Source: a virus (taxonomy: Duplodnaviria; Caudoviricetes). Taken from it: a stretch of 64,000 bases of DNA. Shown here in pieces: positions 1 through 64,000 of the stretch. The position numbers were made by a program, and so were the translations under genes. The stretch covers positions 14,282 through 78,281 of the IMG/VR virus record IMGVR_UViG_2850949226_000003; one strand, written 5' to 3'. The first letter of the stretch is position 1. Every line of letters starts with the position of its first letter. The notes under the pieces are model-generated. The model was not told where the DNA came from. It saw only the letters and a program-made list of their open reading frames with translations, and made no database searches.

Positions 1-128
1 TCCATTGAATTGATAATCTCTCTCACTTCATTTTTTGTTTTTTCCGCTTTATCCGGCCAGTTATTCACCAATGCTTTATACCAAAAGTTCATTTTTGTCG
101 CAACCAAATCATACGGAATTACGCTCAC
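1..128 (-). CDS. Rap-family (RRNPP) response-regulator aspartate phosphatase, 5' part only (runs off window)
   Basis: Not in ORF track. Manual translation from GTG at 128 after RBS GGGAAGAGG gives MSVIPYDLVATKMNFWYKALVNNWPDKAEKTKNEVREIINSM, a typical Bacillus Rap N-terminus. Confidence 0.8.
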   Translation of the reverse strand, partial: MSVIPYDLVATKMNFWYKALVNNWPDKAEKTKNEVREIINSM

Positions 129-358
129 CTATCCTCTTCCCTTCACTCAAGATTATAAAATTTTCAGAAAATTAAAACATCATTTGGAAGTTTCCTTTTT
201 CTACATAGTAAATATTCTACATAATTAACGGTCTTTTGACAACCATATATTGTTATTGATCTTGAAAAAAGTTCCTATATATAGATGGCGATGCTGTTCA
301 CTTGTTCGTTGAAATGTCCCAACCAATATCGTATCCTTTTAACGGGGGTTGAAAGCGA

Positions 359-532
359 ATGGATTATGAAACTAAAGGATACGATACGACGATCGTATAC
401 GACTACAAAGAGTACCCGGACGTTCATCACGGACGGTGTGATAACTGCGATTATACGCTGTTTAAAAGTTCAGTTAAAGACGGCGTTTTCTTGCGTGAGT
501 GTCGTCGGTGCGGAATGAAAAAGAGTATATAA
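359..532 (+). CDS. Small Zn-ribbon protein (57 aa)
   Basis: Manual: MDYETKGYDTTIVYDYKEYPDVHHGRCDNCDYTLFKSSVKDGVFLRECRRCGMKKSI. Two CxxC motifs, G-rich RBS, terminator right after the stop. Confidence 0.75.
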   Translation: MDYETKGYDTTIVYDYKEYPDVHHGRCDNCDYTLFKSSVKDGVFLRECRRCGMKKSI

Positions 533-540
533 GAACACAC

Positions 541-567
541 AAGCCCGACTCATGCTGGGCTTTTTTC
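541..567 (+). terminator. Intrinsic terminator
   Basis: AAGCCC...GGGCTT hairpin followed by T-run. Confidence 0.7.
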
Positions 568-700
568 TCTTCGTTTTGGGATTTTTGTCCTGATCAATAT
601 GATTCATTTTCATGGGTGTACAGGATTTATTCACCAATTCATTTCCGTATAGTGGTAAACTCTATACTGATTGTAACCATTAGTATTAGAGGAGAATGCC

Positions 701-2365
701 ATGAAAACCTTGGATGTTCAGGCGTTGCACAATGCAATTGATCAAACGCTGGAACAATTAAAACAACAGTCAGAAGAAATCGCCAAAGTCAAAAAGGCCG
801 TTGAGGGCATCACGTCTCTTGACGATGCGTTAAAAGGAAAAGGCGGCGACGCGATCCGTGCCTTTTACGAGGAATGTCATACCCCATTCTTGAAGTTCTT
901 TGAATCCTTTATCGAGGAATATCAGTCAGCCTTGAAAAAAATGAAAAAAGAGCTTCAATCATTGGAACCGAATCATAACGGATTTATTTCACAAGCCTTT
1001 CTCGAACACGAATTGGAACAAGGCTTGAACGCGGCCGATCGAACAACAAAAAACCTGGTGTCTAAAGCCAACGCTACGATCGCAAAAGTCAGCCACATTG
1101 TCGATTTGCCTGATTTGAATGACACCGATTTTCATGAACAAAATCGAAAAGCGATGAAAGATATCAATCAAACGATCGAAAAACTCCATACCTTCGACCG
1201 CGAACAGACTAATGCGCTAAAAACAGCCGAAAATGATCTTGAGACGATGCAAAAGTACATTACAAGGCTCGAGAAAATGTATACCGGGCCTAAAATTGAA
1301 ATCACCGGCTATCAAAAAGGATCGATTTCAAAACCAGAAGAAAACGCGAACATCAACGGACCTGTCGGCGGCCTTCAAGGAGAGCTGGAAAATGCCGAGC
1401 CATCTCCGATGGAAGTCATGCTGAAAAAACTGTCCGATCAAGAAGACTCTGAAGTCGATTCACTGGCCAAAGCAGACCGTTCCAAAAAGATCGATACAGG
1501 TATTCGCGTCATCAATGGCAGAGTGTATAATATGAAGGGGTACAAAAAGCTCGGTTCTGTCGATGTCACCGATGAAATCGGTACAGGCAAGGAATTCGTC
1601 GGCGGTTCATACACGCTTTATTCAAACGGTCAAATTGTTCGGAAGTACATATCCGGCGGTGAAGTGAAGTACGAGCTTGTCAGACGCATACCTGAAAATA
1701 GGGTGAAGAAAAGCGACATTGAAAAAGCCTTTGATTGGGCTAAAGACACAGTTGGAGAGTTGTCCGGTGGATATGATGGTTACAGAGCGATAACAGGTGT
1801 TGATCCTGTGACCGGCGAAAAACTATCTGTCACTGACCGTATCCTGTCCGGTGTTTCTGTCATACCCGCTACTAAAGTAGTCAAGGTAGGAAAATACGTT
1901 TTTAAAGCGAATAAAGGTGCGAAAACGGTTAAAAAGGTTTCAAATGTTGAAAAGAGCGCTAAAGGTACTAATAAATCACTATTGCCTAACGAAGGAAAAG
2001 TTGGAACGTATAAAGAACTGATTAAACAAGGTACTGCCTTTGATAATATTACTCCTCACCATATGCCGTCTGCCGCTAAAATGAAACAGTCGGGTATAAA
2101 AAGGAACAATGGTATTAGTATGAACATGGAACAACCACATCCTGGCACCGGAGGTAGACATCGTGAGACATATACCTATGGTTTATCAGGTCAAAAATTG
2201 AATGATTATCTAAAACTTGGTTACCGCGATGCTTTAGCTCATGATATTTGGGATGCTCGGAAAATTTATATAAAAGATGGTTTATACAATTCACAGGTAA
2301 AACAAGGTTTAAAAGACGTAATGAAGAAAAATAGAGAGCAATACCCACATTTATTTGATAAGTAA
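701..2365 (+). CDS. LXG polymorphic toxin (T7SS substrate) with PT-TG pre-toxin motif and C-terminal HNH/EndoVII-type (Tox-SHH-like) nuclease
   Basis: N-terminal MKTLDVQAL...DDALKGKGGDAIR (LXG); GYDGYRAITGVDPVTGEKLS (PT-TG); C-terminal PHHMPS...GGRHRET histidine motif; RBS AGAGGAG. Confidence 0.9.
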   Translation: MKTLDVQALHNAIDQTLEQLKQQSEEIAKVKKAVEGITSLDDALKGKGGDAIRAFYEECHTPFLKFFESFIEEYQSALKKMKKELQSLEPNHNGFISQAFLEHELEQGLNAADRTTKNLVSKANATIAKVSHIVDLPDLNDTDFHEQNRKAMKDINQTIEKLHTFDREQTNALKTAENDLETMQKYITRLEKMYTGPKIEITGYQKGSISKPEENANINGPVGGLQGELENAEPSPMEVMLKKLSDQEDSEVDSLAKADRSKKIDTGIRVINGRVYNMKGYKKLGSVDVTDEIGTGKEFVGGSYTLYSNGQIVRKYISGGEVKYELVRRIPENRVKKSDIEKAFDWAKDTVGELSGGYDGYRAITGVDPVTGEKLSVTDRILSGVSVIPATKVVKVGKYVFKANKGAKTVKKVSNVEKSAKGTNKSLLPNEGKVGTYKELIKQGTAFDNITPHHMPSAAKMKQSGIKRNNGISMNMEQPHPGTGGRHRETYTYGLSGQKLNDYLKLGYRDALAHDIWDARKIYIKDGLYNSQVKQGLKDVMKKNREQYPHLFDK

Positions 2366-2386
2366 AAATGGAAAGGGTGGGATTAT

Positions 2387-2848
2387 TTGGATATTAAGCC
2401 GGATTTGAAAAAAATATATGAAAACCGTTTGTTGGAAAGTGAAGATGAAGTACAAGAGTTTGAAGAGTCCTTGGCAAAGGTTCTTGATTATGGAGACGTA
2501 TCGGTTATCCCAGATTTATGTAGGGCTTTCGATGACGATACTGAACAATTCGAGGTTATGTTTGGCTTAGTTCACGGAATTGAGAGGTTATACAAAAATA
2601 ATATAGAAGAAGGACTAACTTACATTGCTATAGCTGTTCCAGAGCTTCTTAGCCGAGCTGAAGAATGGGTTGAAATCTTACATTACAGGATTCTCAACCA
2701 TCCTGAAGTAAGATTAGCTTATCGTAATGTGTTATCAAAACTTGATTCATCAATAGTTGTTAATATTAAAGATTTATTAACTGAAATAAAGAATGAGGAC
2801 CCTGATATGTTTAGTGTGTCTGTAGATGAAGTAATTAGTGATATCTAA
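2387..2848 (+). CDS. Imm30-like immunity protein
   Basis: Directly downstream of the toxin; acidic helical protein with NRLL...LC..FDD.TE..EVMFGL.H.IE signature. Confidence 0.8.
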   Translation: MDIKPDLKKIYENRLLESEDEVQEFEESLAKVLDYGDVSVIPDLCRAFDDDTEQFEVMFGLVHGIERLYKNNIEEGLTYIAIAVPELLSRAEEWVEILHYRILNHPEVRLAYRNVLSKLDSSIVVNIKDLLTEIKNEDPDMFSVSVDEVISDI

Positions 2849-2900
2849 ACCTTGGTTGGCTTTGTCCTTTCAAGGTTTTTGTTAAGGATGGGGGAAATTT

Positions 2901-3365
2901 TTGAATATCCAAACAGAGTTGAAAAAATTAAGAGATAATCGGTTACTAAGAAATTCTGATGAAATAAATGAATTCGAATCGGCCATCGCTAACATTGTTG
3001 AATTAGAGGATGCAGACCATATTGAATACTTGTGTCAGGGATTCGATGATTCTACAGAAGAGGATGAAGTTATGTTTGGTTTGATCCACGCTATTGAATC
3101 ATATGATAACAAATTTGACGGAGAGATAACTTTGAAGAAGTTCGCTGAGGCTGTTCCAAGTATGTTGCCTCACCCTAAAGAATGGTCAAAAATTATGCAT
3201 AAGAGAATTTTAAATCATGAACCTTCTAGGATCACTTATTCAAAGATCATCAAAGAACTTGATAAAGAAATCCAATCTAAAATCGTTGACCAGTTAGTTG
3301 AAATTAAAAACAAAAATCCTAAACGATTTGAAGCGAGCGCTAACCAAATTATCGAGCATTTATAA
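2901..3365 (+). CDS. Second Imm30-like immunity paralogue
   Basis: Aligns by eye with 2387..2848 (NRLL, LCxxFDD, EVMFGL.H.IE, H.RILNH). Confidence 0.8.
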   Translation: MNIQTELKKLRDNRLLRNSDEINEFESAIANIVELEDADHIEYLCQGFDDSTEEDEVMFGLIHAIESYDNKFDGEITLKKFAEAVPSMLPHPKEWSKIMHKRILNHEPSRITYSKIIKELDKEIQSKIVDQLVEIKNKNPKRFEASANQIIEHL

Positions 3366-3379
3366 AGAGATTTGATTTT

Positions 3380-3406
3380 GCACCGATAAGACTATCGGTG
3401 TTTTTA
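3380..3406 (+). terminator. Intrinsic terminator
   Basis: CACCGATA-agac-TATCGGTG then T-run. Confidence 0.8.
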
Positions 3407-3495
3407 TTTTGTGAAAAAAGTTTCCTAAAAAACCCCAATATGGTAAAATGTTAAATGTTTAACTATCTCAAAAAATCTATGGAGGGATTTATCTA

Positions 3496-4359
3496 TTGGG
3501 TGAACTTTTAAACATTGTCTTAGGTATTATCGCATCTGTACTAACCATAATTAGTTTTAAATCGGCAAAAGAAGCTTCAACTGAAATAACGCAGACTGGT
3601 GATAACAATTCTGTATATATTGATAATAAAAAAGTCAATATAAATAACTTTTTGATGCCTACCCAAAAACAAATTATTAAAATAGAGCGTATTATCGAAC
3701 GCGTTGTAGTGCGTGAGAAAAGGGAGAACTCTGCTGATATCATTTGGATCATCATTGCTTTTGTATTATTTACTTTGTTTGGTGCGATCTATATGAGTTA
3801 TTCTTTTCTTTTCGCTACAATTCTATTAGCTTTATTTGTATTTCGGTTCATTTTATACATCCAGTATTCGAATGCGATAAGAATTTACTCTGATTCATAT
3901 GATAAAAGTAAATTCATCATCTGCTCCATTCAACGTCTAATTTTATTTTGTATTCTTCTCAGCCTAATGTTTTTTTCAGTTCCTCAAGAATTGCAGAAGG
4001 TTGTTGCTCATACTAAATTTGATTTTTATTCCTTGCTAATGAAAGGCGGCGGAACTTCTTTAGCGAATTGGGCTGACGGAGTAATTAAATACATCCGAAG
4101 TATCTGGAATACAACTCCTTTTTATTTCTTCTTGTTTAGAAGTGTCGGAGTAATCGGCCTTACTTCTGGAATATGGTATATAACAGGTAAAAGCGTCTTG
4201 CCGATATATTCACATAATATTGAAAGATGGAAAGCTTTATTGTCGGAACTTTGTTTTTTTATTTTTATCGCTATTGTTTTTTTCGCACTCTATCCTTGGA
4301 TATTCTTAGATACAAAAAACGCTGTAGAACCCATAGTGATTGAATGGTTACGGAAATAA
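3496..4359 (+). CDS. Multi-pass membrane protein of unknown function
   Basis: 287-aa ORF with several hydrophobic segments, RBS GGAGGG, own TGgTAAAAT -10 box and terminator. Confidence 0.7.
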   Translation: MGELLNIVLGIIASVLTIISFKSAKEASTEITQTGDNNSVYIDNKKVNINNFLMPTQKQIIKIERIIERVVVREKRENSADIIWIIIAFVLFTLFGAIYMSYSFLFATILLALFVFRFILYIQYSNAIRIYSDSYDKSKFIICSIQRLILFCILLSLMFFSVPQELQKVVAHTKFDFYSLLMKGGGTSLANWADGVIKYIRSIWNTTPFYFFLFRSVGVIGLTSGIWYITGKSVLPIYSHNIERWKALLSELCFFIFIAIVFFALYPWIFLDTKNAVEPIVIEWLRK

Positions 4360-4366
4360 ACTATAT

Positions 4367-4389
4367 AAGCCCTTTAGAGGGCTTTTTTT
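4367..4389 (+). terminator. Intrinsic terminator
   Basis: AAGCCCT-tt-AGAGGGCTT followed by T-run. Confidence 0.75.
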
Positions 4390-4487
4390 ATTGTGATGAG
4401 AAGTTGAAGTGAGCACCAATAAATTGATTCTTTATTATAACTAAAATAAAATTAAGTCGTAAAAACAGTTATAAGGAGGGCGTCTAA

Positions 4488-4733
4488 ATGGACGTGATGG
4501 AGTACATTTTTAAGAAAGCAATTATTGAGGGAGCGAGAAGCAACACTGAACAATTGGTCGAAAAATTTAAGGCGGGAGAAGAACTAACCAGAGAAGAGGT
4601 TGAACGTCTCCTGACAACTACTGTTTGTGCATTAGGTATTATCCGGGAGGAAATCCTTGAGCCTGTTCGTGAAGAATTTGAAAAAGACCCGTTTTTTCAA
4701 CCATTTAAAGATACAGATGGTCCATTGCATTAG
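4488..4733 (+). CDS. Phage hypothetical protein
   Basis: RBS AAGGAGG, 81 aa, hairpin after stop. Confidence 0.65.
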   Translation: MDVMEYIFKKAIIEGARSNTEQLVEKFKAGEELTREEVERLLTTTVCALGIIREEILEPVREEFEKDPFFQPFKDTDGPLH

Positions 4734-4797
4734 AGATGGCGAGAGGGCTTCGGTCCTCTTATAAATAAAAAGCCACGACCAGAAAGGATGAGAGAGT

Positions 4798-4986
4798 GTG
4801 GAAAATGGATTAGCTACTACAATAAGTGAAATTTTAAATGCACTAAGTCCATTTATTATAGGTTACTTAATTTTTTCTGTAGTGTTATTTGTTTTCGTTT
4901 TTTCATTCATTATTTTTGTTGCCATTAAAGTGATAAAGGGGCATAGGGAGTTTGAGAAGCGGAGAAAAGAAAATGGTAGCGGTTAA
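4798..4986 (+). CDS. Small single-TM protein
   Basis: Hydrophobic core followed by basic tail; RBS-like GAAAGGA. Confidence 0.55.
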   Translation: MENGLATTISEILNALSPFIIGYLIFSVVLFVFVFSFIIFVAIKVIKGHREFEKRRKENGSG

Positions 4987-5010
4987 AATGCCGTTCGGAA
5001 AGGACGAAAA

Positions 5011-5250
5011 ATGCAAAGACATAAGCTGAAAATTTTGCCGGAGTATTTCGATTATGTTTGTACCGGCGAAAAATCTTTCGAGATAAGGAAAAACGATCGG
5101 GGTTTTAAGGTCGGTGATTTGCTGGAGCTTCACGAGTATATTCCCGAGAAAGATGAATTTACAGGACGGGTTGTAGTTCGTGAAGTAACGTATATGACTG
5201 ACTACGCTCAAAAAGAAAATTACGTCGTTATGGCTATTGATATAGCTTGA
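5011..5250 (+). CDS. DUF3850/ASCH (PUA-like) phage protein
   Basis: HKLKILPEYF...GEKSFEIRKNDRGFKVGDLL.L.EY signature. Confidence 0.85.
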   Translation: MQRHKLKILPEYFDYVCTGEKSFEIRKNDRGFKVGDLLELHEYIPEKDEFTGRVVVREVTYMTDYAQKENYVVMAIDIA

Positions 5251-5262
5251 CACGGGAAGGAG

Positions 5263-5460
5263 ATGGCGAAATTGACGGAAGAACAAGTGTATGAATTTAA
5301 GTCAACACTCGATTTTTTTCTCGAAAATATGGAACTCGTTGCTCACCAAGTCGAATTGAATGCAGTTTTAATGAGAAAAGCAAAAGATGCACTCATGAAA
5401 GCGGGTTTTACTGAAGAACAGGCATTAGAAATCATAAAAGCAAGAGGGGCAATGTTGTAA
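5263..5460 (+). CDS. Phage hypothetical protein
   Basis: C-terminal ALMKAGFTEEQALEII motif common in small phage proteins. Confidence 0.65.
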   Translation: MAKLTEEQVYEFKSTLDFFLENMELVAHQVELNAVLMRKAKDALMKAGFTEEQALEIIKARGAML

Positions 5461-5563
5461 TAAAAATCAATGGTTCAGAGAAGAAAAGGTGGAAAAACGG
5501 TGACTAAAGAGTTAATAAATGTTGGTTTATATGGTGGTAAAAGCATATTCAGGAGGTAGAGGG

Positions 5564-5776
5564 ATGAGAAAACCAATGGTGTTGAGCGAAGAAGAGGTAT
5601 TGAACAGTGTAGGAACAATGATGATAATGACTGGTGCAACGCGGTTGGTTGAACATGAAGGAATGACACCGCACGAAGCTTTACAACAGATGGAACGTGT
5701 AAAAAATTCGGTGTTTCATGTGCTATCTGAAATCCATCGCGAAGTAAATCAAGCGGAAAAGGAGGTAGAGGAATGA
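5564..5776 (+). CDS. Phage hypothetical protein
   Basis: Start moved to ATG 5564 after AGGAGG; ATGA overlap with next gene. Confidence 0.6.
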   Translation: MRKPMVLSEEEVLNSVGTMMIMTGATRLVEHEGMTPHEALQQMERVKNSVFHVLSEIHREVNQAEKEVEE

Positions 5777-6093
5777 ATTATAAACTAAGTCCGAGACTTA
5801 AACGATATTTCGATGATATTGAAATAAAGAAGATGATGAACAACAATATTTTTGAGTTTCAAAAGAAACGACAGGAATTTTTCAATTCAGAAATTAGAAG
5901 GGTGTTCGATCATTTCGGTTTAACGTTTGATGAAGTGAAGAAGCGCGCGAAGTTCGGAACCGATATAGACGGAAATCAGATTCTTTGGATTGACGATAAA
6001 CAAGTTTTGACCTTTTCGATGCCGGAGATTTCAGGCGCTCAAGTGATACAGCGGGTCAAGCGGCTTTATAAGGAGCGGCGGAATGATGCCTGA
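5773..6093 (+). CDS. Phage hypothetical protein
   Basis: RBS AGGAGG; translationally coupled chain. Confidence 0.6.
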   Translation: MNYKLSPRLKRYFDDIEIKKMMNNNIFEFQKKRQEFFNSEIRRVFDHFGLTFDEVKKRAKFGTDIDGNQILWIDDKQVLTFSMPEISGAQVIQRVKRLYKERRNDA

Positions 6094-6442
6094 AAAAATA
6101 ATTGATGAAGTAAATTATTTAATGACTTTGACTGATGATGAATTAAACGAATTATTAATTAGTGAAAAATATAATAAAGCAAACTTGCGCGAGCTGGTAA
6201 GACGGACTTTGAAGGTTGCGAATGAGTATAAAAAAGCCTTTGAGTACGAGACAAGCGAAGAGAAAAAAGAAACTGATGAATCTTTAAAGCGTTATGACCG
6301 AATGGAGGCGGAAAACGAGCGGTTGAAGAAGGCGCTGAAATTAATCCAATCGAAGTCGGAGCTTCCCGAAGAACCAGTCGATTTAGTTCCGATTACTGAG
6401 CTATACGAAATAAATTTACACGCAAAGGAGGCGCTAAGATGA
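6083..6442 (+). CDS. Phage coiled-coil hypothetical protein
   Basis: RBS AAGGAG; MEAENERLKKAL motif; ATGA overlap at the 3' end. Confidence 0.6.
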   Translation: MMPEKIIDEVNYLMTLTDDELNELLISEKYNKANLRELVRRTLKVANEYKKAFEYETSEEKKETDESLKRYDRMEAENERLKKALKLIQSKSELPEEPVDLVPITELYEINLHAKEALR

Positions 6443-6456
6443 GCGAAATTAAATAA
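6439..6456 (+). pseudogene. Possible YopX-family gene stub (MSEIK*)
   Basis: Strong RBS AAGGAGG and ATG overlapping the upstream stop, then only MSEIK and TAA. YopX proteins typically begin M(R/S)EIKFR. Confidence 0.35.
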
Positions 6457-6537
6457 AGCAAAGGAGTTGATGCTCTATGTAGCAATATGAGGATGTTTAC
6501 TACAATTAAGAAAAAATCAAACAAAGGGGATTGAGAA

Positions 6538-7387
6538 ATGAAAGGTATTGCAAAACTGAATAATTTGTTCTCTAGGATTAAGTTTCTTCCGAAGACGGGA
6601 AATCGACTGAAGCAAACTTTTATTGAAGGGGGCAGAGTGTTGCAACCGACCAAAGCCACGACACTCTACCACCCGGCGCTTCCCAAGAGTGAGAAGCATA
6701 CCAATTATATCATGTTTTCTCTCTTTTTTGCAATTCAGCTTTTACTATCGCCTGTCGTCCAAGCGGCTGATAAATACCAAAATTTCGCGGAATTACAGGC
6801 AAACGAAGACCCTGCAAACTATAACATCGAGAGTGTAAGTCATGATCACTCTGTTCTTATATTCGCTCCGCATGGTGGAGGTATCGAAGGGGGAACAAGT
6901 GAAATTGCACGTCACTTGAGCGCAGGTTATTCGATGTATCTGTTTGAGGGACTAAAGTCTTCTGGAAACTTCGATTTACACATCACAAGTACAAATTTCG
7001 ACGAACCCACCGCATTAAAAATGATCAGCAAACACCAATACGTCATATCTCTTCATGGTTATCGGGATAATAAAGAGCATGTCATTGTTGGTGGCTCTGA
7101 CACCCTGAATGCGGCTCGCTTAACGGAGATTTTAAATGATGCAGGAATTTCAGCAGAACATAGAACAAGCGGCTCTCTAGCTGGAGTTGATCCGGGGGAA
7201 CATTGCGAATAAGTGCATCACAGGTAAAAGCATCCAGATCGAGATGAGCACACCGTTACGGAAATCCATGTTCGAAACGTTCACATTATCAGGAAGGTCT
7301 GGTTCTCAAAACGAAAGATTTTATTTGTTCACTAATTTATTAACGACTTTCATCAAGGACACTTATGAAAGCGGGGTAAATGAGTAA
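6538..7387 (+). pseudogene. Poly-gamma-glutamate hydrolase (PghP/YndL-like, DUF867) split by a frameshift near 7194-7198
   Basis: APHGGGIEGGTSE, LHITSTNFDEP, ISLHGY in 6538..7212; the C-terminus NIANK...SIQIEMSTPLRKSMF is in another frame (7187..7387). Removing one G from CCGGGGG restores one ORF. Confidence 0.85.
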
Positions 7388-9141
7388 TGTTTACATTTAT
7401 CCCGGCAGAATGGAATATCTTTACGGACAAAACGAATGCAAAAGAAACAACTGATGGTTTGAATGCTGTAATACACGCCGCACAAAAAGCAGGACACACT
7501 GAAATTTTTATTCCTAGAGGGAATTATTTAATTGACGGTGTAAATGAAACAGGGAAAACGCCAGAGGAAGGTGCAGGGATTCGCCCGCCTTCTAATATCA
7601 AAATCCTTATGCACCCCGAAACGGTTCTCAATGTAAAACCGAACGGTTCGTATGGGTATTCTTGTTTCCATCTGGAAACCGTTGAAAATGTCACGATATC
7701 AGGCGGGAAGATCAGAGGGGACCGGTACGAACATGATTTCACAGGGCATGGGGACCTCAAAGAAAAAGATACTCACGAATGGGGATTCGGAATTAATATC
7801 CAAGGTTCAAAAAATATCATCATCGAAAATGTAGACATCACAGGTTTAACAGGAGATTGCATTTTCATATGTGCTAAAGGTCTGCTTAATGTCCCTTGGA
7901 CAGATTACACGCCATCCCAAAACATAACCATCCGAAATTGTATTCTTGATGGATCACGCCGGAATAACATTTCTGTAACAGCCGGCGAAGGAGTTTTGAT
8001 TCAAAGAAATGTTATCACAAACGCAGGAATTAATGATGGATGTAAACCAGGATTCGGTATTGATATAGAGGGGTATGGAGAAGGGGATATTGATTTCGAA
8101 GAACCGAAGAACATCATCGTTTCCAAAAACACTTTTATCGGCAATGTTAATCAGTCAGCCTGTAATTATAACGGGTATGGAGTGGTGTTCGAGGGGAACT
8201 ATTCTGACAATTCCATTTCATACGGGTATGGCACCGACACAGTTCTGTTTGATAACGTATTTAGTCGTGAGGACAAAAAGCAAGTTGCCATAACTGCTTT
8301 AGGGGTTTCTAACGGTAAGAAAGCCAATAATGTGTCTATCAAAGGGAATGTAGTCAAAGGCTTTAGTAGTGGTATAGATGCGCGTGGAAAAGGTATTGTC
8401 GTAACGGGGAATGCACTTTCAGAATTAGGTGGCGTTCCGATATCGACGTATAAAGCTGAAAATATCCTTATAACAAATAATATCGTTCACGAATGCAAGG
8501 GAACTCTGTGCAAGACCTTTCAATCAGGCGATGTTTTCATTCAAGGAAATAAGTTCAGCGATTCTGATGTAACTGCTTTCGAAATTGTGGATTCCGTTAA
8601 CGTTAAATTGTTAATGAATGACATAAGGAAATCAAAACAAGGTTTTAGGATCATGAGTTCAAGTGCAAAAATAATGGATAACATCATCGACTTATCAGAA
8701 CATGAATCTCCGTCATACGGAATTTACTTTGACAAGTTCAGTGATGTAATTATGAAGCGGAATCATTTTGAAGGTCTGCGAAACATGGCTATCTACGGAG
8801 ACAGCAAAGAAGGTCGGAAAGTCGAATTGAAACAAAACGTTATCAAAGATTTCCGGGCCATTATCCCGGTCTATATTGTCGGAGGAAAAGATCATAAAAT
8901 CACAGACAATGACATCACTTTTAATCGTTCTTCGGACGGAGGATACGGCATCTATCTCAAAGATACAGATAACGTTATGATAGCTGGAAATTCTGTTCTG
9001 AATAATTCTCCGTTCAAAATTGCAAGCCACATTAAGACGAACGAGTCGGTTAATTCTAAAGTGATCAATAACACTTTGTGCAAAAGCGGTAAATTACTTT
9101 TGAATGAAACCGATTCAGAGTACGGAAATATATTGATCTAA
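7387..9141 (+). CDS. Right-handed parallel beta-helix protein (pectate-lyase/depolymerase-like)
   Basis: TTDGLNAVIHAA...IFIPRGNYLI start; repeated (N/S)ITIxNxxI units; GDCI and RRNNIS motifs. Confidence 0.8.
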   Translation: MFTFIPAEWNIFTDKTNAKETTDGLNAVIHAAQKAGHTEIFIPRGNYLIDGVNETGKTPEEGAGIRPPSNIKILMHPETVLNVKPNGSYGYSCFHLETVENVTISGGKIRGDRYEHDFTGHGDLKEKDTHEWGFGINIQGSKNIIIENVDITGLTGDCIFICAKGLLNVPWTDYTPSQNITIRNCILDGSRRNNISVTAGEGVLIQRNVITNAGINDGCKPGFGIDIEGYGEGDIDFEEPKNIIVSKNTFIGNVNQSACNYNGYGVVFEGNYSDNSISYGYGTDTVLFDNVFSREDKKQVAITALGVSNGKKANNVSIKGNVVKGFSSGIDARGKGIVVTGNALSELGGVPISTYKAENILITNNIVHECKGTLCKTFQSGDVFIQGNKFSDSDVTAFEIVDSVNVKLLMNDIRKSKQGFRIMSSSAKIMDNIIDLSEHESPSYGIYFDKFSDVIMKRNHFEGLRNMAIYGDSKEGRKVELKQNVIKDFRAIIPVYIVGGKDHKITDNDITFNRSSDGGYGIYLKDTDNVMIAGNSVLNNSPFKIASHIKTNESVNSKVINNTLCKSGKLLLNETDSEYGNILI

Positions 9142-9183
9142 GAATAAAGCTGACGAATATTATGATAAGAGGGGGATTGCGAC

Positions 9184-9347
9184 ATGTTCTTGATATTGAT
9201 TTTAACAGGCTTATTTGTTGTTGACGCAATAGGGATTGGACTTCGGTTGCATCTTACGCATTTTCGTATATCCCCCTTTTAGTTGTGATCACTGCGGTTT
9301 CGATATTTATGTCTTTCTACACAATAATCAAATGGATGGACAAATAG
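9184..9347 (+). pseudogene. Small two-TM protein apparently broken by a 1-nt indel near 9232-9234
   Basis: MFLILILTGLFVVDAIG continues in another frame as DWTSVASYAFSYIPLLVVITAVSIFMSFYTIIKWMDK*. One extra G joins them. Confidence 0.4.
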
Positions 9348-9359
9348 GGGTGTGTCAGT

Positions 9360-9512
9360 ATGGCTGATGAAAAAGTTTGCTCTGTGTGCGGAAGAGAAGT
9401 TTTCCCTGACTATAATTTCTTTGATCGAGATGAAGTCTGCGATAGATGCTGGAAAGAATGGGAGCAGGAAAAGAGAGAACAGGAGCATGAATATTGGAGA
9501 TCGAGGTTATGA
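9360..9512 (+). CDS. Small Zn-finger protein (50 aa)
   Basis: Manual: MADEKVCSVCGREVFPDYNFFDRDEVCDRCWKEWEQEKREQEHEYWRSRL; RBS AGGGG. Confidence 0.7.
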   Translation: MADEKVCSVCGREVFPDYNFFDRDEVCDRCWKEWEQEKREQEHEYWRSRL

Positions 9513-9557
9513 AACAGCCGATTATTTGCTTGGCTTAGGCGTTTAGAAGAATGGAGG

Positions 9558-9791
9558 ATGAAGATGAAAGAAGAATACGAACATCCAACACACAGGTTCA
9601 ACAGTAACGGAGAATTGGTCCCTATTCAACCGCCTTTAAGCAGGAAACAGCGCAGGATGATCAAGCAAGTTCAAAAACGCAGAATCAAAAAATTAAAGAA
9701 AGCAAGACTTCAATTAGAGCGGGAGAAGATTAAGTATGACCAAACGGAGAAAGCCAAAACTAAAAGAAAAAATACGGGTAGTGACAGATGA
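9558..9791 (+). CDS. Basic phage hypothetical protein
   Basis: RBS GGAGG; Lys/Arg-rich. Confidence 0.5.
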   Translation: MKMKEEYEHPTHRFNSNGELVPIQPPLSRKQRRMIKQVQKRRIKKLKKARLQLEREKIKYDQTEKAKTKRKNTGSDR

Positions 9792-9916
9792 TTTCGACCA
9801 TCCATTTAAATCAAATACATTGGTCGAGGTAACAGAAATACTGATTATGGTGTTGTTTGGGCGAAGGATAAGTCGGGTATCTTAGGTTGTTTAATTCCTG
9901 ATGATTATGTTTTTGA

Positions 9917-9945
9917 GGACTCTATAGAAAAATAGAGTCCTTTTT
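9917..9945 (+). terminator. Intrinsic terminator
   Basis: GGACTCTAT...ATAGAGTCC then T-run. Confidence 0.75.
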
Positions 9946-10016
9946 ATAACCAATTGGTTGAATTATTATGGTTATAGTGATAATATTCAGATATAAAAAT
10001 AAAGGGAGGAAACTGG

Positions 10017-10763
10017 ATGTTCTTTTTGCATGATATTTGGATTAACTGGATCGAGGGAGCGATTAAAGGGTATCAAGTACCAGAATTCTTCGAATGGCAC
10101 GCTAGTGATGATGTTACTCTTATGGATGTTATACCATTAATAAAAGTTGAGGAAGGGTTCTTCGATTACGTTGAAGATGGGATTAACGAATTGCCGTCTG
10201 ATCTTATGCAATTAGTGAAAAACAGTGCTTGTATGTACAAAAAGAATGAGAAGGTCAATATGAGCGCGTTCGTCATAACAGATGGCAGGAGGATTTTAGC
10301 TGTCGATCCTGTAGATTCGAATTCTCCTTCCAAGAAGAGCAGACTAACTCTTCGTCATGAGCGGAAGATTTTGGAGATGGTCGAAGGAGTAGAGCCTTTG
10401 AAGTTTGAGTACACCCCACTTCCTGAAGGTGATTTTGATTTCTTCAATGCCCCCGAACAGTTTATGTATGGTTTGACGAGGACCGAAAGAGAAGTGAAAT
10501 CTTTGATCTTTGAAGGATTAATTTTAATGTATCCTGATGAGGATATCGCTAAATTAAGATACCTGTATCATGAGTGGGATTATAACAGTATAGATTCGAT
10601 TAATGATTTAGAATTCAAAGACTTAATGGTTAGGTTATTATCGGAGGTTTCAATTGGTTTTCACCAAGGTCATAAAGACCTTGCTAAAGCGATTGCTAAT
10701 ACAGATGATATAATAAATTCAAAGTACAAATATATCATTGAAAGGAAGAACATGATTGGCTAG
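10017..10763 (+). CDS. yjbA: YjbA/MdfA (DUF3603) homologue
   Basis: MFFLHDIWINWIEG, FVITDGRRILAVD, KKSRL, GLTRTERE and YHEW match B. subtilis YjbA as I recall it (MLFLHDVWVNWFEG, FVVTDGIGILAVD, RKSRL, GLTRKERQ, YTEW) over the full length. Confidence 0.8.
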   Translation: MFFLHDIWINWIEGAIKGYQVPEFFEWHASDDVTLMDVIPLIKVEEGFFDYVEDGINELPSDLMQLVKNSACMYKKNEKVNMSAFVITDGRRILAVDPVDSNSPSKKSRLTLRHERKILEMVEGVEPLKFEYTPLPEGDFDFFNAPEQFMYGLTRTEREVKSLIFEGLILMYPDEDIAKLRYLYHEWDYNSIDSINDLEFKDLMVRLLSEVSIGFHQGHKDLAKAIANTDDIINSKYKYIIERKNMIG

Positions 10764-11178
10764 GAAAAGTTGGGATCAATATTTTATGGAGCAAGCAGAA
10801 CTTGTCTCTACCCGCGCGACTTGCGACAGGTTGAAGGTTGGTGCTGTTCTAGTTAAAGATAACAGGATAATTGCTACGGGTTATAACGGTTCTATTTCTG
10901 GTACTGCTCACTGCGATGACGTAGGCCATCTTATGTACGAGAATGGTTGTAAAAGGACAATACATGCGGAGTTTAATGCTATTTTACAATGTGCGAAATA
11001 TGGTGTTGCCGTAGATGGCGCCACGGCTTATGTAACTCATTATCCATGCCCGTCTTGTATGCAAGCTTTAAATCAGGCTGGCATCAAGAGAGTGGTTTAT
11101 AGGTATTTCTATAAGCATAGATACGAAAACGATTTTGATCAAGGGATGGAAGTGGTTCAATTTGAAGGGGATAATTAG
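10756..11178 (+). CDS. dCMP deaminase (ComEB-like)
   Basis: RATCDRLKVGAVLV, TGYNG, HAEFNAI and PCPSC zinc motifs. Confidence 0.9.
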   Translation: MARKSWDQYFMEQAELVSTRATCDRLKVGAVLVKDNRIIATGYNGSISGTAHCDDVGHLMYENGCKRTIHAEFNAILQCAKYGVAVDGATAYVTHYPCPSCMQALNQAGIKRVVYRYFYKHRYENDFDQGMEVVQFEGDN

Positions 11179-11431
11179 AAGAGTCGATGTTTTAGGTAGG
11201 ATTGTATTACCGAAGGCTTTTAGAGAAGCTTGTGGTATTAATTCAGGAGACGAAGTTGAAATCGTTATGAAGGGGAACGGTATTTATCTTCAAAAACACA
11301 ACAGATACGCTAGGTGTGCTATGACGGGGGAAGTTACAGAAGATATCAAGGTATACGGGAACGGAATTTTTTTGAGTCGAAAAGGGCGTGAACAATTATT
11401 GGAGGATTTAAAAAGAGAAGGGGATTCTTGA
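11162..11431 (+). CDS. AbrB/Abh-family transition-state regulator
   Basis: KGIIRRVDVLGRIVLPK...CAMTGEV...LSRKG. Start placed at TTG 11162. Confidence 0.85.
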   Translation: MKGIIRRVDVLGRIVLPKAFREACGINSGDEVEIVMKGNGIYLQKHNRYARCAMTGEVTEDIKVYGNGIFLSRKGREQLLEDLKREGDS

Positions 11432-11456
11432 GAAGCAACCTTTAAAACTAGGTACT
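11429..11456 (+). promoter_or_regulatory. Putative phage-sigma promoter (TGAGA-N19-TACT)
   Basis: Same motif and spacing as copies at 16256, 18395, 21086 and 43646. Confidence 0.4.
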
Positions 11457-11554
11457 GTTATAACCGTATCGATTTGATTTTAACATTATATTAGTTATAA
11501 AATTAAGGTATAAAGATTTGATTTGAACTTCGTGGAAGAAATGGAGGAAACAGA

Positions 11555-11788
11555 ATGAAAGTCAGGGTTAAGGAGTTAAACGAAGATAAAGCGATCTTGG
11601 AAGTTCATACTACCAGTGGAATTAAGGAATTGGTTGTTTCAAGAACGCAATTTGGGCATTCTTATGACGACTTTTCTTCTTGGGATATTTCTGATCAGAA
11701 TTATTACGACTTAGAAGATTTGGTTGATAATGTGATAGCTCGTATGAGTGGAACCGCATCGTCGTTGGAAGTCGAATGGGAGGTTTAA
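11555..11788 (+). CDS. Phage hypothetical protein
   Basis: RBS GGAGG. Confidence 0.6.
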   Translation: MKVRVKELNEDKAILEVHTTSGIKELVVSRTQFGHSYDDFSSWDISDQNYYDLEDLVDNVIARMSGTASSLEVEWEV

Positions 11789-11790
11789 GA

Positions 11791-11988
11791 ATGAAAATTA
11801 TTTCGAGAAAAGAAATGAATGCCGCTGATTTTGCTTCCGAATTGTTTGGGGTTATTCCTATAGGTCAAGCTAAAGAAATTTATCGGAATATTGAACATTA
11901 TACAGAGGCTAAGAAAAACATCATTATTGACCTCTTGAGGGCAAACCCAAGAAAATACATTGCGGCTTTATTAAAATATGACGACTAA
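11791..11988 (+). CDS. Phage hypothetical protein
   Basis: ATG 11791 after GGGAGG; same frame as track ORF 11776..11988. Confidence 0.55.
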   Translation: MKIISRKEMNAADFASELFGVIPIGQAKEIYRNIEHYTEAKKNIIIDLLRANPRKYIAALLKYDD

Positions 11989-12196
11989 AACATTCGATGA
12001 CTTATATGCCGGGGTATATCTGGATGTGGTTCATGACAAGGATTATATCTATTCCTCCGGCTTTGTTGGTTTTTGTAAGGTTTGCAATCGGTTAACCCGT
12101 TGGACATCGATCCTATATGGGTGCTACGCATGTAGTGAGGAATGTATAAGGCATCTCGATAGGAGTGGGTATTTTGATTTCATGGAAAGTGATTAG
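11978..12196 (+). CDS. Small Cys-rich (Zn-finger-like) protein
   Basis: CKVC...CSEEC motif; overlaps neighbours. Confidence 0.55.
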   Translation: MTTKTFDDLYAGVYLDVVHDKDYIYSSGFVGFCKVCNRLTRWTSILYGCYACSEECIRHLDRSGYFDFMESD

Positions 12197-12575
12197 GGAT
12201 GATGCTGTTGTATTCGAGGGACCTATTGAACTTGCAGTATTGCACTTGAAACAATTTGGAGAGAAATTCAAACTAAAAGTCTTTATAAAAGAAATGGAGA
12301 TATATGTTGTTGATTCGAAAGTCGAAGTAAGCAGATCAGAGCTTATAAAACAAGGTATGAAGAGAAAACAAATAGAAAAATTCAGGAAGTACAAGGGTTT
12401 CGTTAACGACCCCGGTTATAAATTCTGTACCCATTGCAAATTGAGCAAACCCTTAGATGCTTTTGGTTTCAGGTCTAATAGCGAAGACGGCAGAGCAAGG
12501 CAATGCCGCGAGTGCGTGAATAAAAAGGCAAAGAAGTATAGGAATCGCAGAACGAGGAAGGAAGAAGAAAAGTGA
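12189..12575 (+). CDS. Protein with C-terminal CxxC...CxxC Zn finger
   Basis: KFCTHCKLSKPLDAF...DGRARQCREC, a treble-clef-like motif common in phage DNA-binding/endonuclease proteins. Start uncertain. Confidence 0.6.
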   Translation: MIRDDAVVFEGPIELAVLHLKQFGEKFKLKVFIKEMEIYVVDSKVEVSRSELIKQGMKRKQIEKFRKYKGFVNDPGYKFCTHCKLSKPLDAFGFRSNSEDGRARQCRECVNKKAKKYRNRRTRKEEEK

Positions 12576-12883
12576 AATTGCAGAATGTATTGGAAAAGTT
12601 TAAACAGCAGGGAAATTATGCAGTGTCTCTTTTTTATGGTGAAGGTATGGGGTGCGACGATTTAGGTGTTCCGCAAGAAGAGAGAAAGATTCAAATAGTC
12701 ATGCACCCGGTTGGATATTTAGGTGGTGTCAGGAAGTTGGTTGTAACTAATTTGAAGGAATTAGAGGATTTTGATTTTGAGCAAAAACCTAAAGTTATCA
12801 GTAACCCACCGGAAACCCATGAGTATTCAGAAAATGGAGTTTATATTTGGGGAACAGAAGAGGCGATTAAAAAGTTTGTTTAA
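12572..12883 (+). CDS. Phage hypothetical protein
   Basis: GTGA overlap with upstream gene. Confidence 0.6.
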   Translation: MKLQNVLEKFKQQGNYAVSLFYGEGMGCDDLGVPQEERKIQIVMHPVGYLGGVRKLVVTNLKELEDFDFEQKPKVISNPPETHEYSENGVYIWGTEEAIKKFV

Positions 12884-12982
12884 CGATCGATGTATAGCTT
12901 CGAGGACGCCTTCGCCAACACAACCGTTTGATCTTTGATTGGTCAAGGCGTTCAGTTAGTAGTGATAAAAGGAGGATGCCTT

Positions 12983-13765
12983 GTGGGTGATAAGGTAATC
13001 AGAGCTTCGGACAATGAAGAAGTAAAATATGACATTATCGATTTTAAGAAACTCACAACGGTCATGAAAAGGTTTTTGGGTAGCAAAAAATCTGATCCGG
13101 AAGTAACGAAGTGGTATAAGGTAGAAGATGGTCTTCATTTTATGGCGACAACATTAGGGTCTGCGGTTTACATTCTTTTCAAAAACAAATATGCCGGTAC
13201 TTTTAATAAAGCGACTGGAAAAGACTTCTTTGTGAAACCTTTATCTAACGGAAAACAAGAGGAAGTTGAAGCCATCCCTGAATTAGAAATTGTTACTGAA
13301 GGAAAGAAAAAAATTGAAAGACCTACAGGAAGGACACTTGAATATCCTGATGTAGTTGGTCTGTTTAATAGTTTTAATTTTAATGATTTTCATAAAGTTG
13401 AAATAGATGTAGATGACACTGATGATTTTATTTCGGTTCATGAAGCGATGTCGAAAGCATCGAAGGTAGGCGGACCGCATAATACAGCCAAGATGAAAAT
13501 TGAGAGTAATGAGCTATTATTAAAACTTCATGATTCTCCGATTGATTTTGAATTCAAATACAAAATAAAAAGTGATAATCGATTTTGTTTTGGGGATTAT
13601 CATTATGATTTTGATTTAATGACAGCAATATTCAAATCGTTAAAGGACCTAAAACCTTACAAAATCGAAATGTATGTAAGAGATATTGACCATCCCATCC
13701 TATTTGTCGGTGAATCAACTGACTATAACTTTAACTTTGCAATTCAAAGGATATTAGTTAGATAG
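12983..13765 (+). CDS. Beta-sliding-clamp-like protein (two domains only)
   Basis: GTG after AAGGAGG. LHFMAT, EYPDV, KMKIESNELLL and IEMYVRDIDHPILF...FNFAIQRI parallel DnaN domains II-III. Confidence 0.5.
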   Translation: MGDKVIRASDNEEVKYDIIDFKKLTTVMKRFLGSKKSDPEVTKWYKVEDGLHFMATTLGSAVYILFKNKYAGTFNKATGKDFFVKPLSNGKQEEVEAIPELEIVTEGKKKIERPTGRTLEYPDVVGLFNSFNFNDFHKVEIDVDDTDDFISVHEAMSKASKVGGPHNTAKMKIESNELLLKLHDSPIDFEFKYKIKSDNRFCFGDYHYDFDLMTAIFKSLKDLKPYKIEMYVRDIDHPILFVGESTDYNFNFAIQRILVR

Positions 13766-13771
13766 GAGAGT

Positions 13772-14263
13772 ATGATGAAAATGACACCGGGTGTAGGCGA
13801 TTATGTCGAAGTGTTGGGGTGTTCTTATGGCGGCAGGGACATTTTTATCGGAAAGACTGGTGAAATTGTGGAGATCAACAAAGACCGTTCGCCAGCTATA
13901 TATAAAGTGAGAGTTAGATTTGAATGGATTAATCAAGTGTGGTGGTTTAAGTCATCCGAATTGAGGGTTCTTAAAAAAGGTTTGGAAACAATCCCAACTA
14001 AGTTGAATAGTCGTTATGTGGCAAAAGCTTTTTGGATTGGCCACAAGAAAATGATGGAAGAGAAAGTGAAACAATTAGAGGAAGATTGCAAAAAGGTCGG
14101 AAGAGAAATGTTGCTTGCTCTTTGTGATGGCAGTTTCAATATAGAGGACGCTATTTATTGGCACGAACAATGCAAAGAATTATTTGAGATGTACACCGGA
14201 TACAAGGAGAAGTTAGAAAAAGCTAAAGGGGTAGTTGGTGCCGAAGATGAAAAACTCAACTAA
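13772..14263 (+). CDS. Phage protein with N-terminal SH3/KOW-like beta domain
   Basis: GVGDYVEV...IGKTGEIVEI...YKVRV; RBS AGGAG. Confidence 0.6.
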   Translation: MMKMTPGVGDYVEVLGCSYGGRDIFIGKTGEIVEINKDRSPAIYKVRVRFEWINQVWWFKSSELRVLKKGLETIPTKLNSRYVAKAFWIGHKKMMEEKVKQLEEDCKKVGREMLLALCDGSFNIEDAIYWHEQCKELFEMYTGYKEKLEKAKGVVGAEDEKLN

Positions 14264-14939
14264 GATGATGGAGCTATTCAAGAGTAAACCGATCTTTGAA
14301 GAGCTTGCGGAATTGAGGTTAAAAATCGCAACGACAGATGATTTAAAAATAAAGGGCGAATTGGAATTGTATGAAGATCGTATCCGTGAGTTCTCCGTTT
14401 CTTTATTGAAAAGGGTTAAAGCGAGAGAGAACGGGGCATTTGAAGAATTAATGAGTCTCAAGGATATGAAGAATTTTCTTCATTTTTACGCTTACCATAT
14501 CAGGGATTACCATAAATTTAGGTACAGCAAACAAAACGTTCTCCACGAAATCAGATTTCAAATATTTTACCACGTAGTAAACAATTATCGCATTTATAAT
14601 GAACCTCACGAAATCAGCCTATTAATCACAAGTATGAGGAACTGGATCAGACAGAAGGTTAGTGCCGCATTAAAAAACACATACAATCCGAAGGACGATG
14701 AGAAATTAGATCAAGTTTTTTTAGTAGGGGATGCGACGGATGATACAGAGGTTCTTGTGCGGGATCTAATTGACAGATACCTCGATAGAGAGGAAAAAAT
14801 TGTTTTTGAGTTGAAATTCTTTGAAGAGAGAGGCTTCGTGGAAATCGGAAAATTCATAGGAGCTTCGAAAGATACCGCCCAAAGAAGATACAAAAAAGCT
14901 TTAAATAAATTGAGTAAAATATTGTCGAAAGAGTTATAA
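14247..14939 (+). CDS. Sigma-70-family region 4 protein (phage sigma-like factor)
   Basis: LDREEKIVFELKFFEERGFVEIGKFIGASKDTAQRRYKKALNKL HTH; RVKARENGAFEELM resembles the region 2 lead-in. Confidence 0.7.
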   Translation: MKNSTKMMELFKSKPIFEELAELRLKIATTDDLKIKGELELYEDRIREFSVSLLKRVKARENGAFEELMSLKDMKNFLHFYAYHIRDYHKFRYSKQNVLHEIRFQIFYHVVNNYRIYNEPHEISLLITSMRNWIRQKVSAALKNTYNPKDDEKLDQVFLVGDATDDTEVLVRDLIDRYLDREEKIVFELKFFEERGFVEIGKFIGASKDTAQRRYKKALNKLSKILSKEL

Positions 14940-14952
14940 GGAGGACGTATAA

Positions 14953-15450
14953 GTGCGATTAACTAAATTGTTCGAAATACAACGTAAATTAGATAGGCGT
15001 ATTGTCGTGGAAAAGGGACTTGAGCGGCAAGACCTCTTGTGGAATAAAATATTAGCTTTGCAAGTTGAATTGGCAGAATTGGCTCAAGAAGTACAGGACG
15101 AATGGAAGTTTTGGAAAACAAACTTCAAAAGATGTTCCGGCAAAATATTAGAAGAGTATTGTGATTGTTTACATTTTGTTTTGAGCATTGGAATTGAACA
15201 TGGATTCGATAAACATGCAGATGGATTGGTAATTGACTCTATTGAATGTCCGAATATGGTGTTCCAAATCTCCGAGCTGATGCAATGCAATTGGTACTTG
15301 TACGAGGAAGGAGATGACGGAGACTACCATGAAGGTTTTGAGCTGTTTTTAGGTCTAGGAAAAATGTTGGGGTTTACGTGGGAAGAAGTGGAGAAAGCAT
15401 ACTTAGAAAAGAATAAAATCAACCACAAAAGACAAGATCAAGGATATTGA
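14953..15450 (+). CDS. Dimeric dUTPase (dUTPase_2 family)
   Basis: ALQVELAELAQE, WKFWK, LEEYCDCLHF, AYLEKNKINHKRQDQGY. Confidence 0.9.
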   Translation: MRLTKLFEIQRKLDRRIVVEKGLERQDLLWNKILALQVELAELAQEVQDEWKFWKTNFKRCSGKILEEYCDCLHFVLSIGIEHGFDKHADGLVIDSIECPNMVFQISELMQCNWYLYEEGDDGDYHEGFELFLGLGKMLGFTWEEVEKAYLEKNKINHKRQDQGY

Positions 15451-15475
15451 TAAAGATTAACCTTCTAACTTTTTA

Positions 15476-15504
15476 TTGAAAACACGTTTATATCCAGTTA
15501 TAAT
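15476..15504 (+). promoter_or_regulatory. SigA-type promoter of the rsfA-like gene
   Basis: TTGAAA-17-TATAAT. Confidence 0.7.
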
Positions 15505-15548
15505 CGGTTATAAAGTGAGTAAGACGATAAAAGGTTAGGAGGTTCTTT

Positions 15549-16193
15549 ATGTCTGAAAAGCATAACAATCTTCAGGGCGAAGTATGGACCGATGATGACG
15601 ATATTCAATTAGCTGAAACGGTGTTGAGGAGGGTTAGACAAGGAGATTCCGTAATTGATGCTTGCCGCGAGTTTGAAGAAGCCACAAAAGGCAGACGAAC
15701 ATCATCAGCTTCTAAATTCAGATGGCACACAAAATTAAAAGAACGATATGCTGGCGCTTACGAATTAGCCAGAAGGGAAGGGAAGAAAACAAGAGATTAT
15801 AAACGCCGAAAAGTAAACCAAGGCGAACGCTATCAAGATTTGTTGGAAAACGTTTTGGACAAGGATAGTGACAGAGAGATCACTATTGATGATATTTTGA
15901 TTTTAGTCAAAAAATACAAAGAACAAAGTGAAGACAAAGTTAGTGAATATGAACGTTATGAAAAAGAAACCGATAAACTCCGCAGAGAAATCGAAAAGCT
16001 CAAAAAAGAGTTGAAAGATGAACGTTTAGAAAAGAAACAAATGAAAGAAGCTTTAATTGAGGTTGATCGCAACTACAAAAAACTATTGGATGCTCTCAAA
16101 GTTCTGAAGGAAGCCGGAATTCAAATCAATGTTCCCGAACCTGAATCATTCGAATATATAGTCAATAAAGATGGTACTGTAGAAAAAATGTAA
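15549..16193 (+). CDS. RsfA/YlbO(GerR)-family transcriptional regulator
   Basis: WTDDDDIQLAETVLRRVRQG...RTSSASKFRW Myb-like N-terminus plus coiled coil. Confidence 0.85.
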   Translation: MSEKHNNLQGEVWTDDDDIQLAETVLRRVRQGDSVIDACREFEEATKGRRTSSASKFRWHTKLKERYAGAYELARREGKKTRDYKRRKVNQGERYQDLLENVLDKDSDREITIDDILILVKKYKEQSEDKVSEYERYEKETDKLRREIEKLKKELKDERLEKKQMKEALIEVDRNYKKLLDALKVLKEAGIQINVPEPESFEYIVNKDGTVEKM

Positions 16194-16211
16194 ATATACG
16201 CTCCGACGCAA

Positions 16212-16238
16212 AATCGCCTATTTTTGGGCGGTTTTTTT
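16212..16238 (+). terminator. Intrinsic terminator
   Basis: AATCGCCTA-tttt-TGGGCGGTT then T-run. Confidence 0.75.
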
Positions 16239-16255
16239 GTTTTCTTTTAAAAACA

Positions 16256-16288
16256 TGAGATCAGATACGTTTTAGAGGTACTAATGTT
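16256..16288 (+). promoter_or_regulatory. Putative phage late promoter TGAGA-N18-TACTAATGTT
   Basis: Sits just after a terminator; motif recurs at other operon starts. Confidence 0.55.
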
Positions 16289-16321
16289 TCATGAATGCAA
16301 AAGAAAAGGGAGGATATTCGG

Positions 16322-16600
16322 GTGAGTCGTATCAATAAAACCAAAGAAGATAAATTCAAAGACTCGTTAAAGTCATGGGGGCCTGAAGAAACTCGTCCTT
16401 TTATTCGTGAAAAAGAGGACCTCGTGAGAGATGCGTTTGATTATAAGAGAAAGTACGACAAAATCAAAAGAGAAAGAGATGAGGTGGCGAAAATTACAGG
16501 TGATTCTTTAGAGAACATCAATATTTGGTCATCTCGTGGATTGGAAAGTCAATCAGGACCTATAAAGGACTGGACACCGATAAAGAAGGAGGAAGAATGA
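16322..16600 (+). CDS. Phage hypothetical protein
   Basis: GTG after GGGAGG; ATGA overlap with next gene. Confidence 0.6.
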   Translation: MSRINKTKEDKFKDSLKSWGPEETRPFIREKEDLVRDAFDYKRKYDKIKRERDEVAKITGDSLENINIWSSRGLESQSGPIKDWTPIKKEEE

Positions 16601-17157
16601 TGGAATGGTTAAAATGGCAAAGTAAAATCCTTGAACAAGATGATCTGGATATCTTTGAAGTCATTGCTACTAGAGGAGCGGGGAAAACCACCTTCTCTTT
16701 AGGCTGGGTGACTAAAGACGCGGATATTTCTATTTTTATTACAAAGAATGCTTCGATGATCAGAAAAAAACTCAAAGAAAATATCAAGACTTTAGATTTT
16801 AATTTAAATGAATTTCATGTAATATCCAACTTAAAGCAATTAAGAAAGCTAAATACAAACCCTAAAAAGAATATCAGGATAGTTGTTGATGAATACTTTT
16901 ATCAGCCAGAAATCACTTTAGATTCGCTTGATCGTATCTTAGGACACAAAAAATATAAAGCTTTATTTATAGGAACAAGAAGAACAAAAGAAGACAAATT
17001 TAAAATTCCTTTTAGTAAACAATATATAGTCGATATTATTCAACTCATAAGCGATCAAGTGATTTCGCCGGCACAACTCATTGACATTCTGAATAAAGGA
17101 ATGTTGGATTTAGAGCAATTTTATATCGAATTCGGTGCTCCTTTCGAAGCGAATTAG
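16597..17157 (+). CDS. Truncated terminase-like P-loop ATPase domain
   Basis: WQSKIL...ATRGAGKTT (Walker A), IVVDE (Walker B), C-terminal EQFYIEFGAPF; no nuclease domain. Confidence 0.55.
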   Translation: MMEWLKWQSKILEQDDLDIFEVIATRGAGKTTFSLGWVTKDADISIFITKNASMIRKKLKENIKTLDFNLNEFHVISNLKQLRKLNTNPKKNIRIVVDEYFYQPEITLDSLDRILGHKKYKALFIGTRRTKEDKFKIPFSKQYIVDIIQLISDQVISPAQLIDILNKGMLDLEQFYIEFGAPFEAN

Positions 17158-17179
17158 TCATAAGGAGTTGGTATAATAG

Positions 17180-17953
17180 ATGGATTTAATTTACAAGAAA
17201 GGTACTGTCATTGGGAAGCCGGATGAATTGAGGGTATATCTTTTGAATGATCTTCATTTCGGTTCTGAAGCTGTTGATTATGAGCTTTGGGAAAGGATCA
17301 AACAAGACATTAGAGAAAATAGGCACAGGTCAAGGATTTTAATTAATGGTGATATCATCGAAGGAGTAACCAGACAATCTAAAGGCGATATCTACAAGCA
17401 ACGAATGTCACCAAAGGAACAGGTCGATTTTGCAGTTAGTGAATTTTATGAATTTCGTGATTTGATCGATGCTGTAAACAGTGGTAATCACGATCAAAGA
17501 ATCAAAAACGAAACAAGCTTTGATCCTATCGAGACGTTTTGCAAGGATTTGGGTATACTTGATAAGTACCTGGAGTATGAAGGTATAATCGCTTATAGCT
17601 GGAATAAGTGTTTTTATTCTATTCAAATGCACCACGGATCGGGTGGAGCTTCGACTACTGCTGGTATCATTAACAAAATGAAAAAGATGAGAAAATCCAA
17701 TTGTACTGTGACCTATATCGCTCATCACCACAGGGAAGTTGCTGAACCTTTTATCGAATATTACATTGACCCATTCAATCATAAGTTGCACAAACGAAAG
17801 CATTGGTTCATTTGTGGTAACACAATCACAAAACATGCGGAATACGCAAAGAAATTCGCATATGAAGAGAAATTCCCCTCCCAAGCTGTATTGTTGTTGT
17901 CGGGGAATAGGAAGAACAGGTCGGTTGAAGTTGAGTGGATAAGAAGCATGTAA
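17180..17953 (+). CDS. Calcineurin-like metallophosphoesterase
   Basis: NDLHFG, NGDIIE, SGNHD, HHG and AHHH motifs. Confidence 0.85.
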   Translation: MDLIYKKGTVIGKPDELRVYLLNDLHFGSEAVDYELWERIKQDIRENRHRSRILINGDIIEGVTRQSKGDIYKQRMSPKEQVDFAVSEFYEFRDLIDAVNSGNHDQRIKNETSFDPIETFCKDLGILDKYLEYEGIIAYSWNKCFYSIQMHHGSGGASTTAGIINKMKKMRKSNCTVTYIAHHHREVAEPFIEYYIDPFNHKLHKRKHWFICGNTITKHAEYAKKFAYEEKFPSQAVLLLSGNRKNRSVEVEWIRSM

Positions 17954-17985
17954 AGTTAGGTTATAAAGAAGGGCTAGATAAAAGA

Positions 17986-18016
17986 ACACCGTTCAAAAAA
18001 GAACGGTGCTTTTTTT
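17986..18016. terminator. Probable bidirectional terminator between convergent genes
   Basis: CACCGTTC-aaaaaa-GAACGGTG flanked by A- and T-runs. Confidence 0.7.
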
Positions 18017-18317
18017 ATTTCTCTCTTGTTCTGAAGTCACATGTCCAGTCGTGAAGTAAACCGATATCTACATAATCCTCCAAAGCCTCCACGCTGTTGC
18101 TTTCTAACTCAATCCGGTGAAGAAATACATTGCATTCGTTTCGTTGATAATTAATATGTACTTCTCCTACTTCTATTTCATATGGGTTCTTATATAAGGA
18201 ATCCGCAATGAAATCTCCCTTATGAGGTATAACATTTGATTCGAACTCTTTGTGAAGCGTTCTAAAATCTCGCATACTATCCTTCAAACAAACCTGTTGA
18301 TGAAGCCTGATTTTCAT
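18015..18317 (-). CDS. Hypothetical protein, lone reverse-strand gene
   Basis: Strong RBS AAGGAGGTG before ATG 18317 (MKIRLHQQ). Confidence 0.7.
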   Translation of the reverse strand: MKIRLHQQVCLKDSMRDFRTLHKEFESNVIPHKGDFIADSLYKNPYEIEVGEVHINYQRNECNVFLHRIELESNSVEALEDYVDIGLLHDWTCDFRTREK

Positions 18318-18394
18318 GTCCTTCACCTCCTTTTTTAGTGTTCAAACTAATTATATATTCCTTAAAACTTGAAGTATATTAAAACATTCAAAAG

Positions 18395-18428
18395 TGAGAA
18401 AATATTTCTTTTTTCTCATACTACTGTT
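18395..18428 (+). promoter_or_regulatory. Putative phage late promoter TGAGA-N17-CATACTA
   Basis: Upstream of the structured leader and terS; -10 equals the SigG consensus CATACTA. Confidence 0.55.
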
Positions 18429-18434
18429 CATGAG

Positions 18435-18770
18435 GACTTTTAGTTAAGGGATATCCAATCCTCTAACTTTCCAATATATAAGTGGAAAGTTGATATTTAA
18501 GAGAAGGAAAGGCAGTGGGGAACTGAAGCAAAGGGGCTGTCTGCTCGGATGATGTGGGTTTAAGCCGAGGGATTTAGAAGACCAAGGTCCTACCTCCTGG
18601 CATGGGTAATGTGAAAACGGATCAAAAAACGTCTCGCGGAGTCCGTTGTCGTAATAACGGATAAGGGTTGCCACCTGACAAGAGCACGGAGATAGAGACA
18701 ATGACCGCGTTTAATTGGTTTTGCGGTTAATGCCACTTGCTACGAAAAAATCGTGGCGGTGGCTTTTTTA
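18435..18770 (+). ncRNA. Candidate structured ncRNA or attenuator leader of the packaging operon
   Basis: No credible ORF; GC-richer than flanks by eye; several stems, some with G-U pairs; ends in a terminator. Confidence 0.5.
18732..18769 (+). terminator. Intrinsic terminator just upstream of terS
   Basis: GCCACTTGCTACGA-aaaaa-TCGTGGCGGTGGC-TTTTTT. Confidence 0.8.
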
Positions 18771-18795
18771 GTTTGTTGCGAAAGGAGCAATTAAC

Positions 18796-19473
18796 ATGGC
18801 AAAAAACGAGATCAAATCTTATGTTACATCTGATGGGCAAGTTTTTAAAACAACGTTAGATATAGGTGACGTTGATCCAAAATTATATACACTTAACCAT
18901 TTGGAGATGGCGGAAAAAAGAGTGATAAAAGGCAGTAACAAAAACTTAAAGACGGCTTTAGGTAGTACAAGAGCGTTAGCAAAGAAAAATCAAACTACAG
19001 CCAAATCTCTTTCTGACGCTCAATTTGATGAGTATGGACTCGATCCGTCTATTTACACCAAGAAACAAATCGATTTTGTTCACCAAAAGATCAGAGAATT
19101 CGAAGCGCAATACGAGTCTTCTACGCCTTTTGAAAAAGAGACAATTGGCATGATGGCGGTAACTTTACTAAAAATTACTGAAATTAAAGCGAAAATGATT
19201 TCATCTGATAGTAACAACTACGTGAAACAGTTAAAGGATTTACGCGAGATGTTTTCTAAAATGGCCGAAGATTTGAAGCTTAGACCAAAAGACAAGAAAG
19301 AGGAAGACAGGAGCAAGAACAGAAACTCACTTACAGAAATGGTGCGGAGATACGAAGCGCGGAAGAGAAGTCAACGCAAGGAAACTAGCGATAAAACAAA
19401 AGCAATGGAAGAGATGCTTTCTAAAGTAAGGGTAAACTCGCTGGACGGAAAATACGCCGGAGCTGAAGAATAA
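18796..19473 (+). CDS. Probable terminase small subunit
   Basis: Directly upstream of and coupled to TerL; helical, with MFSKMAEDLKLRP motif. Confidence 0.6.
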   Translation: MAKNEIKSYVTSDGQVFKTTLDIGDVDPKLYTLNHLEMAEKRVIKGSNKNLKTALGSTRALAKKNQTTAKSLSDAQFDEYGLDPSIYTKKQIDFVHQKIREFEAQYESSTPFEKETIGMMAVTLLKITEIKAKMISSDSNNYVKQLKDLREMFSKMAEDLKLRPKDKKEEDRSKNRNSLTEMVRRYEARKRSQRKETSDKTKAMEEMLSKVRVNSLDGKYAGAEE

Positions 19474-21059
19474 TGGATTGGTACAGCGAATGGATTACTG
19501 AAGAAGAAATATACGAAATAATGAACCTCCCTCATGACGAGTTTGAAGAGTACATCTTTGAAATGATCGAGTTTTATCGCGAAAATCCTGTAGAAGCTGT
19601 ATACGACCTATTAGGTCTTGGTTTAACTGAATACCAAAAAGTGATGCTAATTGAATCCTGGAATTCAAAAAACATTTATTGGTGTACAAGCCGTGGTGCT
19701 GGGAAATCATTCATGATGGCTATTCTTGCTTGTTTAAAGATGTTGCTCTATCCAGATGAAGCTATACTCATGTTCGGCCCTTCTTATCGTCAATCATTAA
19801 TGCTCTACGACAAGATCGTAAGTGAAGTTTACAATAAGTCCTTTTCTTTTAAACACGAAGTCATGGAAATGCCTAGGGGATCGATGGGTGCCAAGATTCA
19901 ACTCAAGAATTTGTCTTATGCGAAATTCTTGCCTATAGGCGACGGGGGATCAATTCGTGGTGAGCGTACAACTTTCATCTTTTTGGATGAGGACGCCCAA
20001 CAAGACAAAACGTTAATTGATCGGGTAATTTTACCGATGGCTGTATCTAACTTAAAATACGATCCTGATAATCCTGAAGAGGGATTTCAACCGACTATCG
20101 TTCGTGCCACATCTGCATACTTTCAATTCAACCATAGCTATAAGACTTTCCAAATTCATTTGCACAGAATGGCATTCGATGAGGATTACTACTGCGCTGT
20201 AGTCCCTTATACAATCCCATTGGAAGCGAAACTCTACAATGAAAAGTTCGTAGCCACACAGAAGCGGGATATGTCTAATGATGACTTTGAAATGGAAATG
20301 GGTTGCAAATGGATAACCGGCAACGAAAACGCGTTTATTAGTATGAAATTGTGGGATGAGAACGTTAAATATGACGACACGCTAGAACCCCTTTTCTGTG
20401 GCGAAGGCAATAAGGAGTATGTATTGTTTGCTGATATCGCAAGGTCGGAAGGCGGAGATAACGCATCATTAAAACTATGTGAAATTCGTGGACATCGACT
20501 CGCCGTTGTCAGAGAAAAAGCTTTAAATGGTCAGCCGTATCAAGTGATCCGAGATGAAATAAGAAAATTTCTAATTAAGTTCAATGTTATTGACCTTTGG
20601 ATGGATAAATTAGGAGGCGGTGAAGCTGTGGCCGACTTACTTGCTGAAGATTGGATGGACTTCGAAACTGGAGCTAAACACCCTCCTATTCTTTCTGTTG
20701 ACAGCGGCAGAGGGGATGGGATCAAATTAATCACATTTATTGTAGCGGATACTGCCCTTAACCACAGACTAGGACACCTGGCAAAGAAGCATATTGAAAA
20801 AGGTCACTTCGTTTTCCCAAGACTCATGGACAGACACCCGGAAAGAGAGATGGAAATGGCGTACTTAGACCTCATTATGGTCAAGAAAGAAGTAACCAAT
20901 ATACAAGCTGTGCCGGCAGGAAATTTCCATAAATTCGTGCCTACCAAGGGGTCAAAGCTTCGAAAAGACCGTTGGACAACCTTCTGTTATGCCGCGCTTT
21001 ATATCGAAGAAAAATTGATAAAAAAAGAAGAGGACGAACTATTGATTGAAATCTTCTGA
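19473..21059 (+). CDS. terL: Terminase large subunit
   Basis: SRGAGKS, IRGER..FLDE, RNase H-like ADIARS.GGD, MDKLGGG and RKDRW. Confidence 0.92.
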   Translation: MDWYSEWITEEEIYEIMNLPHDEFEEYIFEMIEFYRENPVEAVYDLLGLGLTEYQKVMLIESWNSKNIYWCTSRGAGKSFMMAILACLKMLLYPDEAILMFGPSYRQSLMLYDKIVSEVYNKSFSFKHEVMEMPRGSMGAKIQLKNLSYAKFLPIGDGGSIRGERTTFIFLDEDAQQDKTLIDRVILPMAVSNLKYDPDNPEEGFQPTIVRATSAYFQFNHSYKTFQIHLHRMAFDEDYYCAVVPYTIPLEAKLYNEKFVATQKRDMSNDDFEMEMGCKWITGNENAFISMKLWDENVKYDDTLEPLFCGEGNKEYVLFADIARSEGGDNASLKLCEIRGHRLAVVREKALNGQPYQVIRDEIRKFLIKFNVIDLWMDKLGGGEAVADLLAEDWMDFETGAKHPPILSVDSGRGDGIKLITFIVADTALNHRLGHLAKKHIEKGHFVFPRLMDRHPEREMEMAYLDLIMVKKEVTNIQAVPAGNFHKFVPTKGSKLRKDRWTTFCYAALYIEEKLIKKEEDELLIEIF

Positions 21060-21085
21060 TGCGAAATCGTTTATTATAACCATTT

Positions 21086-21115
21086 TGAGAAAACAAGCAC
21101 TTTAAACCGTATAAT
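21086..21115 (+). promoter_or_regulatory. Putative promoter of portal/head operon (TGAGA-N19-TATAAT)
   Basis: Same -35 and spacing as the other copies. Confidence 0.45.
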
Positions 21116-21145
21116 GGTAATAGAAAGCGGTTATGAAGGGGGGTT

Positions 21146-22510
21146 TTGTTTTTGAGTGACCAGGAACTTGCGGAGGGCGCTTATAATCCAAAAGAATTTG
21201 GCGAAGAGGTTGCTTCCGTGAAAAACGAAGGAATAGAACGGGTCAGTTCGTTATCTAACATATCAGGGTATGAAGCGAACAAACTTTTAATGAATCCACA
21301 GGGGAATTTCCGGAAGATCGTTCAATTGAGTCATTATTATACCGAAAAGATAGGTATTCTTAAAAGTGCCGTTCGCGTTTATGTGACTCTCACAAATGGA
21401 GAGATTCAACTTGAAGGTGGCACAAAGAAAAATAAAAATTTCCTGGAAGAATTCGTTGAGAAAACTAATCTCAATAAAACTCTCCGACAATCGATACCGG
21501 ATTTATATAAGGCCGGTAATTTTATTTGGTATAGAGAATTAGAGGGCAGAGAGTCAGTTTGGATTCATCAATTAAACCCTATTGATGTCGATATAAAGGG
21601 ACACAAACGGGATAGACCTGTCGCTGATTTAAGGACAAATAATGATCCTGCTACTCTCCCTGATGATTTAAAGCAAGGTGAGGACGGGAAATATCATTTA
21701 CCTCCAAATCAAACTTATCACTGTTCAGTTGAACGAGAAGGGTATTTACGCTACGGGATGCCTTTTACAACTTCAGCCTTCGAGCCTATACAACACATTC
21801 AAGAATTGATTGATATGGAGAAAGACTCTATCAAAAGCGTAATCGAATCACTCATTATCATTACATTGGGCGATGAGAAAAGGCCGGCAACCCAAGAACA
21901 GATTGATAAATTAAAACAACATGTCAAAAATCTCAAAAGTACCTCAAGACTTGTAGGTAATCACACCTTAAAGGCTGAGGTTATCGAGAAAAATATCGAG
22001 GTATTCAACAAAGAAAAGTTTGAAGTGCCGATGAGAATGTTAATGCAATCCATCGGAATTACTCCTAGTATTTTTACCGGCGAAGGTTCTTATGCTACTG
22101 CTTCAGCAGGAATGCAGTCAGCTAAAAAAACGATTGAGTTAATTAGACTGGAGATCGAAGACACTTTAAAGCAATTATTTGCTGATGTCGCAAAAGAAAG
22201 AGGATTGGACCCTAAGAAAAACCCTACAGTGTCGTTAGGGAAACTTGACCTTACAGAAGAAAAGGTCCAACACGCCATCCTCCGCGACCTTTATCTGGAC
22301 GGAATCATCAGTGCTGAAACATATGCGCTTGCTCATGGTCATATCCTTGAACACGAGCAGACCAAGACGAAAGAAGAGAAGAAGTACGACATTCAACCTC
22401 GTAAAATGTCAAGCACTCTGGGAAATGATGGTCCTGGCGCGCCAGAGAAGATTGATTCTAAACCGGATAATAACCCTAATCAAGATAAAAAGCCTTCAGG
22501 TGATAATTAA
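21146..22510 (+). CDS. Portal protein
   Basis: Position after TerL; 454 aa; YLRYGMPF, LYLDGIISAET, low-complexity C-tail. Confidence 0.8.
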   Translation: MFLSDQELAEGAYNPKEFGEEVASVKNEGIERVSSLSNISGYEANKLLMNPQGNFRKIVQLSHYYTEKIGILKSAVRVYVTLTNGEIQLEGGTKKNKNFLEEFVEKTNLNKTLRQSIPDLYKAGNFIWYRELEGRESVWIHQLNPIDVDIKGHKRDRPVADLRTNNDPATLPDDLKQGEDGKYHLPPNQTYHCSVEREGYLRYGMPFTTSAFEPIQHIQELIDMEKDSIKSVIESLIIITLGDEKRPATQEQIDKLKQHVKNLKSTSRLVGNHTLKAEVIEKNIEVFNKEKFEVPMRMLMQSIGITPSIFTGEGSYATASAGMQSAKKTIELIRLEIEDTLKQLFADVAKERGLDPKKNPTVSLGKLDLTEEKVQHAILRDLYLDGIISAETYALAHGHILEHEQTKTKEEKKYDIQPRKMSSTLGNDGPGAPEKIDSKPDNNPNQDKKPSGDN

Positions 22511-22526
22511 AGGAGGTGAATGGTTA

Positions 22527-23576
22527 TTGTTGAGAAAGGATATTGACCTTTACGAATTTGCGAGCAAAAAAGCAAAAGAGTTAGAAAGATTGACTATAAC
22601 GAAATATGAATTATCCGAAGATAAAGATCATATTGATGTTACTTATATTTTGGCATCTTCGGTCGAGAATGCGAATGGTGCTTTGATCACCAAAGAGGAA
22701 ATGGAGTCGGCAAAAGATAGTATCATTCACCAACCTTTGATCATTGTTCCTGATTGGGATGATTTGCCGACAGGCCACAGTTTAGAGGAATTCCCTAAAT
22801 TAAGTTGGGGAGCACTTATCATTGGGACACACATTTCTTCGGATATCGTTCAGGATGGTGATATTTATCATTTAACGGCAAAAGCGAGGGTCTGGAAAAT
22901 TAGATATCCAGAGGTTGCCGCAAACATCATCCGGCTTCACGAAGCAGGTACATTGAAGTTTTCAATGGAATCGCGCTATACAAGTCAAACGATAGAGGGG
23001 GCAACCAGGACATTACACGGAGTAAGATTTATCGGCTCTGCGGTTGTAGATGATCCTGCTAACCCGTTCAGTTACGCTTTGGAAGTAGCGCGCAAAGAAA
23101 AAACAAAGGAGGAAAAAGTCGTGAATTTCGAACAAGCTATGCAAAAACTCAAAGAACTTGATGCTGACGCATATTTAATTGTTAATAAAGAATTTACCAC
23201 ACTGAATGATCAAATCGGTGATAAAGAGAAATTGGAGACAGCATCTAATGAGTTGAAGAACTCTCTTAAAACAGCAAATGAAAAGATCGATGAACTTACG
23301 AATGAACTCAATTCCATGAAGGAAGAAAAGGCACAAACTGAACTTGCTCAAAAACAAGAAGCTCGCTTCAATGCTATTTCCGAGTTTATTGAGTTTGCAG
23401 AAGATGAAATTGAAAGCAAAAAAGAGGCTTTCGGGAAAATGGATGAAGACACTTTTGCTCTCGTTCTTGAAACAGCAAAACGCAATAAAAAAGAAAAGAA
23501 AGAAAGCAATGTAGAATTTGCTTCCGACACTAAATTAGAAGTGCAAAATGGTTTCTTAGATGGTCTTGGAGAATAA
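22527..23576 (+). CDS. Prohead protease/scaffold fusion
   Basis: TTG after AGGAGGTG; FSMES and GSAVVDDPANP protease-like motifs; C-terminal coiled coil. Confidence 0.75.
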   Translation: MLRKDIDLYEFASKKAKELERLTITKYELSEDKDHIDVTYILASSVENANGALITKEEMESAKDSIIHQPLIIVPDWDDLPTGHSLEEFPKLSWGALIIGTHISSDIVQDGDIYHLTAKARVWKIRYPEVAANIIRLHEAGTLKFSMESRYTSQTIEGATRTLHGVRFIGSAVVDDPANPFSYALEVARKEKTKEEKVVNFEQAMQKLKELDADAYLIVNKEFTTLNDQIGDKEKLETASNELKNSLKTANEKIDELTNELNSMKEEKAQTELAQKQEARFNAISEFIEFAEDEIESKKEAFGKMDEDTFALVLETAKRNKKEKKESNVEFASDTKLEVQNGFLDGLGE

Positions 23577-23596
23577 TCAAAGGAGGATAAAAAACT

Positions 23597-24016
23597 ATGA
23601 ACAAGGTTGCTTTTTACTACAGAAAAGATTTAAACGTAACTAAGCACGGCGAATTTAAAGCCGCTGTCAACATGTTGCAAGGTGACGCGGTAAAACGTAA
23701 TGATGTAACTGGACAGGCCGAGATCGCGGCTAATTCAGATGAATTTGAAGGTGTAGTTGATGTCATCCGTTACAACGTCCAAGGAAACGATACCCTGGAT
23801 ATCGAAGCAGGCGAACGGGTTCGTGTCGGCGTAGGTAAAGACTTTGAAATTGTAGTCAAAGGAAATCACCCTGCTCTTGATGCTTTAAATAAAGGAGCTG
23901 AAGTGGGTGTTGCGAACGGTAAATTTGTTGCAGTTGACGGAACCGATGTAACTGTTGCAGTCGGTAAATTGGTTGAAAAATTCATTTCCGGCGAAAAAGT
24001 TGTTCGCATTTATTAA
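23597..24016 (+). CDS. Head decoration/cement protein
   Basis: Small beta-rich gene between scaffold and capsid; strong RBS. Confidence 0.6.
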   Translation: MNKVAFYYRKDLNVTKHGEFKAAVNMLQGDAVKRNDVTGQAEIAANSDEFEGVVDVIRYNVQGNDTLDIEAGERVRVGVGKDFEIVVKGNHPALDALNKGAEVGVANGKFVAVDGTDVTVAVGKLVEKFISGEKVVRIY

Positions 24017-24045
24017 TTGATAAAATAAAGGAGGATAAAAATACA

Positions 24046-24975
24046 ATGGCATATACCGTTGCACAACGTAAAAAATTCTTCGAGCTAGTTAAAAAATACG
24101 AAAATGCTTCTCGTTACAACGCTGAAGCTCAAGACCTCTCCAATCGTATCCGCGAGATGGCTAAATCTCCGATGGGTCGTCATGAACTAGCTCAACTCAT
24201 CACTGAAGACCTTGAAGAAGAAATGAAAGCTTATGATATTCGTCCACTGTTCTTCGGCGGTGTCAAAACCCGTGATCTAAACGAAAAAGTTGAATACAAA
24301 AGAAAAGGAAAGTTCCGCGCGTATCAGATTTCTCCAGGTGGTTACGTTCCTAAGTCCCGCATCTTCCAAGATGTAATGCAAGTGACTCCTGATGTATTCG
24401 CTGTTCGCCCTGCTTGCGATTTGATTCAACTTGAGACTGGTAAAATTAGTGCTGTTCAAGAACTCCGCGATGGTGCTCGTGACGCTCTTTTAACAGAGTA
24501 TAATCGTTACGTGTACAGTATGTTAGAAACAGCTATTCCTGACGGACCAAAAAACACCGCTAACGTAACTTCTGAAGTTGATAAAGCTACTCTCGACGCG
24601 ATGATTTATCACTTCTCTCAATATGGCCCCGTCTCCATCGTGGGTACTCACGCTAACTTGGGTCCTATTCTGGATTTCCAAGGTTACTCTGATGCTACGC
24701 TTCGAGACATCGAACGGAATGGTTCCCTCGGAATTTACCGTGGCGCAAACCTTGTCAAATTAGACGAATATCTTGATGCAGATGATGAGCCAGTTATCAA
24801 GTCTGATAAGATTTTTATCACAACCCAAAAAGCCGGTCATATTGATGACTTCGGTGAACTAGCAAATCGCGAAATCATCGATGAAGAACACGAAGAATTC
24901 TCTGTAAAGATTCAACGTATGTGGGGATTAACTGTTCTTCATGGCGAAAAAATGGGTGTAATCAATATCGGATAA
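24046..24975 (+). CDS. Major capsid protein
   Basis: Position, size, strong RBS, high-expression codon usage, HK97-like C-terminus (MWGLTVLHGEKMGVI). Confidence 0.8.
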   Translation: MAYTVAQRKKFFELVKKYENASRYNAEAQDLSNRIREMAKSPMGRHELAQLITEDLEEEMKAYDIRPLFFGGVKTRDLNEKVEYKRKGKFRAYQISPGGYVPKSRIFQDVMQVTPDVFAVRPACDLIQLETGKISAVQELRDGARDALLTEYNRYVYSMLETAIPDGPKNTANVTSEVDKATLDAMIYHFSQYGPVSIVGTHANLGPILDFQGYSDATLRDIERNGSLGIYRGANLVKLDEYLDADDEPVIKSDKIFITTQKAGHIDDFGELANREIIDEEHEEFSVKIQRMWGLTVLHGEKMGVINIG

Positions 24976-25047
24976 TCTCTAACCAAAACGGGGAGTTTTT
25001 CTCCCCATTAGTTTTAAAATAAAGTAATGAAAAGGAGAAGGTAAGGG

Positions 25048-25446
25048 ATGGAAGAGATTGCAAAGGTACTCATAAACAAAACTCCAGGAAGGATGACAAT
25101 AAACTTCTTAGGAGCATTTCCTCAAAACAAATGGACCAATAAAGAAAACGGAAAAATCTATCTCACGGGGAAAGAGTGGGAATGGGTGCAAACTAATATT
25201 CCGCATGTTTTGGAGAAAGGTTTTCTTATTGAGGAAGGTTCAGTTACAAATGTTAAAACGAATAGTGATAAAGCAAAAGAATTTGAGAGCTTTTTCAAGC
25301 AACATGTAAACAAAGCAAAAGCTCAAATCGCTAAAATGGACGATCTTGATGAAATTAATGCCCTTATTGATTATGCTAACGATCATGAAATCGATAACAA
25401 AGCTGTTGATGCTTTAGTTGAACGGGCAAATGAACTAGGAGAATAA
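25048..25446 (+). CDS. Putative virion/head-assembly protein
   Basis: Follows capsid gene; RBS AAGGAG. Confidence 0.55.
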   Translation: MEEIAKVLINKTPGRMTINFLGAFPQNKWTNKENGKIYLTGKEWEWVQTNIPHVLEKGFLIEEGSVTNVKTNSDKAKEFESFFKQHVNKAKAQIAKMDDLDEINALIDYANDHEIDNKAVDALVERANELGE

Positions 25447-25448
25447 TT

Positions 25449-25811
25449 GTGGCTATTAGTGAAGATATGTTAGTCATAGTTGATATTGTTAGGGGTAGAT
25501 TGGATGACTTGGATGTAAACGCTGTTGAATTTGATGACGATTATCTCGCAAAACACGTCCAAAACAATCTAGACGTATACGACTGGACATTGCCGTTGAA
25601 AAGAGGCCGAGACAGACAATTGATCGCTGTAGAAGCGATGATCGATATCGTTATAGCGATAAAAGCTTGGGCTGACGGAGAATCTTATAGTTATAAAAAT
25701 GATGCAATCCAAGTAACACGGGGATTAATGAGTAAGCACTTCCAAGATACGATCAATCTTCTCAAAGAAGAACGAAATGAAATCATTGGATTGGACGGAG
25801 GGTTTGCGTGA
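25449..25811 (+). CDS. Putative head-tail adaptor
   Basis: Helical 120 aa; VRGRLDD...FDDDYL and ESYSY motifs. Confidence 0.55.
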   Translation: MAISEDMLVIVDIVRGRLDDLDVNAVEFDDDYLAKHVQNNLDVYDWTLPLKRGRDRQLIAVEAMIDIVIAIKAWADGESYSYKNDAIQVTRGLMSKHFQDTINLLKEERNEIIGLDGGFA

Positions 25812-25972
25812 TGGATCAGGATAAATTGAAATATTATTGGAAGTCCTTTGTCAGTTTGTTGGACTTCGTTGATTTAATAAAAGATCAACCGACTCTTAAA
25901 GCCAAATTGAAAACAAAAATTTTAGACTTGGCCCACGAGGTTCAAGAGGAACTAAAATCGCTTGAAAAATAA
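25811..25972 (+). CDS. Small hypothetical protein (53 aa)
   Basis: Manual: MDQDKLKYYW...EELKSLEK; fills the gap exactly with TGATG coupling and RBS GGAGG. Confidence 0.65.
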   Translation: MDQDKLKYYWKSFVSLLDFVDLIKDQPTLKAKLKTKILDLAHEVQEELKSLEK

Positions 25973-25987
25973 AGGAGGAAAAAATAA

Positions 25988-26494
25988 ATGCCATTCACAG
26001 GACAAGAAGAAGTTTATAATGGTTATAACCGAAAGTTGTTTTTCACAACCGGTTCTCCAACAGCTTTGCCAACTGATACATCTCCGTCTTATACTTGGAC
26101 TGAATTGGGGTATGATGATTCTTTTTCTTTTAACGAAAACGAAAACGAAGCACAAAAATACAATAAACGAGTGAAATCTCATAAGAAAAAAGGTCGTAAA
26201 GAATACACATTTGAAGTATCACAACTTTATGCAGGTGTTGACGTTTCTATCTTCATGATGAAACAAAAAGAAGGTACCCTAAAGCAAGTGACTTATAACG
26301 ACGCTGGAGAAATCGTCGAAGTGAACTACTTCCATAAAGCGTACATCAACTCTCCGCAATTCAACGGAGGTACAGATGACGGGGATGACACTGTATCAGC
26401 TTCAGGAGACTATTCTGAACGTTATATGTACAATGGTGATAGTTCTTCGGCTGTTCTTCTTTATGCCACTGACGGCTCTCACGAGACACCCTAA
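25988..26494 (+). CDS. Major tail (tube) protein
   Basis: Strong RBS, tube-like beta pattern, ends CCC TAA. Confidence 0.75.
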   Translation: MPFTGQEEVYNGYNRKLFFTTGSPTALPTDTSPSYTWTELGYDDSFSFNENENEAQKYNKRVKSHKKKGRKEYTFEVSQLYAGVDVSIFMMKQKEGTLKQVTYNDAGEIVEVNYFHKAYINSPQFNGGTDDGDDTVSASGDYSERYMYNGDSSSAVLLYATDGSHETP

Positions 26495-26768
26495 AGCTCC
26501 CTCCGGCGTAACAGTTGGGACCGTGACAGCGAATTCGATTTCATTGTCGTGGAACCCTGTTGCGTATAGGGAGGGCATTCAAAGTTATAAAGTGTATCGT
26601 GATGGTGTTTCTGTTGGAACGACGAACGAAACAGCGTTCACGGATTCCGAATTGAGTCCGTCAACTCAATACAGTTATCAAGTGACTGCTGTGGGTAATG
26701 ATGGCGCGGAAAGCCTCAAGAGCGCAGTTGTTACTGCTGAAACAAGCGCGGCAGATCAAACAACTTAA
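26489..26768 (+). other. +1 frameshift site CCC.TAA and FN3-domain extension of the major tail protein
   Basis: +1 frame reads PKAPSGVTVGTVTANSISLSWNPV...YKVYRDG...LSPSTQYSYQVTAV (FN3), with no RBS of its own; terminator at 26780-26810. Confidence 0.85.
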
Positions 26769-26835
26769 AAATAAATTTAGGGGGAAGGGCTATCGCTCTT
26801 CCTCTTTTTAAATTCCGTGGAAAGGACGATCGGGA

Positions 26836-27555
26836 ATGCTTACTTTAGTTCATGAAGATATCTACGTTTATATCGATAAGATCGAAGAACAAATTCAAAG
26901 CTTTTCAGGAACGTCAGAATTCGTTCTGAGCAACATAGCGTATAAATCGATAGTTGATCAAGGGGTCATCGAAATAAACGCTACATCAGGCTCCTATACG
27001 TCTTTATCGCTATCCGATGGAACTGAAACATTATCGATCAATCAGCCTTTGTCAGCAGGAGACAAGGTTGTTATTGATTTAAGGGAGAGATTTTACACAC
27101 TTAATGGCGCCCCATTCTTGTTAGATGGTTTTTTGGAGTTGGAAGATGATAAGGAAAACACACTAACTCTCTCTCTTACTGGTGCAGGCACCACAGAAGT
27201 TAAATACAAAAGGAACCAGGTTGTGGAGAACCAAATGGACCTTTATTTCTGTACTGGAATTGATATTTCCGATAACAGAGAGATTGTCAAAAGGACAAAT
27301 GTCAAAGGTGAAACAAAGATTTGTAAAACTGCGAAAAAAGAGTACCAATGGAGTATTAATGGTTTATGGAACGACACAGAAATACAAAAGTTCAATTCAA
27401 GTTCAGGTTTGTTTAGACTTCGATTGGTAGATGAAGATGGTGTGGAAATGGAAAAGCTCGCTAATTGTGTTATTTCGAGCTTTCAAAAGAACTCTTCCGA
27501 TTCGGGAGACTATACTTACACCCTTAACGGAAACTGTGAAAAAATTTTTGATTAA
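26836..27555 (+). CDS. Tail-tube paralogue with inserted Dit-like beta domain
   Basis: C-half resembles the major tail protein (KKEYQWSINGLW vs RKEYTFEVSQLY); N-half LSAGDKVVIDL...TLNG...LEL...ENTL resembles Dit C-terminal domains. Confidence 0.5.
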   Translation: MLTLVHEDIYVYIDKIEEQIQSFSGTSEFVLSNIAYKSIVDQGVIEINATSGSYTSLSLSDGTETLSINQPLSAGDKVVIDLRERFYTLNGAPFLLDGFLELEDDKENTLTLSLTGAGTTEVKYKRNQVVENQMDLYFCTGIDISDNREIVKRTNVKGETKICKTAKKEYQWSINGLWNDTEIQKFNSSSGLFRLRLVDEDGVEMEKLANCVISSFQKNSSDSGDYTYTLNGNCEKIFD

Positions 27556-27573
27556 TTAGGAGGAATGGTTATA

Positions 27574-28044
27574 ATGGCGGGAAAAGTTATGAAGTTTGCT
27601 GAAAAGGTTAAAAAGATCAAAAGGACGGACACTGTACCCTTCACTACTGACGAAGGAGAAACAATTGAATTTAAGGTTGAATCAAGGTCCGAAAAACAAG
27701 TAGATGAAGTAAATACAAAATACGAAGCGATGAAGCCGAAGGTACCGACAAAACGTTTGCCGGCCGCTGGAGGTAGATTCAAGATTGTTGAGGATCATGA
27801 AAACCCTGATTATAAAATTAAAATGGCCGAAGTTCAGAAACAAAACTTTGCTGAATTAGCCCTTTTATTCTTGGCTGAAGAAGAACGTCCTGAAGGTAAT
27901 ATCGATGAGCAATTGACTCAAATCATGGAAGTTGAATTAGCTGGATTTGTTCCTAAGATCGTTCAGCGAGGACTAGAAATTTCGGCTCTTATTGATGAAG
28001 AAGAAAACTATGAAGAGGAACTTGAAGCGGCAAAAAACGACTAG
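27574..28044 (+). CDS. Tail assembly chaperone (gpG-like)
   Basis: After tube genes; ends GCA AAA AAC GAC TAG. Confidence 0.7.
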   Translation: MAGKVMKFAEKVKKIKRTDTVPFTTDEGETIEFKVESRSEKQVDEVNTKYEAMKPKVPTKRLPAAGGRFKIVEDHENPDYKIKMAEVQKQNFAELALLFLAEEERPEGNIDEQLTQIMEVELAGFVPKIVQRGLEISALIDEEENYEEELEAAKND

Positions 28045-28223
28045 CACCATCGGGGAAAATAGAAGAAGGTGTAACAGACGAATACATTCTTCTTGAATTA
28101 TGTGAAAAGTATTCTATCGATCCTTTGAGGATGGATGAAATACCCGATGAAATTAAAATATCAATGATCGCGAAATACCATCTCGAAGTTGAACATAAGA
28201 ACAGGTTGAACAAAGAAGATTAA
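28032..28223 (+). other. -1 slippery site A AAA AAC and gpT-like extension
   Basis: -1 frame open: KRLAPSGKIEEGVTDEYILLELCEKYSIDPLRMDEIPDEIKISMIAKYHLEVEHKNRLNKED*; terminator follows. Confidence 0.8.
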
Positions 28224-28306
28224 TATTGAACTACTAGGGTAGGGGTAGGCGCTTATTTAATATGCCTATCCCTATTTTTGTATCTAAAAGAGAAAGGAGT
28301 ATCGAG

Positions 28307-28759
28307 ATGCCTGGGTTAAGGAGAACCAAAACACCGTTAAGAAAGAGTCGTTTTAACAAAGCAATTGTGATGATAAACGATGTCATAAAAATGGCTGAAG
28401 AAGATGGTGACACAGTAACTTTTGAATGGAAAGAAAGGGTCGGAGCCACATGGAACGAAACCTATGAAGTTTGGGAAGGCGGGGCAGTTACAACGGCCAC
28501 TTATACCACAAAGGGGTTTGGTAAAGTGGTTGACTTCGCAGAGGACGAAATGGAGTACGAGTGGGGACGGGTAGCGGTAGGAGATTGCTTGATTCGCTTT
28601 CCGATCGATTTTGATATAGAGCAATTTAGTAATAAAGAAGAGTTAAGGTTCACGTACAAGGGACAACGGTGGAAACCTGATAACAAACTAGGTGTGGGAG
28701 ATTGGCTGGAAAATCATCAAGTTTCTAAAATTCTCAAAGGGGTGAAGACTCTTGATTAA
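28307..28759 (+). CDS. Putative head-closure/stopper protein
   Basis: ATG 28307 after GAAAGGAG; RFTYKGQRWK motif. Confidence 0.55.
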   Translation: MPGLRRTKTPLRKSRFNKAIVMINDVIKMAEEDGDTVTFEWKERVGATWNETYEVWEGGAVTTATYTTKGFGKVVDFAEDEMEYEWGRVAVGDCLIRFPIDFDIEQFSNKEELRFTYKGQRWKPDNKLGVGDWLENHQVSKILKGVKTLD

Positions 28760-29249
28760 AATGAACATCACCGGTTTGAACGAATTGAAAAAATTATCCG
28801 AAGACCTCAAGAAGCTCAAGCAACACGTAAATCGTCAAAGCCAATGGGCTGTTGAATCCCTATATAAAAGCACAACAACTATTTATGAAAGACACATATA
28901 CGACTTAGTTTACGAAGAGTACGATCCAGTTGTATATGAAAGAACTTACCACCTTTTAGGGGGACATGGTGCAAAAGACGAAAAAATAAATCTCGCCGGA
29001 CCGGTAAAAAGTTATGACTTCTCAATCGATGAGAATAGTCGCGATCCGGTAGACGGAACTACTTGGGGCCAAAAAGCGAACGCGATCGAACACGGCTCAA
29101 CAGAAATGTATTTTAAACACGACCAAACTCCATTTAACCGACCTTTTGTCCAGAAAACACAGGAAGCTCTTGAATGGGAAAACAAACGTACAGCGGACGC
29201 ATTTGAACGCTCTGTAAATGCGATCATCAATAGGATAACAAGGGGGTAA
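28752..29249 (+). CDS. Putative neck protein (HK97 gp10-like)
   Basis: NITGLNEL, YERTYHL, AIEHG and RPFV motifs. Confidence 0.6.
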   Translation: MIKMNITGLNELKKLSEDLKKLKQHVNRQSQWAVESLYKSTTTIYERHIYDLVYEEYDPVVYERTYHLLGGHGAKDEKINLAGPVKSYDFSIDENSRDPVDGTTWGQKANAIEHGSTEMYFKHDQTPFNRPFVQKTQEALEWENKRTADAFERSVNAIINRITRG

Positions 29250-29254
29250 TTGGG

Positions 29255-29719
29255 TTGGCTATTTTATTTGATCAACAAAAATATATCGAGTCTACAAAAG
29301 GGATCATTAAGGATTACCTAAAAAAAATGTTCCCCGACTACGATTTGCCATTAGCTCTTCCTGACCTTGCGGACGATAACTTGTCGTTAGAAAAACCAGT
29401 TGTTTACATCGAGTTTAACAATTCCATGAATATTGACGGAAAGGCCGGTAGAACAACTGGCAGGGGAGGAAGGTTGAAAAGAAAGAGTTTGAGATTCAGC
29501 TTTCAAATCTTAACTACAGGAGAGAATAGCGCTGTCCTGGAGAGAGATCGAATATCACAAAAGTTAGAGTATGAATTTTCGAGAGAAATGAATATACAGC
29601 AATTGGCATCTGTGGGACTTAAAGATGTAGATATCAGGTACATCAATTCCTATAGGGTCAGGGAGGGTGTTCATTTGGCACGATTGGAGCTGTATACAAC
29701 GATAAATTTGATGAATTAA
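29255..29719 (+). CDS. Putative tail terminator/completion protein
   Basis: Position, size, PVVYIEF and FSFQI pattern. Confidence 0.55.
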   Translation: MAILFDQQKYIESTKGIIKDYLKKMFPDYDLPLALPDLADDNLSLEKPVVYIEFNNSMNIDGKAGRTTGRGGRLKRKSLRFSFQILTTGENSAVLERDRISQKLEYEFSREMNIQQLASVGLKDVDIRYINSYRVREGVHLARLELYTTINLMN

Positions 29720-29731
29720 GGAGGGTAAAAA

Positions 29732-32700
29732 TTGTCCGAGAATAGAAGGATTGGCATTCATTTCGATGTAAATGGAGAAGAACTGCAAAAATTAGAGAGA
29801 GCCGTCAAGATAATGGACAACTTTAATAAGCATGTCGCCACCTTACAAAAATCTGCTGGCTCCGTATCTGCGGCTTTCGATAGAATGACAAGGGCGCAAG
29901 AAAAAACATCTCAAAAACAACAAAACTTATCTTCGATGTTAAAGAGTTTTGATAGTGCTCTAAAATCTCATCACTTCACTATTAATAACGTTCAAATGGC
30001 TCAAAACGCTTTGAGCAAGCGACTGGAGCAGTTCGGGCGGAATGTAAAAGTCACAATGGACGAGACAGGAAGATTCACGGCCACCCTCACGAATATGCGA
30101 AACCAAACTGTAAAAATGAGTGGAGGTTTTGATGTCGCTTCAGGGAAATTGACTAATTTAAAAAGAAGCGTGACGACAACGAATGATGCAGTTGATCAAA
30201 TGAGAAGGAAAACAAAAGAAGCCGTTAGAGAAATGGAAAAGATGAGGGGAATTGATATATCCAACAGACTTCCTCAAGATAGAGCTTGGAATGTCCAGAA
30301 AGACGCATTGATCCAATACGGACGAGTAATCCAAGGTTCGATTGACCGAAATAACAAATTTACACAAACGGTCGTAACCCAACAAGGTGAAGTTAAAAAG
30401 ATAACGGGCTATTATAATCAAGCAAAGAGAGCCTTAGTGCAGTACAATGAACAGACTTCCAAAGCATCAAGGACTCAATTGAATCAGGCCGGTTTCACAA
30501 ATGATGCTGTTCAAAGGATCGGACTGATGTCGGATTCAATGAAGGGTTTGAATAAGTACACAATGTCGTGGAATGAAGCGATGGCGATTTCTGCGACTCG
30601 TATGATTCAGTGGGGTGCCGCAGGTACAGCTATTTTTGGCACTAAAAGAGCATTGACTGAAATGATGCACACAATTATTAAGTTGGACGAGCAGTTCACG
30701 GCCATCAATCGTGTAATCGATTTAAGTGCTAAAGATATGGATCGTTTGTTCCAGGGTGCCATCAGAAATGCTAATACTTTAGGAATTCGTTTAACTGAAA
30801 TTAATGAATCGATGATTGAATTTGGACGTCAGGGTTTCGGCGCCGATGATATCGAAACGCTAGTTAAAGCTACAGGTTTATTAAAAAACGTTGCGGATAT
30901 GGATATGACGCAAGCTTCAGAAAACATGACAGCATACTTGGCTACATTCCGAAAAGAAGTTGCAGATATCGGAAGTTATGTTGACAGGTTGAACGAAGTG
31001 GATAATAAATATGCCGTATCAGTTGATCAGCTTTCTGAATCCGTCAGAAGAGCTGGCGGAACCGCAAATGCCTTCGGGGTATCAATCGATAATTTATTGG
31101 GGTATACAACTGCGGTGGCGGAAGCTACGCGTGAATCAGGCTCAATTATAGGGAACTCCTTCAAAACTATCTTTTCCCGTATTACGACCATTAAAGAAGC
31201 GGAAGATGCTCTTGATGCTGTCGGGGTTAGCATTCGCGATGTGGGCGGAGATATGAAATCTGTTGACCATATTTTAGCGGAGCTACACGGAAAATGGGAC
31301 GGTTTATCTGATGCTGAAAGGCAACATATCGCCGTAACATTGGCGGGCCGGTACCAATTGAACCGTTTCTTAGTGCTAATGCAGAACTTTGACAAGGCAA
31401 TGATGGCTTCGAAGACTGCAACGCAATCATGGGGGTCTGCTCAACGCGAGAACCAAAGATACATGGGGTCGTTAAGGGCAAATATTGAAAAATTGTGGAC
31501 TTCTCTTCAATTGTTAGCTCATGCTGTTGGAGAAGCTGGATTGACGAAAGCGTTTGGCGCATTGCTTGCCATGACAACAACTATGGTAACTGGATTCACT
31601 AAAGTTGTTCAGACTTTAGATGGTTTTACATTCGCCCTTCCAGTAGTAACAGCAGGGATTGTTGCATTAACTTATAATTTTATGAAATTGAAAGGTTCTA
31701 CTGCCGCGCTTCAGGCCGGGCTTGTAACAGTTAACCCTACACTAACCGCACTCGGAACTCGAATGGGGATGTCAACCGCCACCGCTACCATCTTTGCCGG
31801 GGCTGTTGGGAAAGTAACAATGGGGCTTCGCACGTTAGCGATGGCTACAGTTGCTAACCCTTTATTCTGGATTCCTGTTGCTATCAGTGGATTGATTGGT
31901 TTGATCGGTCATTTCGAGAACGTTAAGAGAAGACAAGAAGATTTGAACAAATCAACGAAAGATGCCAAGAAAGAATACCAAGATTTCTTGGATGCAATTA
32001 ACAATGGTACAGTTGACGCTTATCAGATCGAAAAATATAAAGAACAAATGACCATGCTTAAAGATCAACAAAAAGAGCTGAATAAGTACGCAAAAGAACA
32101 TAGTTATGAGATGCAAATACAGACATCTTATTACAGCACTATGGGCGTTAACGCCGCGAATTTAGCACTTTCTAAAGAAGAGTTAGTGTCTAAATACAAA
32201 GAGGAAACAAGTGCGATGAAAGCTCTTTCTGATGAAGAAGAAAATCTTATAGCCCAAATGGGGATCAAAATAACTAAAGACATGACAATCTCTGAATTGT
32301 CCAAGAAAATGTCAGAAAGGCATAAGGAATTGAGTTCTTCTGTAAAACAAGCTGAAAAAGCGATGGAAGAACAACGTTTAAAAGGAGTTTTACCGTCTGC
32401 GGATGCTTATTTCGAATTAGGGGAAGCGATTGACGATCAAGCTTCATCTATGGAAAACGCTATAGGTCTTACTGATAAGATCATGAACCAAATGAAAGAA
32501 CAAAAGGCTTTGATTGAGTTATTATCAGGAGTCAAAAACAAAGATGCTGTACAAACGCAATTGCTTGATAATGCCTATGATTATTGGTCTTCAACCCTAG
32601 GGGTTTCTGAAGAAAAGCTTAAAAAGCATCCTGAACTTATGAATAAACAAATTAAAAAGAGTAAGGAATTACTCGACATAACCAAGAAATTGGCTGATGG

Positions 32701-35692
32701 AACGGCGTCAGCGGAAGAAAAAAGAAGAGCGCAACAATTATTAACTGCTCAAAACAAAGAGAAAGCGACGAAAAGAGAAGCCAAAGCAGATCAAGAGTCA
32801 AAAGAAATTCAACGAAAAGTATACGCGGCTAAGTTGAAAAAGCTTCACGATTACGATAAAGCGATGAGTGAATCCAGCAAGAATACTAAAAATAAATTAA
32901 GCGACTCAACTAAAACCGTTAAAGAAAAAATGAAAGAACAAAGAAGCAGTGTGGAATCGACTAAAAAGAAATATCAAAATATGTCCGAATCCGTGAGCAA
33001 GTCCTCCAAAAAACTTAAAGATAATGTAACTAAAAATGCAAAAGAACAAGCCAAAAACCACAAAAAACACAGCAAAGATGAAACTGACAGCGTTACAAAA
33101 GGATGGAATAATATGTGGGATGGGGTATCTAAGATTTGGGGTTGGATCAAAGACCTGTTTGGTGGAGGTTCAAGTAAAAAATCCAAATCTAAAGACAAAG
33201 GAAATAGGTATGCGAAAGGTACTTCTGCAAGCGGCCATCCCGGCGGTCCTGCGATTGTCGGTGAAGAAGGTCGCGAGTTAGCGTATATTCCTGGCGTGGG
33301 GACGACTATTGTTGGTCAGAATGGTCCTGAATTCTTAGATTTACCTAAAGGAACTTCAGTCCTTCCTAACAAACATACCGAGCATCTTTTGAAACGTTAC
33401 GGATTCCCTGGTTATGCTAATGGAATCGGAGATTATTTTGACACAATCTTAAAAGGGCCTAAAGCGCTTTGGGATTTGGCGGTATCAAAGTTCAACATAA
33501 GCGACGGTTTGATACCAAAATGGTTCACCAAAAGAAGCGGAAGCCCTATGAAAGCCATTGGCGCTCTGGCTGTAAAAGGAGTTAAAAATCTGATTGACAG
33601 CGCTTTTGGAGGTTTCTTGGGCGGAGGATACCAAGGCGGAGCTGGAGCCGATGTTGCGCGTAAAGCGATCTCCACAGCATTATCTATCTTAGGTAAATCA
33701 CAAGCTTTCCTCCCAGCCTTGATGAGAATAGCATTCCATGAATCAGGTTATAACCCTAGAGCCGTAAACAATTGGGACATTAACGCTCGTCGTGGTGATC
33801 CTTCTGTGGGGTTGTTCCAGATTATAAATAGTACGTTCCAAAGATATAAATATCCAGGAATGAACGACAGAACAAATCCATTACATTCTGCGGTCGCCGC
33901 AATTCGCTACTTGGATGGACGTTATGGCGGAATTCAAAATCACCCTGGTCTTCGCTCAATGGCTCGTGGGGGAGGTTATAAACCTTACGCTGAAGGTGGA
34001 TTCATAGATAAACCTCATATGGGTCTTGTTGGAGAAGCGGGGCCTGAAGCGATTATTCCTTTGTCTACAGGCAAGCGTTCAAGAGCCTTAGAGCTATATG
34101 CAAAAGTCGGAAATATATTGGGAGTTAAACCTTTTGCCAACGGCGGGATTGTCAATTATAAAGTTAAACGTGGCGATACGATCTCCGAATTGGCTATGAA
34201 ATACTTCGGTAATGCGTACTCTGGTGGTATGCAAAAACTATTGAAGATGAACCCACAAATCAAGAACCCTAATAGGATTTATGTGGGACAAACTATTAAA
34301 GTACCAAGTTCAAAGGGATCAAGCTCTAAATCGAAAAAATCAAAATCGAAAAAACCAATGTTTAAAAATGCCGAAGAAGCCCAAAATTATCTGTCCAATA
34401 GATTAGAATGGATCGATCAAGTCGAAGCGTTAGGAATCCGGGCATCAGATTATCGAGTAAGGCACATAACTTCAGAGAAGTACAGGAAAGCTTACGAAAT
34501 GACTGGGCGGAAAAACGAATACAATAAAGCAGTGTTTGATGAGTTGAGCAAATTCACTGATGCCAATTACGCGAAGAAAATTTTCAATCAATCAAAACTG
34601 TTTTTAAGCTCGGCCGATAAAGCGAAAACTTTCCAAAGTATCCTTAAAAACATCGGGCAAAACGTCCTGAAAGAAGTCCAAGAGAAAACAACAACATGGT
34701 TGGAAAAATTCAATAGCGGTGTAAAAGAAGCTTCTGCAAGTGTCAAGGAAATGATCAACATTAGTGAGCAAGTTAAGAGCAGGAAGTTAGAAGAAAAGAA
34801 AGACAACTTCGTAAACAAATACACTTCTGATTTATTGGCGAAGTTAGGTGTTGCCGAAGAGGTTGATCCTGCCGAGGCTTTGAAAAACCAAGCTGAAGAA
34901 TTAAAACGAAAAATTGAAGAGCGCGCTGAAGAGTCAGCTCTTCTCGAATATCGCTTGAGTAGTTCCCAACTCCAACCAAGATTAAAAGAACTTGCCGGGT
35001 ATAAAAGCAAGTTAGAAGCTCAAATGAAGGCTATTGAAAAAGATTTCAAAAATCGCGGCATCACAGATAAGAACCTTATTAGTGAAGCACAACAACCTCT
35101 AAAAGAACGTCTAGCAGAAATCACAGAAGAGTACAATGAACTCCAAAATGCAATTTCAAACGGGAATAAAACTCTTGCCGAAAACAAAGCTGAATTAGAA
35201 AGATTAGCCCAAGAGTATAAGGACCTCCAAAAACAAATTGAGAAGACAGAAAGCAAGAGAGAGTTCACGGATGTTTGGGGGAACATTGTTCGCGATGCTG
35301 AAGGTAATGTGAAAATGATTACCGACCAAGGGCAGTTGCTTATGAACACTTATGAAAAGATAAAACAGGAGATGGAAGCTGTTCAGCAAATTGCGGTTTC
35401 TGGAGGAGGATTTTCTGCCATTGTGACCCCGATTATCGAGCAACTTTCTAAAGTGGTGGAATCATATAAGCCAACTATTAACACAGAAGTCGATCCAGGA
35501 AAAGCGGTTGTAACCAATAATAATTCGGCTGTGAGTGAGACAAGAACATACGAAGCCAATACTAATGTTAATAGAAACGTGAGCTACCATATCCACACAG
35601 GGGTAGCGCTTGCGAGTGAAACTGAACTGCGGGAGTTCGCGATGATGATTAAAGAAATGATTGACGAAGAGGAAGGTAGGTCGAGAAGCTAA
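29732..35692 (+). CDS. Tape measure protein with lytic transglycosylase (SLT) and LysM domains
   Basis: 1986 aa; TP901-type TMP core (NEVDNKYAVS, IGNSFKTIFSR); HESGYNPRAVNNWD...SVGLFQ SLT; YKVKRGDTISELA LysM. Confidence 0.92.
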   Translation: MSENRRIGIHFDVNGEELQKLERAVKIMDNFNKHVATLQKSAGSVSAAFDRMTRAQEKTSQKQQNLSSMLKSFDSALKSHHFTINNVQMAQNALSKRLEQFGRNVKVTMDETGRFTATLTNMRNQTVKMSGGFDVASGKLTNLKRSVTTTNDAVDQMRRKTKEAVREMEKMRGIDISNRLPQDRAWNVQKDALIQYGRVIQGSIDRNNKFTQTVVTQQGEVKKITGYYNQAKRALVQYNEQTSKASRTQLNQAGFTNDAVQRIGLMSDSMKGLNKYTMSWNEAMAISATRMIQWGAAGTAIFGTKRALTEMMHTIIKLDEQFTAINRVIDLSAKDMDRLFQGAIRNANTLGIRLTEINESMIEFGRQGFGADDIETLVKATGLLKNVADMDMTQASENMTAYLATFRKEVADIGSYVDRLNEVDNKYAVSVDQLSESVRRAGGTANAFGVSIDNLLGYTTAVAEATRESGSIIGNSFKTIFSRITTIKEAEDALDAVGVSIRDVGGDMKSVDHILAELHGKWDGLSDAERQHIAVTLAGRYQLNRFLVLMQNFDKAMMASKTATQSWGSAQRENQRYMGSLRANIEKLWTSLQLLAHAVGEAGLTKAFGALLAMTTTMVTGFTKVVQTLDGFTFALPVVTAGIVALTYNFMKLKGSTAALQAGLVTVNPTLTALGTRMGMSTATATIFAGAVGKVTMGLRTLAMATVANPLFWIPVAISGLIGLIGHFENVKRRQEDLNKSTKDAKKEYQDFLDAINNGTVDAYQIEKYKEQMTMLKDQQKELNKYAKEHSYEMQIQTSYYSTMGVNAANLALSKEELVSKYKEETSAMKALSDEEENLIAQMGIKITKDMTISELSKKMSERHKELSSSVKQAEKAMEEQRLKGVLPSADAYFELGEAIDDQASSMENAIGLTDKIMNQMKEQKALIELLSGVKNKDAVQTQLLDNAYDYWSSTLGVSEEKLKKHPELMNKQIKKSKELLDITKKLADGTASAEEKRRAQQLLTAQNKEKATKREAKADQESKEIQRKVYAAKLKKLHDYDKAMSESSKNTKNKLSDSTKTVKEKMKEQRSSVESTKKKYQNMSESVSKSSKKLKDNVTKNAKEQAKNHKKHSKDETDSVTKGWNNMWDGVSKIWGWIKDLFGGGSSKKSKSKDKGNRYAKGTSASGHPGGPAIVGEEGRELAYIPGVGTTIVGQNGPEFLDLPKGTSVLPNKHTEHLLKRYGFPGYANGIGDYFDTILKGPKALWDLAVSKFNISDGLIPKWFTKRSGSPMKAIGALAVKGVKNLIDSAFGGFLGGGYQGGAGADVARKAISTALSILGKSQAFLPALMRIAFHESGYNPRAVNNWDINARRGDPSVGLFQIINSTFQRYKYPGMNDRTNPLHSAVAAIRYLDGRYGGIQNHPGLRSMARGGGYKPYAEGGFIDKPHMGLVGEAGPEAIIPLSTGKRSRALELYAKVGNILGVKPFANGGIVNYKVKRGDTISELAMKYFGNAYSGGMQKLLKMNPQIKNPNRIYVGQTIKVPSSKGSSSKSKKSKSKKPMFKNAEEAQNYLSNRLEWIDQVEALGIRASDYRVRHITSEKYRKAYEMTGRKNEYNKAVFDELSKFTDANYAKKIFNQSKLFLSSADKAKTFQSILKNIGQNVLKEVQEKTTTWLEKFNSGVKEASASVKEMINISEQVKSRKLEEKKDNFVNKYTSDLLAKLGVAEEVDPAEALKNQAEELKRKIEERAEESALLEYRLSSSQLQPRLKELAGYKSKLEAQMKAIEKDFKNRGITDKNLISEAQQPLKERLAEITEEYNELQNAISNGNKTLAENKAELERLAQEYKDLQKQIEKTESKREFTDVWGNIVRDAEGNVKMITDQGQLLMNTYEKIKQEMEAVQQIAVSGGGFSAIVTPIIEQLSKVVESYKPTINTEVDPGKAVVTNNNSAVSETRTYEANTNVNRNVSYHIHTGVALASETELREFAMMIKEMIDEEEGRSRS

Positions 35693-36054
35693 TGAGCTAC
35701 TTTAAGTTAGGAGTTCAGGGAGAAGGCTTTGTCTTCTTCCTCCCTGATTCTTATAGAAAACCATTAAAGATTTTAGGGTCCGGTATTCGACGGTCAATTA
35801 ATGGAACAGCAAAACGAGATGTGGTGGCAACGAAATACACGTTCGAATTAGGGTTCGATTATTTGTCGGAAAAAGAATACCTTAACTTTATGCAGATTTT
35901 CAGAAAGAACAACGAAGAAGGCAAGGATTTAACATTTGTCGATGACGAAGGTACCTATACTGTTCTTTGGGGATCGGATGGTTTTGGTTTGGATGAGAGG
36001 AAACCCGATGAAGAAATTTATTGGTCAGGGACTATCATTTTAGAAGAAATTTAA
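35692..36054 (+). CDS. Small distal-tail (Dit-like) protein
   Basis: Directly after TMP; RRSINGTAKRDVVATKYTFEL. Confidence 0.6.
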   Translation: MSYFKLGVQGEGFVFFLPDSYRKPLKILGSGIRRSINGTAKRDVVATKYTFELGFDYLSEKEYLNFMQIFRKNNEEGKDLTFVDDEGTYTVLWGSDGFGLDERKPDEEIYWSGTIILEEI

Positions 36055-36070
36055 AGGAGGTTGGTTATAA

Positions 36071-39000
36071 GTGCGAGGTAGATTGGATTTAACCACCCGA
36101 TTCCCGGTTATGAAAGTCGTTGTAGACTTTGACAACGTGGGATTTGGGTATATGGAAAAATGGACGGACATCACTGATTATGTACTTGATGTATCTGGTT
36201 CCAAAGAAAAAGAGAGCGAAGTTCTTGGTGGAGTTTCGAGTGATATTGTAACTCTGACAGTTGATAACTCTGAAAATAAATTTTCCGTTGATAACCCCAA
36301 TTCTTTATTTTATAAAAAGTCCAAGAGCAATTTAAGGTTTGCTTTATTGACAGGATTTAAAGGGGAATACTTAACCCCATACGTTGTAGGATATATCCAT
36401 TCGATGCAACCACGATGGAAAAGCAAAGAGTATTTATTAAAAGCTACCTGTCCTATGGAGAAATTAAAAAGAGCTGATGTTCCGGAACAAACTTTTTACA
36501 ATGTTTCCTGGGACGACCTCGTGAACGCTTTGTTGGATCAGGCGGGTATCGAGCCGTATTTCTTGAGAGAAATACCTAAAACCGAATTGTTTTACAAATA
36601 CTTTAAGTTTGAAGAAAATAAATGTTTTGATGCTCTTAAAAAATTAATGGAAGTAGTGGCCGGACAATCTTTTTTTGACGGTCGTTATTTTAAAACAATA
36701 ACGAAATTAGCAATTAATTACACTGAAGACAGAAGCCACAAACACGAAATAACAGTCAGCGATTTGTTCGAGTTTGAAGAGATCATTGACGACAATTCTA
36801 TTATCAATAAGGTTTCAATCATTAGTGAGCCGAAAGAAATTGCACCTTTGCAAGTTGTATGGGAGACTCCAGAAAATTTTGTTGGTGTCCAAAATGAACA
36901 AGTTTTTTATGATGGAACAGATTATGTCTATATCGATATAAACAACAGGCCCTTATTTTGGGATGACAGTCACGAAATCACTATTAAAAATTTGACCAAT
37001 GGGATTGACATTACTTGGGAGGTTTATAACGCTGAATTAGGGAGAATTAAATTGACCGCGGAAGGCAAGGGTTACTGTAATCCGGGCGATTTACTTTCAG
37101 TATCGTACACGTACCAATACCTGGTGTTGTTACCTGGTCAGGAAAGAAAATACGTCGCACAAACTGATGAGGTTATTGATGTCTTTTTGGAACCTGACAT
37201 AGTAGCTTGGAATGCTGATGCAACTGAACAAGTTGAATACAGTTCCACGCCCGATATCCCTAACACCTTATCAAAACAATCAATGACTGTAAAAGAAGAT
37301 GGAACAATCGTAGAATTGGTTTTGAAAAACAACACTTCTGACAAGGTATCAATTTCAACATTGCAATTTAGAGGGTATCCCGTTAGGGTACTCAACCCTA
37401 TTGAGGTATATAATAAAGACAAAGAATCGATCGAGCAAAACGACACCAAAGAAGTTAACATCACAAATAATTACATCAACAACATAAAGCTGGCCGAAAA
37501 ACTTTCACAATTCATAGTGGAGAATAAAGCGAATATTAAAAAAGAGTTAAATATCCAAATCAACGGATATTCAGAACTCCTTTTGAATGATGTCGCCTTA
37601 GTCACGGAAGAAGCCAGCGGGACTAACCATCTTTTAACTATCGAAAGAATCAATTTCACCTTCGGAGTCAATTCCGGTTGGACCGCCGACTTGACCGTGT
37701 TAGAAGTTCCTACAAATGATTGGAGCTATGATGGATTTTTAGGGGATTCATATACATCTCCCCAAAAGGGGACACCAAGTTCTACTCAACCTTATCATAA
37801 AGGTACAGAACCACCGTCAGACACGAGTTTGTTTTGGGTAGACACAAGTGTAAATCCTAACGTAACGAAGGTTTATGATCAAGCTTCCGGCCAATGGGTT
37901 AAAGCAAATCCGACTACTCCGGAAGAAATAGGTGCGGAAACTCCGCAAGGAGCACAAGATAAAGCGGATAAAGCCAAGTGGGATGCAATCGACTATACAG
38001 ACACGGAAGTTGCGAAGCGCGAAATGGCAATGTTCAAACAACCTACTCCGCCCGAAAAACCTGTTTTAAATCAAATTTGGATCGATACGAGTGGAGAGAT
38101 GCAAATATTCAAAAGGTGGAACGGGACAGATTGGCAACCAATCGGACCTGTTACTGCTGGCGATCTCGATACCTATACGTCCATCGAAATTGATAATGCT
38201 TTAAAGACTAAAGTCGGTCAAACAGAATTCAATGAAGTTGAAGAAAGATTGAGCTTGGCCGAGTCAAGCATCACTCAAAATGCCGGTGAAATAGCTTTAA
38301 GGGTAAAGCAAGATACTTATGATATGGATATTGGAAACCTTCGTTCTCGATTGTCTTCTGCGGAATCCAGCATAACCCAAAATGCGAATGAAATCGAATT
38401 GAAGGTAAGCCAAGATGGTGTCATCTCAGCTATTAATCAAACAGCAGAGCAGATACAAATTGAAGCGAGTAAGATCAACCTGGTCGGTGCAATCACTTTA
38501 AATTCGTTTAGTTCTGAATTATTGACAGACTTTAATAGCAAAGCAGAGCAATCATACGTCAATCAAAAGGTGAATGATTTACAGATCGGAGGACGGAACT
38601 TAACTCCTAATAGTACAGGAAAGTTCTTGGATGAAGAAACATCAATCCCGGTGGGATGGTCATTGTGGGGAACGGCTGAAGACCTGACTTCTAGTACGGA
38701 AGATGTAAGAGGTGCGGATGCGTCTGTAAAAGTTACAGCAACAGCAGACCAAGGTGGAGTGATGGCTCCGGTAACAGAAGTTCAGCGCGGGAAAGTTTAT
38801 ACAATTTCTTTTTATGTAAAAGTAGATAAACCGGCATTAATCGGTTATTTATTAAAATTCTTTGATGAACAAGGTGTTGAAATCGATCCTATTCAAATCG
38901 AGTCACAAACACTCGCCGCTAACGAATGGATGCATTACAAACAGACTTTTATTGTTCCAATGACAGCGGCAACTATGAGGGCGACTCCGATTGTTTATAG

Positions 39001-40180
39001 CACAACAGATGTTTATCCTGTTGTATTGACTATATCTGAATTAAAAACTGAATTAGGGGATAAAGCTACAGATTGGTCGCCCGCCCCTGAAGATGTGAAT
39101 CAACAATTCGATTGGTTAGCAACGAGGATTTCTAATGCTGAATTGAAAATCGATGACGATTCTATAATCAGCACTGTTACATCATCTATAACATTTCAGA
39201 ACGCTCTTGATACAAAAGCCGATGCGAGTGTTGTTGGTGATATGGCTACTAAAGAAGAAGTTGATGAAAAGATTGGATCAATTGATTTCGAAGGTGAAAT
39301 AGACACCAGGTTGCAAAATCTCTCGGAAGACGAGAACAGCATGTTAAACCTCACCTATGCAACCAAATCGGAGTTAACCCAAACATCGGAAGCGATCACA
39401 TCGAAATTCTCTGCTACCGGCGGAATGAATTTGATTAGAAACTCTATAGGATATGCAGAGTTCGACTTTTGGACCGCGATTGGAGCGACTAGGATTGAGT
39501 CGTTTTCTGATCCTACTTTAGATACTTTAGGATTTGGGCATGGATTTAAGTTTACTCCAGGAGCATCAGCGAGTTCTTTATCCCAGGAAATGACGGTTAT
39601 TGCAGGACAAGAGTATACGCTTTCCTGGTATGGCAATAAAATAAACAACACAATTTCAGGAGATGGCAGAGTAGCGGTTCAAATATTAAACGAAGACGGA
39701 ACGGCACTTCATACGCGTTGGTATCAACATACAGATTTAACTCAAGGTTACGAACCAGATAACTTTGTTTTCATTCCTAATAGCAATAAGGTAACTGTAA
39801 GAATTTATTGTTACCAAGATGCTGAATTTTCTATAACTGGTTTGATGTGCGGGATCGGAGATATAGCACTTCAATGGTCATTAGCAACCGGAGAGTTGTA
39901 CAACACCAATGTAAGAACTGACATTAACGGTATACGAGTTTCGAGGATCGAAGATGAAGAGGTTGTTGGGTACACAAATATGACCCCGGAAGAGTTTGCC
40001 GGTTATTACACAGACGGAAACGGCGGATATGAGAAGGTTTTCTATCTTAACCAAGATGAAACCGTCACGAAGAAATTCAAAGCAATGACAGAGTTTACAA
40101 TGGGATCGATAAAAGTGATTAACGTCAAAGGCGGCGGGAATGATGGTTGGGCGTTTGTTCCGACTGTACCTGAAGAATAA
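36071..40180 (+). CDS. Tail tip/baseplate hub protein with carbohydrate-binding modules
   Basis: AESSITQNA.EI.L.V repeats; IGGRNL...ELGDKATDWSPAPED; GGMNLIRNS. Confidence 0.8.
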   Translation: MRGRLDLTTRFPVMKVVVDFDNVGFGYMEKWTDITDYVLDVSGSKEKESEVLGGVSSDIVTLTVDNSENKFSVDNPNSLFYKKSKSNLRFALLTGFKGEYLTPYVVGYIHSMQPRWKSKEYLLKATCPMEKLKRADVPEQTFYNVSWDDLVNALLDQAGIEPYFLREIPKTELFYKYFKFEENKCFDALKKLMEVVAGQSFFDGRYFKTITKLAINYTEDRSHKHEITVSDLFEFEEIIDDNSIINKVSIISEPKEIAPLQVVWETPENFVGVQNEQVFYDGTDYVYIDINNRPLFWDDSHEITIKNLTNGIDITWEVYNAELGRIKLTAEGKGYCNPGDLLSVSYTYQYLVLLPGQERKYVAQTDEVIDVFLEPDIVAWNADATEQVEYSSTPDIPNTLSKQSMTVKEDGTIVELVLKNNTSDKVSISTLQFRGYPVRVLNPIEVYNKDKESIEQNDTKEVNITNNYINNIKLAEKLSQFIVENKANIKKELNIQINGYSELLLNDVALVTEEASGTNHLLTIERINFTFGVNSGWTADLTVLEVPTNDWSYDGFLGDSYTSPQKGTPSSTQPYHKGTEPPSDTSLFWVDTSVNPNVTKVYDQASGQWVKANPTTPEEIGAETPQGAQDKADKAKWDAIDYTDTEVAKREMAMFKQPTPPEKPVLNQIWIDTSGEMQIFKRWNGTDWQPIGPVTAGDLDTYTSIEIDNALKTKVGQTEFNEVEERLSLAESSITQNAGEIALRVKQDTYDMDIGNLRSRLSSAESSITQNANEIELKVSQDGVISAINQTAEQIQIEASKINLVGAITLNSFSSELLTDFNSKAEQSYVNQKVNDLQIGGRNLTPNSTGKFLDEETSIPVGWSLWGTAEDLTSSTEDVRGADASVKVTATADQGGVMAPVTEVQRGKVYTISFYVKVDKPALIGYLLKFFDEQGVEIDPIQIESQTLAANEWMHYKQTFIVPMTAATMRATPIVYSTTDVYPVVLTISELKTELGDKATDWSPAPEDVNQQFDWLATRISNAELKIDDDSIISTVTSSITFQNALDTKADASVVGDMATKEEVDEKIGSIDFEGEIDTRLQNLSEDENSMLNLTYATKSELTQTSEAITSKFSATGGMNLIRNSIGYAEFDFWTAIGATRIESFSDPTLDTLGFGHGFKFTPGASASSLSQEMTVIAGQEYTLSWYGNKINNTISGDGRVAVQILNEDGTALHTRWYQHTDLTQGYEPDNFVFIPNSNKVTVRIYCYQDAEFSITGLMCGIGDIALQWSLATGELYNTNVRTDINGIRVSRIEDEEVVGYTNMTPEEFAGYYTDGNGGYEKVFYLNQDETVTKKFKAMTEFTMGSIKVINVKGGGNDGWAFVPTVPEE

Positions 40181-40199
40181 AAGAAAGGAGAATGGATAA

Positions 40200-42602
40200 A
40201 TGGCATTAAGCGGTACTATATATACAAATGTCGGATCACATTGGCGATTACAGTTAGAGTGGACAGGATCACAAAGTACAAGCGGTAACTATACTGATGT
40301 TACAGCAAAACTTTATTGGATCGCGAGAGATTCCTACGGTGCTGTATATTCTGGCGCAACAAAAAGTTGCGGTATCACTGTTTCGGGTAGCACCTCAACC
40401 AAGAGTGCATCAGGAATGGCGAAATTATCAGGGAATCAAAAGAAGTTAATTCACAAGTATACAAAGAGAATAAATCACAATTCGGATGGTACGGGTTCCA
40501 TAACCTTAGACGGATACTTCAACGCTGAAGTAACTTTGGGTGGGACTTATTATGGAAAAATCAATTTAAGCGCTAAGACTTGGACCTTAAATACGATCCC
40601 TAGAGCTTCGAGTTTGTCTTCAAGTCCTTCATGGAAGGCCGGAAGCAACTTCACTCTATCCGTTTCGAGAGCCTCATCTTCTTTTAGTCATGAAGCGGAG
40701 ATATATGTAAAAGATACAAGTGGAAATTGGGAATGGATAAAAAGGGTTGATTTTTCGAAGTCCCAAACATCGCTCTCATCTTCCTTTTCGACAGCTAATC
40801 AAGAGGAAATATTTCAAGTTTTAGCTGGGAGAAGCAGTGCAGACAGTAGGGTTCTTTTGCAAACGTTTAACGGTAGCACAATGATTGGCCAAAAAGAATA
40901 TATAGGAAAGTGCACCGCCCCTAGCGCTAGTACAATAAGCAGTGGAACAGATCGTGATGTTTATATTGACCAGACCATTAACTTAGGGATTACCCGGCAT
41001 GATAGTGAGTTTTCTCATACTTTAAAAATATTCTGCGGTGGTACTTTGATCAAGACTATTACTGGTGTTGGGACAAGTACATCGTGGACTCCTACTGAAG
41101 CAGAAAAAGATATTATGTATGGGAAGACTCCAAACTCCAATGAAGTTGACGGGAACATCGAGGTATATACTTATTACGGCTCACAACTTGTAAGAAGTTA
41201 TACAAATAACGATATTGATTTCCATGTAAGAAATTCAAATCCCACTTTCGGTACCGGTTATTCATACAAAGACACCAATTCAACAACAACAGGCATCACC
41301 GGAAATGATCAATATATAATTCAAAACAAGTCGAGTGTTCTCGTTGAAATTCCGTCAACAGCTAAAGCGGCTCCGCTTAATGGAGCTTCTATGGTGGAAT
41401 ATGAAGCTAAATTAGGCGGAAAAACGATAAAACAACCGTATTCCAGTTCATCTACTGTTTCATTCAATTTTGGAGAAATAAATGCAAGCGCAAATCAAAC
41501 CTTAACGGTTTCGGCTATAGATAGTAGAGGAAACAGGACTACCACAACAAAAACGGTAAACATGGTGCCATACTCTAATCCGAATGTTTCTGCGACCGCA
41601 AAACGAATTAATGACTTCGAGAACAATACCACAGTAACACTAACGGGTAGTGTCTCTCCATTGAATGTTGGAGGAAGCAACAAGAACACAGTGTTATCAA
41701 TGAAGTATGAGTATAAACTGGTAACATCATCTTCTTATCCAACGACGGGGCCTGGTTCGCCAACTTCATTTTCTAACGATACTTCAAAAGCATTCCCGAA
41801 ATATGGAGGGGTACCGGTAGTTGTCGATCTCAATAACCTTTCTGCTTGGAACGTAAGGATAACTGTTTCTGACAAGTTAGAGAGCACAACTGTAGTAAAA
41901 ACCGTTGACACAGGAAAGCCTATATTCTTCATTGATTCACTAAAAAAGTCATTAGGGTTTAATGATTTCCCTCTTTATGAAAACGAATTTAGATTTAATG
42001 GGCGGATTGTTTTTGGGGCGAATCAATGGGCACCAAACTCTCAAGGCGAAGGGGCCGGCGCGTTATACCTTAACAACTCCGACATTACAGGCGTTAATGG
42101 GGTATGGTTCAATGACATTGCCAATAACGATGGCGAGGGATTATTGTTTCTGAAGAGCGGCTCAACAGCAGGGTCAACCACACCTTCAGATTACGATAAC
42201 TTCTTGATACGAGATGGGGTAGCGTATCTTAATGGCCAACCTGTTCTCTATTCAGGAAATGAAGAGCTGTGGAATGGGGCTTATTATATGCACAGTGGAC
42301 ATACGATCTATCCTACAAAAAAGATTTCCGATTGTCCTAATGGATGGGTGCTCGTTTGGTCTGACTATGACAAACCCACAAAAACAGTAAATGACTTTAA
42401 TTTCGCCTACACATTCATCCACAAATACCACGTAAAAGCATGGAACGGCGGCGGAGTATATTGTCCAATCGGCACAACAAGAACAACGATAACGAACAAA
42501 TACCTCTATATCTACAATGACAAAATAGCAGGAAACGATGACAACGATGATGATGACACTTATGCAAGTGATGCAGTATTGAGAAAGGTTCTTTGTTTTT
42601 AG
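40200..42602 (+). CDS. DUF859-like siphovirus tail fibre/receptor-binding protein
   Basis: LNTIPRASS and SAIDSRG motifs; C-terminal LWNGAYYM...CPNGWVLVWSDY domain. Confidence 0.75.
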   Translation: MALSGTIYTNVGSHWRLQLEWTGSQSTSGNYTDVTAKLYWIARDSYGAVYSGATKSCGITVSGSTSTKSASGMAKLSGNQKKLIHKYTKRINHNSDGTGSITLDGYFNAEVTLGGTYYGKINLSAKTWTLNTIPRASSLSSSPSWKAGSNFTLSVSRASSSFSHEAEIYVKDTSGNWEWIKRVDFSKSQTSLSSSFSTANQEEIFQVLAGRSSADSRVLLQTFNGSTMIGQKEYIGKCTAPSASTISSGTDRDVYIDQTINLGITRHDSEFSHTLKIFCGGTLIKTITGVGTSTSWTPTEAEKDIMYGKTPNSNEVDGNIEVYTYYGSQLVRSYTNNDIDFHVRNSNPTFGTGYSYKDTNSTTTGITGNDQYIIQNKSSVLVEIPSTAKAAPLNGASMVEYEAKLGGKTIKQPYSSSSTVSFNFGEINASANQTLTVSAIDSRGNRTTTTKTVNMVPYSNPNVSATAKRINDFENNTTVTLTGSVSPLNVGGSNKNTVLSMKYEYKLVTSSSYPTTGPGSPTSFSNDTSKAFPKYGGVPVVVDLNNLSAWNVRITVSDKLESTTVVKTVDTGKPIFFIDSLKKSLGFNDFPLYENEFRFNGRIVFGANQWAPNSQGEGAGALYLNNSDITGVNGVWFNDIANNDGEGLLFLKSGSTAGSTTPSDYDNFLIRDGVAYLNGQPVLYSGNEELWNGAYYMHSGHTIYPTKKISDCPNGWVLVWSDYDKPTKTVNDFNFAYTFIHKYHVKAWNGGGVYCPIGTTRTTITNKYLYIYNDKIAGNDDNDDDDTYASDAVLRKVLCF

Positions 42603-42622
42603 GGAAAAAGGAGGAATAGACG

Positions 42623-43162
42623 ATGAACATTTATATATCGTTAAATGAAGAAGGTCAGGTCACCGGTTGGGGGAGCACAAGAGGAATGGATTCAGAGATT
42701 GAAATTGATATCGAGGACAACGATCCTTTCTTAACGGACAATCCCTTTATATATCGTTATCTTGATGGGAAATTGGTAAAGGACGAATCTTTCGAACTGA
42801 ATAGAGCTAAATCAGAAAAAATCGAGGAATTAAGTAGAGAGTGTAAGGCGGCAATTTTGGGAAGGTTTGTTGCAACAGTTGATGGAGTTGAGTATTTGTT
42901 CTCCTGTGACATTGAAGCGCAAGCTAATTTTGAAAAAGCAGAGAAATCTTTCGCCAAAGGACTTATTACTGAAATTCCGTGGACAGCTTATGATTCAAAC
43001 GGAAAAGTCGTAAGGGTTCTCTTGAATCAAGAAAAATTCGAACCTGTATACATCAAACATTTAGAGCACATCCAAAACAATATTTCGAAATTTAGAGATT
43101 TCCTTCAGCCAATGGTAGAAGATGCTCAAACTCCTGAAGAGGTTTTTATAATACGGTGGTAA
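42623..43162 (+). CDS. Tail-fibre-associated protein (DUF2977/DUF4376-like)
   Basis: AKSEKIEELSRECKAAI..F, FSCDIEAQAN; ends in W. Confidence 0.6.
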   Translation: MNIYISLNEEGQVTGWGSTRGMDSEIEIDIEDNDPFLTDNPFIYRYLDGKLVKDESFELNRAKSEKIEELSRECKAAILGRFVATVDGVEYLFSCDIEAQANFEKAEKSFAKGLITEIPWTAYDSNGKVVRVLLNQEKFEPVYIKHLEHIQNNISKFRDFLQPMVEDAQTPEEVFIIRW

Positions 43163-43183
43163 AGAAAGGGGTGTGAAAATCGA

Positions 43184-43648
43184 ATGATGGCAGGAGACAT
43201 TGTTTTCGTAAATGGAAACACACCGATAAGTCGAATGGTAAAACTAATTGATGGCGGCCGTTTTTCTCACGTAGCGGTAGCTGTAAGTGAAACACATATT
43301 ATCGAAGCGCAATACTTTACCAAAGTGAGAATAACCCCTTTGAAGTACAGGGATTTTGAAGTTGTCAGCGTAAATTTGACAGACGAACAAAGGGATAGAA
43401 TAGTTCATTTGGGGATTCAACTGGTTGGAAAGTGGTATGACTATCTCCAGGTTTTTTGGTATTTCTTCAACAAATTATTAAGTTTGGATTTTAGAGGTGT
43501 TTGGAACTCGAAAAACAACCTCATATGTTCAGAACTTGTGGACAGACTTCTATCTCAAGTCGGTTACATTCCAGAGAATCTATTCTTGGGGGATGTAACC
43601 CCTTCTGAACTGTATGAATACCTCAAAAAAATAGACCTTCGAAAATGA
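43184..43648 (+). CDS. Permuted papain-like amidase (YaeF/YiiX, C92)
   Basis: GDIVF, FSHVAV, GKWYD and ICSEL motifs. Confidence 0.8.
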   Translation: MMAGDIVFVNGNTPISRMVKLIDGGRFSHVAVAVSETHIIEAQYFTKVRITPLKYRDFEVVSVNLTDEQRDRIVHLGIQLVGKWYDYLQVFWYFFNKLLSLDFRGVWNSKNNLICSELVDRLLSQVGYIPENLFLGDVTPSELYEYLKKIDLRK

Positions 43649-43679
43649 GAAATCGCTCCAAAGAAATCATACTAATGTT
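43646..43679 (+). promoter_or_regulatory. Putative lysis-operon promoter TGAGA-N17-CATACTAATGTT
   Basis: Closely matches copies at 16256 and 18395. Confidence 0.55.
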
Positions 43680-43747
43680 TTTAGGGCCGAAACCGTTGTT
43701 ACAGTAAAAATGAGCAAAAGGGAAACTTATCGAAGGAGGATATACCG

Positions 43748-44050
43748 GTGGAGCAATTGTTGTTGAATTACGCAAAGGAGGGCGTATTCTTAGCTCTATT
43801 CCTCTATTTACTTGTTTGGTCTATACCTAAGATGAGGCAAGAGTTCAAACAAGATATGAAAGAGATGGAGGAACGACACGGCGCGGAAATTTTGCGAGTT
43901 GAGAAGAAGCATGAATCAGAAATCGAAAAGGTAGAAGAAAAGGCAGAAAAGCGCGAGAACGAGCTAATGAGATTATTGACCATGTTCGGCGATAAATATG
44001 ACATTCTTACTCATAAAGTCGATGAAGTGCTTAAAAAGTTAGAAAAATAA
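43748..44050 (+). CDS. BhlA/UviB-like holin-associated protein
   Basis: EGVFLALFLYLL TM plus coiled coil with KRENELM. Confidence 0.65.
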   Translation: MEQLLLNYAKEGVFLALFLYLLVWSIPKMRQEFKQDMKEMEERHGAEILRVEKKHESEIEKVEEKAEKRENELMRLLTMFGDKYDILTHKVDEVLKKLEK

Positions 44051-44077
44051 GTTATAAAGAAAGGTGAGTGATAATTG

Positions 44078-45157
44078 ATGGCTAAAGAGTGGGCTATTGA
44101 TATCGGCCACGGAGAAGATACGTGGGAAAAAGGTGGAGGCAAAGGAGTTAAATTGCCTGGTGATTTAGGCGGCGGAAGAATGGAAGAACATTGGTTTAAC
44201 TCTGCTGTAGGCATTTATGCTAAAGAGTTGTTAGAGCACAATGGAATCAAAGTTTTCATGGCTCAGAAACCTTACAAAAACGATGTACCTTTAACAACCC
44301 GCACCAACGCATATAATGCAAGAAAGGTAAGAGGGGTAATTTCTATTCACGCTAACGCCGGATCACACAAAGCTCATGGGTCTTGCGTTTTCTATTGGCA
44401 CACCGCAGAAGATTCCAGGAAGTTAGCTGAAGTTTGGAAGAAGCACGCTTCCAAGTATATGTCGGAAGTTGGTTTTCACGGTAACGGCTTTCACCCATCG
44501 GTCCCTGGCACGTGGACAAACCTTCATATTTGCCGTGAAACGAATATGAGAGCTATTTTGATTGAGCACGGCTTTATGACAAACAAGAGCGATCTGAAAT
44601 GGTTGCTAAACGATTCATACCGTCGTGATTGCGCTGAAGTTATAGCAAGGACAATTTGTGAAGTAGAAGGGATTACCTTCAAGCCGTTGTCAGGAAAGAA
44701 ATCATCCGGTTCCACAAAACCCTCTCCTTCTCCTGTGAATAAGGCGGCTGAATATAAGATCGAAAAGGGAGACACTATTTGGGGAATCGCTAAAGAGCTT
44801 AAAGTCAGCGTCGAGGACATTCTTAAGTTAAATCCTGGGATCGATCCGACAAAACTTCAAATTGGACAAACCATCAAAGTAAAAGGCACTCCTTCGAAAT
44901 CAAATGATAAGCCGAAAAAGTCTTCTTCAGGAAGTTTCATTGGAAAAAGAGTTGAATCCAAAGTTAATGGATTAAGATTTTATGCCAAGCCTTCGTGGTC
45001 AGATAAGGATGTTGTGGGTCACGCGAATAAAGGCCAAGGGTTCCCTTATATTTTGAGTAAGCACAAAGTCGGTGACGGGTACCAATACCGAGTCAAAAAT
45101 TCAAAAGGGAAAATCTTTTACATTACTGCAAGTTCAAAATATGTCACAGTCAAATAA
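44078..45157 (+). CDS. Endolysin: Amidase_3 plus LysM plus C-terminal cell-wall-binding domain
   Basis: IDIGHG, ISIHANA, ILIEHGFMTN; YKIEKGDTIWGIA LysM. Confidence 0.92.
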   Translation: MAKEWAIDIGHGEDTWEKGGGKGVKLPGDLGGGRMEEHWFNSAVGIYAKELLEHNGIKVFMAQKPYKNDVPLTTRTNAYNARKVRGVISIHANAGSHKAHGSCVFYWHTAEDSRKLAEVWKKHASKYMSEVGFHGNGFHPSVPGTWTNLHICRETNMRAILIEHGFMTNKSDLKWLLNDSYRRDCAEVIARTICEVEGITFKPLSGKKSSGSTKPSPSPVNKAAEYKIEKGDTIWGIAKELKVSVEDILKLNPGIDPTKLQIGQTIKVKGTPSKSNDKPKKSSSGSFIGKRVESKVNGLRFYAKPSWSDKDVVGHANKGQGFPYILSKHKVGDGYQYRVKNSKGKIFYITASSKYVTVK

Positions 45158-45169
45158 GGAGAGGATAAA

Positions 45170-45454
45170 ATGATTAACTGGAAAGTTAGACTAAGAAACA
45201 AAATGTGGTTGACTTCTTTTGCTTCACAGACAGCTTTGCTTATTCAAGGGGTTTTGGCTGGCCTTGTTGGTTTAGGGGTAATCAGCATTGATCTCGCCGG
45301 TCTTGACTCATCTCTAAAAATTGCTTTAGGTATGGTCGATGTTGTTTTGGCCTATCTTTCATTCTTAGGCATTGTTCAGGACCCAACTACTGAAGGAATC
45401 GGGGATAGTGCACAGGCTTTAGAATATGGCGAGCCAAAAGTCCAAGACAAATAA
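45170..45454 (+). CDS. Holin (phi LC3 family)
   Basis: MINWKVRLRNK...GIVQDPTTEGIGDS.QALEY. Confidence 0.9.
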   Translation: MINWKVRLRNKMWLTSFASQTALLIQGVLAGLVGLGVISIDLAGLDSSLKIALGMVDVVLAYLSFLGIVQDPTTEGIGDSAQALEYGEPKVQDK

Positions 45455-45528
45455 TTTCATAAAATCAGATATTCATGTTTAATTTTACCTTCCCTCTGAC
45501 TATAATTTAAGTATCAGGGGGGGTTTTT

Positions 45529-45894
45529 ATGAAGAAATTCATAGTGATGTTTGTTATGATTTTAGGGCTTTCAGGGTGTTCAGAAGAAAAGTTTGAATCA
45601 TACAAAGAAGCTGATCAGCATTTGATGAAAGAGATCGCTGACGGAAAAATAGACCTTAATAAAGTTAATGACAAATATACCGCTGAAGGAACAAAAATTT
45701 CTGAAGATGAATTCGATTCTCTGAAAAAATACTCAAAATTGCACTTTGAAGAAGACGGTATCGAAATCACTAGGGATGACAATGTAACACACATACAAGA
45801 AAAACCGACTGAAGCATTTGGCACCGATATGAATATTTACTGGAAATACGAAGACGGAACTTATAAAATTGAAAAGATCGAGAATTATGAATAA
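45529..45894 (+). CDS. Lipoprotein (moron)
   Basis: Lipobox LSGC; own TATAAT promoter and terminator (45896-45918). Confidence 0.75.
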   Translation: MKKFIVMFVMILGLSGCSEEKFESYKEADQHLMKEIADGKIDLNKVNDKYTAEGTKISEDEFDSLKKYSKLHFEEDGIEITRDDNVTHIQEKPTEAFGTDMNIYWKYEDGTYKIEKIENYE

Positions 45895-45952
45895 CACTCC
45901 CTATTCGGGAGTTTTTTTATTATACTAATAGGTGGAATTAAGGAGGTACATA

Positions 45953-46471
45953 ATGAATGATGTCATTATAACATTGATCAGTGTGGGAGTAGGGGCCGTT
46001 TCAACCGGAGTGGTTTCTTATATTCTACAAGCGCAACAATTTAAAAGGCAGACAGATTGGGAACGAGAAAAGCAGGAAGTCCAACATAAGCAACAATTAG
46101 AAATAATGCACAACCAATTTACTAAAGAACAATTACTCAAGAAAGTGGAGGCGTATAACGAAATATTAAATGTCGAAAATAATCTCCAGGTTTGTGTGTG
46201 GGATCAGCATACAGGCGATTGGGAGTTGAACTGTAATCTTTACAAAGAAAAGATTAGACCCTTACTATACAAGCACTTTCATTTGTTAGAAGACAACGTG
46301 GCCCGTTCTGTTCAAGAAATCGATACAATATTTCATAAGTGGGGTATATACGAAGAGGCGGACGATTCTGATGATGAATTTTTGAGCGGGGAGTACCTAA
46401 AGATAATTTCGTCAATACAAAATGAACTTCAAAATTATAGAGATGTTTTTATTAATAAAAAATTAAATTAA
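45953..46471 (+). CDS. N-terminally membrane-anchored helical protein
   Basis: ATG after AAGGAGG; one TM then coiled coil. Confidence 0.65.
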   Translation: MNDVIITLISVGVGAVSTGVVSYILQAQQFKRQTDWEREKQEVQHKQQLEIMHNQFTKEQLLKKVEAYNEILNVENNLQVCVWDQHTGDWELNCNLYKEKIRPLLYKHFHLLEDNVARSVQEIDTIFHKWGIYEEADDSDDEFLSGEYLKIISSIQNELQNYRDVFINKKLN

Positions 46472-46481
46472 AAGAGAGTGG

Positions 46482-47033
46482 TTATTTCCACTCTCCGGTT
46501 TCTGTAAAGTATGTTACTCCTAGTCCGATAGCGTCTGCATCATTATCGTTTTTGACAGTAAATAGCTGAGCATTTTTCTTACCGACCAATTTCTCTTTTA
46601 TTTCATAACACTTATCGATGATATCTTGCTTTTCTGCATTTCCGTTCCCTGCGAAGACTCTTTTCATAGTCTTATTGTTTATGAAATAAAATTCAGAGAC
46701 ATCATTGAATACCTTTTTCGCTATTCCGTGTACCCCACCAAGCTTATAGGCCGAAGTATACCCATTGTTTTTATTGACCCTTCCCGAATTCTTTACATTA
46801 GCAAGCCATTCCTCACAAACGATATCAGCAGGAAAGAAGCTTGCTCTTAATGTCATCAACTGCATTTCAATCCGTTGTAACTTCCGCCCTTCTTGGCTTG
46901 TTTCAAAATGATCGTTATTTATAGTTCCCCATTCAACTAATCCGGGATTACCGCGGGATTTCCTCCTGAATACAGCATATCCGGTTTCATTAAGAGACAG
47001 GTCTAATACGATTACATATTCCTTTTTGCTCAT
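46482..47033 (-). CDS. RuvC-like Holliday junction resolvase
   Basis: VLDLSLNETGYAV, CEE, AGNGNAEK, NDADAIG. Confidence 0.85.
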   Translation of the reverse strand: MSKKEYVIVLDLSLNETGYAVFRRKSRGNPGLVEWGTINNDHFETSQEGRKLQRIEMQLMTLRASFFPADIVCEEWLANVKNSGRVNKNNGYTSAYKLGGVHGIAKKVFNDVSEFYFINNKTMKRVFAGNGNAEKQDIIDKCYEIKEKLVGKKNAQLFTVKNDNDADAIGLGVTYFTETGEWK

Positions 47034-47878
47034 TCTGCAATCTCCATTGCAAGTTTGCCGTGATGTTCATAGTTCAAGACCTTGATATGTTCAGGTTGGA
47101 AATCATAAAAATTCTTTATATTAGGATCAATAAAAAGCTCTGGAGCGGGGAGCGGCTCCCTTGTGATTTGTTCTTTCAAAACATCCATGTGACGATTATA
47201 GATGTGGGCGTTACCTAAGACAAAGTGCATCTTCCCTAAAGGTAAGCCGGTATGAATAGCGACCAGGCGTTGAAGAACGGCATACTGATATACATTAAAG
47301 GGCAATCCTAATCCTACATCGGAACTTCGGGCCTTGACCAAAAGGTTTAATGTCCCGTCAAATGTGTCCCATTGAGTATGGTGAACACAGGGGGCAAGAG
47401 ACATTTCGTTTAAGTCATCGACATTCCAAAGTTCTGTCATGATCCGCCGCGAAGTCGGGTTATTGGTCAGTTCATGAAGGATATAATCAACTTGATCCAT
47501 AATTTGCCCTTTGATGTTGATGACTTTTTTCGAAAGCTGAAATCCGTATGCAGGACCGATCGTGCCGTTCCATCTGCCGCCTTCAATTCTCCATTCATTC
47601 CAAATCCTTACCCCCATTTTCAAGAGGTCGTTAATATCATTCGATTTCATATTCCAAATCCAATGTCGCTCTTTGTTCGCGGTATCAGGTGAATTGAATT
47701 TAGTTGTAAGAATGGGAATTTCATCTGGAAAGAATGTCATGGTGTGAAAGAAAATGCTCTTCGTGTGAGCCGGTGTTCCATCTTTCCATTTAGCTCTGAC
47801 ATCCTTTCCATTGCTCCAAACACCTTCGCGATCTATTCTTTTTACAAGCTCAGCATAAATAATGTCAAATTGAGACAT
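47030..47878 (-). CDS. thyA: Thymidylate synthase
   Basis: SRRIM, LAPCVH, RSSDVGLGLPFN, NAHIYNRH; start set at ATG 47878. Confidence 0.95.
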   Translation of the reverse strand: MSQFDIIYAELVKRIDREGVWSNGKDVRAKWKDGTPAHTKSIFFHTMTFFPDEIPILTTKFNSPDTANKERHWIWNMKSNDINDLLKMGVRIWNEWRIEGGRWNGTIGPAYGFQLSKKVINIKGQIMDQVDYILHELTNNPTSRRIMTELWNVDDLNEMSLAPCVHHTQWDTFDGTLNLLVKARSSDVGLGLPFNVYQYAVLQRLVAIHTGLPLGKMHFVLGNAHIYNRHMDVLKEQITREPLPAPELFIDPNIKNFYDFQPEHIKVLNYEHHGKLAMEIAE

Positions 47879-48380
47879 GTCTACAACCCCTATCATTGAT
47901 CCTCTCGAACTCAAAGAAAATATGTTCATGTTTGTTTTTATCATCAATAACGCCAAGTGTGACTGATTTGATCCTGAATTTTTCGTTCAAGTAATTGCCG
48001 GCCGGAAAGAACTTGTCGCAATCAAAGGTTTCAAGAATATTAGTCAGATAGATTCTTTGGGCGTGCGGTAAAAAGAGACTGTAGATGTCTTCGCCGCCTA
48101 TGATCCATACGTCAACCGACTTTGCCAAGATCAAGATTGGTTCAATACTCGAATACGTCAAGACTCCTTCATCATCAAAGTTATCCTCCCTCGACAACAC
48201 GATGTTCGTTCTGTTTGGCAAAGGCTTCCTCAAAGACTTGTAAGTAGTGCTCCCCATAACCACAAACGATCCCTCGGTTTTCTCTCTGAAATAACGAAGG
48301 TCATCCGGGAGGTGCCAAGGTATATCTCCATCTCGCGCAATACCAAAATCTAAGTCTACACAAGCGATGATGTTAATCAT
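47865..48380 (-). CDS. dfrA: Dihydrofolate reductase
   Basis: IPWHLPDDL, PLPNRTNIVLS, WIIGG, CDKFFP. Confidence 0.95.
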   Translation of the reverse strand: MINIIACVDLDFGIARDGDIPWHLPDDLRYFREKTEGSFVVMGSTTYKSLRKPLPNRTNIVLSREDNFDDEGVLTYSSIEPILILAKSVDVWIIGGEDIYSLFLPHAQRIYLTNILETFDCDKFFPAGNYLNEKFRIKSVTLGVIDDKNKHEHIFFEFERINDRGCRHVSI

Positions 48381-48390
48381 CTTTAACCTC

Positions 48391-49122
48391 CTAGAAGCCG
48401 TTTTTCCGTTGGAAAATCGGGCAAATTGATCTGTTTTCGCAGAAGTTAGAGCAAAAGAACGGATTGTAAATAGCTGGATACTGACCGGACTTCATTTTGT
48501 TCCATGTTCCCTTGATCTTTATTTCACCTAACTTCACAAACTTTTCAGTTACTATGAAATCCCTAAACTCATTGAACCTCACAAAATCGAATTCGAACTT
48601 AAAGGGATATTCACCAAATAAAGCTTTACAAGCAATCGAATAAAAATATGGTTGATATTGTTTGTTCAGTATTGACTTTGTATAAGGTTTAGATGTCTTA
48701 TAGTCTCTGACTATTAGCCGGCCTTTTTCATCCTTGTAAACAAGGTCTATGAAACCGTGGAGGGGAGGGATAGTGAAGTCTATAGGTACTGTAAACTCCA
48801 CTTCCGCACCTACAATATTCAAGCGATTTAGCTCACTCCATTTGCGTTCGATAGCTTCTCGCCCTTGTTTATAGTAATCAGACCTATTTCTTTCCGGAAC
48901 TTTACATGAAGGAAAGTCGGAATCGAATTTCCTGAAGGCCTGTTCCAACAAAACAATTTCTTTTTTTGCTATTCCTTCATAAATGCTGTGATTCAATGTT
49001 CCGTAATCGGCGTACCAATCGACCGTTTCATCACCGATGCCAACTGTTTTCAAATATTTTAAGTCGTAAGCAAGAGGGCATTGGTTGTAAAGCGACATTC
49101 TCGAAGGTGAAATGTACTCCAT
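48391..49122 (-). CDS. PD-(D/E)XK nuclease, Cas4/AddB-like with 4 Cys
   Basis: SPSR...CPL, GFIDLV...RDYKT, QPYFY, CSNFCENRSIC. Confidence 0.85.
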   Translation of the reverse strand: MEYISPSRMSLYNQCPLAYDLKYLKTVGIGDETVDWYADYGTLNHSIYEGIAKKEIVLLEQAFRKFDSDFPSCKVPERNRSDYYKQGREAIERKWSELNRLNIVGAEVEFTVPIDFTIPPLHGFIDLVYKDEKGRLIVRDYKTSKPYTKSILNKQYQPYFYSIACKALFGEYPFKFEFDFVRFNEFRDFIVTEKFVKLGEIKIKGTWNKMKSGQYPAIYNPFFCSNFCENRSICPIFQRKNGF

Positions 49123-49748
49123 TAATAACCACGGCCTGTTTCCGATTCAATGATGATGCGCGTGCCGCTAGGGTGATATGAAAGTGGTCGATCGATAAAG
49201 TCCATAACAGTGTTGTGCCAAAAAGAAAAGCCTTCAGATTTCGGGCATTTGATTTTTTCTTTGATGTGAGAAAAGACTTTCCATGTAACTTCGCAATCAT
49301 TTACTGCATCGTGGTGTCGATTGTTTTTGATGCCTAAACGCTCTGCTGTAGGTCCCAAAGAAGGATTACTGTCCGGATAGAGAACTTTTGCTAGAGTTCG
49401 AGTGCATACGAAATCATAAAACTCTTCAATTTGATCTCCGTCAGGATGTTTCCAGTGGATGAAACTTAAATCAAACGGGGCGTACTGGATTACCATAATT
49501 GAACCATCAATAAAATGGTCCAAGGCCAGCACTGCTACTTCTTCGGCCATTCCTGTCGAACATAGTTCTTCAGTTATGTGCGGTGTATACTCCGACGGCT
49601 TTCGACCTTCTGTTAACTGAACATAAGTATTGAAGAGGGCTATCTGGTTGCCATCCTTTGTATATTTAATAGCTGATATTTGGGTGATTTGATCTTTTTC
49701 AGGGTCTAATCCTGTAGTCTCCAAGTCAATAACTACATAAGTTTGCAT
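49122..49748 (-). CDS. DnaQ-like 3'-5' exonuclease
   Basis: VVIDLETTGLD, APFDLSF, HHDAVNDC (DEDDh). Confidence 0.9.
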   Translation of the reverse strand: MQTYVVIDLETTGLDPEKDQITQISAIKYTKDGNQIALFNTYVQLTEGRKPSEYTPHITEELCSTGMAEEVAVLALDHFIDGSIMVIQYAPFDLSFIHWKHPDGDQIEEFYDFVCTRTLAKVLYPDSNPSLGPTAERLGIKNNRHHDAVNDCEVTWKVFSHIKEKIKCPKSEGFSFWHNTVMDFIDRPLSYHPSGTRIIIESETGRGY

Positions 49749-49775
49749 AGAAATTCCTCCGATCGATTATAATTT

Positions 49776-49958
49776 TTAGCCGTATATATTAAAAAATTTC
49801 TTTAAAATCCAGAAAAACAGAAACAGGTACATTACCGAAAGGATCGCAAAGCCTGCGGTAAGAATACTGTTATCGATCGAGTAATTAAACCAAGCCAGAA
49901 AACCAGAAATCATTAATCCTAAAAGCGCCATGAGCATTACTTTTATAAATTTCAACAT
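49776..49958 (-). CDS. Small two-TM protein
   Basis: RBS GGAGG; two hydrophobic stretches. Confidence 0.6.
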   Translation of the reverse strand: MLKFIKVMLMALLGLMISGFLAWFNYSIDNSILTAGFAILSVMYLFLFFWILKKFFNIYG

Positions 49959-49973
49959 TAGCTCTACCTCCGA

Positions 49974-50990
49974 TTATTTGTAATGTATTGCGTTTTTCAG
50001 GGTCATCGTCCATTGTTCAAGGGTCAAATCTTCCGGATCGGCGTGAAATCCAATGTTAGCTATATAGACCCCTTGATGGCCTCGCTGAAGTAATTTGTTG
50101 GCGAGAGATATAGAAGCAACTTGACCAGCCATTGTTTCAGATGCGTCGAAGTCATAGAGAATCACAACATTAACTTTCATGTACATAAGAAGATCAATTT
50201 GCCTTTCAGTAACAGAAGTGGAGAGGGTACCGACGAAATTCTGATAGCCATATTGATCTGCTCTCCAAACAGCATTTGCGCCTTCTGTAACTCCTACCCA
50301 ACCTCTCTCTTGCGCGTTGTTAAAAGCTCTTATGAAGTTATAGAGGGTTAATTTAGCTGATTCACCTGTACCTTCCAAGAACTTATATTTAGGCTCTATT
50401 CTGTCATTGAGAGTTCTCCCTTGAATCGATACCAAGTACCCTCTTTCATCAACAATAGGGATCGTGAGACGATCCTTCATCTCGCCGTAAGTGCACCAGC
50501 CTAACTTATACCTTTCTGCGATTTCAGGCGTGTACCCCCGATCTCTCCAATAAGGATGTAAACCTTTTTCGAATGTCTCAAATATACCAACGTCGATGGG
50601 TTCAGGACGCTCTAATTTTCGTTGTGCTGGATTTGAAAGGTCGGGGATAGTGTTATCACCTTCATACCCATTATCCTTCCCTGAAGCAAAAATAAGCTGA
50701 TCTAAGGCGCCCCTAAAACTTAACCCTAAGATTTTGGTCATGAAATCAAGTAGGTCGTAATTAGTACAAGTTTTTCCTGTAAAATCTGTGACATAATATT
50801 TACCCATCTCATAGTTGTAAGTAATCCCGACGCCGTGGGGGTTATCGCCGCCCCTCCACCAAGCATGACAGCGCCAATCGGGTCTATTTCCTAATTGTTT
50901 CGGTACAGGGCCGCCCAAAAAAGTCAACAAGAGAGGAATTTGGACTTGTTGGTTAAGTTTTTTGATTTCGTCTTGTGTAACCAATGTCAA
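49974..50990 (-). CDS. DnaG-type primase (TOPRIM)
   Basis: RLTIPI, QGR...PKYK, VTEG, YDFD...AG. Confidence 0.85.
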   Translation of the reverse strand: MTLVTQDEIKKLNQQVQIPLLLTFLGGPVPKQLGNRPDWRCHAWWRGGDNPHGVGITYNYEMGKYYVTDFTGKTCTNYDLLDFMTKILGLSFRGALDQLIFASGKDNGYEGDNTIPDLSNPAQRKLERPEPIDVGIFETFEKGLHPYWRDRGYTPEIAERYKLGWCTYGEMKDRLTIPIVDERGYLVSIQGRTLNDRIEPKYKFLEGTGESAKLTLYNFIRAFNNAQERGWVGVTEGANAVWRADQYGYQNFVGTLSTSVTERQIDLLMYMKVNVVILYDFDASETMAGQVASISLANKLLQRGHQGVYIANIGFHADPEDLTLEQWTMTLKNAIHYK

Positions 50991-51166
50991 ACCTCCTTGT
51001 CATAATGTCCTTCATCTATCTGCTTTTTCAGTTCTTTAACAGTAATTAAACAGCCCAAGAGCATATCTTTTTTATTAGGTCTGTTTAAGATCAGAGGATT
51101 TCTTAGGTCACTTTCTAAAGTGACGATCATTTTGGTTAACCTTTTCAGAAATTTATCCTTGTTCAT
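50987..51166 (-). CDS. Small hypothetical protein (59 aa)
   Basis: Manual: MNKDKFLKRL...DEGHYDKEV; RBS GGGGAG; stop overlaps primase start. Confidence 0.65.
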   Translation of the reverse strand: MNKDKFLKRLTKMIVTLESDLRNPLILNRPNKKDMLLGCLITVKELKKQIDEGHYDKEV

Positions 51167-51221
51167 AAATGTTATGACTCCCCTTTATAACCGTTGCGTA
51201 ACGGAAAGGATTGTTTTAGTA

Positions 51222-52562
51222 TTACAACTCCCTTATCCGATGAATTTCCTGTTTGAAATCAAATTCCACTCGTTTCCCAACATCCCTCGCTTTTACTTTC
51301 CGCCCCATAATAAGCTCTATATAATGGGTTCCAAATTGTTCTGGATCAGTAGGATCACGGTGATCGAGTCGGCAAATGACATCAGCCAGTTTTGTGAAAT
51401 GAGATGTTTCCGCGAATTTATGTTTTCCATCGGTTACATGCAGGTGATACATTTGACCGGATGTAATAACAGGAATATCGCATTGTTTCGCGATTTTCTC
51501 TTTCAAGGTATCGATTTTTGAAGCCATGATCATATCCAATCGACCTTTTTCAGCTTCGTGAGATTGAATCTTTACATAATCATAAATGAAAAGTCCGATT
51601 CCGTGTTTAAGCTGAAGGAGTTTGACTTTGCTCTCAAGCTCATTATTGGTCAGTTCGTTAGCATTGAAGTGATAAAAAGGAACTTGTTCTATGCGTTTCC
51701 AAGCTTCTTCGACTCTTTGTTCTTCTTCGGGGGTGAGGGTATCATCAGAAATTTTGTCTTCCTCAACTCCTGATATCTTGCTACAGATACGAATTAATTG
51801 TTCTTCTTCGGTCATCTCTGTGTCACCATAGGCGACAGGAACTCCTAACTTATCTGCTATGTTCCATCCTAAATCAGTCATCCAAGTGGATTTACCGACT
51901 TTTTCGGGGGCACCAAATACATAAAGAGCTTTATTTCTTAACCTTTTGATTAAAGCGTTTGTTTTTGGATATAGAAAACTTATATCGATACCACGAAATT
52001 CTTTGCTCTTGATTGACTCCTTAACTTTTGAAACACTCTTGCCGATTTGTTGGACATCATCATCCATATTTAAGTTGTCTGCAAGGCTATATGTCATTTC
52101 TTTGATACGATTATCCAACTCTTCTACGTCGGCGAACTGTCTGTTCATTTCGTGATCTATATTGGTTTCAGCAGACTGTTTGATCTTTTCGGCAATATTT
52201 ACCGCGTTCCTTCGATAAGCTAAACTTTTAATTACGGCTACTTGATCCTTAACAGCGGGGGATTTCGGTAACGAGAAGTCTCGAAGTTCTGCTTCAATAG
52301 TCGGCGCTCCACCTATCCCTTGTAGAACAGAAAAAGCTTCTCTGTTCTCCGTTTCCAGAAAGGTCATAATCCCTTCTGCTGTTACATCACCTTTTAGCGA
52401 TAGATGTTTAATAGCTGTGAACAAATAGCGGAATGGAACGAAATAAAAGTCAGATGGTTGTAAAGCTTGTGCGAGTTCGACAATAGAAGAGGGGCGGTTG
52501 TACATAACTTTTACGATGTATTTTTCAACTGACTCACTATACAATTCCGGCCCGTTACTCAT
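51222..52562 (-). CDS. DnaB-like replicative helicase
   Basis: LQPSDFY N-domain, GAPEKVGKS, DTEM, IYDYVK, PVITSGQ. Confidence 0.9.
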   Translation of the reverse strand: MSNGPELYSESVEKYIVKVMYNRPSSIVELAQALQPSDFYFVPFRYLFTAIKHLSLKGDVTAEGIMTFLETENREAFSVLQGIGGAPTIEAELRDFSLPKSPAVKDQVAVIKSLAYRRNAVNIAEKIKQSAETNIDHEMNRQFADVEELDNRIKEMTYSLADNLNMDDDVQQIGKSVSKVKESIKSKEFRGIDISFLYPKTNALIKRLRNKALYVFGAPEKVGKSTWMTDLGWNIADKLGVPVAYGDTEMTEEEQLIRICSKISGVEEDKISDDTLTPEEEQRVEEAWKRIEQVPFYHFNANELTNNELESKVKLLQLKHGIGLFIYDYVKIQSHEAEKGRLDMIMASKIDTLKEKIAKQCDIPVITSGQMYHLHVTDGKHKFAETSHFTKLADVICRLDHRDPTDPEQFGTHYIELIMGRKVKARDVGKRVEFDFKQEIHRIREL

Positions 52563-53103
52563 TGCTTTCGTTCAACCTCCCGATGTTCATGATATACATG
52601 AGCCTTTTTATATTTCTTTCTAAATCCGAAGGGGAGTTGTTTTCTAAAGCAATATCAAATTCAGTGAAAGCCGCAAATTTAACTTCGTCATGCTTAATTC
52701 TCTCAAAAGCTTGTATAACACCTCTTTGTTTTTTCATACGTTCATATCTAATGCCATCTAGTGCAGTTATATAAACAATGATTAAATTTTCACGGCCTAC
52801 ATTTTCGATTAATTCATAAATTCCAGCAGGATCGATAATGTAGACATCGTTTTTCTCAAATTGTTGTTTCGTAGCTCCATACTCATAGCCATCAAACATC
52901 GTATAAGCCACTAAATCGCCCCGTAGAGCGTCGAATTCTTTAGGGGATACAAATATATGTCCACCCTCATTTTCGAATCTCCTAGGCCTTGTAGTGAAGC
53001 TATCGATGGATGAAAATCCATGCTCCTTTAGTTTGTTTGCAATTGTGGTTTTCCCGGTACCACTTTTACCCACGAGGCACAAAGTCTTTTTCATCAAAAT
53101 CAA
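52555..53103 (-). CDS. Guanylate kinase-like nucleotide kinase
   Basis: GKSGTGKTT, SFTTRPRR, YEYG. Confidence 0.85.
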   Translation of the reverse strand: MILMKKTLCLVGKSGTGKTTIANKLKEHGFSSIDSFTTRPRRFENEGGHIFVSPKEFDALRGDLVAYTMFDGYEYGATKQQFEKNDVYIIDPAGIYELIENVGRENLIIVYITALDGIRYERMKKQRGVIQAFERIKHDEVKFAAFTEFDIALENNSPSDLERNIKRLMYIMNIGRLNESNE

Positions 53104-53123
53104 CTTCCTTTTTCATTGTTACT

Positions 53124-53816
53124 TCATGAAGCATATTGCTCCCATAGTGGCCTAACTTTTTTGAGCAATCTTGAAACATGAACTTGTGAGATGCCAACGA
53201 TTTCTCCAATTTCTCTTTGAGTCAATCCTTCATTCATTGCTAGTTCAAGGACCGACCTAGTTCTGCCGTCTAACGTTTCCATGAACTCATTTACGATAAC
53301 GGAAGAATAATCTTCAAATGTTTTTAATGTGTCACCAAGGGTAAAGGCTGAATCCTCTGAATGACTATCATCAAAAACTTTTTTGTTTATAGATAGTGCC
53401 CGATCTCTTCCGTACCATTCCATAGCTCTTTCGACGAAACGTAGTTCAACTCCAATTTTCTCTGCAATAACTTCATTCGGTTCTTCTTCGAGGTCAAGTT
53501 TAGCGACGCTTCTCCATACCCTTTTAAAAATGCGAGGAAATTTGATCATAGATTGATCTCTTAGGTGTCTTTGAATTTCTCCGTGCATCATAGGGACTGC
53601 GTAAGTAGAGAATTTCGTGTTGAATTTTTTATTATCATAGTTTTTGTACGCCTTGACCAGACCGACGAGAGCCAGTTGTGTAATATCTTCGTATTCGTCT
53701 GAAGTATTCCCGATCTTGCTGTAATATCTTTTTGCTACATGGTGGGCCAATTTGATATTTTGCTCTATAAACTCATTTAGAGGTATACCGATTTGATCGT
53801 TATAGACTTCTTGCAT
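53124..53816 (-). CDS. SigF/SigG/SigB-type sigma factor
   Basis: NIKLAHHVAKRY, EDITQ...GLVKA, KFSTYAVPMMHGEIQRHLRD, TQREIGEIVGISQVHVSRL; ATG 53816 after GGGGG. Confidence 0.9.
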   Translation of the reverse strand: MQEVYNDQIGIPLNEFIEQNIKLAHHVAKRYYSKIGNTSDEYEDITQLALVGLVKAYKNYDNKKFNTKFSTYAVPMMHGEIQRHLRDQSMIKFPRIFKRVWRSVAKLDLEEEPNEVIAEKIGVELRFVERAMEWYGRDRALSINKKVFDDSHSEDSAFTLGDTLKTFEDYSSVIVNEFMETLDGRTRSVLELAMNEGLTQREIGEIVGISQVHVSRLLKKVRPLWEQYAS

Positions 53817-53884
53817 TTTCAATCCCCCATTTTTTATATTTAGCATTCCAACCGCGGGTTCCTTGGTCCAGAATTAGAATCTTT

Positions 53885-54124
53885 TTAGTTAGTATCGAGA
53901 TCAATCATAAGTTCACCGTTGAGATATTTCTCAAGTTCTTCGGGCGTCAATTTTGTTTCTTTGACTTCTGAACTTAATTCGGACCAATCTTTATAATCAT
54001 TTACAGTTCTACAGCCATGCACCTCTAAATCGACGATTCCGTTAGGGTCCTGGTCAATCAATTTTTTCGTGTAATTAGAAGGGAAAATCCTAACCAATTT
54101 TACGAACCTCCTTTCTTGTACCAA
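53885..54124 (-). CDS. Hypothetical protein
   Basis: In operon; start uncertain. Confidence 0.5.
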   Translation of the reverse strand: MVQERRFVKLVRIFPSNYTKKLIDQDPNGIVDLEVHGCRTVNDYKDWSELSSEVKETKLTPEELEKYLNGELMIDLDTN

Positions 54125-54476
54125 CCTTCCAATGATCTGTCCTTTTACCTTGGAGGTAAGTAGTGATTAAAACGAACAATCTACCTTTCTTTTGTGTGAT
54201 GAAAGTGCACCGCGCATTTTTGGAGCCTGATATTTCGCGCCTTACTTCGACGCCGCCTCTCAAAAATTTTGCTAATTGAGTATTCCGGAACTTACTCTCA
54301 AGAATGGCTTTCTCGCGATCTAACTTTTTTCGCGCGTCCTTGTCGCCTTTATTGGCCAAGGATTCTAATTCGTTGTATTCGGCTTGTGTCATGATTTCAG
54401 CACGAATCAAATATTGCTCTAACGCATGATCAGTTATAATTACTTTCGCTCCTTTTAAAAAATCCTTTCTCTTCAT
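54090..54476 (-). CDS. Hypothetical protein with ITDHA..Y..R motif
   Basis: RBS AAGGAG; motif seen in DUF4258/RelE-like folds. Confidence 0.6.
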   Translation of the reverse strand: MKRKDFLKGAKVIITDHALEQYLIRAEIMTQAEYNELESLANKGDKDARKKLDREKAILESKFRNTQLAKFLRGGVEVRREISGSKNARCTFITQKKGRLFVLITTYLQGKRTDHWKVGTRKEVRKIG

Positions 54477-54548
54477 CAGATAAACTCCTTTTTGATTTTT
54501 TATAATTAAATGTTTAAGAAGTTCTCGTTTTGGTTATATAAAATAATG

Positions 54549-54833
54549 TCATTTATTTTGGTGGGGAGAATTTCGAGAAAGCTCTTTTAACCAATTCCAA
54601 TCTTTTGTGTCGAGAGCAAGGTCTTTGTATAATTCCTCAAGAATCTTAGATTGCTTTGAGTTTAGGGATGAATCAAGTTTTTTGAGTTGGCTTGAACGTA
54701 AGACATCAAAATGCCTTGTGGGAGATACAAACTGGACTCCCCACACTCCATTACCCATGTTTTCTACAATAAAGCCTTTTTTTGAGGTGTTTTTCGTCAT
54801 TACCCAATCTTCAACTTTTAAACCTTTAGCCAA
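54549..54833 (-). CDS. IDEAL-domain protein
   Basis: C-terminal DLALDTKDWNWLKELS. Confidence 0.7.
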   Translation of the reverse strand: MAKGLKVEDWVMTKNTSKKGFIVENMGNGVWGVQFVSPTRHFDVLRSSQLKKLDSSLNSKQSKILEELYKDLALDTKDWNWLKELSRNSPHQNK

Positions 54834-54897
54834 TATTATTACCCCCTTGGGTCTAATTAGTTCAAAAACAACAGGAGCGATCTGTGATTTATAACAG

Positions 54898-55350
54898 CTA
54901 CCATTTATTATTGTTCATCCACTTGGGGGATCGGTTCCTGCTGTTAATTTTATTATACTCATTTGTTATAACTTTATCAACAGAATAATGATCATTTTGG
55001 TTATATAATTTATCATTTTCTTTTTCTTTCATGGCGATGATCGCGCGTCTTTTTCGCCAGTATTTAATTGAGTCACCCAAAACATTGTATCCCAGGCTGG
55101 CAATTGATCTAAAGTTGTAATTCATCATTTTGCTGTATTCAATAGTATCCATAATGATTTCATTTATTGAGAGGTCTGTTTCGATGTTGTTTGATTCAAT
55201 GTAGTCTTTAACGTTTTTTCGGAGTTGTGACAATTTTATCCCTAACATTCGTTTCTCTGATGGGGTGAAAGGTTTATCTCCTTCGAAATAAAGGATGAAT
55301 TTATCTAAAATATGTCGAGAGTTGAACTTTTCTTTTGGCATAAAGAACAC
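54898..55350 (-). CDS. Phage hypothetical protein
   Basis: 150-aa ORF with RBS GAAAGG. Confidence 0.6.
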   Translation of the reverse strand: MFFMPKEKFNSRHILDKFILYFEGDKPFTPSEKRMLGIKLSQLRKNVKDYIESNNIETDLSINEIIMDTIEYSKMMNYNFRSIASLGYNVLGDSIKYWRKRRAIIAMKEKENDKLYNQNDHYSVDKVITNEYNKINSRNRSPKWMNNNKW

Positions 55351-55399
55351 CCTTTCATTTTAATAAAGAGGGGGAGAGGAGGAAGCTCCCCTATAGCCA

Positions 55400-56068
55400 T
55401 CAAATAGAGAAATTGTCTGCGTGTTGAGCTAGGCGACCACGAAAGTTTTTGGTCAATTTATGCACACCGCAATAAGGCTCTTTACTAAACCATTCCATGT
55501 AATCTGCAAATCCAGATAAGCTTGAGTCCTTTAGATCACATTGACCGATGTGGCCGATAACAATAACCTTCGTATTATCGTGAACCCTGGTTAACACTTT
55601 CTTTAATTCACCGTGAGTGAAATTTTGTGCTTCATCTATGATCAACGTGCAAGCCTTTTTGTTAGTGCCGCGCATGAAGACATGAGATTGTGGGAATACC
55701 CAATGGCGTCCTTGTTTAAGAGCTAGCGAATCTTTTTCGTTATAAATCGCTTGTAGGGGATTCTCTTTGATAGTCTCCAAAGCGTCTACCAAAGGCTGAC
55801 GGTATGCTAATTCTTTTTCATTTTGATCTCCAGGCCGATAACCCATTTTGCCTTCTTCGACAGGAGAGAAGACGTAATATAAATCTTGTTCAGGGTTCAT
55901 GTCCTTCATAATTCTCGCAGAAGCTACAGCCAAAGTCGTTTTGCCTGTGCCTGCTTTAGCGTTTACAAAAGTAATTTGATTGTCGAAAATCGAATCAACG
56001 TATGCGTTTTGTTCATCCGTTAAATTTAAGCCAAAAAACAATTCGTATTTTCCTAAAGGTCTGGGCAT
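55400..56068 (-). CDS. phoH: PhoH-family ATPase
   Basis: AKAGTGKT, FMRG, IIDEAQN, LTR, GHIGQCDL. Confidence 0.9.
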   Translation of the reverse strand: MPRPLGKYELFFGLNLTDEQNAYVDSIFDNQITFVNAKAGTGKTTLAVASARIMKDMNPEQDLYYVFSPVEEGKMGYRPGDQNEKELAYRQPLVDALETIKENPLQAIYNEKDSLALKQGRHWVFPQSHVFMRGTNKKACTLIIDEAQNFTHGELKKVLTRVHDNTKVIVIGHIGQCDLKDSSLSGFADYMEWFSKEPYCGVHKLTKNFRGRLAQHADNFSI

Positions 56069-56098
56069 GTCGATTCTCCTTTTAAGGTAAGGTGGGGA

Positions 56099-56644
56099 TC
56101 AACATTCCTGGTCTTCGTCCAACTCATGGAAAAGGACCTTGCGAACTTTTGATCCTTCTTTATACCATTCCGTGCCACAATCGACACAGTAGGAGTGAGG
56201 CTTTGTTTTCTTGTTACCTTTACCACAACTACCTTCTGCATCTAACTCTTCATCCCAATAACAATTATTGAGATCGTTAACCCTCTCCGATCCACAATCA
56301 GGACATTTAAGGAAGTTATCATGTTGTATGACTGTGTATGCTTTTATAGAGCGCCGTCCTCCGCTAGTTTTGGGAATTTCGTAACCTTCTTTTTGAATGA
56401 GTCTTTTGGCGACACCTTTTCCCATGCCTAATTCTTTTTCAATAATGAACGGCGTTACTCCATTTTTAAAACGGTCGATTATCAAAGAACGTAAACCATC
56501 GCTATAATGCCGCCCCGATACGGTGTTCTCTTTTTTGAACTGCTGTAACATCTTCAGCACTTCTTCCTCGCTTTTATCCACATCATAAGCAATCGAATTG
56601 ATATCATATCCGTAACAATAAACAGTCAAAACATGATCCAACAC
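56099..56644 (-). CDS. HTH plus Zn-ribbon protein
   Basis: HTH-like N-terminus; CPDCGS...CVDCGTEW. Confidence 0.6.
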   Translation of the reverse strand: MLDHVLTVYCYGYDINSIAYDVDKSEEEVLKMLQQFKKENTVSGRHYSDGLRSLIIDRFKNGVTPFIIEKELGMGKGVAKRLIQKEGYEIPKTSGGRRSIKAYTVIQHDNFLKCPDCGSERVNDLNNCYWDEELDAEGSCGKGNKKTKPHSYCVDCGTEWYKEGSKVRKVLFHELDEDQEC

Positions 56645-56667
56645 TTCAAACTCCCCCTCGAATGATT

Positions 56668-57207
56668 TTATACAAATAAATATTTGTATCCTAAATCAAT
56701 AAGTTCTTCTTTCCAATCATCATAATTAGCTTTATAAATCGCTATCAGTTTGCCGATATCTTCATCAAAAGCATCTTCTTCACTACAAATAGCTTTGCCG
56801 ACGTATTCAACCTCGAGAGTTTTCTCGTTTCTGACGATCGCTTCTACGATACCCTTTTCACGAACTACACGAAAATCAACTTTATACCCAAGGCTTTTCC
56901 ACTCTCTGATTTCCCGATTAATTAATTTCTGTTCTTCGGTACGGGGTTTTTGGTTATCAACAGATTTCAGAATTTTGTGGACAACTTTTTTTATTTCTTC
57001 AAGCTTTGACACAGAAACACCAATCTCAATATTTTCTATGTTTCTCTTCGTTTCTCTTGGACCAAAATCGTTAGTCTTTACAGCTTTATCTGTTAGATCA
57101 AGTGCTTTAAAAACTTTGTGGTAATAATAGGGACCTAACTCGAAATAAAATATCTCTGCTAACTGTTCAACGGAATATCGATCAAGGATTTCTTTTAAGT
57201 GATCCAA
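56668..57207 (-). CDS. Phage hypothetical protein
   Basis: GKAICSEEDAFDEDIGKLIA motif common in Firmicutes phages. Confidence 0.65.
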   Translation of the reverse strand: MDHLKEILDRYSVEQLAEIFYFELGPYYYHKVFKALDLTDKAVKTNDFGPRETKRNIENIEIGVSVSKLEEIKKVVHKILKSVDNQKPRTEEQKLINREIREWKSLGYKVDFRVVREKGIVEAIVRNEKTLEVEYVGKAICSEEDAFDEDIGKLIAIYKANYDDWKEELIDLGYKYLFV

Positions 57208-57236
57208 TTCAATTCCTCCTTCAATAAAGGGGAGAG

Positions 57237-58238
57237 TTATTCCCCGTTTGATCCCATTTCACTTTCCACGAGTCCTTTGAAGTGGGTAAAAGCTTTGTCT
57301 GCTTCTTCACTGTTTAATTCATATGGATTCATTTTTCCAGTGATCTCTTTTAAGTGATTAACTGCTTCTTCATCACTTAACTGCAACGCTCTAACCAATT
57401 CAATTACGTTCTCGATTTTTTGGCTCAATTTAGAGTCGGTACGAATTGTGTTCTTTTCGACCTTTTCGTCTATTTCAGGAGCATACCCCTTATCTTTGTT
57501 AGCCATTTCAAAGAGCATTGGAATAAGGTCGAAGTTGCTGAAGTTATCAATTTCAGGTGCCAAAAGATTGTTGCCTTCTTTATCGATAATGCGGCTTTTC
57601 TTCAGTACGGCCTTGTGTTTTTTGCCAGCCTTAGAGAGGATATAATGAACATCCATTTCGTGTATTAAACGCTTCTCGCAATCAGCCTTAATTGGCTCGT
57701 TCGGATCAACTTTCATAAACGCTGACTTTAGATAATTATCAGAAGCATGTGCTGTTATAAAGAGATTTACATTGAGTTTTTTGAAATTCCGGATAATGTC
57801 ATAAAACTTGTTTTTAGGAAAGGCGTATTCGTTAGGTTCAAGGCGTTTTTTATTCGGCTCTCCGTTATTTCTCAATTCTTTCAAGTAGTCGTTGATGATT
57901 CGGTTATATAAGACTGTACCTGAATCCAAAAGAATTGATTTCCACGGAAGTTGCGCCCCTTGAGATTGAGCTAGAAGGAGTTGCTCGCTGTACCATAAAA
58001 TATTATCCGGATCGGTCGGATCGAAGCCTGGGATTTTTTTGTTTTGAAAAACATCAAACTTCTTAACTTTTGCATATTGGCCGGAACCTTGTTCCATATC
58101 GAAAACAAGCAGAGGGCCTGGTGCGCCGTAAATTACTGAAGAAGTTTTTCCGCACCCAGAAGGAGCTGTTAACAATACTTTGAGAAGAGTCTCTTGTTGT
58201 TCGGCAGGTTGAATAAAATCATTCAAATTAAAATCCAT
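57237..58238 (-). CDS. Sak4-like (AAA_24) single-strand annealing ATPase
   Basis: KVLLTAPSGCGKT, DMEQGS, LLDSGT, ITAH; ATG 58238 after GGAGG; lies near the SSB gene. Confidence 0.8.
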   Translation of the reverse strand: MDFNLNDFIQPAEQQETLLKVLLTAPSGCGKTSSVIYGAPGPLLVFDMEQGSGQYAKVKKFDVFQNKKIPGFDPTDPDNILWYSEQLLLAQSQGAQLPWKSILLDSGTVLYNRIINDYLKELRNNGEPNKKRLEPNEYAFPKNKFYDIIRNFKKLNVNLFITAHASDNYLKSAFMKVDPNEPIKADCEKRLIHEMDVHYILSKAGKKHKAVLKKSRIIDKEGNNLLAPEIDNFSNFDLIPMLFEMANKDKGYAPEIDEKVEKNTIRTDSKLSQKIENVIELVRALQLSDEEAVNHLKEITGKMNPYELNSEEADKAFTHFKGLVESEMGSNGE

Positions 58239-58485
58239 TAATTTTTCCCTCCGTTTCTTGGCGATCAGGTGGCAATGTCGAGCGATGGTTGCTATCCTGT
58301 GTTTTATTATTGTTTTTAGCGATTGCAGGTGGTTTAGGTCCAAATTCTGAATTGTATTCTGCGACGGCGCCTTTTATAAGGCTATTGAGTAACGTCGGAG
58401 TAACGGCAGGTAGTTTGTGACCCCTTTTTTCTAATTCATTTATGGCCGTTAGTAAATCAACGATTTTGGAAAACAAAGAATCCAT
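58228..58485 (-). CDS. Hypothetical protein
   Basis: RBS AAAGGA; overlaps Sak4 start. Confidence 0.55.
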   Translation of the reverse strand: MDSLFSKIVDLLTAINELEKRGHKLPAVTPTLLNSLIKGAVAEYNSEFGPKPPAIAKNNNKTQDSNHRSTLPPDRQETEGKINGF

Positions 58486-58548
58486 TCAAAGGCATCCTTT
58501 CTATAACTTTATTTTATAACCAGGAGAGGATTAACTCTCCCGGATTTA

Positions 58549-59499
58549 TTATTGGCCGAATGGAAAACCGTTGCCTTGACCATTGTTACCGAAAATTTGG
58601 TTAGCTTGTTGTGCAATAGGGTCGTTATCAGGGAGAGTTTGAGCGCCGGCAAACGGATTATAATTTCCTGAATTTTGTTGACCAAATGGATTACCTTGTT
58701 GTGGTGGTTGCTGACCAAATCCGGGTTGTTGGCCACCTTGAGCAGAAGGTTGCTGACCAGGGTTTCCTTGACCAAATGACCCCATTGAGTTTCCTTGTGG
58801 CCCTGGCTGTTGGGATTCACCCTGTACCACGAGCTTACCTACTTCAACCCGTTCGATCCGTTCGCCGGAGCCAACAGGGAAGCCGTATTCGTCAAAAGTT
58901 GTATCATCTCTGTTGATGTATTTATACCCCACTTCGATGTTGCTTCCATCCCTAACTTTTGTTTGGAACTCCTGTACAAGAGCAGGATCATGAACTTCAA
59001 GAGTGATAATATCCGGATCAGTTGGTTGACCATTTTTCAATTTGGTGCGATTACCTTCTTTATCAACGCCGTAAGAAATGAGATTAAATTTAACAATATT
59101 TCCTTCCATGCGAAGGTTGAACACTTCTCCGCCTAATCGACCATTAACCGCATCCGGCATATCAGAACCGTCAACGCGTTTCGCTTCAGACATTTCAACG
59201 AATGATGTTGCATTCGTATAGACTTTACCTTGATCAGTAACAAATTGGTTCAATGTCGTAAGCCCTAAACGTACTCGCGGTTTTTCAGAAACCGGGAAAT
59301 TATCCATAGCGTATTGGGATTTTTCTAACTTAGGAACACGAACATTCACAGAGCCATACCCTTTAGCGTTGATAAGAAATTCATGACCGAAAAGTTCTCC
59401 GTTTTTCATTCGGAGTTCCTTCGCATAAACCAATGTCCCTACAACGTTACCGATGTTAGAATACTTGAAGTTTGGCTTGAATTCTGGCACATTCATCAT
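58549..59499 (-). CDS. Single-stranded DNA-binding protein (tandem OB-like) with Q/G/N/P-rich tail
   Basis: Beta-rich body, long disordered tail ending FPFGQ; own promoter and terminator; next to Sak4. Confidence 0.6.
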   Translation of the reverse strand: MMNVPEFKPNFKYSNIGNVVGTLVYAKELRMKNGELFGHEFLINAKGYGSVNVRVPKLEKSQYAMDNFPVSEKPRVRLGLTTLNQFVTDQGKVYTNATSFVEMSEAKRVDGSDMPDAVNGRLGGEVFNLRMEGNIVKFNLISYGVDKEGNRTKLKNGQPTDPDIITLEVHDPALVQEFQTKVRDGSNIEVGYKYINRDDTTFDEYGFPVGSGERIERVEVGKLVVQGESQQPGPQGNSMGSFGQGNPGQQPSAQGGQQPGFGQQPPQQGNPFGQQNSGNYNPFAGAQTLPDNDPIAQQANQIFGNNGQGNGFPFGQ

Positions 59500-59550
59500 T
59501 TACCGAACCTCTCCTTTTTGGTTTTTGTTTAAACCCTTTCGGGTAATTTT

Positions 59551-59579
59551 ATTATATTCTATCATTATAACTTTTGCAA
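59551..59579 (-). promoter_or_regulatory. SigA-type promoter of the SSB/recombination operon
   Basis: TTGCAA-17-TATAAT on the minus strand, overlapped by CATTATAAC-N26-GTTATAATG. Confidence 0.75.
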
Positions 59580-59607
59580 CTTATTTTATTAATATTGGTT
59601 ATAATGA

Positions 59608-60648
59608 TTATAATTGATCAAAGCCGTTGTTTTTTGATACTTTGTTGTATGAAGATACCTTAGTTTCAAAGAAATCCGCTTTGCCTAACGAATTATCTTC
59701 ATACACTTTAATCCATTTCAACGGACTTTGTGTATAGCCAGGGAATACCCTTTCGTTTCCATATCCTAATTCTCTAACTCGTTTATTAGCGATAAATTTT
59801 ACATACGAGTGTACATCTTTGACGCTAATACCTTCAATCTGATTTCCAATAATGTAGTCTGCCCACGCCATCTCATATTCCGCCGCGCGCTTGAACGTTT
59901 CGATTGCAAATTTCTCCATCTCTTCACGATCAATTTGTTTGTTCTCTAAAAGAATTTGTTTGTAAATATTACAGAACAATCCTACATGCTGTTGTTCGTC
60001 GCGGTTGATGAAGTTTATCATTTTGGCCGTAGCTAACATTTTTTGATTTCGAGCAAGGTTATAAAAGAAAGCAAAACCAGAATAGAAGAAAAGACCCTCT
60101 AAAATAACGTCATAAACTACGGAACGAAGCAAAGTCTTTAAGCTTGGATTGTCAGTGAACTCTTCGTAACCCTTGGCTAAAAAATCATTTCTCTTCCTTA
60201 ACACTTTATCAGTACGCCAATAATTAAATATTCTGTGCTGTTCGTCCGAATTGACTAAGCTTGATAATGTATAGGTGTAAGATTCGTTATGAATTACTTC
60301 TTGTTGAGATAAAGTGATCATGGTTGCATTTAAAGAAGAGTCCGTGATAAAGTCAGCAACCCTCATGGTGTAATCAGATTGGACAGAATCAAGAAAAGCA
60401 AGTAAACCTATGATTTTTTTGAATGTATCTTGTTCTGCTTCAGGTAATGTTGGAAATTGCATACGATCAGCGCTCATGTCAATCTCTTCTGGTCGCCAAA
60501 AGTTTTTCATCATCGCTTTGTAAAATCTACGAGCGAATGGGTAAGCGATATCATCCCAATTTAAGATATTGCTACTTTCTCCATTTACAATTCCTGTTGA
60601 TTTATTCGGAGCTTTAGTGTCGTAAAGCTTCCTTTTTTTGATGTCCAT
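59608..60648 (-). CDS. nrdB: Ribonucleotide reductase class I beta subunit
   Basis: FWRPEEI, LAFLDSVQ, EVIHNESY, LEGLFFYSGF, RDEQQH, DFFE...Y. Confidence 0.93.
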   Translation of the reverse strand: MDIKKRKLYDTKAPNKSTGIVNGESSNILNWDDIAYPFARRFYKAMMKNFWRPEEIDMSADRMQFPTLPEAEQDTFKKIIGLLAFLDSVQSDYTMRVADFITDSSLNATMITLSQQEVIHNESYTYTLSSLVNSDEQHRIFNYWRTDKVLRKRNDFLAKGYEEFTDNPSLKTLLRSVVYDVILEGLFFYSGFAFFYNLARNQKMLATAKMINFINRDEQQHVGLFCNIYKQILLENKQIDREEMEKFAIETFKRAAEYEMAWADYIIGNQIEGISVKDVHSYVKFIANKRVRELGYGNERVFPGYTQSPLKWIKVYEDNSLGKADFFETKVSSYNKVSKNNGFDQL

Positions 60649-60723
60649 AAATCAAATTCCTCCAATTCTGAAGTTAAGATAAACATGATGAAGAAGAGGG
60701 GGGGGCGCACCCTCTTTGTTAGA

Positions 60724-63054
60724 TCATTGACAAGAATCGCATTCATTGATTTTTTCTTGCTCCATAGTGCGAACATAATAAGTTGTTTTAACGCCCGATT
60801 CCCACGCTTCCATATGCAGAGAGAGTAATTCAGATGCTGGAATTTCAGACGGCACATATAAATTAAAAGAAATGGCTTGATCTACATGTTTTTGTCTTGC
60901 GGCGTTTTGTTTGACGCTCCAGTGTTGATCAATTAAGAATGCACTCTTATAAAACCAAGTTGTTTTTGGTGAGATATCCGGAGCTGTCACTATAACACGA
61001 TACCTTCTTTTTTGTTCCTCGTACTCTTTCATATAAATCGGATCGATAGACGGAGAAGTACCGGCAACATGAGCTGTGGTTGCGTTAGGAGCTATAGCCA
61101 TCAAGAAACCATTTCTAAGGCCATTCTTAGAAACAAGTTCCCTTAGTTCTTTCCATCTTTCAGCATCATACCCACGTCTTTCGAAGTATCTACCGGTATG
61201 CCATTCAGAGTTTTCGAATAGCTCATAATGCCCCTTCTCTTTAGAAAGTTCCATTGATGATTTAATGGTTAAATAAGCGATTTCTTCATAAAGTTTATCT
61301 TGGAAGTCTATTGCCTCTGGAGACTCCCATTTGATCCCCTCTAAAGCAAGAAGATGATGCAAACCGAAGGTACCCAAACCTATTCCTCTAAACCGTTTGT
61401 TTGTATACCGCGCTTCGGGAACTTCGATGTTATTCAAATCAATGACATTATCTAAAGCCCTTACCTGGATAGGGATCAATTCGGAGAGAACTTTGTCACG
61501 AACGGCCCTTGCCAAGTTAATCGAAGACAAGTTACATACCACCATATCACCTGATTTTTTCTTTATGGTGATTTCTCCGGTTTCATCGTTAAGAGTTTCA
61601 GTTATGAATTGTGTTGCTGAAGTATTTTGTGCAATTTCGGAACAGAGATTACTAGAAAAAATAGAAGTTCGACCTAGAGGAACCAAGTGTTTATTCGGGT
61701 TCGCTCTGTTTACCGCATCCCTATAAAACATGTAAGGTGTTCCGGTTTCTAGCTGACTCATCATGATTTGAATCATTATGTCCATTGCACGATATGTCTT
61801 TCGAGATAACAATGGATGAGCGACGGCTTCCTCATATTTTTCTGTAAAATATTTAATATCATCTTCATCATAGAAATCTTCAAGACCTAACGGATTACCA
61901 TTTTCGTCTTTCCAGCCCATTAATTGTTTAACTTCGTACGGATCAAACGCATGCCATCGGCCGATACTTCTTCCATTCTCGTCAACTTCTTTTAACTTTC
62001 TCATAAACAGATCGGGAATAGACACGCCCGTAAAGATATCGTGCGCTCTTAATCTTTCATCACCTGTATTCAGGCGCAAATCCAAGAAATCCATGATATC
62101 CTTGTGGAAGATGTCCAAGTAGACAGCGATGGCCCCTTGGCGTTGTCCTAACTGATCTACACTTACTGCGGTTTGATTTATACCTTTAATCCAAGGAACT
62201 ACCCCACCACTAATGCCTTTAAATCCTTTGATATCGGAACCCTTTGCGCGTATCTTCCCTAAATAAACACCGATTCCTCCACCATTTTTGGAAAGAGTAG
62301 CGATATCTGTGTTTGAGTCGTAAATGCTACGTAAACTATCTTCTTCAGTTATAATAAAACAGCTTGATAATTGTCCGTAGCTTTTTCCGGCGTTCGCCAA
62401 AGTAGGTGTAGCCACAGTCATATAGTGGTTAGATAAGGCCCAATATAACTTCTTTACATAATCTAACCGCTTATTCCGATCTTCGTTTTTCATAAGCCAC
62501 ATTGAAATTATCATAAAGCGTTCTTGTGGCAATTCATAAACATTCTTTTTGTGATCGGTCGCCAAATACTTCTCTTCAAAAATCCTCAAACCGAAATATT
62601 TAAAAAGCATATCCTTTGCTGGATTAATGATTGTTTCAAGATGATCAATTTCTTCCTTAGAATAATCTCGAAGGAGATGTTGGTGATAAATCCCTTTCGC
62701 TCCTAAAGTTTTGAGTAAGCCGTATAAGGAGCCGTATTTTTCGTTTGCATCATAACAACGATTACGAGAAGCTTCTTTGTATAACTTCTTGAGGTAGAAA
62801 TCACTAGCGACGTAAGCCCAATCAGGTTCGAATTGAGACGTCCGTTCGTTTGAAGTGATGATTAACAAGTTTGTTATTTGTTCAGCACTATACTCATCTT
62901 TAGCTTCAATGGATTCCACTATTTCTTTAATATAGACTTTTGCTGATTCTGTTAAAGAAGGGAAGCGATCGGTAGTTCTTAAAATGAAGTTTGTTAAACG
63001 TTCTTTGTTGAAAGGAAGTCTTCTTAATCCATTTTCTTTAGTGATGGTCGTCAT
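60724..63054 (-). CDS. nrdA: Ribonucleotide reductase class I alpha subunit with ATP-cone-like N-terminus
   Basis: ATPTLANAG, LSSCF, GGGIG, SNLCSEI, VCNLSSINL, APNAT, KTTYY, C-terminal CDSC; no intron or intein seen. Confidence 0.95.
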   Translation of the reverse strand: MTTITKENGLRRLPFNKERLTNFILRTTDRFPSLTESAKVYIKEIVESIEAKDEYSAEQITNLLIITSNERTSQFEPDWAYVASDFYLKKLYKEASRNRCYDANEKYGSLYGLLKTLGAKGIYHQHLLRDYSKEEIDHLETIINPAKDMLFKYFGLRIFEEKYLATDHKKNVYELPQERFMIISMWLMKNEDRNKRLDYVKKLYWALSNHYMTVATPTLANAGKSYGQLSSCFIITEEDSLRSIYDSNTDIATLSKNGGGIGVYLGKIRAKGSDIKGFKGISGGVVPWIKGINQTAVSVDQLGQRQGAIAVYLDIFHKDIMDFLDLRLNTGDERLRAHDIFTGVSIPDLFMRKLKEVDENGRSIGRWHAFDPYEVKQLMGWKDENGNPLGLEDFYDEDDIKYFTEKYEEAVAHPLLSRKTYRAMDIMIQIMMSQLETGTPYMFYRDAVNRANPNKHLVPLGRTSIFSSNLCSEIAQNTSATQFITETLNDETGEITIKKKSGDMVVCNLSSINLARAVRDKVLSELIPIQVRALDNVIDLNNIEVPEARYTNKRFRGIGLGTFGLHHLLALEGIKWESPEAIDFQDKLYEEIAYLTIKSSMELSKEKGHYELFENSEWHTGRYFERRGYDAERWKELRELVSKNGLRNGFLMAIAPNATTAHVAGTSPSIDPIYMKEYEEQKRRYRVIVTAPDISPKTTWFYKSAFLIDQHWSVKQNAARQKHVDQAISFNLYVPSEIPASELLSLHMEAWESGVKTTYYVRTMEQEKINECDSCQ

Positions 63055-63065
63055 TTATCAAACCT

Positions 63066-63440
63066 CTACTTTCCTAATTTAAGATATGGATTGTCCTTTG
63101 TTTGGATGTGTGGTTCAACCTCTTCAGTCGTTAAAACCCCCGCATCTACCATCTCTTGAACTTTTTTGAGATCGATATCATCTTTCGTGCAAATTTCCAG
63201 AACGCCTTTTTCAGCAAGAAAGGTTTTGAGGCTTTCCTTCGGCTTGCGTTCCGTCTTGTTAACTCTTTGCACTTTGCCATTAACTCCTGCAAAAAAACCG
63301 CCATTTCGTTCTACTTCATTCAAAGCTTCACTCTTCAACTTCTCGATCTCTTCCTTTGCTTCAGCTTCGGCTTTTTTGTAATAAATCCAACGTTCGGCCA
63401 ATGTCAGCTTCTCGTCTGGCTTGTGTATAAAATTACTCAT
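63066..63440 (-). CDS. Phage hypothetical protein
   Basis: ATG 63440 after GGAGGAG. Confidence 0.65.
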   Translation of the reverse strand: MSNFIHKPDEKLTLAERWIYYKKAEAEAKEEIEKLKSEALNEVERNGGFFAGVNGKVQRVNKTERKPKESLKTFLAEKGVLEICTKDDIDLKKVQEMVDAGVLTTEEVEPHIQTKDNPYLKLGK

Positions 63441-63681
63441 TTTTATTCTCCTCCAATACTTTGAAAGATAACTTCTCGTAAAGGTCAATTGCTGTGTGCA
63501 AGACGATATCGATTTCTTTTTCAGACATTTCGTTAGGGGGTGAAAACTCTTTCGCAATTAATTTCGAAATCTCTGATTCATTCGGCAAAGATTCTTCGAT
63601 ACCGTAAATTTCCCAAAGGAAAAGTCGAATCCCACCTACCAAAATCAACTTTTCCTTCATAGTTAAATGATCAATATTCAT
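63433..63681 (-). CDS. Hypothetical protein
   Basis: Overlapping operon member. Confidence 0.55.
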   Translation of the reverse strand: MNIDHLTMKEKLILVGGIRLFLWEIYGIEESLPNESEISKLIAKEFSPPNEMSEKEIDIVLHTAIDLYEKLSFKVLEENKNE

Positions 63682-63685
63682 TTGT

Positions 63686-64000
63686 TTATCCTGCTAAGAC
63701 AGCATCTACAGATTTATTGACCAGTCGAGAGATTTCATCGTTTGTGCCTTCAAATTCGAGTTTCACTTTGAAGTACCGAACAGGGATTTTATTGATTTTC
63801 TTGATGGCGACTGTAACGCCTGTTAGCTCTGCAACAAAATCCACATCATGAAGGCTGACATTAAGTTCTGAATTAACCATGTTGACAATATCCGGATCAA
63901 GTCTCATTGTCTCGAGAGTGACTACAGTTACTTTATACTTATAGTCTTTGTCTTTCTTCGTCTTGACGTTAGAGTTGATCACTTCGGCTTTGAATTCCAT
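63686..64000 (-). CDS. Hypothetical protein (start at window edge)
   Basis: 104-aa ORF from ATG at 64000; upstream not visible. Confidence 0.5.
   Translation of the reverse strand: MEFKAEVINSNVKTKKDKDYKYKVTVVTLETMRLDPDIVNMVNSELNVSLHDVDFVAELTGVTVAIKKINKIPVRYFKVKLEFEGTNDEISRLVNKSVDAVLAG

Follow-up and report, generated by a model that had tools for sequence, protein, structure and literature searches.

A divergent MdfA (YjbA) family protein encoded in a temperate phage genome and its possible role as an adaptor of host ClpC

The gene described here specifies a protein of the MdfA (YjbA, DUF3603) family and lies in a window of 64,000 nt, the whole stretch of DNA that was analysed (positions 14,282 to 78,281 of IMG/VR record IMGVR_UViG_2850949226_000003). 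The source record is a 78,281-bp provirus with genes for a serine recombinase, a tyrosine integrase and a Rap protein on its left side, and for a terminase, a portal protein and RNR further to the right. The recombinases, terminase and portal, together with the provirus call, bear out the phage origin given in the first-pass annotation. An AbrB-like protein, an RsfA/GerR-like protein and a sigma factor are also encoded. The RNR is closest (57 %) to those of the siphophages Slash, Stahl, Staley and Stills, none of which is among the DUF3603-positive phages found in 50,697 phage records. The features around the gene are listed in Table 1.

Table 1. Features of the locus (positions in the window; all on the + strand).
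Feature	Position	Strand	Details
Poly-gamma-glutamate hydrolase PghP	6538..7212	+	PF05908, 5e-49, model positions 1-145 of 191
Beta-helix protein	7387..9141	+	PF13229, 4.6e-28
Terminator-like hairpin	9915..9947	+	11-bp stem 9915-9925 / 9932-9942, then UUUUUAU
Shine-Dalgarno sequence	10001..10009	+	AAAGGGAGG; 7 nt 5' of ATG; read from sequence
MdfA/YjbA-family (DUF3603) gene	10017..10763	+	248 aa; ATG start, TAG stop
dCMP deaminase (ComEB-like)	10756..11178	+	TTG start; 8-nt overlap with 3' end of MdfA-like gene
AbrB-like transition-state regulator	11135..11431	+	SpoVT/AbrB N domain and AbrB C domain

The terminator-like hairpin separates the small upstream ORFs from the MdfA-like gene and is unusually stable (dG -15.6 kcal/mol, z -4.96, none of 200 shuffles equally stable); it is absent from the listing of a simple terminator scan. 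The view that the gene is the first of an operon is plausible given this hairpin and the ribosome-binding site that follows it, but a sigma-70 scan, which gave 12 sites overall against 9.1 expected, placed no site between 9886 and 10016. Inspected by eye, the same interval shows TTGAAT-17-TAATAT with a TG upstream, a weak and non-significant candidate, and no convincing promoter of the sigma-F/sigma-G type as judged against the consensus. The coupling to the dCMP deaminase is firmer, as the two genes overlap and the ribosome-binding site of the deaminase (GAAAGGAAG, 10740-10748) is within the MdfA-like gene. The latter has no 3' terminator of its own, and the same-strand block runs on to the terminase and portal.

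The deaminase matches PF00383 (2.1e-30), PHROG 174 (1.1e-53) and TIGR02571 (2.7e-51, under the cut-off of that model), and its HAE and PCxxC motifs are visible. Overlapping its 3' end is the AbrB-like gene (PF18277, 3.3e-11; PF04014, 6.1e-11; TIGR01439, 3.2e-10), the true start of which is probably the TTG at 11162. On the other side of the MdfA-like gene, the beta-helix protein is 34 % identical to phiNIT1 orf587 over 578 aa (E 2e-95). Since phiNIT1-type 'tail spikes' of this kind adjoin DUF3603 and PghP genes, the beta-helix gene is part of a shared accessory module. The PghP homologue aligns with only about the first 148 of the ~205 residues of phage PghPs, so the C-terminal quarter seems either to be missing or to lie in another frame.

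The 248-aa protein is a full-length member of the DUF3603/MdfA family. It matches PF12227 over residues 35-230 with 136.6 bits (E 1e-39), well over the curated cut-off of 23.7 bits, and the outcome was the same when the whole genome record was searched. It also matches PHROG 7257 (E 2.6e-43) and, over residues 1-220, chain A of 8B3S, the crystal structure of YjbA/MdfA with the ClpC N domain (E 1e-43, phmmer against PDB). Since host MdfA orthologues reach about 365-381 bits on PF12227, the phage protein is a divergent member, and with only 29-35 % identity to host copies the full-length but divergent similarity to B. subtilis YjbA that had been noticed from the sequence is confirmed. An AF2 model (pLDDT 92.6, pTM 0.86) has an N-terminal beta-rich domain (~1-121), a linker (~122-150) and a C-terminal helical bundle (155-242). 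In a Foldseek search of PDB only 8b3s_A passed the limit of E<=0.001 (33 % identity, E 1.9e-24, TMq 0.83, TMt 0.86, rmsd 2.7 A, 241 columns), with the runner-up at E 0.27, and from this fit both domains are predicted to be placed as in the ClpC-bound crystal.

MdfA of B. subtilis is a forespore adaptor of ClpC, and its complex with the ClpC N domain is PDB 8B3S (Massoni 2025, PMC11960690; Riley 2025, PMC11960778). Co-crystal and charge-swap rescue data identify E53, E116 and E161 as its ClpC contacts (Massoni 2025, PMC11960690), and these align with E53, E115 and E157 of the phage protein. All three positions are E in 28/28 host sequences and in all seven near-identical members of the phage protein's cluster. 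The position of E161 is also E in 7/7 Herelleviridae copies and 121/125 other representatives, and that of E116 is Y or F in two of the seven Herelleviridae copies, so that some phage copies do not have the full triad. The best-conserved motifs of the family, P104..KSR..R..E115 and G152-LTR-x-E157-R in the phage numbering, each include one contact glutamate, and six diverse relatives share 38 invariant columns. On the side of the target, ClpC residues Q11, K12, H79 and K85 are present in all five Bacillaceae genomes that were checked. Family membership and the retained glutamates make a ClpC-binding role well motivated. Among 86 host-invariant positions, however, only 42 are kept in the phage protein and 44 are changed, including the loss of the E15-E16-N17 and C22 stretch, and for this reason activation of ClpC or substrate choice may differ or have been lost.

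Trees were built with FastTree (165 rows) and IQ-TREE (LG+G4, 50 chosen rows), and both place the phage protein outside the host orthologues, which form a clade of 28 rows (support 95*) in the first and 13 rows (98*) in the second. The Herelleviridae copies make up a separate, well-supported clade in the IQ-TREE tree, and the phage protein is outside this as well. In both trees phage copies are on long branches and host copies on short ones. Neither tree fixes the deep order or the root, and they thus give no direction of transfer between host and phage. The family has 198 representatives; ten further representative clusters that were labelled consist almost entirely of metagenome contigs. Near-identical proteins are encoded in the chromosomes of Bacillus licheniformis and B. 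sonorensis, and 7/7 members of the B. licheniformis-group cluster have an undisrupted ORF of 248 aa, with 0-15 substitutions that are mostly conservative. The synteny of host mdfA is missing at the phage gene, which is instead flanked by PghP, beta-helix, dCMP deaminase and AbrB-like genes.

Phage copies of MdfA had already been noted. The legend of a figure in Riley 2025 (PMC11960778) mentions 'a few in viruses', and some GenBank notes for phage copies already read DUF3603 or UPF0736. A literature search, which had supplementary gene lists outside its reach, found no published characterisation of such a copy, in keeping with the earlier remark that none was known. Homologues were detected in 55 of the 50,697 phage records, mostly Herelleviridae, and the Herelleviridae/Bastillevirinae set (PHROG 7257) includes SIOphi, phiNIT1, Grass, SBSphiJ, Goe8, Eldridge, Moonbeam, Mater, Shbh1, BSP38 and P59. 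In the Bastillevirinae the homologue follows genes for thymidylate synthase and a dNMP kinase in all eight loci inspected, and overlaps or abuts DHFR in seven of them, so the present gene resembles these in lying beside pyrimidine/dTMP enzymes, although its partner is a dCMP deaminase rather than DHFR. Accessory companions are also shared, namely PghP (45 % identity), the beta-helix 'tail spike' (34 %) and, in Shbh1, an AbrB-like gene. Identity to the Bastillevirinae copies is only 22-33 %, they fall in a separate clade, and their carriers are myophages of 138-166 kb, whereas the present phage is temperate and of ~78 kb.

Compared with B. subtilis MdfA (YjbA, UPF0736), the phage protein has the same family, length and two-domain fold, the three contact glutamates, and the motifs KSR..R.E and GLTR.ER, but it is only ~33 % identical, is located in a prophage and is probably the first gene of an operon that includes a dCMP deaminase. 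[quoted passage not shown] In the account of Massoni 2025 (PMC11960690), MdfA did not stimulate casein degradation by ClpCP in vitro. Given this, the term adaptor is partly inferential even for host MdfA. The classical adaptors MecA, McsB and YpbH activate ClpC via its N domain, as is proposed here, but have unrelated folds and use a different binding surface (PMC11960690), and the searches of this analysis gave no similarity between them and the phage protein. A precedent for the proposed role is Gp53 of SPO1, an adaptor-like phage protein of ~25 kDa. Gp53 binds to ClpC and increases its ATPase activity, is in competition with the adaptors of the host, and attenuates growth of the host (Mulvenna 2019, PMC6873191). 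Its site on ClpC is reported to overlap those of MecA and McsB (Mulvenna 2019, PMC6873191), and that of MdfA is distinct from the MecA/McsB site (Massoni 2025, PMC11960690). The idea that Gp53 could be a remote MdfA homologue was rejected, as hhalign against the family alignment gave a probability of 0.2 % (E 0.28); no Pfam family matches Gp53.

From these features we infer, with slightly better than even confidence, that the protein is an adaptor with which the phage activates ClpCP and turns it on proteins of the host. Its docking place would be the surface that forespore MdfA uses on the N-terminal domain of ClpC, the AAA+ unfoldase of the host, with E53, E115 and E157 pairing with ClpC H79, K85 and K12, and by analogy docking would shift ClpC from its resting state into active ClpCP. 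Since the gene appears to come first in an operon on the lytic side, ahead of the dCMP deaminase and AbrB-like genes, it would be expected to act in vegetative cells that are infected or induced, not in the forespore; no promoter was identified, and this timing is read from the gene order alone. The outcome to be expected would be a ClpCP-dependent loss of host proteins, which in the case of MdfA include enzymes of metabolism, proteins of cell division and alternative sigma factors, so that host growth and division would be arrested and resources freed for phage DNA synthesis.

Alternatively, the phage protein could be a decoy or inhibitor that occupies the MdfA site on the ClpC N domain, delivers nothing, and either competes with adaptors or locks ClpC. 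Phage proteins might in this way be spared by ClpCP, or ClpC-dependent programmes able to abort the infection (competence, stress response, sporulation, the host MdfA pathway) be blocked. The retention of the contact glutamates while about half of the host-invariant positions have been lost is what such a protein might look like, and ligands at the same surface of ClpC1 can either raise or lower proteolysis (Massoni 2025, PMC11960690). The competition of Gp53 with host adaptors (Mulvenna 2019, PMC6873191) points the same way, as do the other genes for sporulation or transition-state regulator-like proteins in the phage (Rap, AbrB-like, RsfA/GerR-like). A simple blocker could be far smaller, however, and here the whole two-domain fold is kept (TM 0.83) and conservation in the family goes beyond the three glutamates to the 38 invariant columns; a decoy appears unlikely. 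The same regulator-like genes, with the sigma factor, are also consistent with lysogenic conversion, in which a second MdfA in sporulating lysogens would tune forespore proteolysis or dormancy to the benefit of the spore-borne prophage. The phage is temperate by its serine and tyrosine recombinases and its provirus call, chromosomes of spore-formers carry the gene, and the upstream hairpin leaves room for a promoter of its own. Against this, the interval ahead of the gene has no sigma-F/sigma-G type promoter by eye, the deaminase coupling and long unterminated block leading to the terminase and portal are not moron-like, and homologues are mostly in the Herelleviridae, which are generally held to be strictly lytic (Schwartz 2022). 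We regard lysogenic conversion as distinctly improbable.

Genes of the dTMP pathway are closely and repeatedly linked to the homologue in two types of phage that are unrelated, represented by the eight Bastillevirinae loci and the present siphophage. This could mean that the protein is an adaptor retargeted to one or a few substrates rather than an agent of broad metabolic shut-off. Long phage branches beside short host ones are what would be expected if the surface away from ClpC diversifies. A gene neighbourhood by itself names no substrate, though, and as PghP and beta-helix genes share the neighbourhood it may be a plain accessory-gene island; such narrow targeting seems very unlikely. Examples of such substrates would be a host enzyme that drains pyrimidines, a defence enzyme that depletes nucleotides, or a phage or host regulator. 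That the gene is a functionless passenger taken from a host genome is scarcely credible. Decayed copies do occur elsewhere (the SIOphi copy is annotated as two ORFs, that of Bacillus sp. EB01 is in three frame pieces, and the second copy in G367 is a 162-aa piece), but the present ORF is intact, constant in length and mostly conservatively changed in all seven cluster members, has a strong RBS and is translationally coupled, and its position outside the host clade, with deep diversity on the phage side, means that it is no recent capture.

A more far-reaching reading may be offered tentatively, though it is rather unlikely. Phage MdfAs would be retargeted ClpC adaptors that keep the E53/E115/E157 handle, diversify the rest of their surface, and feed host proteins chosen by the phage to ClpCP in vegetative infected cells. 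In the present temperate phage the gene might, with the Rap-, AbrB- and RsfA/GerR-like and sigma factor genes, help to steer the choice of the host between sporulation and phage production. A developmental switch to dormancy would thus have become a means of viral takeover, passed around among Bacillus phages that are not related. Candidate substrates under retargeting would be proteins of cell division, sigma factors of sporulation, defence enzymes, and enzymes in competition with the dTMP synthesis of the phage.

That MdfA is a ClpC adaptor has been known only since 2025. Highly diverged phage MdfAs that keep the ClpC contacts provide a comparative set with which the ClpC-binding face could be separated from the substrate-selecting face, and, with SPO1 Gp53 as the first case, they may represent another, independent instance in which phages commandeer ClpCP. 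On ClpC, MdfA and the antibiotics that target ClpC1 have overlapping sites, and phage proteins acting there would therefore be of pharmacological interest. More and more homologues of sporulation genes are being listed from phages of spore-formers, and a phage MdfA adds to them an item at the level of proteolysis.

Some minor observations on the searches and on expression may be added. When the single protein was used to look for close relatives, neither viral contigs nor genome contigs gave a match. The stretch is contained in seven RNA-library runs, four of which were compared; in three of these a single contig of 21-71 kb spans 8500-12500, which may be carried-over DNA and is no sign of transcription, and in run X18 the contigs are short, one beginning at 10011 and none covering 9861-10010, where the hairpin and the putative promoter region lie, a gap that is not evidence. 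A word-based protein search gave four matches only, and a search with a six-sequence alignment gave 3 + 3 loci. One locus (L098), considered as a third phage context, was rejected because its neighbours are those of an ordinary host mdfA locus, in the order fabF - yjaZ/DUF2268 - mdfA - trpS ... spx - mecA.

The full-length but divergent likeness to YjbA/MdfA described by the first-pass annotation is borne out by matches in Pfam, PHROG and the PDB and by a predicted fold, so that the MdfA-like gene was correctly identified as encoding a member of the MdfA family. The Pfam DUF3603 model (PF12227), which the annotation had proposed as a check, matches the protein at E 1e-39 and 136.6 bits (gathering score 23.7), and PHROG 7257, a family of unknown function, matches at 2.6e-43; NCBIfam models gave no match. 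A phmmer search of all PDB chains returned one real match, 8B3S chain A (E 1e-43, residues 1–220 of the phage protein), which is B. subtilis YjbA/MdfA co-crystallized with the ClpC N domain. The AlphaFold2 model, built from a 40-sequence alignment (mean pLDDT 92.6, pTM 0.86), has a beta-rich N domain, a linker of lower confidence (residues ~131–150) and a C-terminal helical bundle, and its sole Foldseek match in the PDB at E ≤ 0.001 was again 8b3s_A (E 1.9e-24, TMq 0.83; rmsd 2.7 Å over 241 columns, 33% identity). Four structural matches were found in BFVD, none of them characterised.

Acidic side chains of MdfA touch ClpC in the pairs E161–K12, E116–K85 and E53–H79, where charge reversal is reported to weaken both interaction and function and paired swaps to restore them, and this site on the ClpC N domain differs from those for MecA and phosphoarginine (Massoni et al. 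2025, PMC11960690). All three glutamates are conserved in the phage protein (as E157, E115 and E53, respectively), as both the phmmer pairing with 8B3S and a MAFFT L-INS-i alignment of 165 rows show. At each of these positions, all 28 host chromosomal copies have E. Among seven Herelleviridae copies, the E53 and E161 positions are E throughout (7/7 each) and the E116 position is E in three, D in two, and Y or F in two; the E161 position is also E in 121 of 125 other representatives. One contact glutamate falls in each of the two most conserved motifs of the family, PxxKSRxxxRxE and GLTRxER, and on the ClpC side Q11, K12, H79 and K85 are present in 5/5 Bacillaceae genomes checked. Weighing against a fully preserved interface, just 42 of the 86 host-invariant positions (≥27/28 rows) are retained in the phage protein. 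Family, fold, contact residues and the invariance of the target are direct observations, and reading the protein as a ClpC adaptor like MdfA appears reasonable, now on residue-level evidence.

The MdfA family is small, since phmmer found 198 matches at E ≤ 1e-3 (96 at ≤ 1e-10, 22 at ≤ 1e-30) among 1.84 billion cluster representatives. DUF3603 occurs in 372 of 401 Bacillales genomes, with exactly one match in 371 of them; the only second copy, in genome G367, is a 162-aa fragment. Host copies have an almost invariant N-terminus and score ~365–381 bits with the Pfam model, well above the 136.6 of the phage protein. Two trees were built and read as unrooted, with no direction of donor or recipient drawn: a FastTree of 165 rows (the phage protein, 7 other phage copies, 28 host copies and 129 representatives that are 195 aa or longer) and an IQ-TREE (LG+G4) of 50 rows hand-picked from these. 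In this host-versus-phage comparison, also proposed earlier, the host copies formed a single short-branched clade (support 95 and 98, respectively) and the Herelleviridae copies a clade of their own in both trees (100 in IQ-TREE). The phage protein, which is not a host orthologue, fell outside both. It paired with representative P0001 (100); P0005 and P0006 joined this pair less firmly (81), followed by P0007, P0008, P0010 and P0016 (89). One locus, L098, which the alignment of the phage protein's own clade had retrieved, was considered as viral and rejected, its neighbours being in the normal host order (fabH-fabF-DUF2268-mdfA-trpS ... spx-mecA-coiA), so the unlabelled representatives are not all viral.

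The parent record (78,281 bp, 97% complete by CheckV), of which the window covers positions 14282–78281, is classed by IMG/VR as a provirus. At its left end are genes for a large serine recombinase, a tyrosine integrase and a Rap-type phosphatase, the last adjoining the lysogeny region, and within the window are genes for a sigma factor, NTP pyrophosphohydrolase, exonuclease, terminase and portal. DNA-level comparison with the INPHARED phage set revealed no close phage; the RNR large subunit is closest (57%) to those of the ~80-kb Bacillus megaterium siphophages Slash, Stahl, Staley and Stills. Seven proteins share at least 90% identity with the MdfA-like protein, and one matches it exactly. 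They are encoded on contigs of chromosome size named Bacillus licheniformis, B. sonorensis or 'MULTISPECIES Bacillus', and all seven are 248 aa long with 0–15 substitutions, mostly conservative. Given the provirus and recombinase setting and these near-identical chromosomal copies, the virus is a temperate phage of the B. licheniformis group, and its MdfA-like gene is kept intact across lysogens. Public runs from 12 studies, among them metagenomes of food fermentations and of compost, contain DNA near-identical to window positions 9000–12000 (20 rows, nine of which are flagged as possible sources), so the prophage is widespread. All four RNA-library runs compared with the window have one extra G behind position 9346, within a cluster of small overlapping ORFs (9236–9546) that includes a CxxC...CxxC mini-protein (9360–9512); here the frames may vary from strain to strain, or an indel error may have entered the record.

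Upstream of the MdfA-like gene, the last small ORF ends at 9885, ahead of a stable hairpin from which the gene is inferred to be the first of an operon. A strong Shine-Dalgarno sequence, AAAGGGAGG, lies 7 nt before the ATG, and a sigma-70 consensus scan from the hairpin to this sequence gave no site. The coupling to dCMP deaminase claimed previously agrees with the gene layout: the deaminase TTG, with its own GAAAGGAAG, precedes the MdfA-like stop TAG (10761–10763), which thus falls within the next gene. The deaminase gene overlaps that of an AbrB-like regulator, and same-strand genes continue past the sigma factor up to the packaging genes. Region 4 of this sigma factor, whose gene is located between the MdfA-like and RsfA-like genes, resembles SigB/F/G and FliA only weakly (E 1e-4 to 1e-7), and the RsfA-like product scored 73 bits against NCBIfam GerR (2.5e-20), under the cut-off of 257. 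RsfA is a forespore regulator of the sigma-F regulon, and on this basis the phage would have homologues of two forespore genes.

Features of the MdfA-like locus and of the left end of the provirus record (window positions unless stated; L002, left end of record)
Feature	Position	Strand	Evidence
Large serine recombinase	L002 1-1593		
Tyrosine integrase	L002 2074-2958		
Rap-type response-regulator aspartate phosphatase	record 13288-14409, into window 1-128	-	RapH_N 5.8e-20 + TPR
PghP, apparently truncated or frameshifted	6538-7212	+	Pfam model positions 1-145 of 191
11-bp hairpin then UUUUUAU	9915-9947		dG -15.6 kcal/mol, z -4.96, 0/200 shuffles as stable
MdfA/DUF3603-family protein, 248 residues	10017-10763	+	
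dCMP deaminase	TTG start 10756		PF00383 2.1e-30; PHROG 174 1.1e-53
Phage sigma factor	14235-14939	+	PHROG 1740, 1.1e-18
GerR/RsfA-like protein, 214 aa	15549-16193	+	RsfA family TIGR02894 1.1e-16; PHROG 16084

MdfA is a forespore product whose synthesis depends on sigma F, and it makes ClpC form hexamers and turns on its ATPase activity (Massoni et al. 2025, PMC11960690). In growing cells, MdfA causes clpC- and clpP-dependent toxicity with filamentation and lysis (same source), and the MdfA-dependent depletion reported by Riley et al. 2025 (PMC11960778) covers 117 proteins, 90% of them metabolic, the set including sigma F, E and B, Hpf, FtsZ and DivIVA. By analogy we lean, with some reserve, towards the phage protein being a ClpC adaptor that unleashes ClpCP on host proteins in infected or induced cells, and we infer its ClpC binding, activation, substrates and timing as follows. 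It would dock on the ClpC N domain via the conserved acidic triad and, as with MdfA, free ClpC from its resting state. Since the gene shares a lytic-side operon with genes of nucleotide metabolism, the release of ClpCP would take place in vegetative cells, whether infected or induced, and would lead to the degradation of alternative sigma factors and of proteins for host metabolism and division; host growth and division would then halt, and precursors and energy would pass to phage DNA synthesis.

That the phage protein should be a decoy blocking ClpC is conceivable but rather unlikely, and a lysogenic-conversion MdfA at work in the forespores of lysogens seems improbable. A narrowly retargeted adaptor is given slightly less credence again; that a gene kept intact across lysogens should be a functionless passenger is scarcely credible. 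The protein offers a clean and cheap experimental lead on phage use of ClpCP, and also on MdfA substrate selection.

Homologues were found by tblastn in 55 of 50,697 phage records (54 named Bacillus phage and one 'Phage f2b1'), with identity below 60% in all and 22–38% among the matches listed. The eight loci inspected (SIOphi, Goe8, Eldridge, phiNIT1, Shbh1, Mater, BSP38 and P59) all belong to Herelleviridae/Bastillevirinae. The DUF3603 gene is downstream of genes for thymidylate synthase and a dNMP kinase-like protein in 8/8, with DHFR directly upstream in 7/8, usually overlapping, PghP within ~4 kb downstream in 5/8, and a 'tail spike' beta-helix gene between DUF3603 and PghP in 3/8; in Shbh1 an AbrB-like gene follows at a distance of 0.7 kb, and the order ThyA-kinase-DHFR-DUF3603 appears again in three IMG/VR loci. 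The same companions are encoded in the window, where PghP is 45% identical to that of Goe8, the beta-helix protein is 34% identical to phiNIT1 orf587 (over 578 aa), and the pyrimidine enzyme is the deaminase. An accessory set of DUF3603, dTMP-pathway enzyme, PghP, beta-helix and AbrB-like genes therefore recurs in two unrelated phage types. This recurrent linkage is directly supported, as are the operon layout and cross-strain conservation. The PghP ORF of the window matches just residues ~2–148 of Goe8 and phiNIT1 PghP, and a 66-aa ORF (7187–7387) overlaps it in another frame. A small conserved ORF (~90–105 aa) lies directly 3' of DUF3603 in Bastillevirinae, for example Goe8 gp030 (L004 4795–5112), with counterparts in L005, L072–L074 and L094–L096 (49–57% identity, three IMG/VR loci); tblastn found none in the provirus record. 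Decayed DUF3603 copies occur in SIOphi (L003 3998–4792, annotated as two ORFs), on the chromosome of Bacillus sp. EB01 (L099 6001–6508, three frame pieces) and as the 162-aa piece on contig 20 of G367 (L076), so the gene is dispensable in some settings.

Full-text literature searches yielded no paper characterising a phage MdfA/YjbA/DUF3603 copy, as the first-pass annotation had held. Some phage records already carry 'DUF3603' or 'UPF0736' notes, a figure legend of Riley et al. 2025 (PMC11960778) describes a Pfam sunburst with 'a few in viruses', and Massoni et al. 2025 (PMC11960690) state that homology searches gave no more distant MdfA relatives. Phage MdfA homologues are an already visible but unstudied set, to which the present protein adds a new temperate-phage lineage. 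SPO1 Gp53, an established phage-encoded ClpC adaptor-like protein (Mulvenna 2019, PMC6873191), was rejected as a hidden MdfA relative (hhalign probability 0.2%, without a Pfam match). Phage Eldridge, whose DUF3603 gene is gp023, also encodes g169, a SigF-like sigma factor 61.6% identical to SigF that turns on sporulation genes and lowers spore yield by 99% (Schwartz 2022); neither Schwartz 2022 nor Schwartz 2023 mentions yjbA or mdfA in its main text. Because host mdfA is a sigma-F target, gp023 and g169 may be functionally linked.

Follow-up and report, generated by a model that had tools for sequence, protein, structure and literature searches.

The question raised by this locus is why a single phage carries homologs of four developmental regulators, MdfA, AbrB, RsfA, and a SigF/G-like sigma factor, and whether these act together. 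A preliminary description took them for a coherent system with which the phage would exploit or block the forespore or run a forespore-like cascade for its own genes. Its starting observation holds, as open reading frames for all four homologs lie at or adjoining the positions it gave, with E values far beyond chance. We consider it probable, at roughly 0.6, that the four genes belong to two unrelated layers in a temperate phage and do not form one device.

The window (the whole 64,000-nucleotide stretch of DNA that was analyzed) is part of a tailed phage genome of 78,281 bp, a single-contig virus record. The terminase, portal, tape-measure, and tail-fiber genes have annotated homologs in phage Slash, and the lysin consists of an amidase plus LysM. 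The phage is most likely a siphophage of ~78 kb of the Slash/Basilisk/MaeS kind, with a host in the Bacillus licheniformis group. Both an integrase (PF00589) and a Rap protein are encoded in the genome; the Rap gene and its Phr-like neighbor, at the left edge of the window, had previously been overlooked.

1..128, minus strand: 5' end of the Rap gene (RapH_N and TPR); the remainder and a Phr-like open reading frame of 52 amino acids lie just left of the window

In record numbering, the full Rap gene (L006:13288-14409(-)) matches PF18801 (E value, 3.4e-20) and TPR_12, and the Phr-like frame occupies L006:13176-13334(-). The cluster (90% identity) that surrounds an MdfA with 97% identity includes proteins named for B. 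licheniformis and B. sonorensis, and the contigs concerned span 0.6 to 4.7 Mb. A temperate lifestyle is suggested by the Rap-Phr pair, the integrase, and the near-identical MdfA copies on megabase-scale contigs of B. licheniformis. The only RNA-labeled runs in which the stretch occurs have contigs of 35 to 260 kb, a DNA-like material that is uninformative on transcription.

The MdfA-like and AbrB-like genes flank a dCMP deaminase gene, and the three form one overlapping operon that follows a hairpin and a sigmaA-type promoter.

9917..9986, plus strand: hairpin then T-run (9917-9940), then sigmaA-like promoter TTGAAT-17-TAATAT (9958-9986), 5' of the MdfA-like gene; read from the sequence as a consensus match
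10017..10763, plus strand: MdfA/YjbA (DUF3603) homolog, candidate ClpC adaptor, gene 1 of the three-gene operon (PF12227, PDB 8b3s_A)
10756..11178, plus strand: dCMP deaminase, overlapping the MdfA stop and the AbrB start; 51% identity to the annotated MaeS dCMP deaminase
11135..11431, plus strand: AbrB-type regulator, N-terminal swapped-hairpin domain followed by an AbrB C-domain; second possible start at 11162 (PF04014, PF18277, TIGR01439, PDB, PHROG 4681)

The MdfA-like protein (248 amino acids, with the ribosome-binding site AGGGAGG at 10003-10009 ahead of its gene) matches PF12227 (DUF3603) with an E value of 1e-39 and 136.6 bits against a cutoff of 23.7, falls in PHROG 7257 (unknown function), and matches PDB 8b3s_A (YjbA, that is, MdfA) over residues 1 to 220 with an E value of 1e-43. 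In B. subtilis MdfA, residues E53, E116, and E161 have been validated by mutation as contacts with ClpC (Massoni et al.). All three glutamates are kept in the phage protein, where they align with E53, E115, and E157, and a glutamate stands at these positions in 36, 35, and 49 of 49 homologs, respectively. This conservation makes the protein a candidate phage ClpC adaptor. A precedent is Gp53 of phage SPO1, described as a ClpC adaptor-like protein (PMC6873191) and unrelated in sequence (hhalign probability, 0.7%). The operon lies in a mosaic region that also holds Rap-Phr, LXG toxin and immunity genes, a poly-gamma-glutamate hydrolase, and a beta-helix protein. The DUF3603 gene of Eldridge, SIOphi, and phiNIT1 adjoins DHFR, with a "tail spike" gene and PghP nearby; just upstream in the window are homologs of the "tail spike" (34% identity over 578 amino acids; E value, 2e-103) and of PghP (42%). 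In unrelated myophages, MdfA is accompanied by PghP, a beta-helix protein, and nucleotide-metabolism genes. At 80 of 80 bacterial mdfA loci, no other member of the set was found within 10 kb.

The AbrB-like protein has 98 amino acids, or 89 from the in-frame TTG at 11162 that the preliminary description used as the start. It scores 42.6 bits for PF04014 (cutoff, 24.7) and 43.1 bits for AbrB_C, PF18277 (cutoff, 22.8), and further matches are to TIGR01439 (NCBIfam), PHROG 4681, and, in the PDB, the N-domains of AbrB, Abh, and SpoVT and the AbrB C-domain 2mjg. A purely phage-internal role without a host target, either as the antitoxin of a toxin-antitoxin pair or as a repressor of early promoters that share GTTATAA/TTATAAC, is in our judgment unlikely. 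PHROG 4681 and many phage records do name the family "antitoxin," the N-domain also matches MazE_antitoxin (PF04014), and early promoter regions repeatedly contain GTTATAA and its inverted copy, among them sites 5' of the MdfA operon and just 3' of the AbrB-like gene. However, the AbrB-specific C-domain is above its cutoff and is matched by a PDB structure, and no toxin family was seen in the neighboring small open reading frames scanned; these were the frames at 11555-11788 and 11978-12196, on either side of a 70-amino-acid frame at 11776-11988, and neither gave a Pfam match. GTTATAA also overlaps −10-like TATAAT boxes, so that the element may be a mere promoter part.

The RsfA-like gene and two sigma-like genes have counterparts in the distant relatives MaeS and Slash.

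14235..14939, plus strand: second, divergent sigma-like gene, lineage core (Pfam, region 4 only)
14953..15450, plus strand: dUTPase_2, middle gene of the sigma-dUTPase-RsfA triad (PF08761; E value, 1.1e-43; 33% identity to Slash_26)
15476..15504, plus strand: near-consensus sigmaA-type promoter TTGAAA-17-TATAAT, 45 nt 5' of the RsfA-like gene (11/12 consensus positions)
15549..16193, plus strand: RsfA/GerR-family regulator with a Myb-like N terminus and a coiled coil, lineage core (NCBIfam, PHROG 16084, relatives)
16210..16235, plus strand: terminator-like hairpin directly 3' of the RsfA-like gene
53124..53846, minus strand: SigB/F/G-clade sigma in the replication-gene arm (Sigma70_r2 and r4; NCBIfam); internal ATG at 53816
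54952..54980, minus strand: strong sigmaA-type promoter TTGATA-17-TATAAT (consensus match), ~1.1 kb 5' of the SigB/F/G-clade sigma on the same strand

The RsfA-like protein (214 amino acids) scores best against the NCBIfam GerR family (E value, 2.5e-20), followed by the RsfA family (E value, 1.1e-16), both far under the curated cutoffs; it has no Pfam match and falls in PHROG 16084, "transcriptional regulator" (E value, 2.9e-26). It is 47% identical to its MaeS counterpart (tblastn) and 30% identical to Slash_27, which occupies the same syntenic place (pairwise E value, 4e-11). Its gene stands directly before the late genes in the conserved order sigma-dUTPase-RsfA. The order in Slash is sigma, pyrophosphohydrolase, regulator, exonuclease, terminase, and the sigma-dUTPase-RsfA adjacency is reported to be identical in Basilisk-like phages (PMC6145125). 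Promoter-like sites across the scanned region are not in excess over shuffled sequence (28 versus 30.2), so the sigmaA-type site of the RsfA-like gene is suggestive only.

The sigma-like gene within this block, absent from the list in the preliminary description, matches Sigma70_r4 (28 bits, Pfam) and PHROG 1740, sigma factor (E value, 1.1e-18); its Slash counterpart, Slash_25, is annotated as an ECF sigma. The sigma in the replication arm has 240 amino acids, and position 53816, previously taken as its end, is an internal ATG. Its best NCBIfam family is SigB/F/G (E value, 2.9e-42), and all of its scores there are under the cutoffs (TIGR02980, 144.9 bits; SigF equivalog, 113.2; SigG, 96.1 and 84.2). 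Against the SigF equivalog model, it thus falls at 113 bits between ELDg168 (134.5) and SP10 g120 (70.2), far from ELDg169 (273.6). In the account of Schwartz et al., the effect of such phage sigmas on spore yield weakens with distance from host SigF/G, with ELDg169 lowering it by 99%, ELDg168 acting only marginally, and SP10 g120 having no effect; sporulation-like phage sigmas are described there as nonessential in lytic growth, and some as activating the host sporulation network. By analogy with those results, the present sigma may be aimed at the host instead of at phage promoters.

The distribution of these genes separates them into two groups. When 112 open reading frames from the phage genome were searched against MaeS and Slash by tblastn, matches were obtained for the SigB/F/G-clade sigma (39% and 40%; 40 to 42% for Slash_99), the second sigma (44% and 41%), and structural and replication genes, and none in either phage for the MdfA-like and AbrB-like proteins. 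Among 50,697 phage records, homologs of MdfA, RsfA, and AbrB were found in 56, 17, and 56, respectively, and the sigma in 170, 60 of which were listed. No record held any two of MdfA, RsfA, and AbrB when the listed accessions were compared by eye, a zero that is a lower bound because the tblastn screens missed Slash_27. The co-occurrence check suggested in the preliminary description thus revealed independent assortment, which counts against a coherent system. It argues against coinheritance, not against cooperation within this one phage.

A non-sigmaA motif, TGAGA-N18/19-TACTAAT, marks the late operons and is also present at orthologous positions in Slash.

16256..16285, plus strand: first candidate phage late promoter 3' of RsfA, TGAGA-N18-TACTAAT
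21086..21115, plus strand: weaker candidate late promoter (TGAGA-N19-TATAAT), 31 nt 5' of the portal gene
35536..35566, plus strand: candidate late promoter within the 3' end of the tape-measure gene
43646..43676, plus strand: candidate late promoter 5' of the holin/lysin cassette

Searching for TGAGA-N17-20-TACTAAT returned three sites, all on the late strand, versus 0.04 ± 0.20 in 100 shuffles, a statistic that is inflated because the motif was defined post hoc. In Slash, TGAGA-N-TATTAAT stands just 5' of the portal gene, as does the weaker site here; a site ending at 36009 in the 3' end of the tape-measure gene is orthologous to the one at 35536..35566; and a site ending at 42494 precedes the lysis cassette, comparable to the one at 43646..43676. 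The motif is poorly seen in MaeS, which has no strict site.

Two readings centered on sporulation must be weighed against these data. A single forespore-mimicry system, which would exploit the forespore (for example, by trapping the phage genome within spores) or block it, seems to us very improbable. All four homologies are real, mdfA and rsfA are linked to sigmaF in B. subtilis (Massoni et al.; PMC6145125 citing Wu and Errington), and some phage SigF/G-like sigmas are reported to switch on the sporulation network and to depress spore yield (Schwartz et al.). However, in addition to the disjoint phage records, the sigma and RsfA persist in MaeS and Slash, whereas MdfA and AbrB are missing there. 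Consensus sites of the sigmaF and sigmaG types are not enriched (0 and 3 versus 0.2 to 0.7 and 2.4 expected; 3/3 intragenic). The label "forespore" is itself loose, since AbrB is a transition-state factor and not a forespore factor, and since the promoters of the MdfA and RsfA genes are of the sigmaA type and not of the sigmaF type. The best score of the RsfA-like protein is likewise to GerR, described as a mother-cell regulator (PMC517825), and, of the phage sigmas compared, the present one ranks among those less similar to SigF. What survives in part from the preliminary description is the cascade for the phage's own genes, which agrees with the lineage conservation of the two sigmas and RsfA and with the position, shared with Slash, of the phage-specific late motif.

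It is also possible, but rather unlikely, that independently acquired genes converge on delaying or lowering host sporulation at successive levels. In such a scheme, Rap-Phr would reduce the level of Spo0A~P, and AbrB would maintain repression of transition-state genes. Through ClpCP, MdfA would dampen both metabolism and the activity of sigmaF/G, and the sigma would mistime the sigmaF/G regulon; if this is true, lysogens or infected cells would stay productive. Rap-Phr, AbrB, MdfA, the sigma, and an integrase do occur in this single genome, and published work has tied each family to lower or delayed sporulation. Phage and prophage Rap, Spo0E, and AbrB were proposed to hijack sporulation initiation, and modulation of sporulation was reported for a B. 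licheniformis prophage Rap (Bernard et al., bioRxiv 10.1101/2021.07.15.452460); phage sigmas reduced spore yield (Schwartz et al.); and in the experiments described by Massoni et al., deletion of mdfA raised sigmaF/G-dependent expression ~10-fold and ectopic MdfA was toxic. However, the scheme is assembled by inference only, and the likeness of the sigma to SigF falls where the effects published by Schwartz et al. are marginal or absent. The sigma and RsfA are conserved in the lineage and placed with phage late and replication genes, so that a phage-internal role is the simpler explanation of both.

We therefore favor two unrelated layers. The first, inherited with the lineage, comprises the SigB/F/G-clade sigma, the second divergent sigma, and the RsfA-family regulator, which, we infer, serve the phage as its own transcription machinery. 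Early synthesis of both phage sigmas and the RsfA-like protein would depend on host sigmaA, after which one or both sigmas, perhaps together with the RsfA-like protein, would act at the phage-specific late promoters TGAGA-N18/19-TA(C/T)TAAT. The second layer is accessory and consists of the MdfA-like and AbrB-like genes around the dCMP deaminase, present among the relatives compared in this phage only and apparently acquired separately. Their products would act separately, probably in vegetative or transition-state cells and not in the forespore. The MdfA-like protein may bind the N-domain of ClpC and so redirect host ClpCP proteolysis, and the AbrB-like protein may bind DNA and repress host transition-state genes, phage promoters, or both.

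All four homologues of sporulation regulators that the preliminary description had reported in this phage were confirmed by family and PDB matches. Each gene is real, but the list was incomplete, as a second divergent sigma-like gene (sigma2) and a Rap-Phr pair had been overlooked.

10017-10763, plus strand, MdfA-like gene
11135-11431, plus strand, AbrB-like gene
14235-14939, plus strand, sigma2, two genes upstream of the RsfA-like gene
15549-16193, plus strand, RsfA-like gene
53124-53846, minus strand, SigB/F/G-clade sigma gene

The same description proposed that these genes form a coherent system that mimics the forespore programme. Co-occurrence of the families was assessed by tblastn of each protein against 50,697 phage records. 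MdfA matched 56 records, nearly all of them 138-166-kb myophages of Bacillus (one match is a partial phiNIT1 sequence of 6 kb); RsfA matched 17, all ~80-kb phages (Basilisk-like phages, Stills, and MaeS); AbrB matched 56, mostly temperate Paenibacillus and Bacillus phages; and the SigB/F/G-clade sigma matched 170 at an E value of <= 1e-8. No accession was common to any two of the MdfA, RsfA, and AbrB sets (56, 17, and 56 of 50,697; full lists compared by eye), and these zero overlaps are to be read as lower bounds, since tblastn missed Slash_27, an RsfA homologue that is 30% identical by pairwise BLASTP (E 4e-11). For the sigma, co-occurrence was read among the 60 listed of its 170 records and was seen with each family separately: with RsfA in MaeS and Stills, and with AbrB in at least 8 records (Vegas, Hayley, Vadim, Diane, Dragolir, Emery). 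Eldridge and phiNIT1, though not SIOphi, combine it with MdfA. At chromosomal mdfA loci of Bacillaceae and relatives, the other genes were absent within 10 kb in 80 of 80 cases. A scan of IMG/VR returned no MdfA and, for RsfA, one 9.4-kb contig (L005, 70% identity) that begins at the RsfA gene and so carries no upstream context. In the tblastn screen, the families did not co-occur above chance as one co-inherited multigene system but assorted independently, the outcome that the preliminary description had itself named as refuting its proposal. The proposal of a coherent forespore-mimicry system is not supported by these disjoint record sets or by the related phages MaeS and Slash, in which tblastn detected neither MdfA nor AbrB. 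The apparent designed kit falls apart into inherited phage transcription machinery and independent add-ons.

The inherited layer is best seen against the relatives of the phage. A total of 112 ORFs were called and compared by tblastn with "Microcystis phage MaeS" (MT362618.1) and Bacillus phage Slash (NC_022774.1). The phage is a distant relative of the ~80-kb Bacillus siphophages of the Slash/Basilisk/MaeS kind, with protein identities of 23-79%, and is colinear with MaeS and Slash in the order of its terminase, portal, capsid, tape-measure, tail-fibre, lysis, and replication genes. A bacterial chromosomal origin was ruled out for the window, which spans bases 14282-78281 of a virus record consisting of one 78,281-bp contig and has a full structural gene set. 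Megablast of positions 9000-17000 and 52000-55000 found no DNA-level relative in the phage collection, and a first scan of genome contigs found no close copy in species-representative genomes. MaeS (MT362618.1) has gene order and 30-74% protein identity in common with Bacillus siphophages; given this likeness and its RsfA-like, SigF-like, and SleB-like genes, the cyanobacterial host stated for it looks doubtful.

Both sigma genes have homologues in MaeS and Slash by tblastn. The RsfA-like gene has a homologue in MaeS by tblastn and one in Slash that is visible in pairwise comparison only. In Slash, an ECF-type sigma (Slash_25), a pyrophosphohydrolase (Slash_26), a "transcriptional regulator" (Slash_27), an exonuclease, and the terminase follow one another in the order found here at 14235-17953. 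The available text on Basilisk-like phages (PMC6145125) likewise describes a sigma-dUTPase-RsfA adjacency; this phage shares that order, with homologous proteins, with the Basilisk-like and cluster J (Slash, Staley, Stills) siphophages, and as in those phages the block precedes the exonuclease, terminase, and structural genes. The difference from the Basilisk-like and cluster J block lies in protein identity, which is only 30-47%. Recent capture of the RsfA-like gene from the host was ruled out by its conserved position across MaeS, Slash, and the Basilisk-like phages. Two features flank it, and because of them the gene looks like a self-contained unit.

15476-15504, plus strand, near-consensus sigmaA-type promoter (11 of 12 positions), ahead of the RsfA-like gene
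16210-16235, plus strand, terminator-like hairpin, after the RsfA-like gene

Between the exonuclease and terS, two short minus-strand ORFs were called at 18431-18796, with no Pfam match. The RsfA-like protein scored 61.4 bits on the RsfA family model (TIGR02894; cutoff, 126.45), covering the N-terminal 72 residues only, and fell below the cutoffs of the GerR (73.1 versus 257) and YlbO (39 versus 345) equivalogs; its best score was on GerR, the mother-cell paralogue. By these profile scores the protein is homologous to the family (E 1e-16 to 2.5e-20) but the equivalog of no host paralogue.

The SigB/F/G-clade sigma is similarly remote from its host counterparts. It scored 113.2 bits on the SigF equivalog (TIGR02885; cutoff, 321.45), 96.1 and 84.2 on the SigG equivalogs (cutoffs, 372 and 457), and 144.9 on the SigB/F/G subfamily (cutoff, 234.35), and of the models compared it passed solely the general sigma-70 family (TIGR02937, 90.4 versus 42.9). 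Its scores on SigF (113 bits), SigG (96), and SigB (93) were about equal. Like the phage sigmas of Schwartz et al. (10.1101/2021.11.12.468384, available text), it belongs to the SigB/F/G clade, is carried by a phage of a spore-former, and is accompanied by a second, more divergent sigma; Bacillus phages typically carry multiple sigma genes, according to the available part of Schwartz, Lehmkuhl and Lennon. Unlike ELDg169, however, it is much less SigF-like: the ranking on TIGR02885 was ELDg169 (274 bits), Slash_99 (187), MaeS (143), ELDg168 (135), this phage (113), Slash_67 (75), and SP10 g120 (70). The effect on spore yield given by Schwartz et al. declines along this ranking (99% with ELDg169, a marginal effect with ELDg168, and none with SP10 g120; available text of 10.1101/2021.11.12.468384), and given its low rank this sigma appears to be a weak candidate for activating the sporulation genes of the host. 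It also differs in being a stand-alone protein of 240 amino acids, encoded in the replication arm, whereas the homologues in Slash, MaeS, and Eldridge have 598, 480, and 506 amino acids. Long C-terminal extensions are fused to the SigF-like sigmas Slash_99 (Slash record, L004:29751-31547), that of MaeS (L001:16335-17777), and ELDg169 (Eldridge record, L090:1651-3171).

The canonical sigmaF, sigmaG, and sigmaB promoter patterns showed no enrichment: there were 0 sigmaF-type sites in the whole genome and 3 sigmaG-type sites, all inside genes, against 2.4 +/- 1.5 expected. Matches to a loose sigmaA pattern were in excess of expectation (14 sites versus 4.8 +/- 2.3). The pattern TGAGA-N17-20-TACTAAT occurred at 3 sites in the window, all on the late strand, against 0.04 +/- 0.20 in 100 dinucleotide-preserving shuffles, a statistic that is inflated because the pattern was chosen after inspection of the data.

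16256-16285, late strand, candidate late promoter, motif match to TGAGA-N17-20-TACTAAT
35536-35566, late strand, candidate late promoter, motif match to TGAGA-N17-20-TACTAAT
43646-43676, late strand, candidate late promoter, motif match to TGAGA-N17-20-TACTAAT
31 nt upstream of the portal gene, weaker motif match to TGAGA-N19-TATAAT

With a relaxed late-promoter pattern the excess did not reach significance (8 sites versus 5.0 +/- 2.2), and TGAGA-N-TAYWAT gave 1 site against 0.89 expected. In Slash, (T)GAGA-N18/19-TA(T/C)TAAT stands just ahead of the portal gene, within the 3' end of the tape-measure gene, and before the lysis cassette, which are the same three places as in the window and so lend the motif independent support; two further sites lie ahead of other late genes of Slash, and the motif is poorly represented in MaeS. 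We conclude that the lineage possesses its own putative late promoters. One phage sigma, possibly together with the RsfA-like protein, would read them. Counted against the SigB/F/G-clade sigma in this role is that sporulation-like phage sigmas are dispensable for lytic growth, as the available text of Schwartz et al. has it (bioRxiv 10.1101/2021.11.12.468384 / mSphere 2022). The alternative in the preliminary description, that the phage runs a sigma cascade for its own genes, is thus supported in part, for the lineage-conserved sigma, sigma2, and RsfA and in view of the late promoters.

Another repeated element, GTTATAA with the inverted TTATAAC, recurs at or around sigmaA-like promoters in many early intergenic regions, often as pairs ~20-27 nt apart, and GTTATAAA was found in 8 upstream regions. 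These elements may be an operator or part of a promoter. Elements of this type emerged from k-mer enrichment in upstream regions; examples follow.

9941-9975, GTTATAA/TTATAAC
11457-11500, GTTATAA/TTATAAC
15490-15513, GTTATAA/TTATAAC
54952-54980, minus strand, GTTATAA/TTATAAC
59551-59600, minus strand, GTTATAA/TTATAAC

The accessory layer has a different setting. The MdfA gene (10017-10763), a dCMP deaminase gene (10756-11178), and the AbrB gene (starting at 11135 or 11162 and ending at 11431) overlap one another, and this operon is preceded by a hairpin (9917-9940) and then by a sigmaA-like promoter (TTGAAT-17-TAATAT, 9958-9986). It occupies the margin of an extended region without counterpart in MaeS or Slash; the dCMP deaminase is found elsewhere in the MaeS genome. 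MaeS and Slash differ from this phage in having none of the MdfA-AbrB operon, the Rap-Phr pair, the LXG toxin, and the poly-gamma-glutamate hydrolase PghP. The first four entries below make up the contents of that region; the fifth is the integrase gene of the same record.

Window 1-128 plus L006:13176-14409 (the left part of the same record), minus strand, Rap (RapH_N and TPR, 373 amino acids) with a Phr-like 52-amino-acid secreted-peptide ORF downstream
701-3365, plus strand, LXG polymorphic toxin of 554 amino acids (LXG and PT-TG) followed by two Imm30 immunity genes
6538-7212, plus strand, poly-gamma-glutamate hydrolase, 42% identical to phiNIT1 PghP
7387-9141, plus strand, beta-helix protein of 584 amino acids, 34% identical to the phiNIT1 "tail spike" over 578 amino acids (E 2e-103)
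L006:2074-2958 (left part of the record), minus strand, tyrosine integrase (PF00589), with 34% identity to that of Slash and 48% to a MaeS protein

At the LXG-Imm30 stretch (701-3365), contigs of a relative in public runs break or differ. A Pfam scan of 30 window ORFs gave some match for 13, and no further sporulation-type families were found by Pfam in the 28 other window ORFs, the two exceptions being the hydrolase and the beta-helix protein listed above. A DUF3603 (MdfA family) gene directly follows the DHFR gene in three myophages, Eldridge, SIOphi, and phiNIT1; pghP and the "tail spike" gene lie close to it in SIOphi and phiNIT1, and pghP only in Eldridge. DUF3603, the hydrolase, and the beta-helix protein form a module common to this siphophage and unrelated Herelleviridae. 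From these neighbourhoods and that of the window, the steady companions of phage MdfA are genes of nucleotide metabolism and exopolymer-degrading enzymes, not sporulation regulators. The SIOphi DUF3603 homologue (L008:2998-3792) is annotated as two adjacent ORFs that tblastn aligns as one piece, and it may be a split gene or a sequence error.

The AbrB-like protein contains the swapped-hairpin DNA-binding domain (PF04014, 42.6 bits versus 24.7; TIGR01439, 39.6 versus 28.3), which also matches the N-domains of AbrB, Abh, and SpoVT in the PDB, and the AbrB C-terminal multimerisation domain (PF18277, 43.1 bits versus 22.8; PDB 2mjg, E 0.0036); it scored 34 bits on the SpoVT equivalog against a cutoff of 235.9. 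Its C-domain is thus predicted to be AbrB-type, neither a SpoVT GAF domain nor a bare MazE. The Rap and Phr-like genes would make a quorum-sensing pair carried by the phage, and pairs of this sort are reported to delay sporulation. In phages, rap, spo0E, and abrB have been described as hijackers of sporulation initiation, and a B. licheniformis prophage Rap as modulating sporulation (both in the available text of Bernard et al., bioRxiv 10.1101/2021.07.15.452460). Like the elements described there, this apparently temperate Bacillus phage combines Rap-Phr with an AbrB homologue; unlike them, its AbrB gene is ~11 kb from the quorum-sensing pair, within an operon that also includes MdfA and dCMP deaminase. 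Relatives of this phage may be present in the supplementary phage lists of Schwartz et al. and Bernard et al.

A protein 97% identical to this MdfA (P0001) heads a 90%-identity cluster in which the members with names are proteins of B. licheniformis and B. sonorensis, on contigs of 0.6-4.7 Mb, which together with the tyrosine integrase and Rap-Phr points to a temperate phage resident in chromosomes of the B. licheniformis group. The stretch was present in 20 of 24 listed sequencing runs, from 12 studies. Four runs labelled RNA yielded contigs of 21 to 260 kb, so that phage DNA was present in them; they have no bearing on expression. In three runs labelled RNA-Seq of an isolate (X14, X16, and X17, for window 1-20000), contigs reach 260 kb and one contig covers 6424-20000 with 32 base differences, so that a near-identical phage is present as DNA in that isolate strain.

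The MdfA homologue is the piece least covered in print. It matched the DUF3603 family (PF12227) at 136.6 bits against a cutoff of 23.7 over profile positions 1-198 of 214, and the B. subtilis structure (8b3s_A) at E 1e-43. Charge-swap mutagenesis placed MdfA E161, E116, and E53 in contact with ClpC K12, K85, and H79 (Massoni et al., 10.1101/2024.03.02.583065, available text). In a HMMER alignment to 8b3s_A, phage E157, E115, and E53 align with these three residues; glutamate is kept at them in 49/49, 35/49, and 36/49 homologues, respectively, and two of the three are kept in Eldridge and phiNIT1. An exhaustive protein search gave 198 MdfA matches at E <= 0.001. Against 80 chromosomal MdfA proteins the phage protein shows 31-38% identity, and in a quick tree from the unfinished search it sat on a long branch outside a compact chromosomal group, with weak support (81).

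Like B. subtilis MdfA (YjbA; PDB 8B3S), it covers DUF3603 at full length, with both domains present and the three ClpC-contact glutamates kept. Unlike that forespore ClpC adaptor, it is phage-borne, lies behind a sigmaA-like promoter, and is predicted to be co-transcribed with dCMP deaminase. As predicted from sequence, its expression would not be the sigmaF-dependent forespore expression of its counterpart, with the sigmaA-like promoter upstream and no sigmaF-type consensus site genome-wide. Ectopic expression of MdfA is toxic to B. subtilis during growth, and loss of the protein raises sigmaF/G activity (Massoni et al., 10.1101/2024.03.02.583065, available text), on which grounds a sigmaA-driven phage MdfA could redirect ClpCP in ordinary infected cells. 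A precedent for a Bacillus phage reprogramming host ClpCP is SPO1 Gp53, a ClpC adaptor-like protein of ~25 kDa that binds ClpC (PMC6873191, available text). Gp53 was rejected as a hidden MdfA relative, there being no detectable sequence relationship (hhalign probability, 0.7%). The available text of Massoni et al. (10.1101/2024.03.02.583065) contains 0 occurrences of phages, and Riley et al. (10.1101/2024.11.26.625531) note viral homologues only in a figure legend, as "a few in viruses." Beyond that legend, we found no literature on phage DUF3603 proteins as ClpC adaptors, though supplements may hold more.

We put at roughly one in five the probability that the MdfA homologue functions as a ClpC adaptor, produced from a sigmaA promoter in ordinary infected or lysogenic cells and turning ClpCP on host metabolic enzymes and regulators, and that together with the co-transcribed AbrB-like repressor, Rap-Phr, and the sigma it would act as a multilevel brake on the entry into and progress of host sporulation, a convergent anti-dormancy load built from separately acquired genes. 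Sporulation-type sigmas, Rap-Phr pairs, and homologues of AbrB or Spo0E are known from phages of spore-formers. Here, several such genes and an MdfA homologue are stacked in one apparently temperate phage with a culturable host, and it therefore offers one convenient system in which to ask which stacked genes alter host sporulation. If phage MdfA binds ClpC, the DUF3603 proteins, encoded in at least 56 records of Bacillus phages, would constitute a second viral ClpC adaptor family, unrelated to Gp53.

Follow-up and report, generated by a model that had tools for sequence, protein, structure and literature searches.

Between a putative promoter and the gene called terS, a ~80-kb temperate Bacillus siphophage of the Slash/Basilisk type carries a conserved double-hairpin RNA, followed on the + strand by a strong intrinsic terminator; the two probably form a gate on the phage late genes. 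As judged by sequence comparison, the RNA (the core; ~68 nt, 18504-18573) is a conserved, structured and uncatalogued element; positions are those of the window, i.e. the whole stretch of 64,000 nt that was analysed. In the preferred reading, which is tentative and is given a probability of roughly 0.4, the region is the leader of the late operon, and the double hairpin in its RNA enables RNA polymerase to pass both the leader terminator and those inside the late block.

Genomic context of the leader

Positions 18330-18800 are identical to the Bacillus licheniformis plasmid pBL027-1, which was itself the sole match when this segment was compared with plasmids by blastn; a blastn search of the same segment against the phage collection gave no match. 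The region had been described in an earlier note on this DNA as GC-richer and ORF-free, and both descriptions held. Its GC content is 0.51 at 18500-18699 versus 0.28 at 18300-18499 and 0.335 at 18800-18999; no conserved ORF is present, and each of the three + strand frames is interrupted by stops. An 85-aa ORF on the minus strand (18444-18701) was searched for in the related leader L003, and no counterpart was found there.

Upstream of the leader, a bidirectional terminator flagged by the terminator scan (17987-18008, both strands) sits between an exonuclease gene (+) and a convergent 103-aa gene (-), and shields the leader from + strand transcription arriving from upstream. Because of this terminator and the opposite-strand gene, late transcripts must begin inside the leader gap. 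A putative leader promoter was recognised by reading at 18394-18422 (+ strand; GTGAGA, 17-nt spacer, CATACT). It is a weak match to the sigma-A consensus (8/12), and the phage encodes its own sigma factors. The block aligns with the related leaders L002 and L003, in which the counterpart, ATGAGA-17-TATATT, scores 9/12 and was flagged by the promoter scan. A second copy of the block was rejected, its sole other match (45913) having three mismatches and being within chance.

Downstream of the leader, an RBS (GGAG at 18784-18787) and a 225-aa gene occupy 18784-19473 on the + strand. The product matches phrog_16146, which is annotated in PHROG as of unknown function; the gene owes the name terS solely to its position next to the large terminase gene (19473-21059; match to Terminase_6N), which it abuts. 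A presumed late transcription unit of ~28 kb with packaging, structural and lysis genes lies downstream of the leader.

Conserved double-hairpin core

Protein searches with the terS-like and large terminase products in viral, genome and metagenome contigs yielded three leaders with the element, L002, L003 and L128 only. The L128 leader is nearly the same as that of L003 and was not counted as distinct. A covariance model (R1) built from L002 and L003 only, i.e. with the window excluded, finds the core in the window at 43.6 bits (E 1.2e-10), and the limits 18504-18573 are those of this match; in the 78-kb virus record, the model finds a single copy.

The first hairpin, P1 (GGCAGU/GCUGUC; 18511-18516/18536-18541, + strand), was obtained from pair counts and RNAalifold. 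All six of its pairs are kept in 3/3 distinct sequences, two being altered on both sides and one on one side, and the pair that closes the hairpin is U·G in each of them. Its loop (18517-18535; 19 nt) is G-rich and nearly invariant. The second hairpin, P2 (18542-18548/18565-18571, + strand), came from pair counts, and RNAalifold gave the same helix; three of its seven pairs are altered on both sides, 90.5% of the cells are paired, and five pairs are solid (CUCGG/CCGAG at 18544-18548/18565-18569). The P2 loop (18549-18564; 16 nt) is likewise nearly invariant. The hairpins stand about one base apart and together span 61 nt (18511-18571).

The earlier note had suggested a covariation check on homologues from upstream of terS. 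When this was carried out on an alignment fitted to the structure, with three distinct sequences (window, L002, L003), two of them from one metagenome, 94.9% of the paired cells formed pairs and 5/13 core pairs were altered on both sides. This level was reached by 2/500 shuffles, and slid controls gave 0-1 such pairs. The folding energy of the core is no better than that of shuffles (z -0.3 to -0.9). The loops are better conserved than the stems, as would be expected if some partner reads the loops. G·U pairs in the covarying core point to RNA from the + strand, in agreement with the strand proposed earlier. Of the two stems originally placed here, CTCGG/CCGAG is present and covaries; CAGT/ACTG is present in the window but is not kept in the relatives, and gives way to the covarying stem GGCAGU/GCUGUC. 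Small-peptide readings of the core were ruled out, as indels put the window and L002/L003 in different reading frames.

The same pairing evidence bears on a DNA-level function, in which the inverted repeats would be protein-binding sites, either as a pac or cos site for the terminase or as a regulator operator. The position directly upstream of terS is a common pac location, and direct repeats occur at the equivalent leader position of locus L130. A protein-binding DNA site is nevertheless extremely improbable: the stems covary rather than staying fixed, the G·U pairs would be A·C on the other strand, the element is present only once, and the record of the relative Slash opens with direct terminal repeats of 567 bp, ~12 kb away from the terS-like gene of that phage (PMC3861416).

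Leader terminator and variable spacer

The hairpin at 18732-18769 (+ strand) was identified by scanning and folding as an intrinsic terminator with a 13-bp stem interrupted by a single bulged U, a loop of 5 nt and a run of six U; it is thus a stable, GC-rich hairpin with the U tract directly behind it on the strand that is transcribed. The strength attributed to it in the earlier note was borne out (dG -20 kcal/mol, z -5.5, 0/200 shuffles as good, flagged by the scan). The window, L002 and L003 agree at all 26 stem bases, while their flanking genes are 72-77% identical. Its G·U pairs and its U tract suit the + strand only. From the U tract to the ATG of terS there are 26 nt, which leaves no room for a promoter; every terS transcript must therefore pass this terminator.

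Among the leaders found (window, L002 and L003), the conserved parts are the promoter block, the core and the terminator. The last two are separated by 22 nt in L003, by 158 nt in the window and by ~250 nt in L002, and this variability fits an element acting at a distance. The spacer of the window (18574-18731, + strand; a multiloop and the hairpin 18702-18729) is lineage-specific and has no homologue in the loci or elsewhere in the window. It is replaced by the 22 nt in L003 and, in L002, by a 72-aa Tad2-like ORF with its own RBS in a moron-like layout; on this comparison it is unconserved, dispensable filler. That it might be a remnant of the L002 ORF was rejected (tblastn E 0.3 or worse).

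These comparisons shrink the RNA of ~330 nt that had been proposed at first, for only ~68 nt of it are conserved. Every stem listed for it was found in the sequence. The 362-nt segment does not fold beyond chance (z -1.60, 3/100 shuffles as good), its minus strand giving z -2.22; nor does the central multiloop (18580-18729; z -0.69, 45/200 shuffles as good), which has no homologue anywhere. The TTGC/GCAA stem around the terS RBS exists in the window and is not conserved.

The earlier note had also offered a cis switch, in which GCCACC (18670-18675) pairs with GGTGGC (18758-18763) of the terminator 3' arm. Such a leader would be an attenuator responsive to a ligand or protein, similar to a riboswitch, with a part of the leader pairing with a terminator arm. 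The two segments can indeed pair in the RNA (GCCACC/GGUGGC), and in L003 no more than 22 nt separate the core from the terminator. The pairing is, however, equalled by 32% of 200 mononucleotide shuffles, is absent in L002 and L003, and involves a segment of the non-conserved spacer. The best duplexes between leader and terminator arm draw on another segment in every one of the three sequences, and 8-74% of 200 shuffled leaders equal them; pairing of leader and terminator is thus neither conserved nor better than chance, a result that speaks against a classical attenuator. A switch of this kind also has to contend with the core-terminator distance, which varies from 22 nt to ~250 nt and includes an ORF in L002, and with a U-to-C change in P1 that is compensated inside P1 and not towards the terminator; no Rfam riboswitch matched at E up to 10. 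An attenuator is accordingly considered very improbable.

Proposed gate on the late genes

The remaining option of the earlier note, a processive (put/EAR-like) antiterminator, agrees with the layout of the leader: putative promoter, core, spacer, and then a genuine terminator that all terS transcripts pass on their way to the gene. If this reading is right, any late-gene expression would need read-through of the terminator at 18732-18769, and the core RNA would be the cis element that enables it. Once transcribed, the core would remain attached to the elongating polymerase, either unaided or together with a factor, of phage or host origin, that recognises the invariant loops. The polymerase would then become resistant both to the leader terminator and to hairpins further downstream, i.e. 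by processive antitermination. Three internal terminators had been proposed in the late region. Two of them were flagged by the scan as terminator-like hairpins on the + strand, one 3' of the capsid gene (24990-25006) and one inside the late block (26779-26806); the third, a hairpin with T5 inside the late block (28240-28279, + strand), is seen by reading only, has a loop of 13 nt and was not flagged.

Late control in Slash/Basilisk and Gram-positive phages is usually credited to phage sigma factors or activators, and with two sigma-factor genes encoded by the phage, late timing could be set at initiation alone. Another reading is that the core is an mRNA stability or processing element of the late transcript (a protective 5' structure or an RNase site), and the terminator a mere insulator keeping basal late expression low in the prophage. 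The location of the core, in the 5' part of the presumed late mRNA, would suit this, and Gram-positive mobile elements do use terminators as insulators; in PMC11658703, terminator T1 of Tn916 is described as doubling as one. A stability element is still decidedly unlikely: in the window, ~75 nt and another hairpin separate the presumed start from the core, which is thus not at the 5' end, a protective stem has no need of invariant loops of 14-19 nt, and high late expression past the terminator would be left unexplained.

Alternatively, the terminated transcript itself may be the product, either as a stand-alone small RNA (~340 nt here, ~200 nt in L003) or, in L002, as a short mRNA. Its functional part would be the double hairpin, e.g. 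for protein binding or titration or for pairing in trans, and the late genes would be expressed by ordinary leakage through the terminator. A promoter-like block, a structured domain and a strong terminator do make a complete small transcription unit, and in L002 the Tad2-like ORF with its own RBS lies inside the same promoter-terminator unit, moron-like. An RNA contig from run X19 (metatranscriptome) is limited to 18589-18781 at a depth of 2.4, as a terminated transcript might give; against this, it passes the U tract by 12 nt and its depth is very low. Furthermore, no promoter lies between the terminator and terS, so such a unit would not be independent of late expression, and a terminator of dG -20 would prevent the high expression that structural genes usually need. 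A terminated product is on the unlikely side.

For these RNA data, contigs only were available, without transcript ends, strand or expression level, and the parts that they leave uncovered carry no meaning. Contigs of the RNA-library run X18 cover most of 17253-20500 at a depth of 3-12, and one of them (18685-19129) spans the terminator, which is compatible with read-through; the contigs may derive from DNA. Runs X19 and X20 cover small parts, and run X11 covers none.

Comparison with known antitermination systems

The put RNAs of phage HK022 (putL and putR) are described in PMC8632103 as double hairpins of ~65 nt in a phage leader, between the promoter and the first terminator. They act in cis, and polymerase reads through downstream terminators (PMC8632103 and PMC11658703). 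PMC4496710 says nothing about put. The core (61-68 nt) resembles put in its double-hairpin form, its size and its leader position upstream of terminators, and P1 and P2 together (18511-18571, 61 nt) have the size, shape and position described for put. In contrast to put, it belongs to a phage of a Gram-positive host, precedes the late operon, whereas put precedes early operons, and has large, G-rich loops (14-19 nt). By analogy, the core would work like put or nut while being a member of neither family, its likeness to put being one of description. That the 68-nt core is a self-sufficient put-like RNA, which on emerging binds Bacillus RNA polymerase and makes it terminator-resistant over the ~28-kb late operon, is unlikely.

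With the lambda N/nut system, as outlined in PMC8632103, the proposed element would share a leader hairpin RNA upstream of the first terminator, a loop read by a phage protein, and processivity; it differs in having two large-loop hairpins instead of one small boxB hairpin. Neither an N-like protein among the phage ORFs scanned nor a boxA/boxB motif in the leader was identified. More generally, no antiterminator protein family was found among 60 distinct window ORFs (52 scanned against Pfam and 32 against PHROGs; ORFs below 90 aa were mostly left out).

Further parallels are EAR (B. subtilis eps), conAn1/conAn2 (pLS20) and canT (Tn916), which are antitermination RNAs of long operons according to PMC11658703. 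As described there, they are cis-acting structured leader RNAs that carry polymerase past several terminators in Bacillus and relatives. None of these is from a phage. No Rfam family, EAR included, matches the core, and canT needs ~340-450 nt versus the ~68 nt conserved here.

The lambda late leader consists of pR', 6S RNA and tR', and read-through by Q is required for the late genes; Q is also mentioned in PMC11658703. It is alike in its order of promoter, short terminated leader transcript and late genes needing read-through, and different in that Q acts via a DNA site at the promoter, whereas the proposed element is a structured RNA; we know of no conserved double hairpin in the lambda late leader. 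No Q-family protein occurs among the ORFs scanned, with the same coverage of 52 (Pfam) and 32 (PHROGs), mostly without those below 90 aa. ANTAR antitermination involves two short hexaloop hairpins, the second overlapping the terminator, and an ANTAR-domain protein. It was rejected as a model for the core, which has loops of 14-19 nt and lies 22 to ~250 nt from the terminator; no ANTAR domain was present in the scanned ORFs.

Leader-RNA processive antitermination has been documented in one coliphage (put) and in a few Gram-positive operons and conjugative elements, and no Bacillus phage case was found in the literature searched. Should the RNA-only reading be true, no earlier case of a processive antiterminator made of RNA alone would be known from a Gram-positive phage, and the core would have no sequence relation to put, EAR, conAn2 or canT. 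If the core gates the late genes as proposed, it would also offer a short, portable read-through module for Bacillus engineering. If it does not, the locus would be a terminated leader of the ordinary kind, holding a small conserved RNA, in a phage clade that is rare. With 68 nt, covarying stems and invariant loops beside a perfectly conserved terminator, the core is a compact and directly testable candidate.

Distribution in related phages and minor features

The absence of a known RNA family, which the earlier note had surmised, was confirmed with Rfam 15: the window has 0 matches at gathering score, and 18300-18850 has 0 matches at E up to 10. ARAGORN found 0 tRNA or tmRNA genes over the window. 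For L003, the best Rfam match was BcKCsr2 (28 bits versus a cutoff of 40), carried by the terminator hairpin.

At loci L130 and L131, terS is 57% identical and the leader is different; that of L130 has neither core nor terminator. Closer relatives of the terS product, at 72-82% identity, are the proteins P0003-P0009. The sequence upstream of L139 is too short for leader comparison. Model R1 gave no match at the Slash, Basilisk, pW4 and L130 loci. A terminator nevertheless stands within ~30 nt upstream of the terS-like start in Slash (record annotation and scan) and Basilisk (scan), and in pW4 one before the terS-like start is seen by reading only; terminators before terS thus do not require the core RNA.

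Scans for core and terminator motifs returned the same two viral contigs and otherwise chance matches only. A loose 15-base motif occurred in at least 119 stretches; on 100 of the 119 loci listed (all except L108-L126), model R1 reached 17.9 bits at best, which is unconvincing, and on 46 further motif loci it found nothing except L177 and L187, i.e. once more the contigs of L003 and L002. Fifteen IMG/VR matches sharing 32 nt do not fit model R1 and were set aside as an unrelated family.

Two minor features lie between the putative promoter and the core. Inverted-repeat and fold analysis gave a perfect 9-bp hairpin, AACTTTCCA/TGGAAAGTT (18465-18491, + strand), for which no sequence counterpart was found in L002 and L003; it is lineage-specific. 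The palindrome GGATATCC (18449-18456) is present as a single copy in the window, which is not above chance window-wide (64/100 shuffles have at least one). Any significance would lie solely in its shared position, as L002 and L003 likewise carry the palindrome just behind their putative promoter.

Gene layout

Packaging, structural and lysis genes occupy ca. 28 kb of the + strand after the leader, to ca. 46.5 kb, and are followed by replication genes on the − strand. The first gene behind the leader (18796–19473, +; 225 aa) was named terS by position, since no Pfam family was assigned to its product, whose one match is a PHROG of unknown function, and since it abuts the large terminase gene (19473–21059, +; Terminase_6N), with the portal gene adjoining. 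Upstream of the gap, + strand genes extend to 17953 and include a sigma-like gene with region 4 only (14235–14939, +), a dUTPase gene, a gene for an RsfA-like regulator (15549–16193, +) and an exonuclease gene; a bidirectional terminator (17987–18008, both strands) and a 103-aa gene on the − strand (18015–18326) come next. A second sigma factor gene, with regions 2 and 4, is located at 53124–53846 (−). Two sigma-factor-like genes together with the RsfA-like regulator point to a sigma cascade that would serve the middle and late genes.

Comparison of leaders

All collections searched yielded three further leaders from relatives: two on contigs from one metagenome (L002 and L003, terS ca. 81 % identical) and one from a different sample (L128) that is nearly identical to L003. 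By using blastn, the window was aligned with L002 and L003 over the exonuclease gene (77 % identity), an island of 64–69 nt (18501–18567; 78 %) and the sequence from the terminator onwards (72–73 %); the rest of the gap gave no alignment with these contigs, and MAFFT additionally aligned a block of ca. 45 nt around 18394–18435. The spacer (18574–18731) measures 158 nt in the window and 22 nt in L003; at this position L002 carries an ORF of 72 aa that has an RBS of its own (L002:2212–2430). This ORF resembles the Pfam family Tad2-like (Thoeris anti-defence 2) weakly, over the full profile but sub-threshold (E 0.0024; 18.8 bits, cutoff 25), and may be an anti-defence moron that is expressed within the leader, before the terminator. 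The window spacer showed no similarity to it or to any other sequence compared in this analysis. Because only islands align and the spacer is replaced in L002 and L003, the 330-nt structured RNA described in the earlier note is read from these alignments as a few conserved modules plus a replaceable spacer. The gap is indeed GC-richer (0.51 at 18500–18699, 0.28–0.34 beside it) and the listed stems are all present in the sequence. A single folded RNA of 362 nt was not borne out (+ strand z −1.60, 3 of 100 shuffles as good; opposite strand z −2.22), nor was the proposed central multiloop (18580–18729; z −0.69). Overall, the observation was partly confirmed and its interpretation partly supported.

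Double-hairpin core

Single-sequence folding gave the same two hairpins in the centroid fold of each of the three distinct sequences, and RNAalifold predicted the same helices: P1 (18511–18516/18536–18541, +) with a G-rich loop of 19 nt, and P2 (18542–18548/18565–18571, +) with a G-rich loop of 16 nt. The CAGT/ACTG hairpin reported for this segment is part of loop 1, and the relatives do not retain it. When a covariance model (R1) was made with L002 and L003 only, it matched the window copy at 18504–18573 in a search of 110 kb (43.6 bits, E 1.2e-10), with all P1 pairs kept and one G·G mismatch in P2; the core occurs in a single copy in the virus record. Covariation was counted in a model-fitted alignment of three distinct sequences that leans towards the structure: standard pairs made up 94.9 % of the 39 pair cells, and both sides were changed in 5 of 13 pairs, such as C-G in the window versus U-A in the relatives in P1, or U-A versus C-G and C-G versus G-C in P2. 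The observed pairing and covariation values were reached by 2 of 500 column shuffles; partners slid by 1–3 columns gave 18–56 % pairing and 0–1 pairs changed on both sides. Because of this lean, and because three sequences are few, covariation support for the predicted double hairpin is good but not conclusive.

P1 is closed by U·G in all three sequences and the window has two further G·U pairs, which points to an RNA read from the + strand. Core loops are less variable than the stems. In L003 no ORF of at least 20 aa, on either strand, covers the core; between window and relatives, indels put every reading frame over it out of register. That the core acts as a DNA site is scarcely credible: covarying stems with G·U pairs are unlike protein-binding DNA repeats, and the 567-bp terminal repeat of Slash opens its record, 12 kb away from the terS-like gene (PMC3861416 and the Slash record).

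Terminator and promoter

The strong terminator (18732–18769) pointed out earlier held up as the sole thermodynamic standout of the leader (ΔG −20 kcal/mol, z −5.5, 0 of 200 shuffles as good). Its 13-bp stem, with one bulged U, is identical at 26 of 26 stem bases in the window, L002 and L003; the loop differs among the three, and many synonymous sites have changed in the adjoining terS codons. Six U follow the stem (five in L002). The terS start codon is only 26 nt away, and as this interval contains the RBS, there is no room for a promoter behind the terminator. Late transcripts should start inside the gap, since + strand transcripts arriving from upstream run into the terminator at 17987–18008 and the next gene lies on the opposite strand. 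The best promoter candidate (18394–18422, +; GTGAGA-17-CATACT, 8/12) is below the scan threshold; its counterparts in L002 and L003 (ATGAGA-17-TATATT, 9/12) were flagged by the scan. As the phage has two sigma factors of its own, this putative promoter may be of a type other than sigma-A. Terminator-like hairpins also occur inside the late block, at 24990 and 26779 (by scan) and at ca. 28240 (by reading).

An alternative pairing of GCCACC (18670–18675) with the 3′ arm of the terminator had been suggested. This segment is the window's best partner of the arm, but 32 % of 200 shuffled leaders do equally well. It belongs to the non-conserved spacer, different segments pair best with the arm in L002 and L003, and the window's P1 substitution is compensated within P1, not towards the terminator; a classical attenuator is highly improbable.

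Distant relatives

In a fourth relative, L130/L131 (terS 57 % identical), the upstream region is wholly different and AT-rich; that of L130 contains several direct repeats (2100–2480; CGGTAAC/GGTAACAT-like), which may be binding sites of a regulator or of the terminase, and no terminator was found in it. Terminators stand directly before the terS-like genes of Slash (L134:2434–2473, after a SleB-like amidase gene) and Basilisk (L133:2415–2442, after gp30), and an R1 search found no core at either locus. In pW4 (L135) the corresponding terminator was seen by reading only, the scan having not flagged the hairpin. As a terminator recurs before terS-like genes in distant relatives, read-through into the packaging genes may be characteristic of the entire group. 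A reading in which the core serves stability or processing and the terminator is no more than an insulator is decidedly unlikely.

In pW4, ca. 970 nt devoid of annotated genes (L135:1524–2491) separate two tRNA genes from the terS-like gene; they hold GC-rich tRNA-like fragments and end in a hairpin and T run just before the latter. Rfam gave no match to them at E up to 0.01, and ARAGORN found no additional tRNA. Fifteen IMG/VR contigs (L169–L176, L178–L182, L184–L186) gave a 32-nt match of the same length to a loose core/terminator motif; they do not fit the core model and were rejected as an unrelated repeated sequence.

Known systems and possible function

No known RNA family was recognised with Rfam 15, whether at gathering score over the window or at E up to 10 over 18300–18850, and no tRNA or tmRNA was found. 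The sole notable match in L003, BcKCsr2 (28 bits, cutoff 40), is carried by the terminator hairpin. The leader has the layout of lambda pR′-6S-tR′. That the terminated RNA is itself the product is an unlikely, though not far-fetched, reading. In shape, size and position the core most resembles the put RNAs of HK022, ca. 65-nt double hairpins with which polymerase passes intrinsic and Rho-dependent terminators (sections of PMC8632103); closest in host range are the Gram-positive RNA antiterminators EAR, conAn2 with ConAn1, and canT (sections of PMC11658703). By the tests run, which covered Rfam 15 and the proteins of the window ORFs scanned, the core is not a member of the put, EAR, conAn2, canT or lambda system; no Q-like or ANTAR protein was found among these ORFs. 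In a limited search of the open-access literature, no such element was described for a Bacillus phage. What appears new is a small RNA motif linked to a conserved terminator; three distinct sequences of it are known so far, from a rare clade.

The double hairpin is conserved, covaries and is strand-specific; at variable distance behind it lies a strong terminator, likewise conserved, which every terS transcript has to cross. The double hairpin would be a cis element that takes polymerase through this terminator and the terminator-like hairpins of the late block, alone or with a factor. Processive antitermination by the core is given a probability of about 0.4; it is preferred to a local switch because the layout tolerates varying distance, competing helices are lacking and the loops look partner-read. 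It is weakened by the phage's own sigma factors, by L130, with neither core nor terminator, and by the coreless terminators of Slash and Basilisk, besides that read in pW4. Judged from sequence, core and terminator form a credible, easily testable candidate for RNA-dependent antitermination of Bacillus phage late genes.

RNA libraries

Twenty public runs contain the stretch, eight of which are RNA libraries. These are represented by contigs only, which carry neither transcript ends nor strand and may include DNA carry-over, so they indicate presence in RNA libraries and nothing more. Contigs from a food-metagenome RNA library cover most of 17253–20500, one of them crossing the terminator (18685–19129), and a metatranscriptome gave a low-depth contig (18589–18781).

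Phage, relatives and cargo genes

The window comprises bases 14282–78281 of a 78-kb IMG/VR provirus record. As positions 18330–18800 match Bacillus licheniformis SRCM100027 plasmid pBL027-1 (100.6 kb; NZ_CP021678.1, 39274–39744) at 100 % identity, the phage may be a plasmid-prophage. The same positions are also present in sequencing runs from food fermentation and compost. Relatives of the terS product at 30–33 % identity occur in Basilisk, Bak1/6/10, PBC4, pW4, BCPST, Slash, Staley, Stills and Stahl, which are ca. 80-kb Bacillus siphophages; the family is rare, with 16 clusters in a collection of 5.8 billion proteins, one of them named Priestia megaterium. Cargo beside the phage genes includes an LXG/PT-TG polymorphic-toxin-like gene followed by two Imm30 immunity genes (701–3365), a poly-gamma-glutamate hydrolase gene (6538–7212) and a gene for a beta-helix protein (7387–9141).
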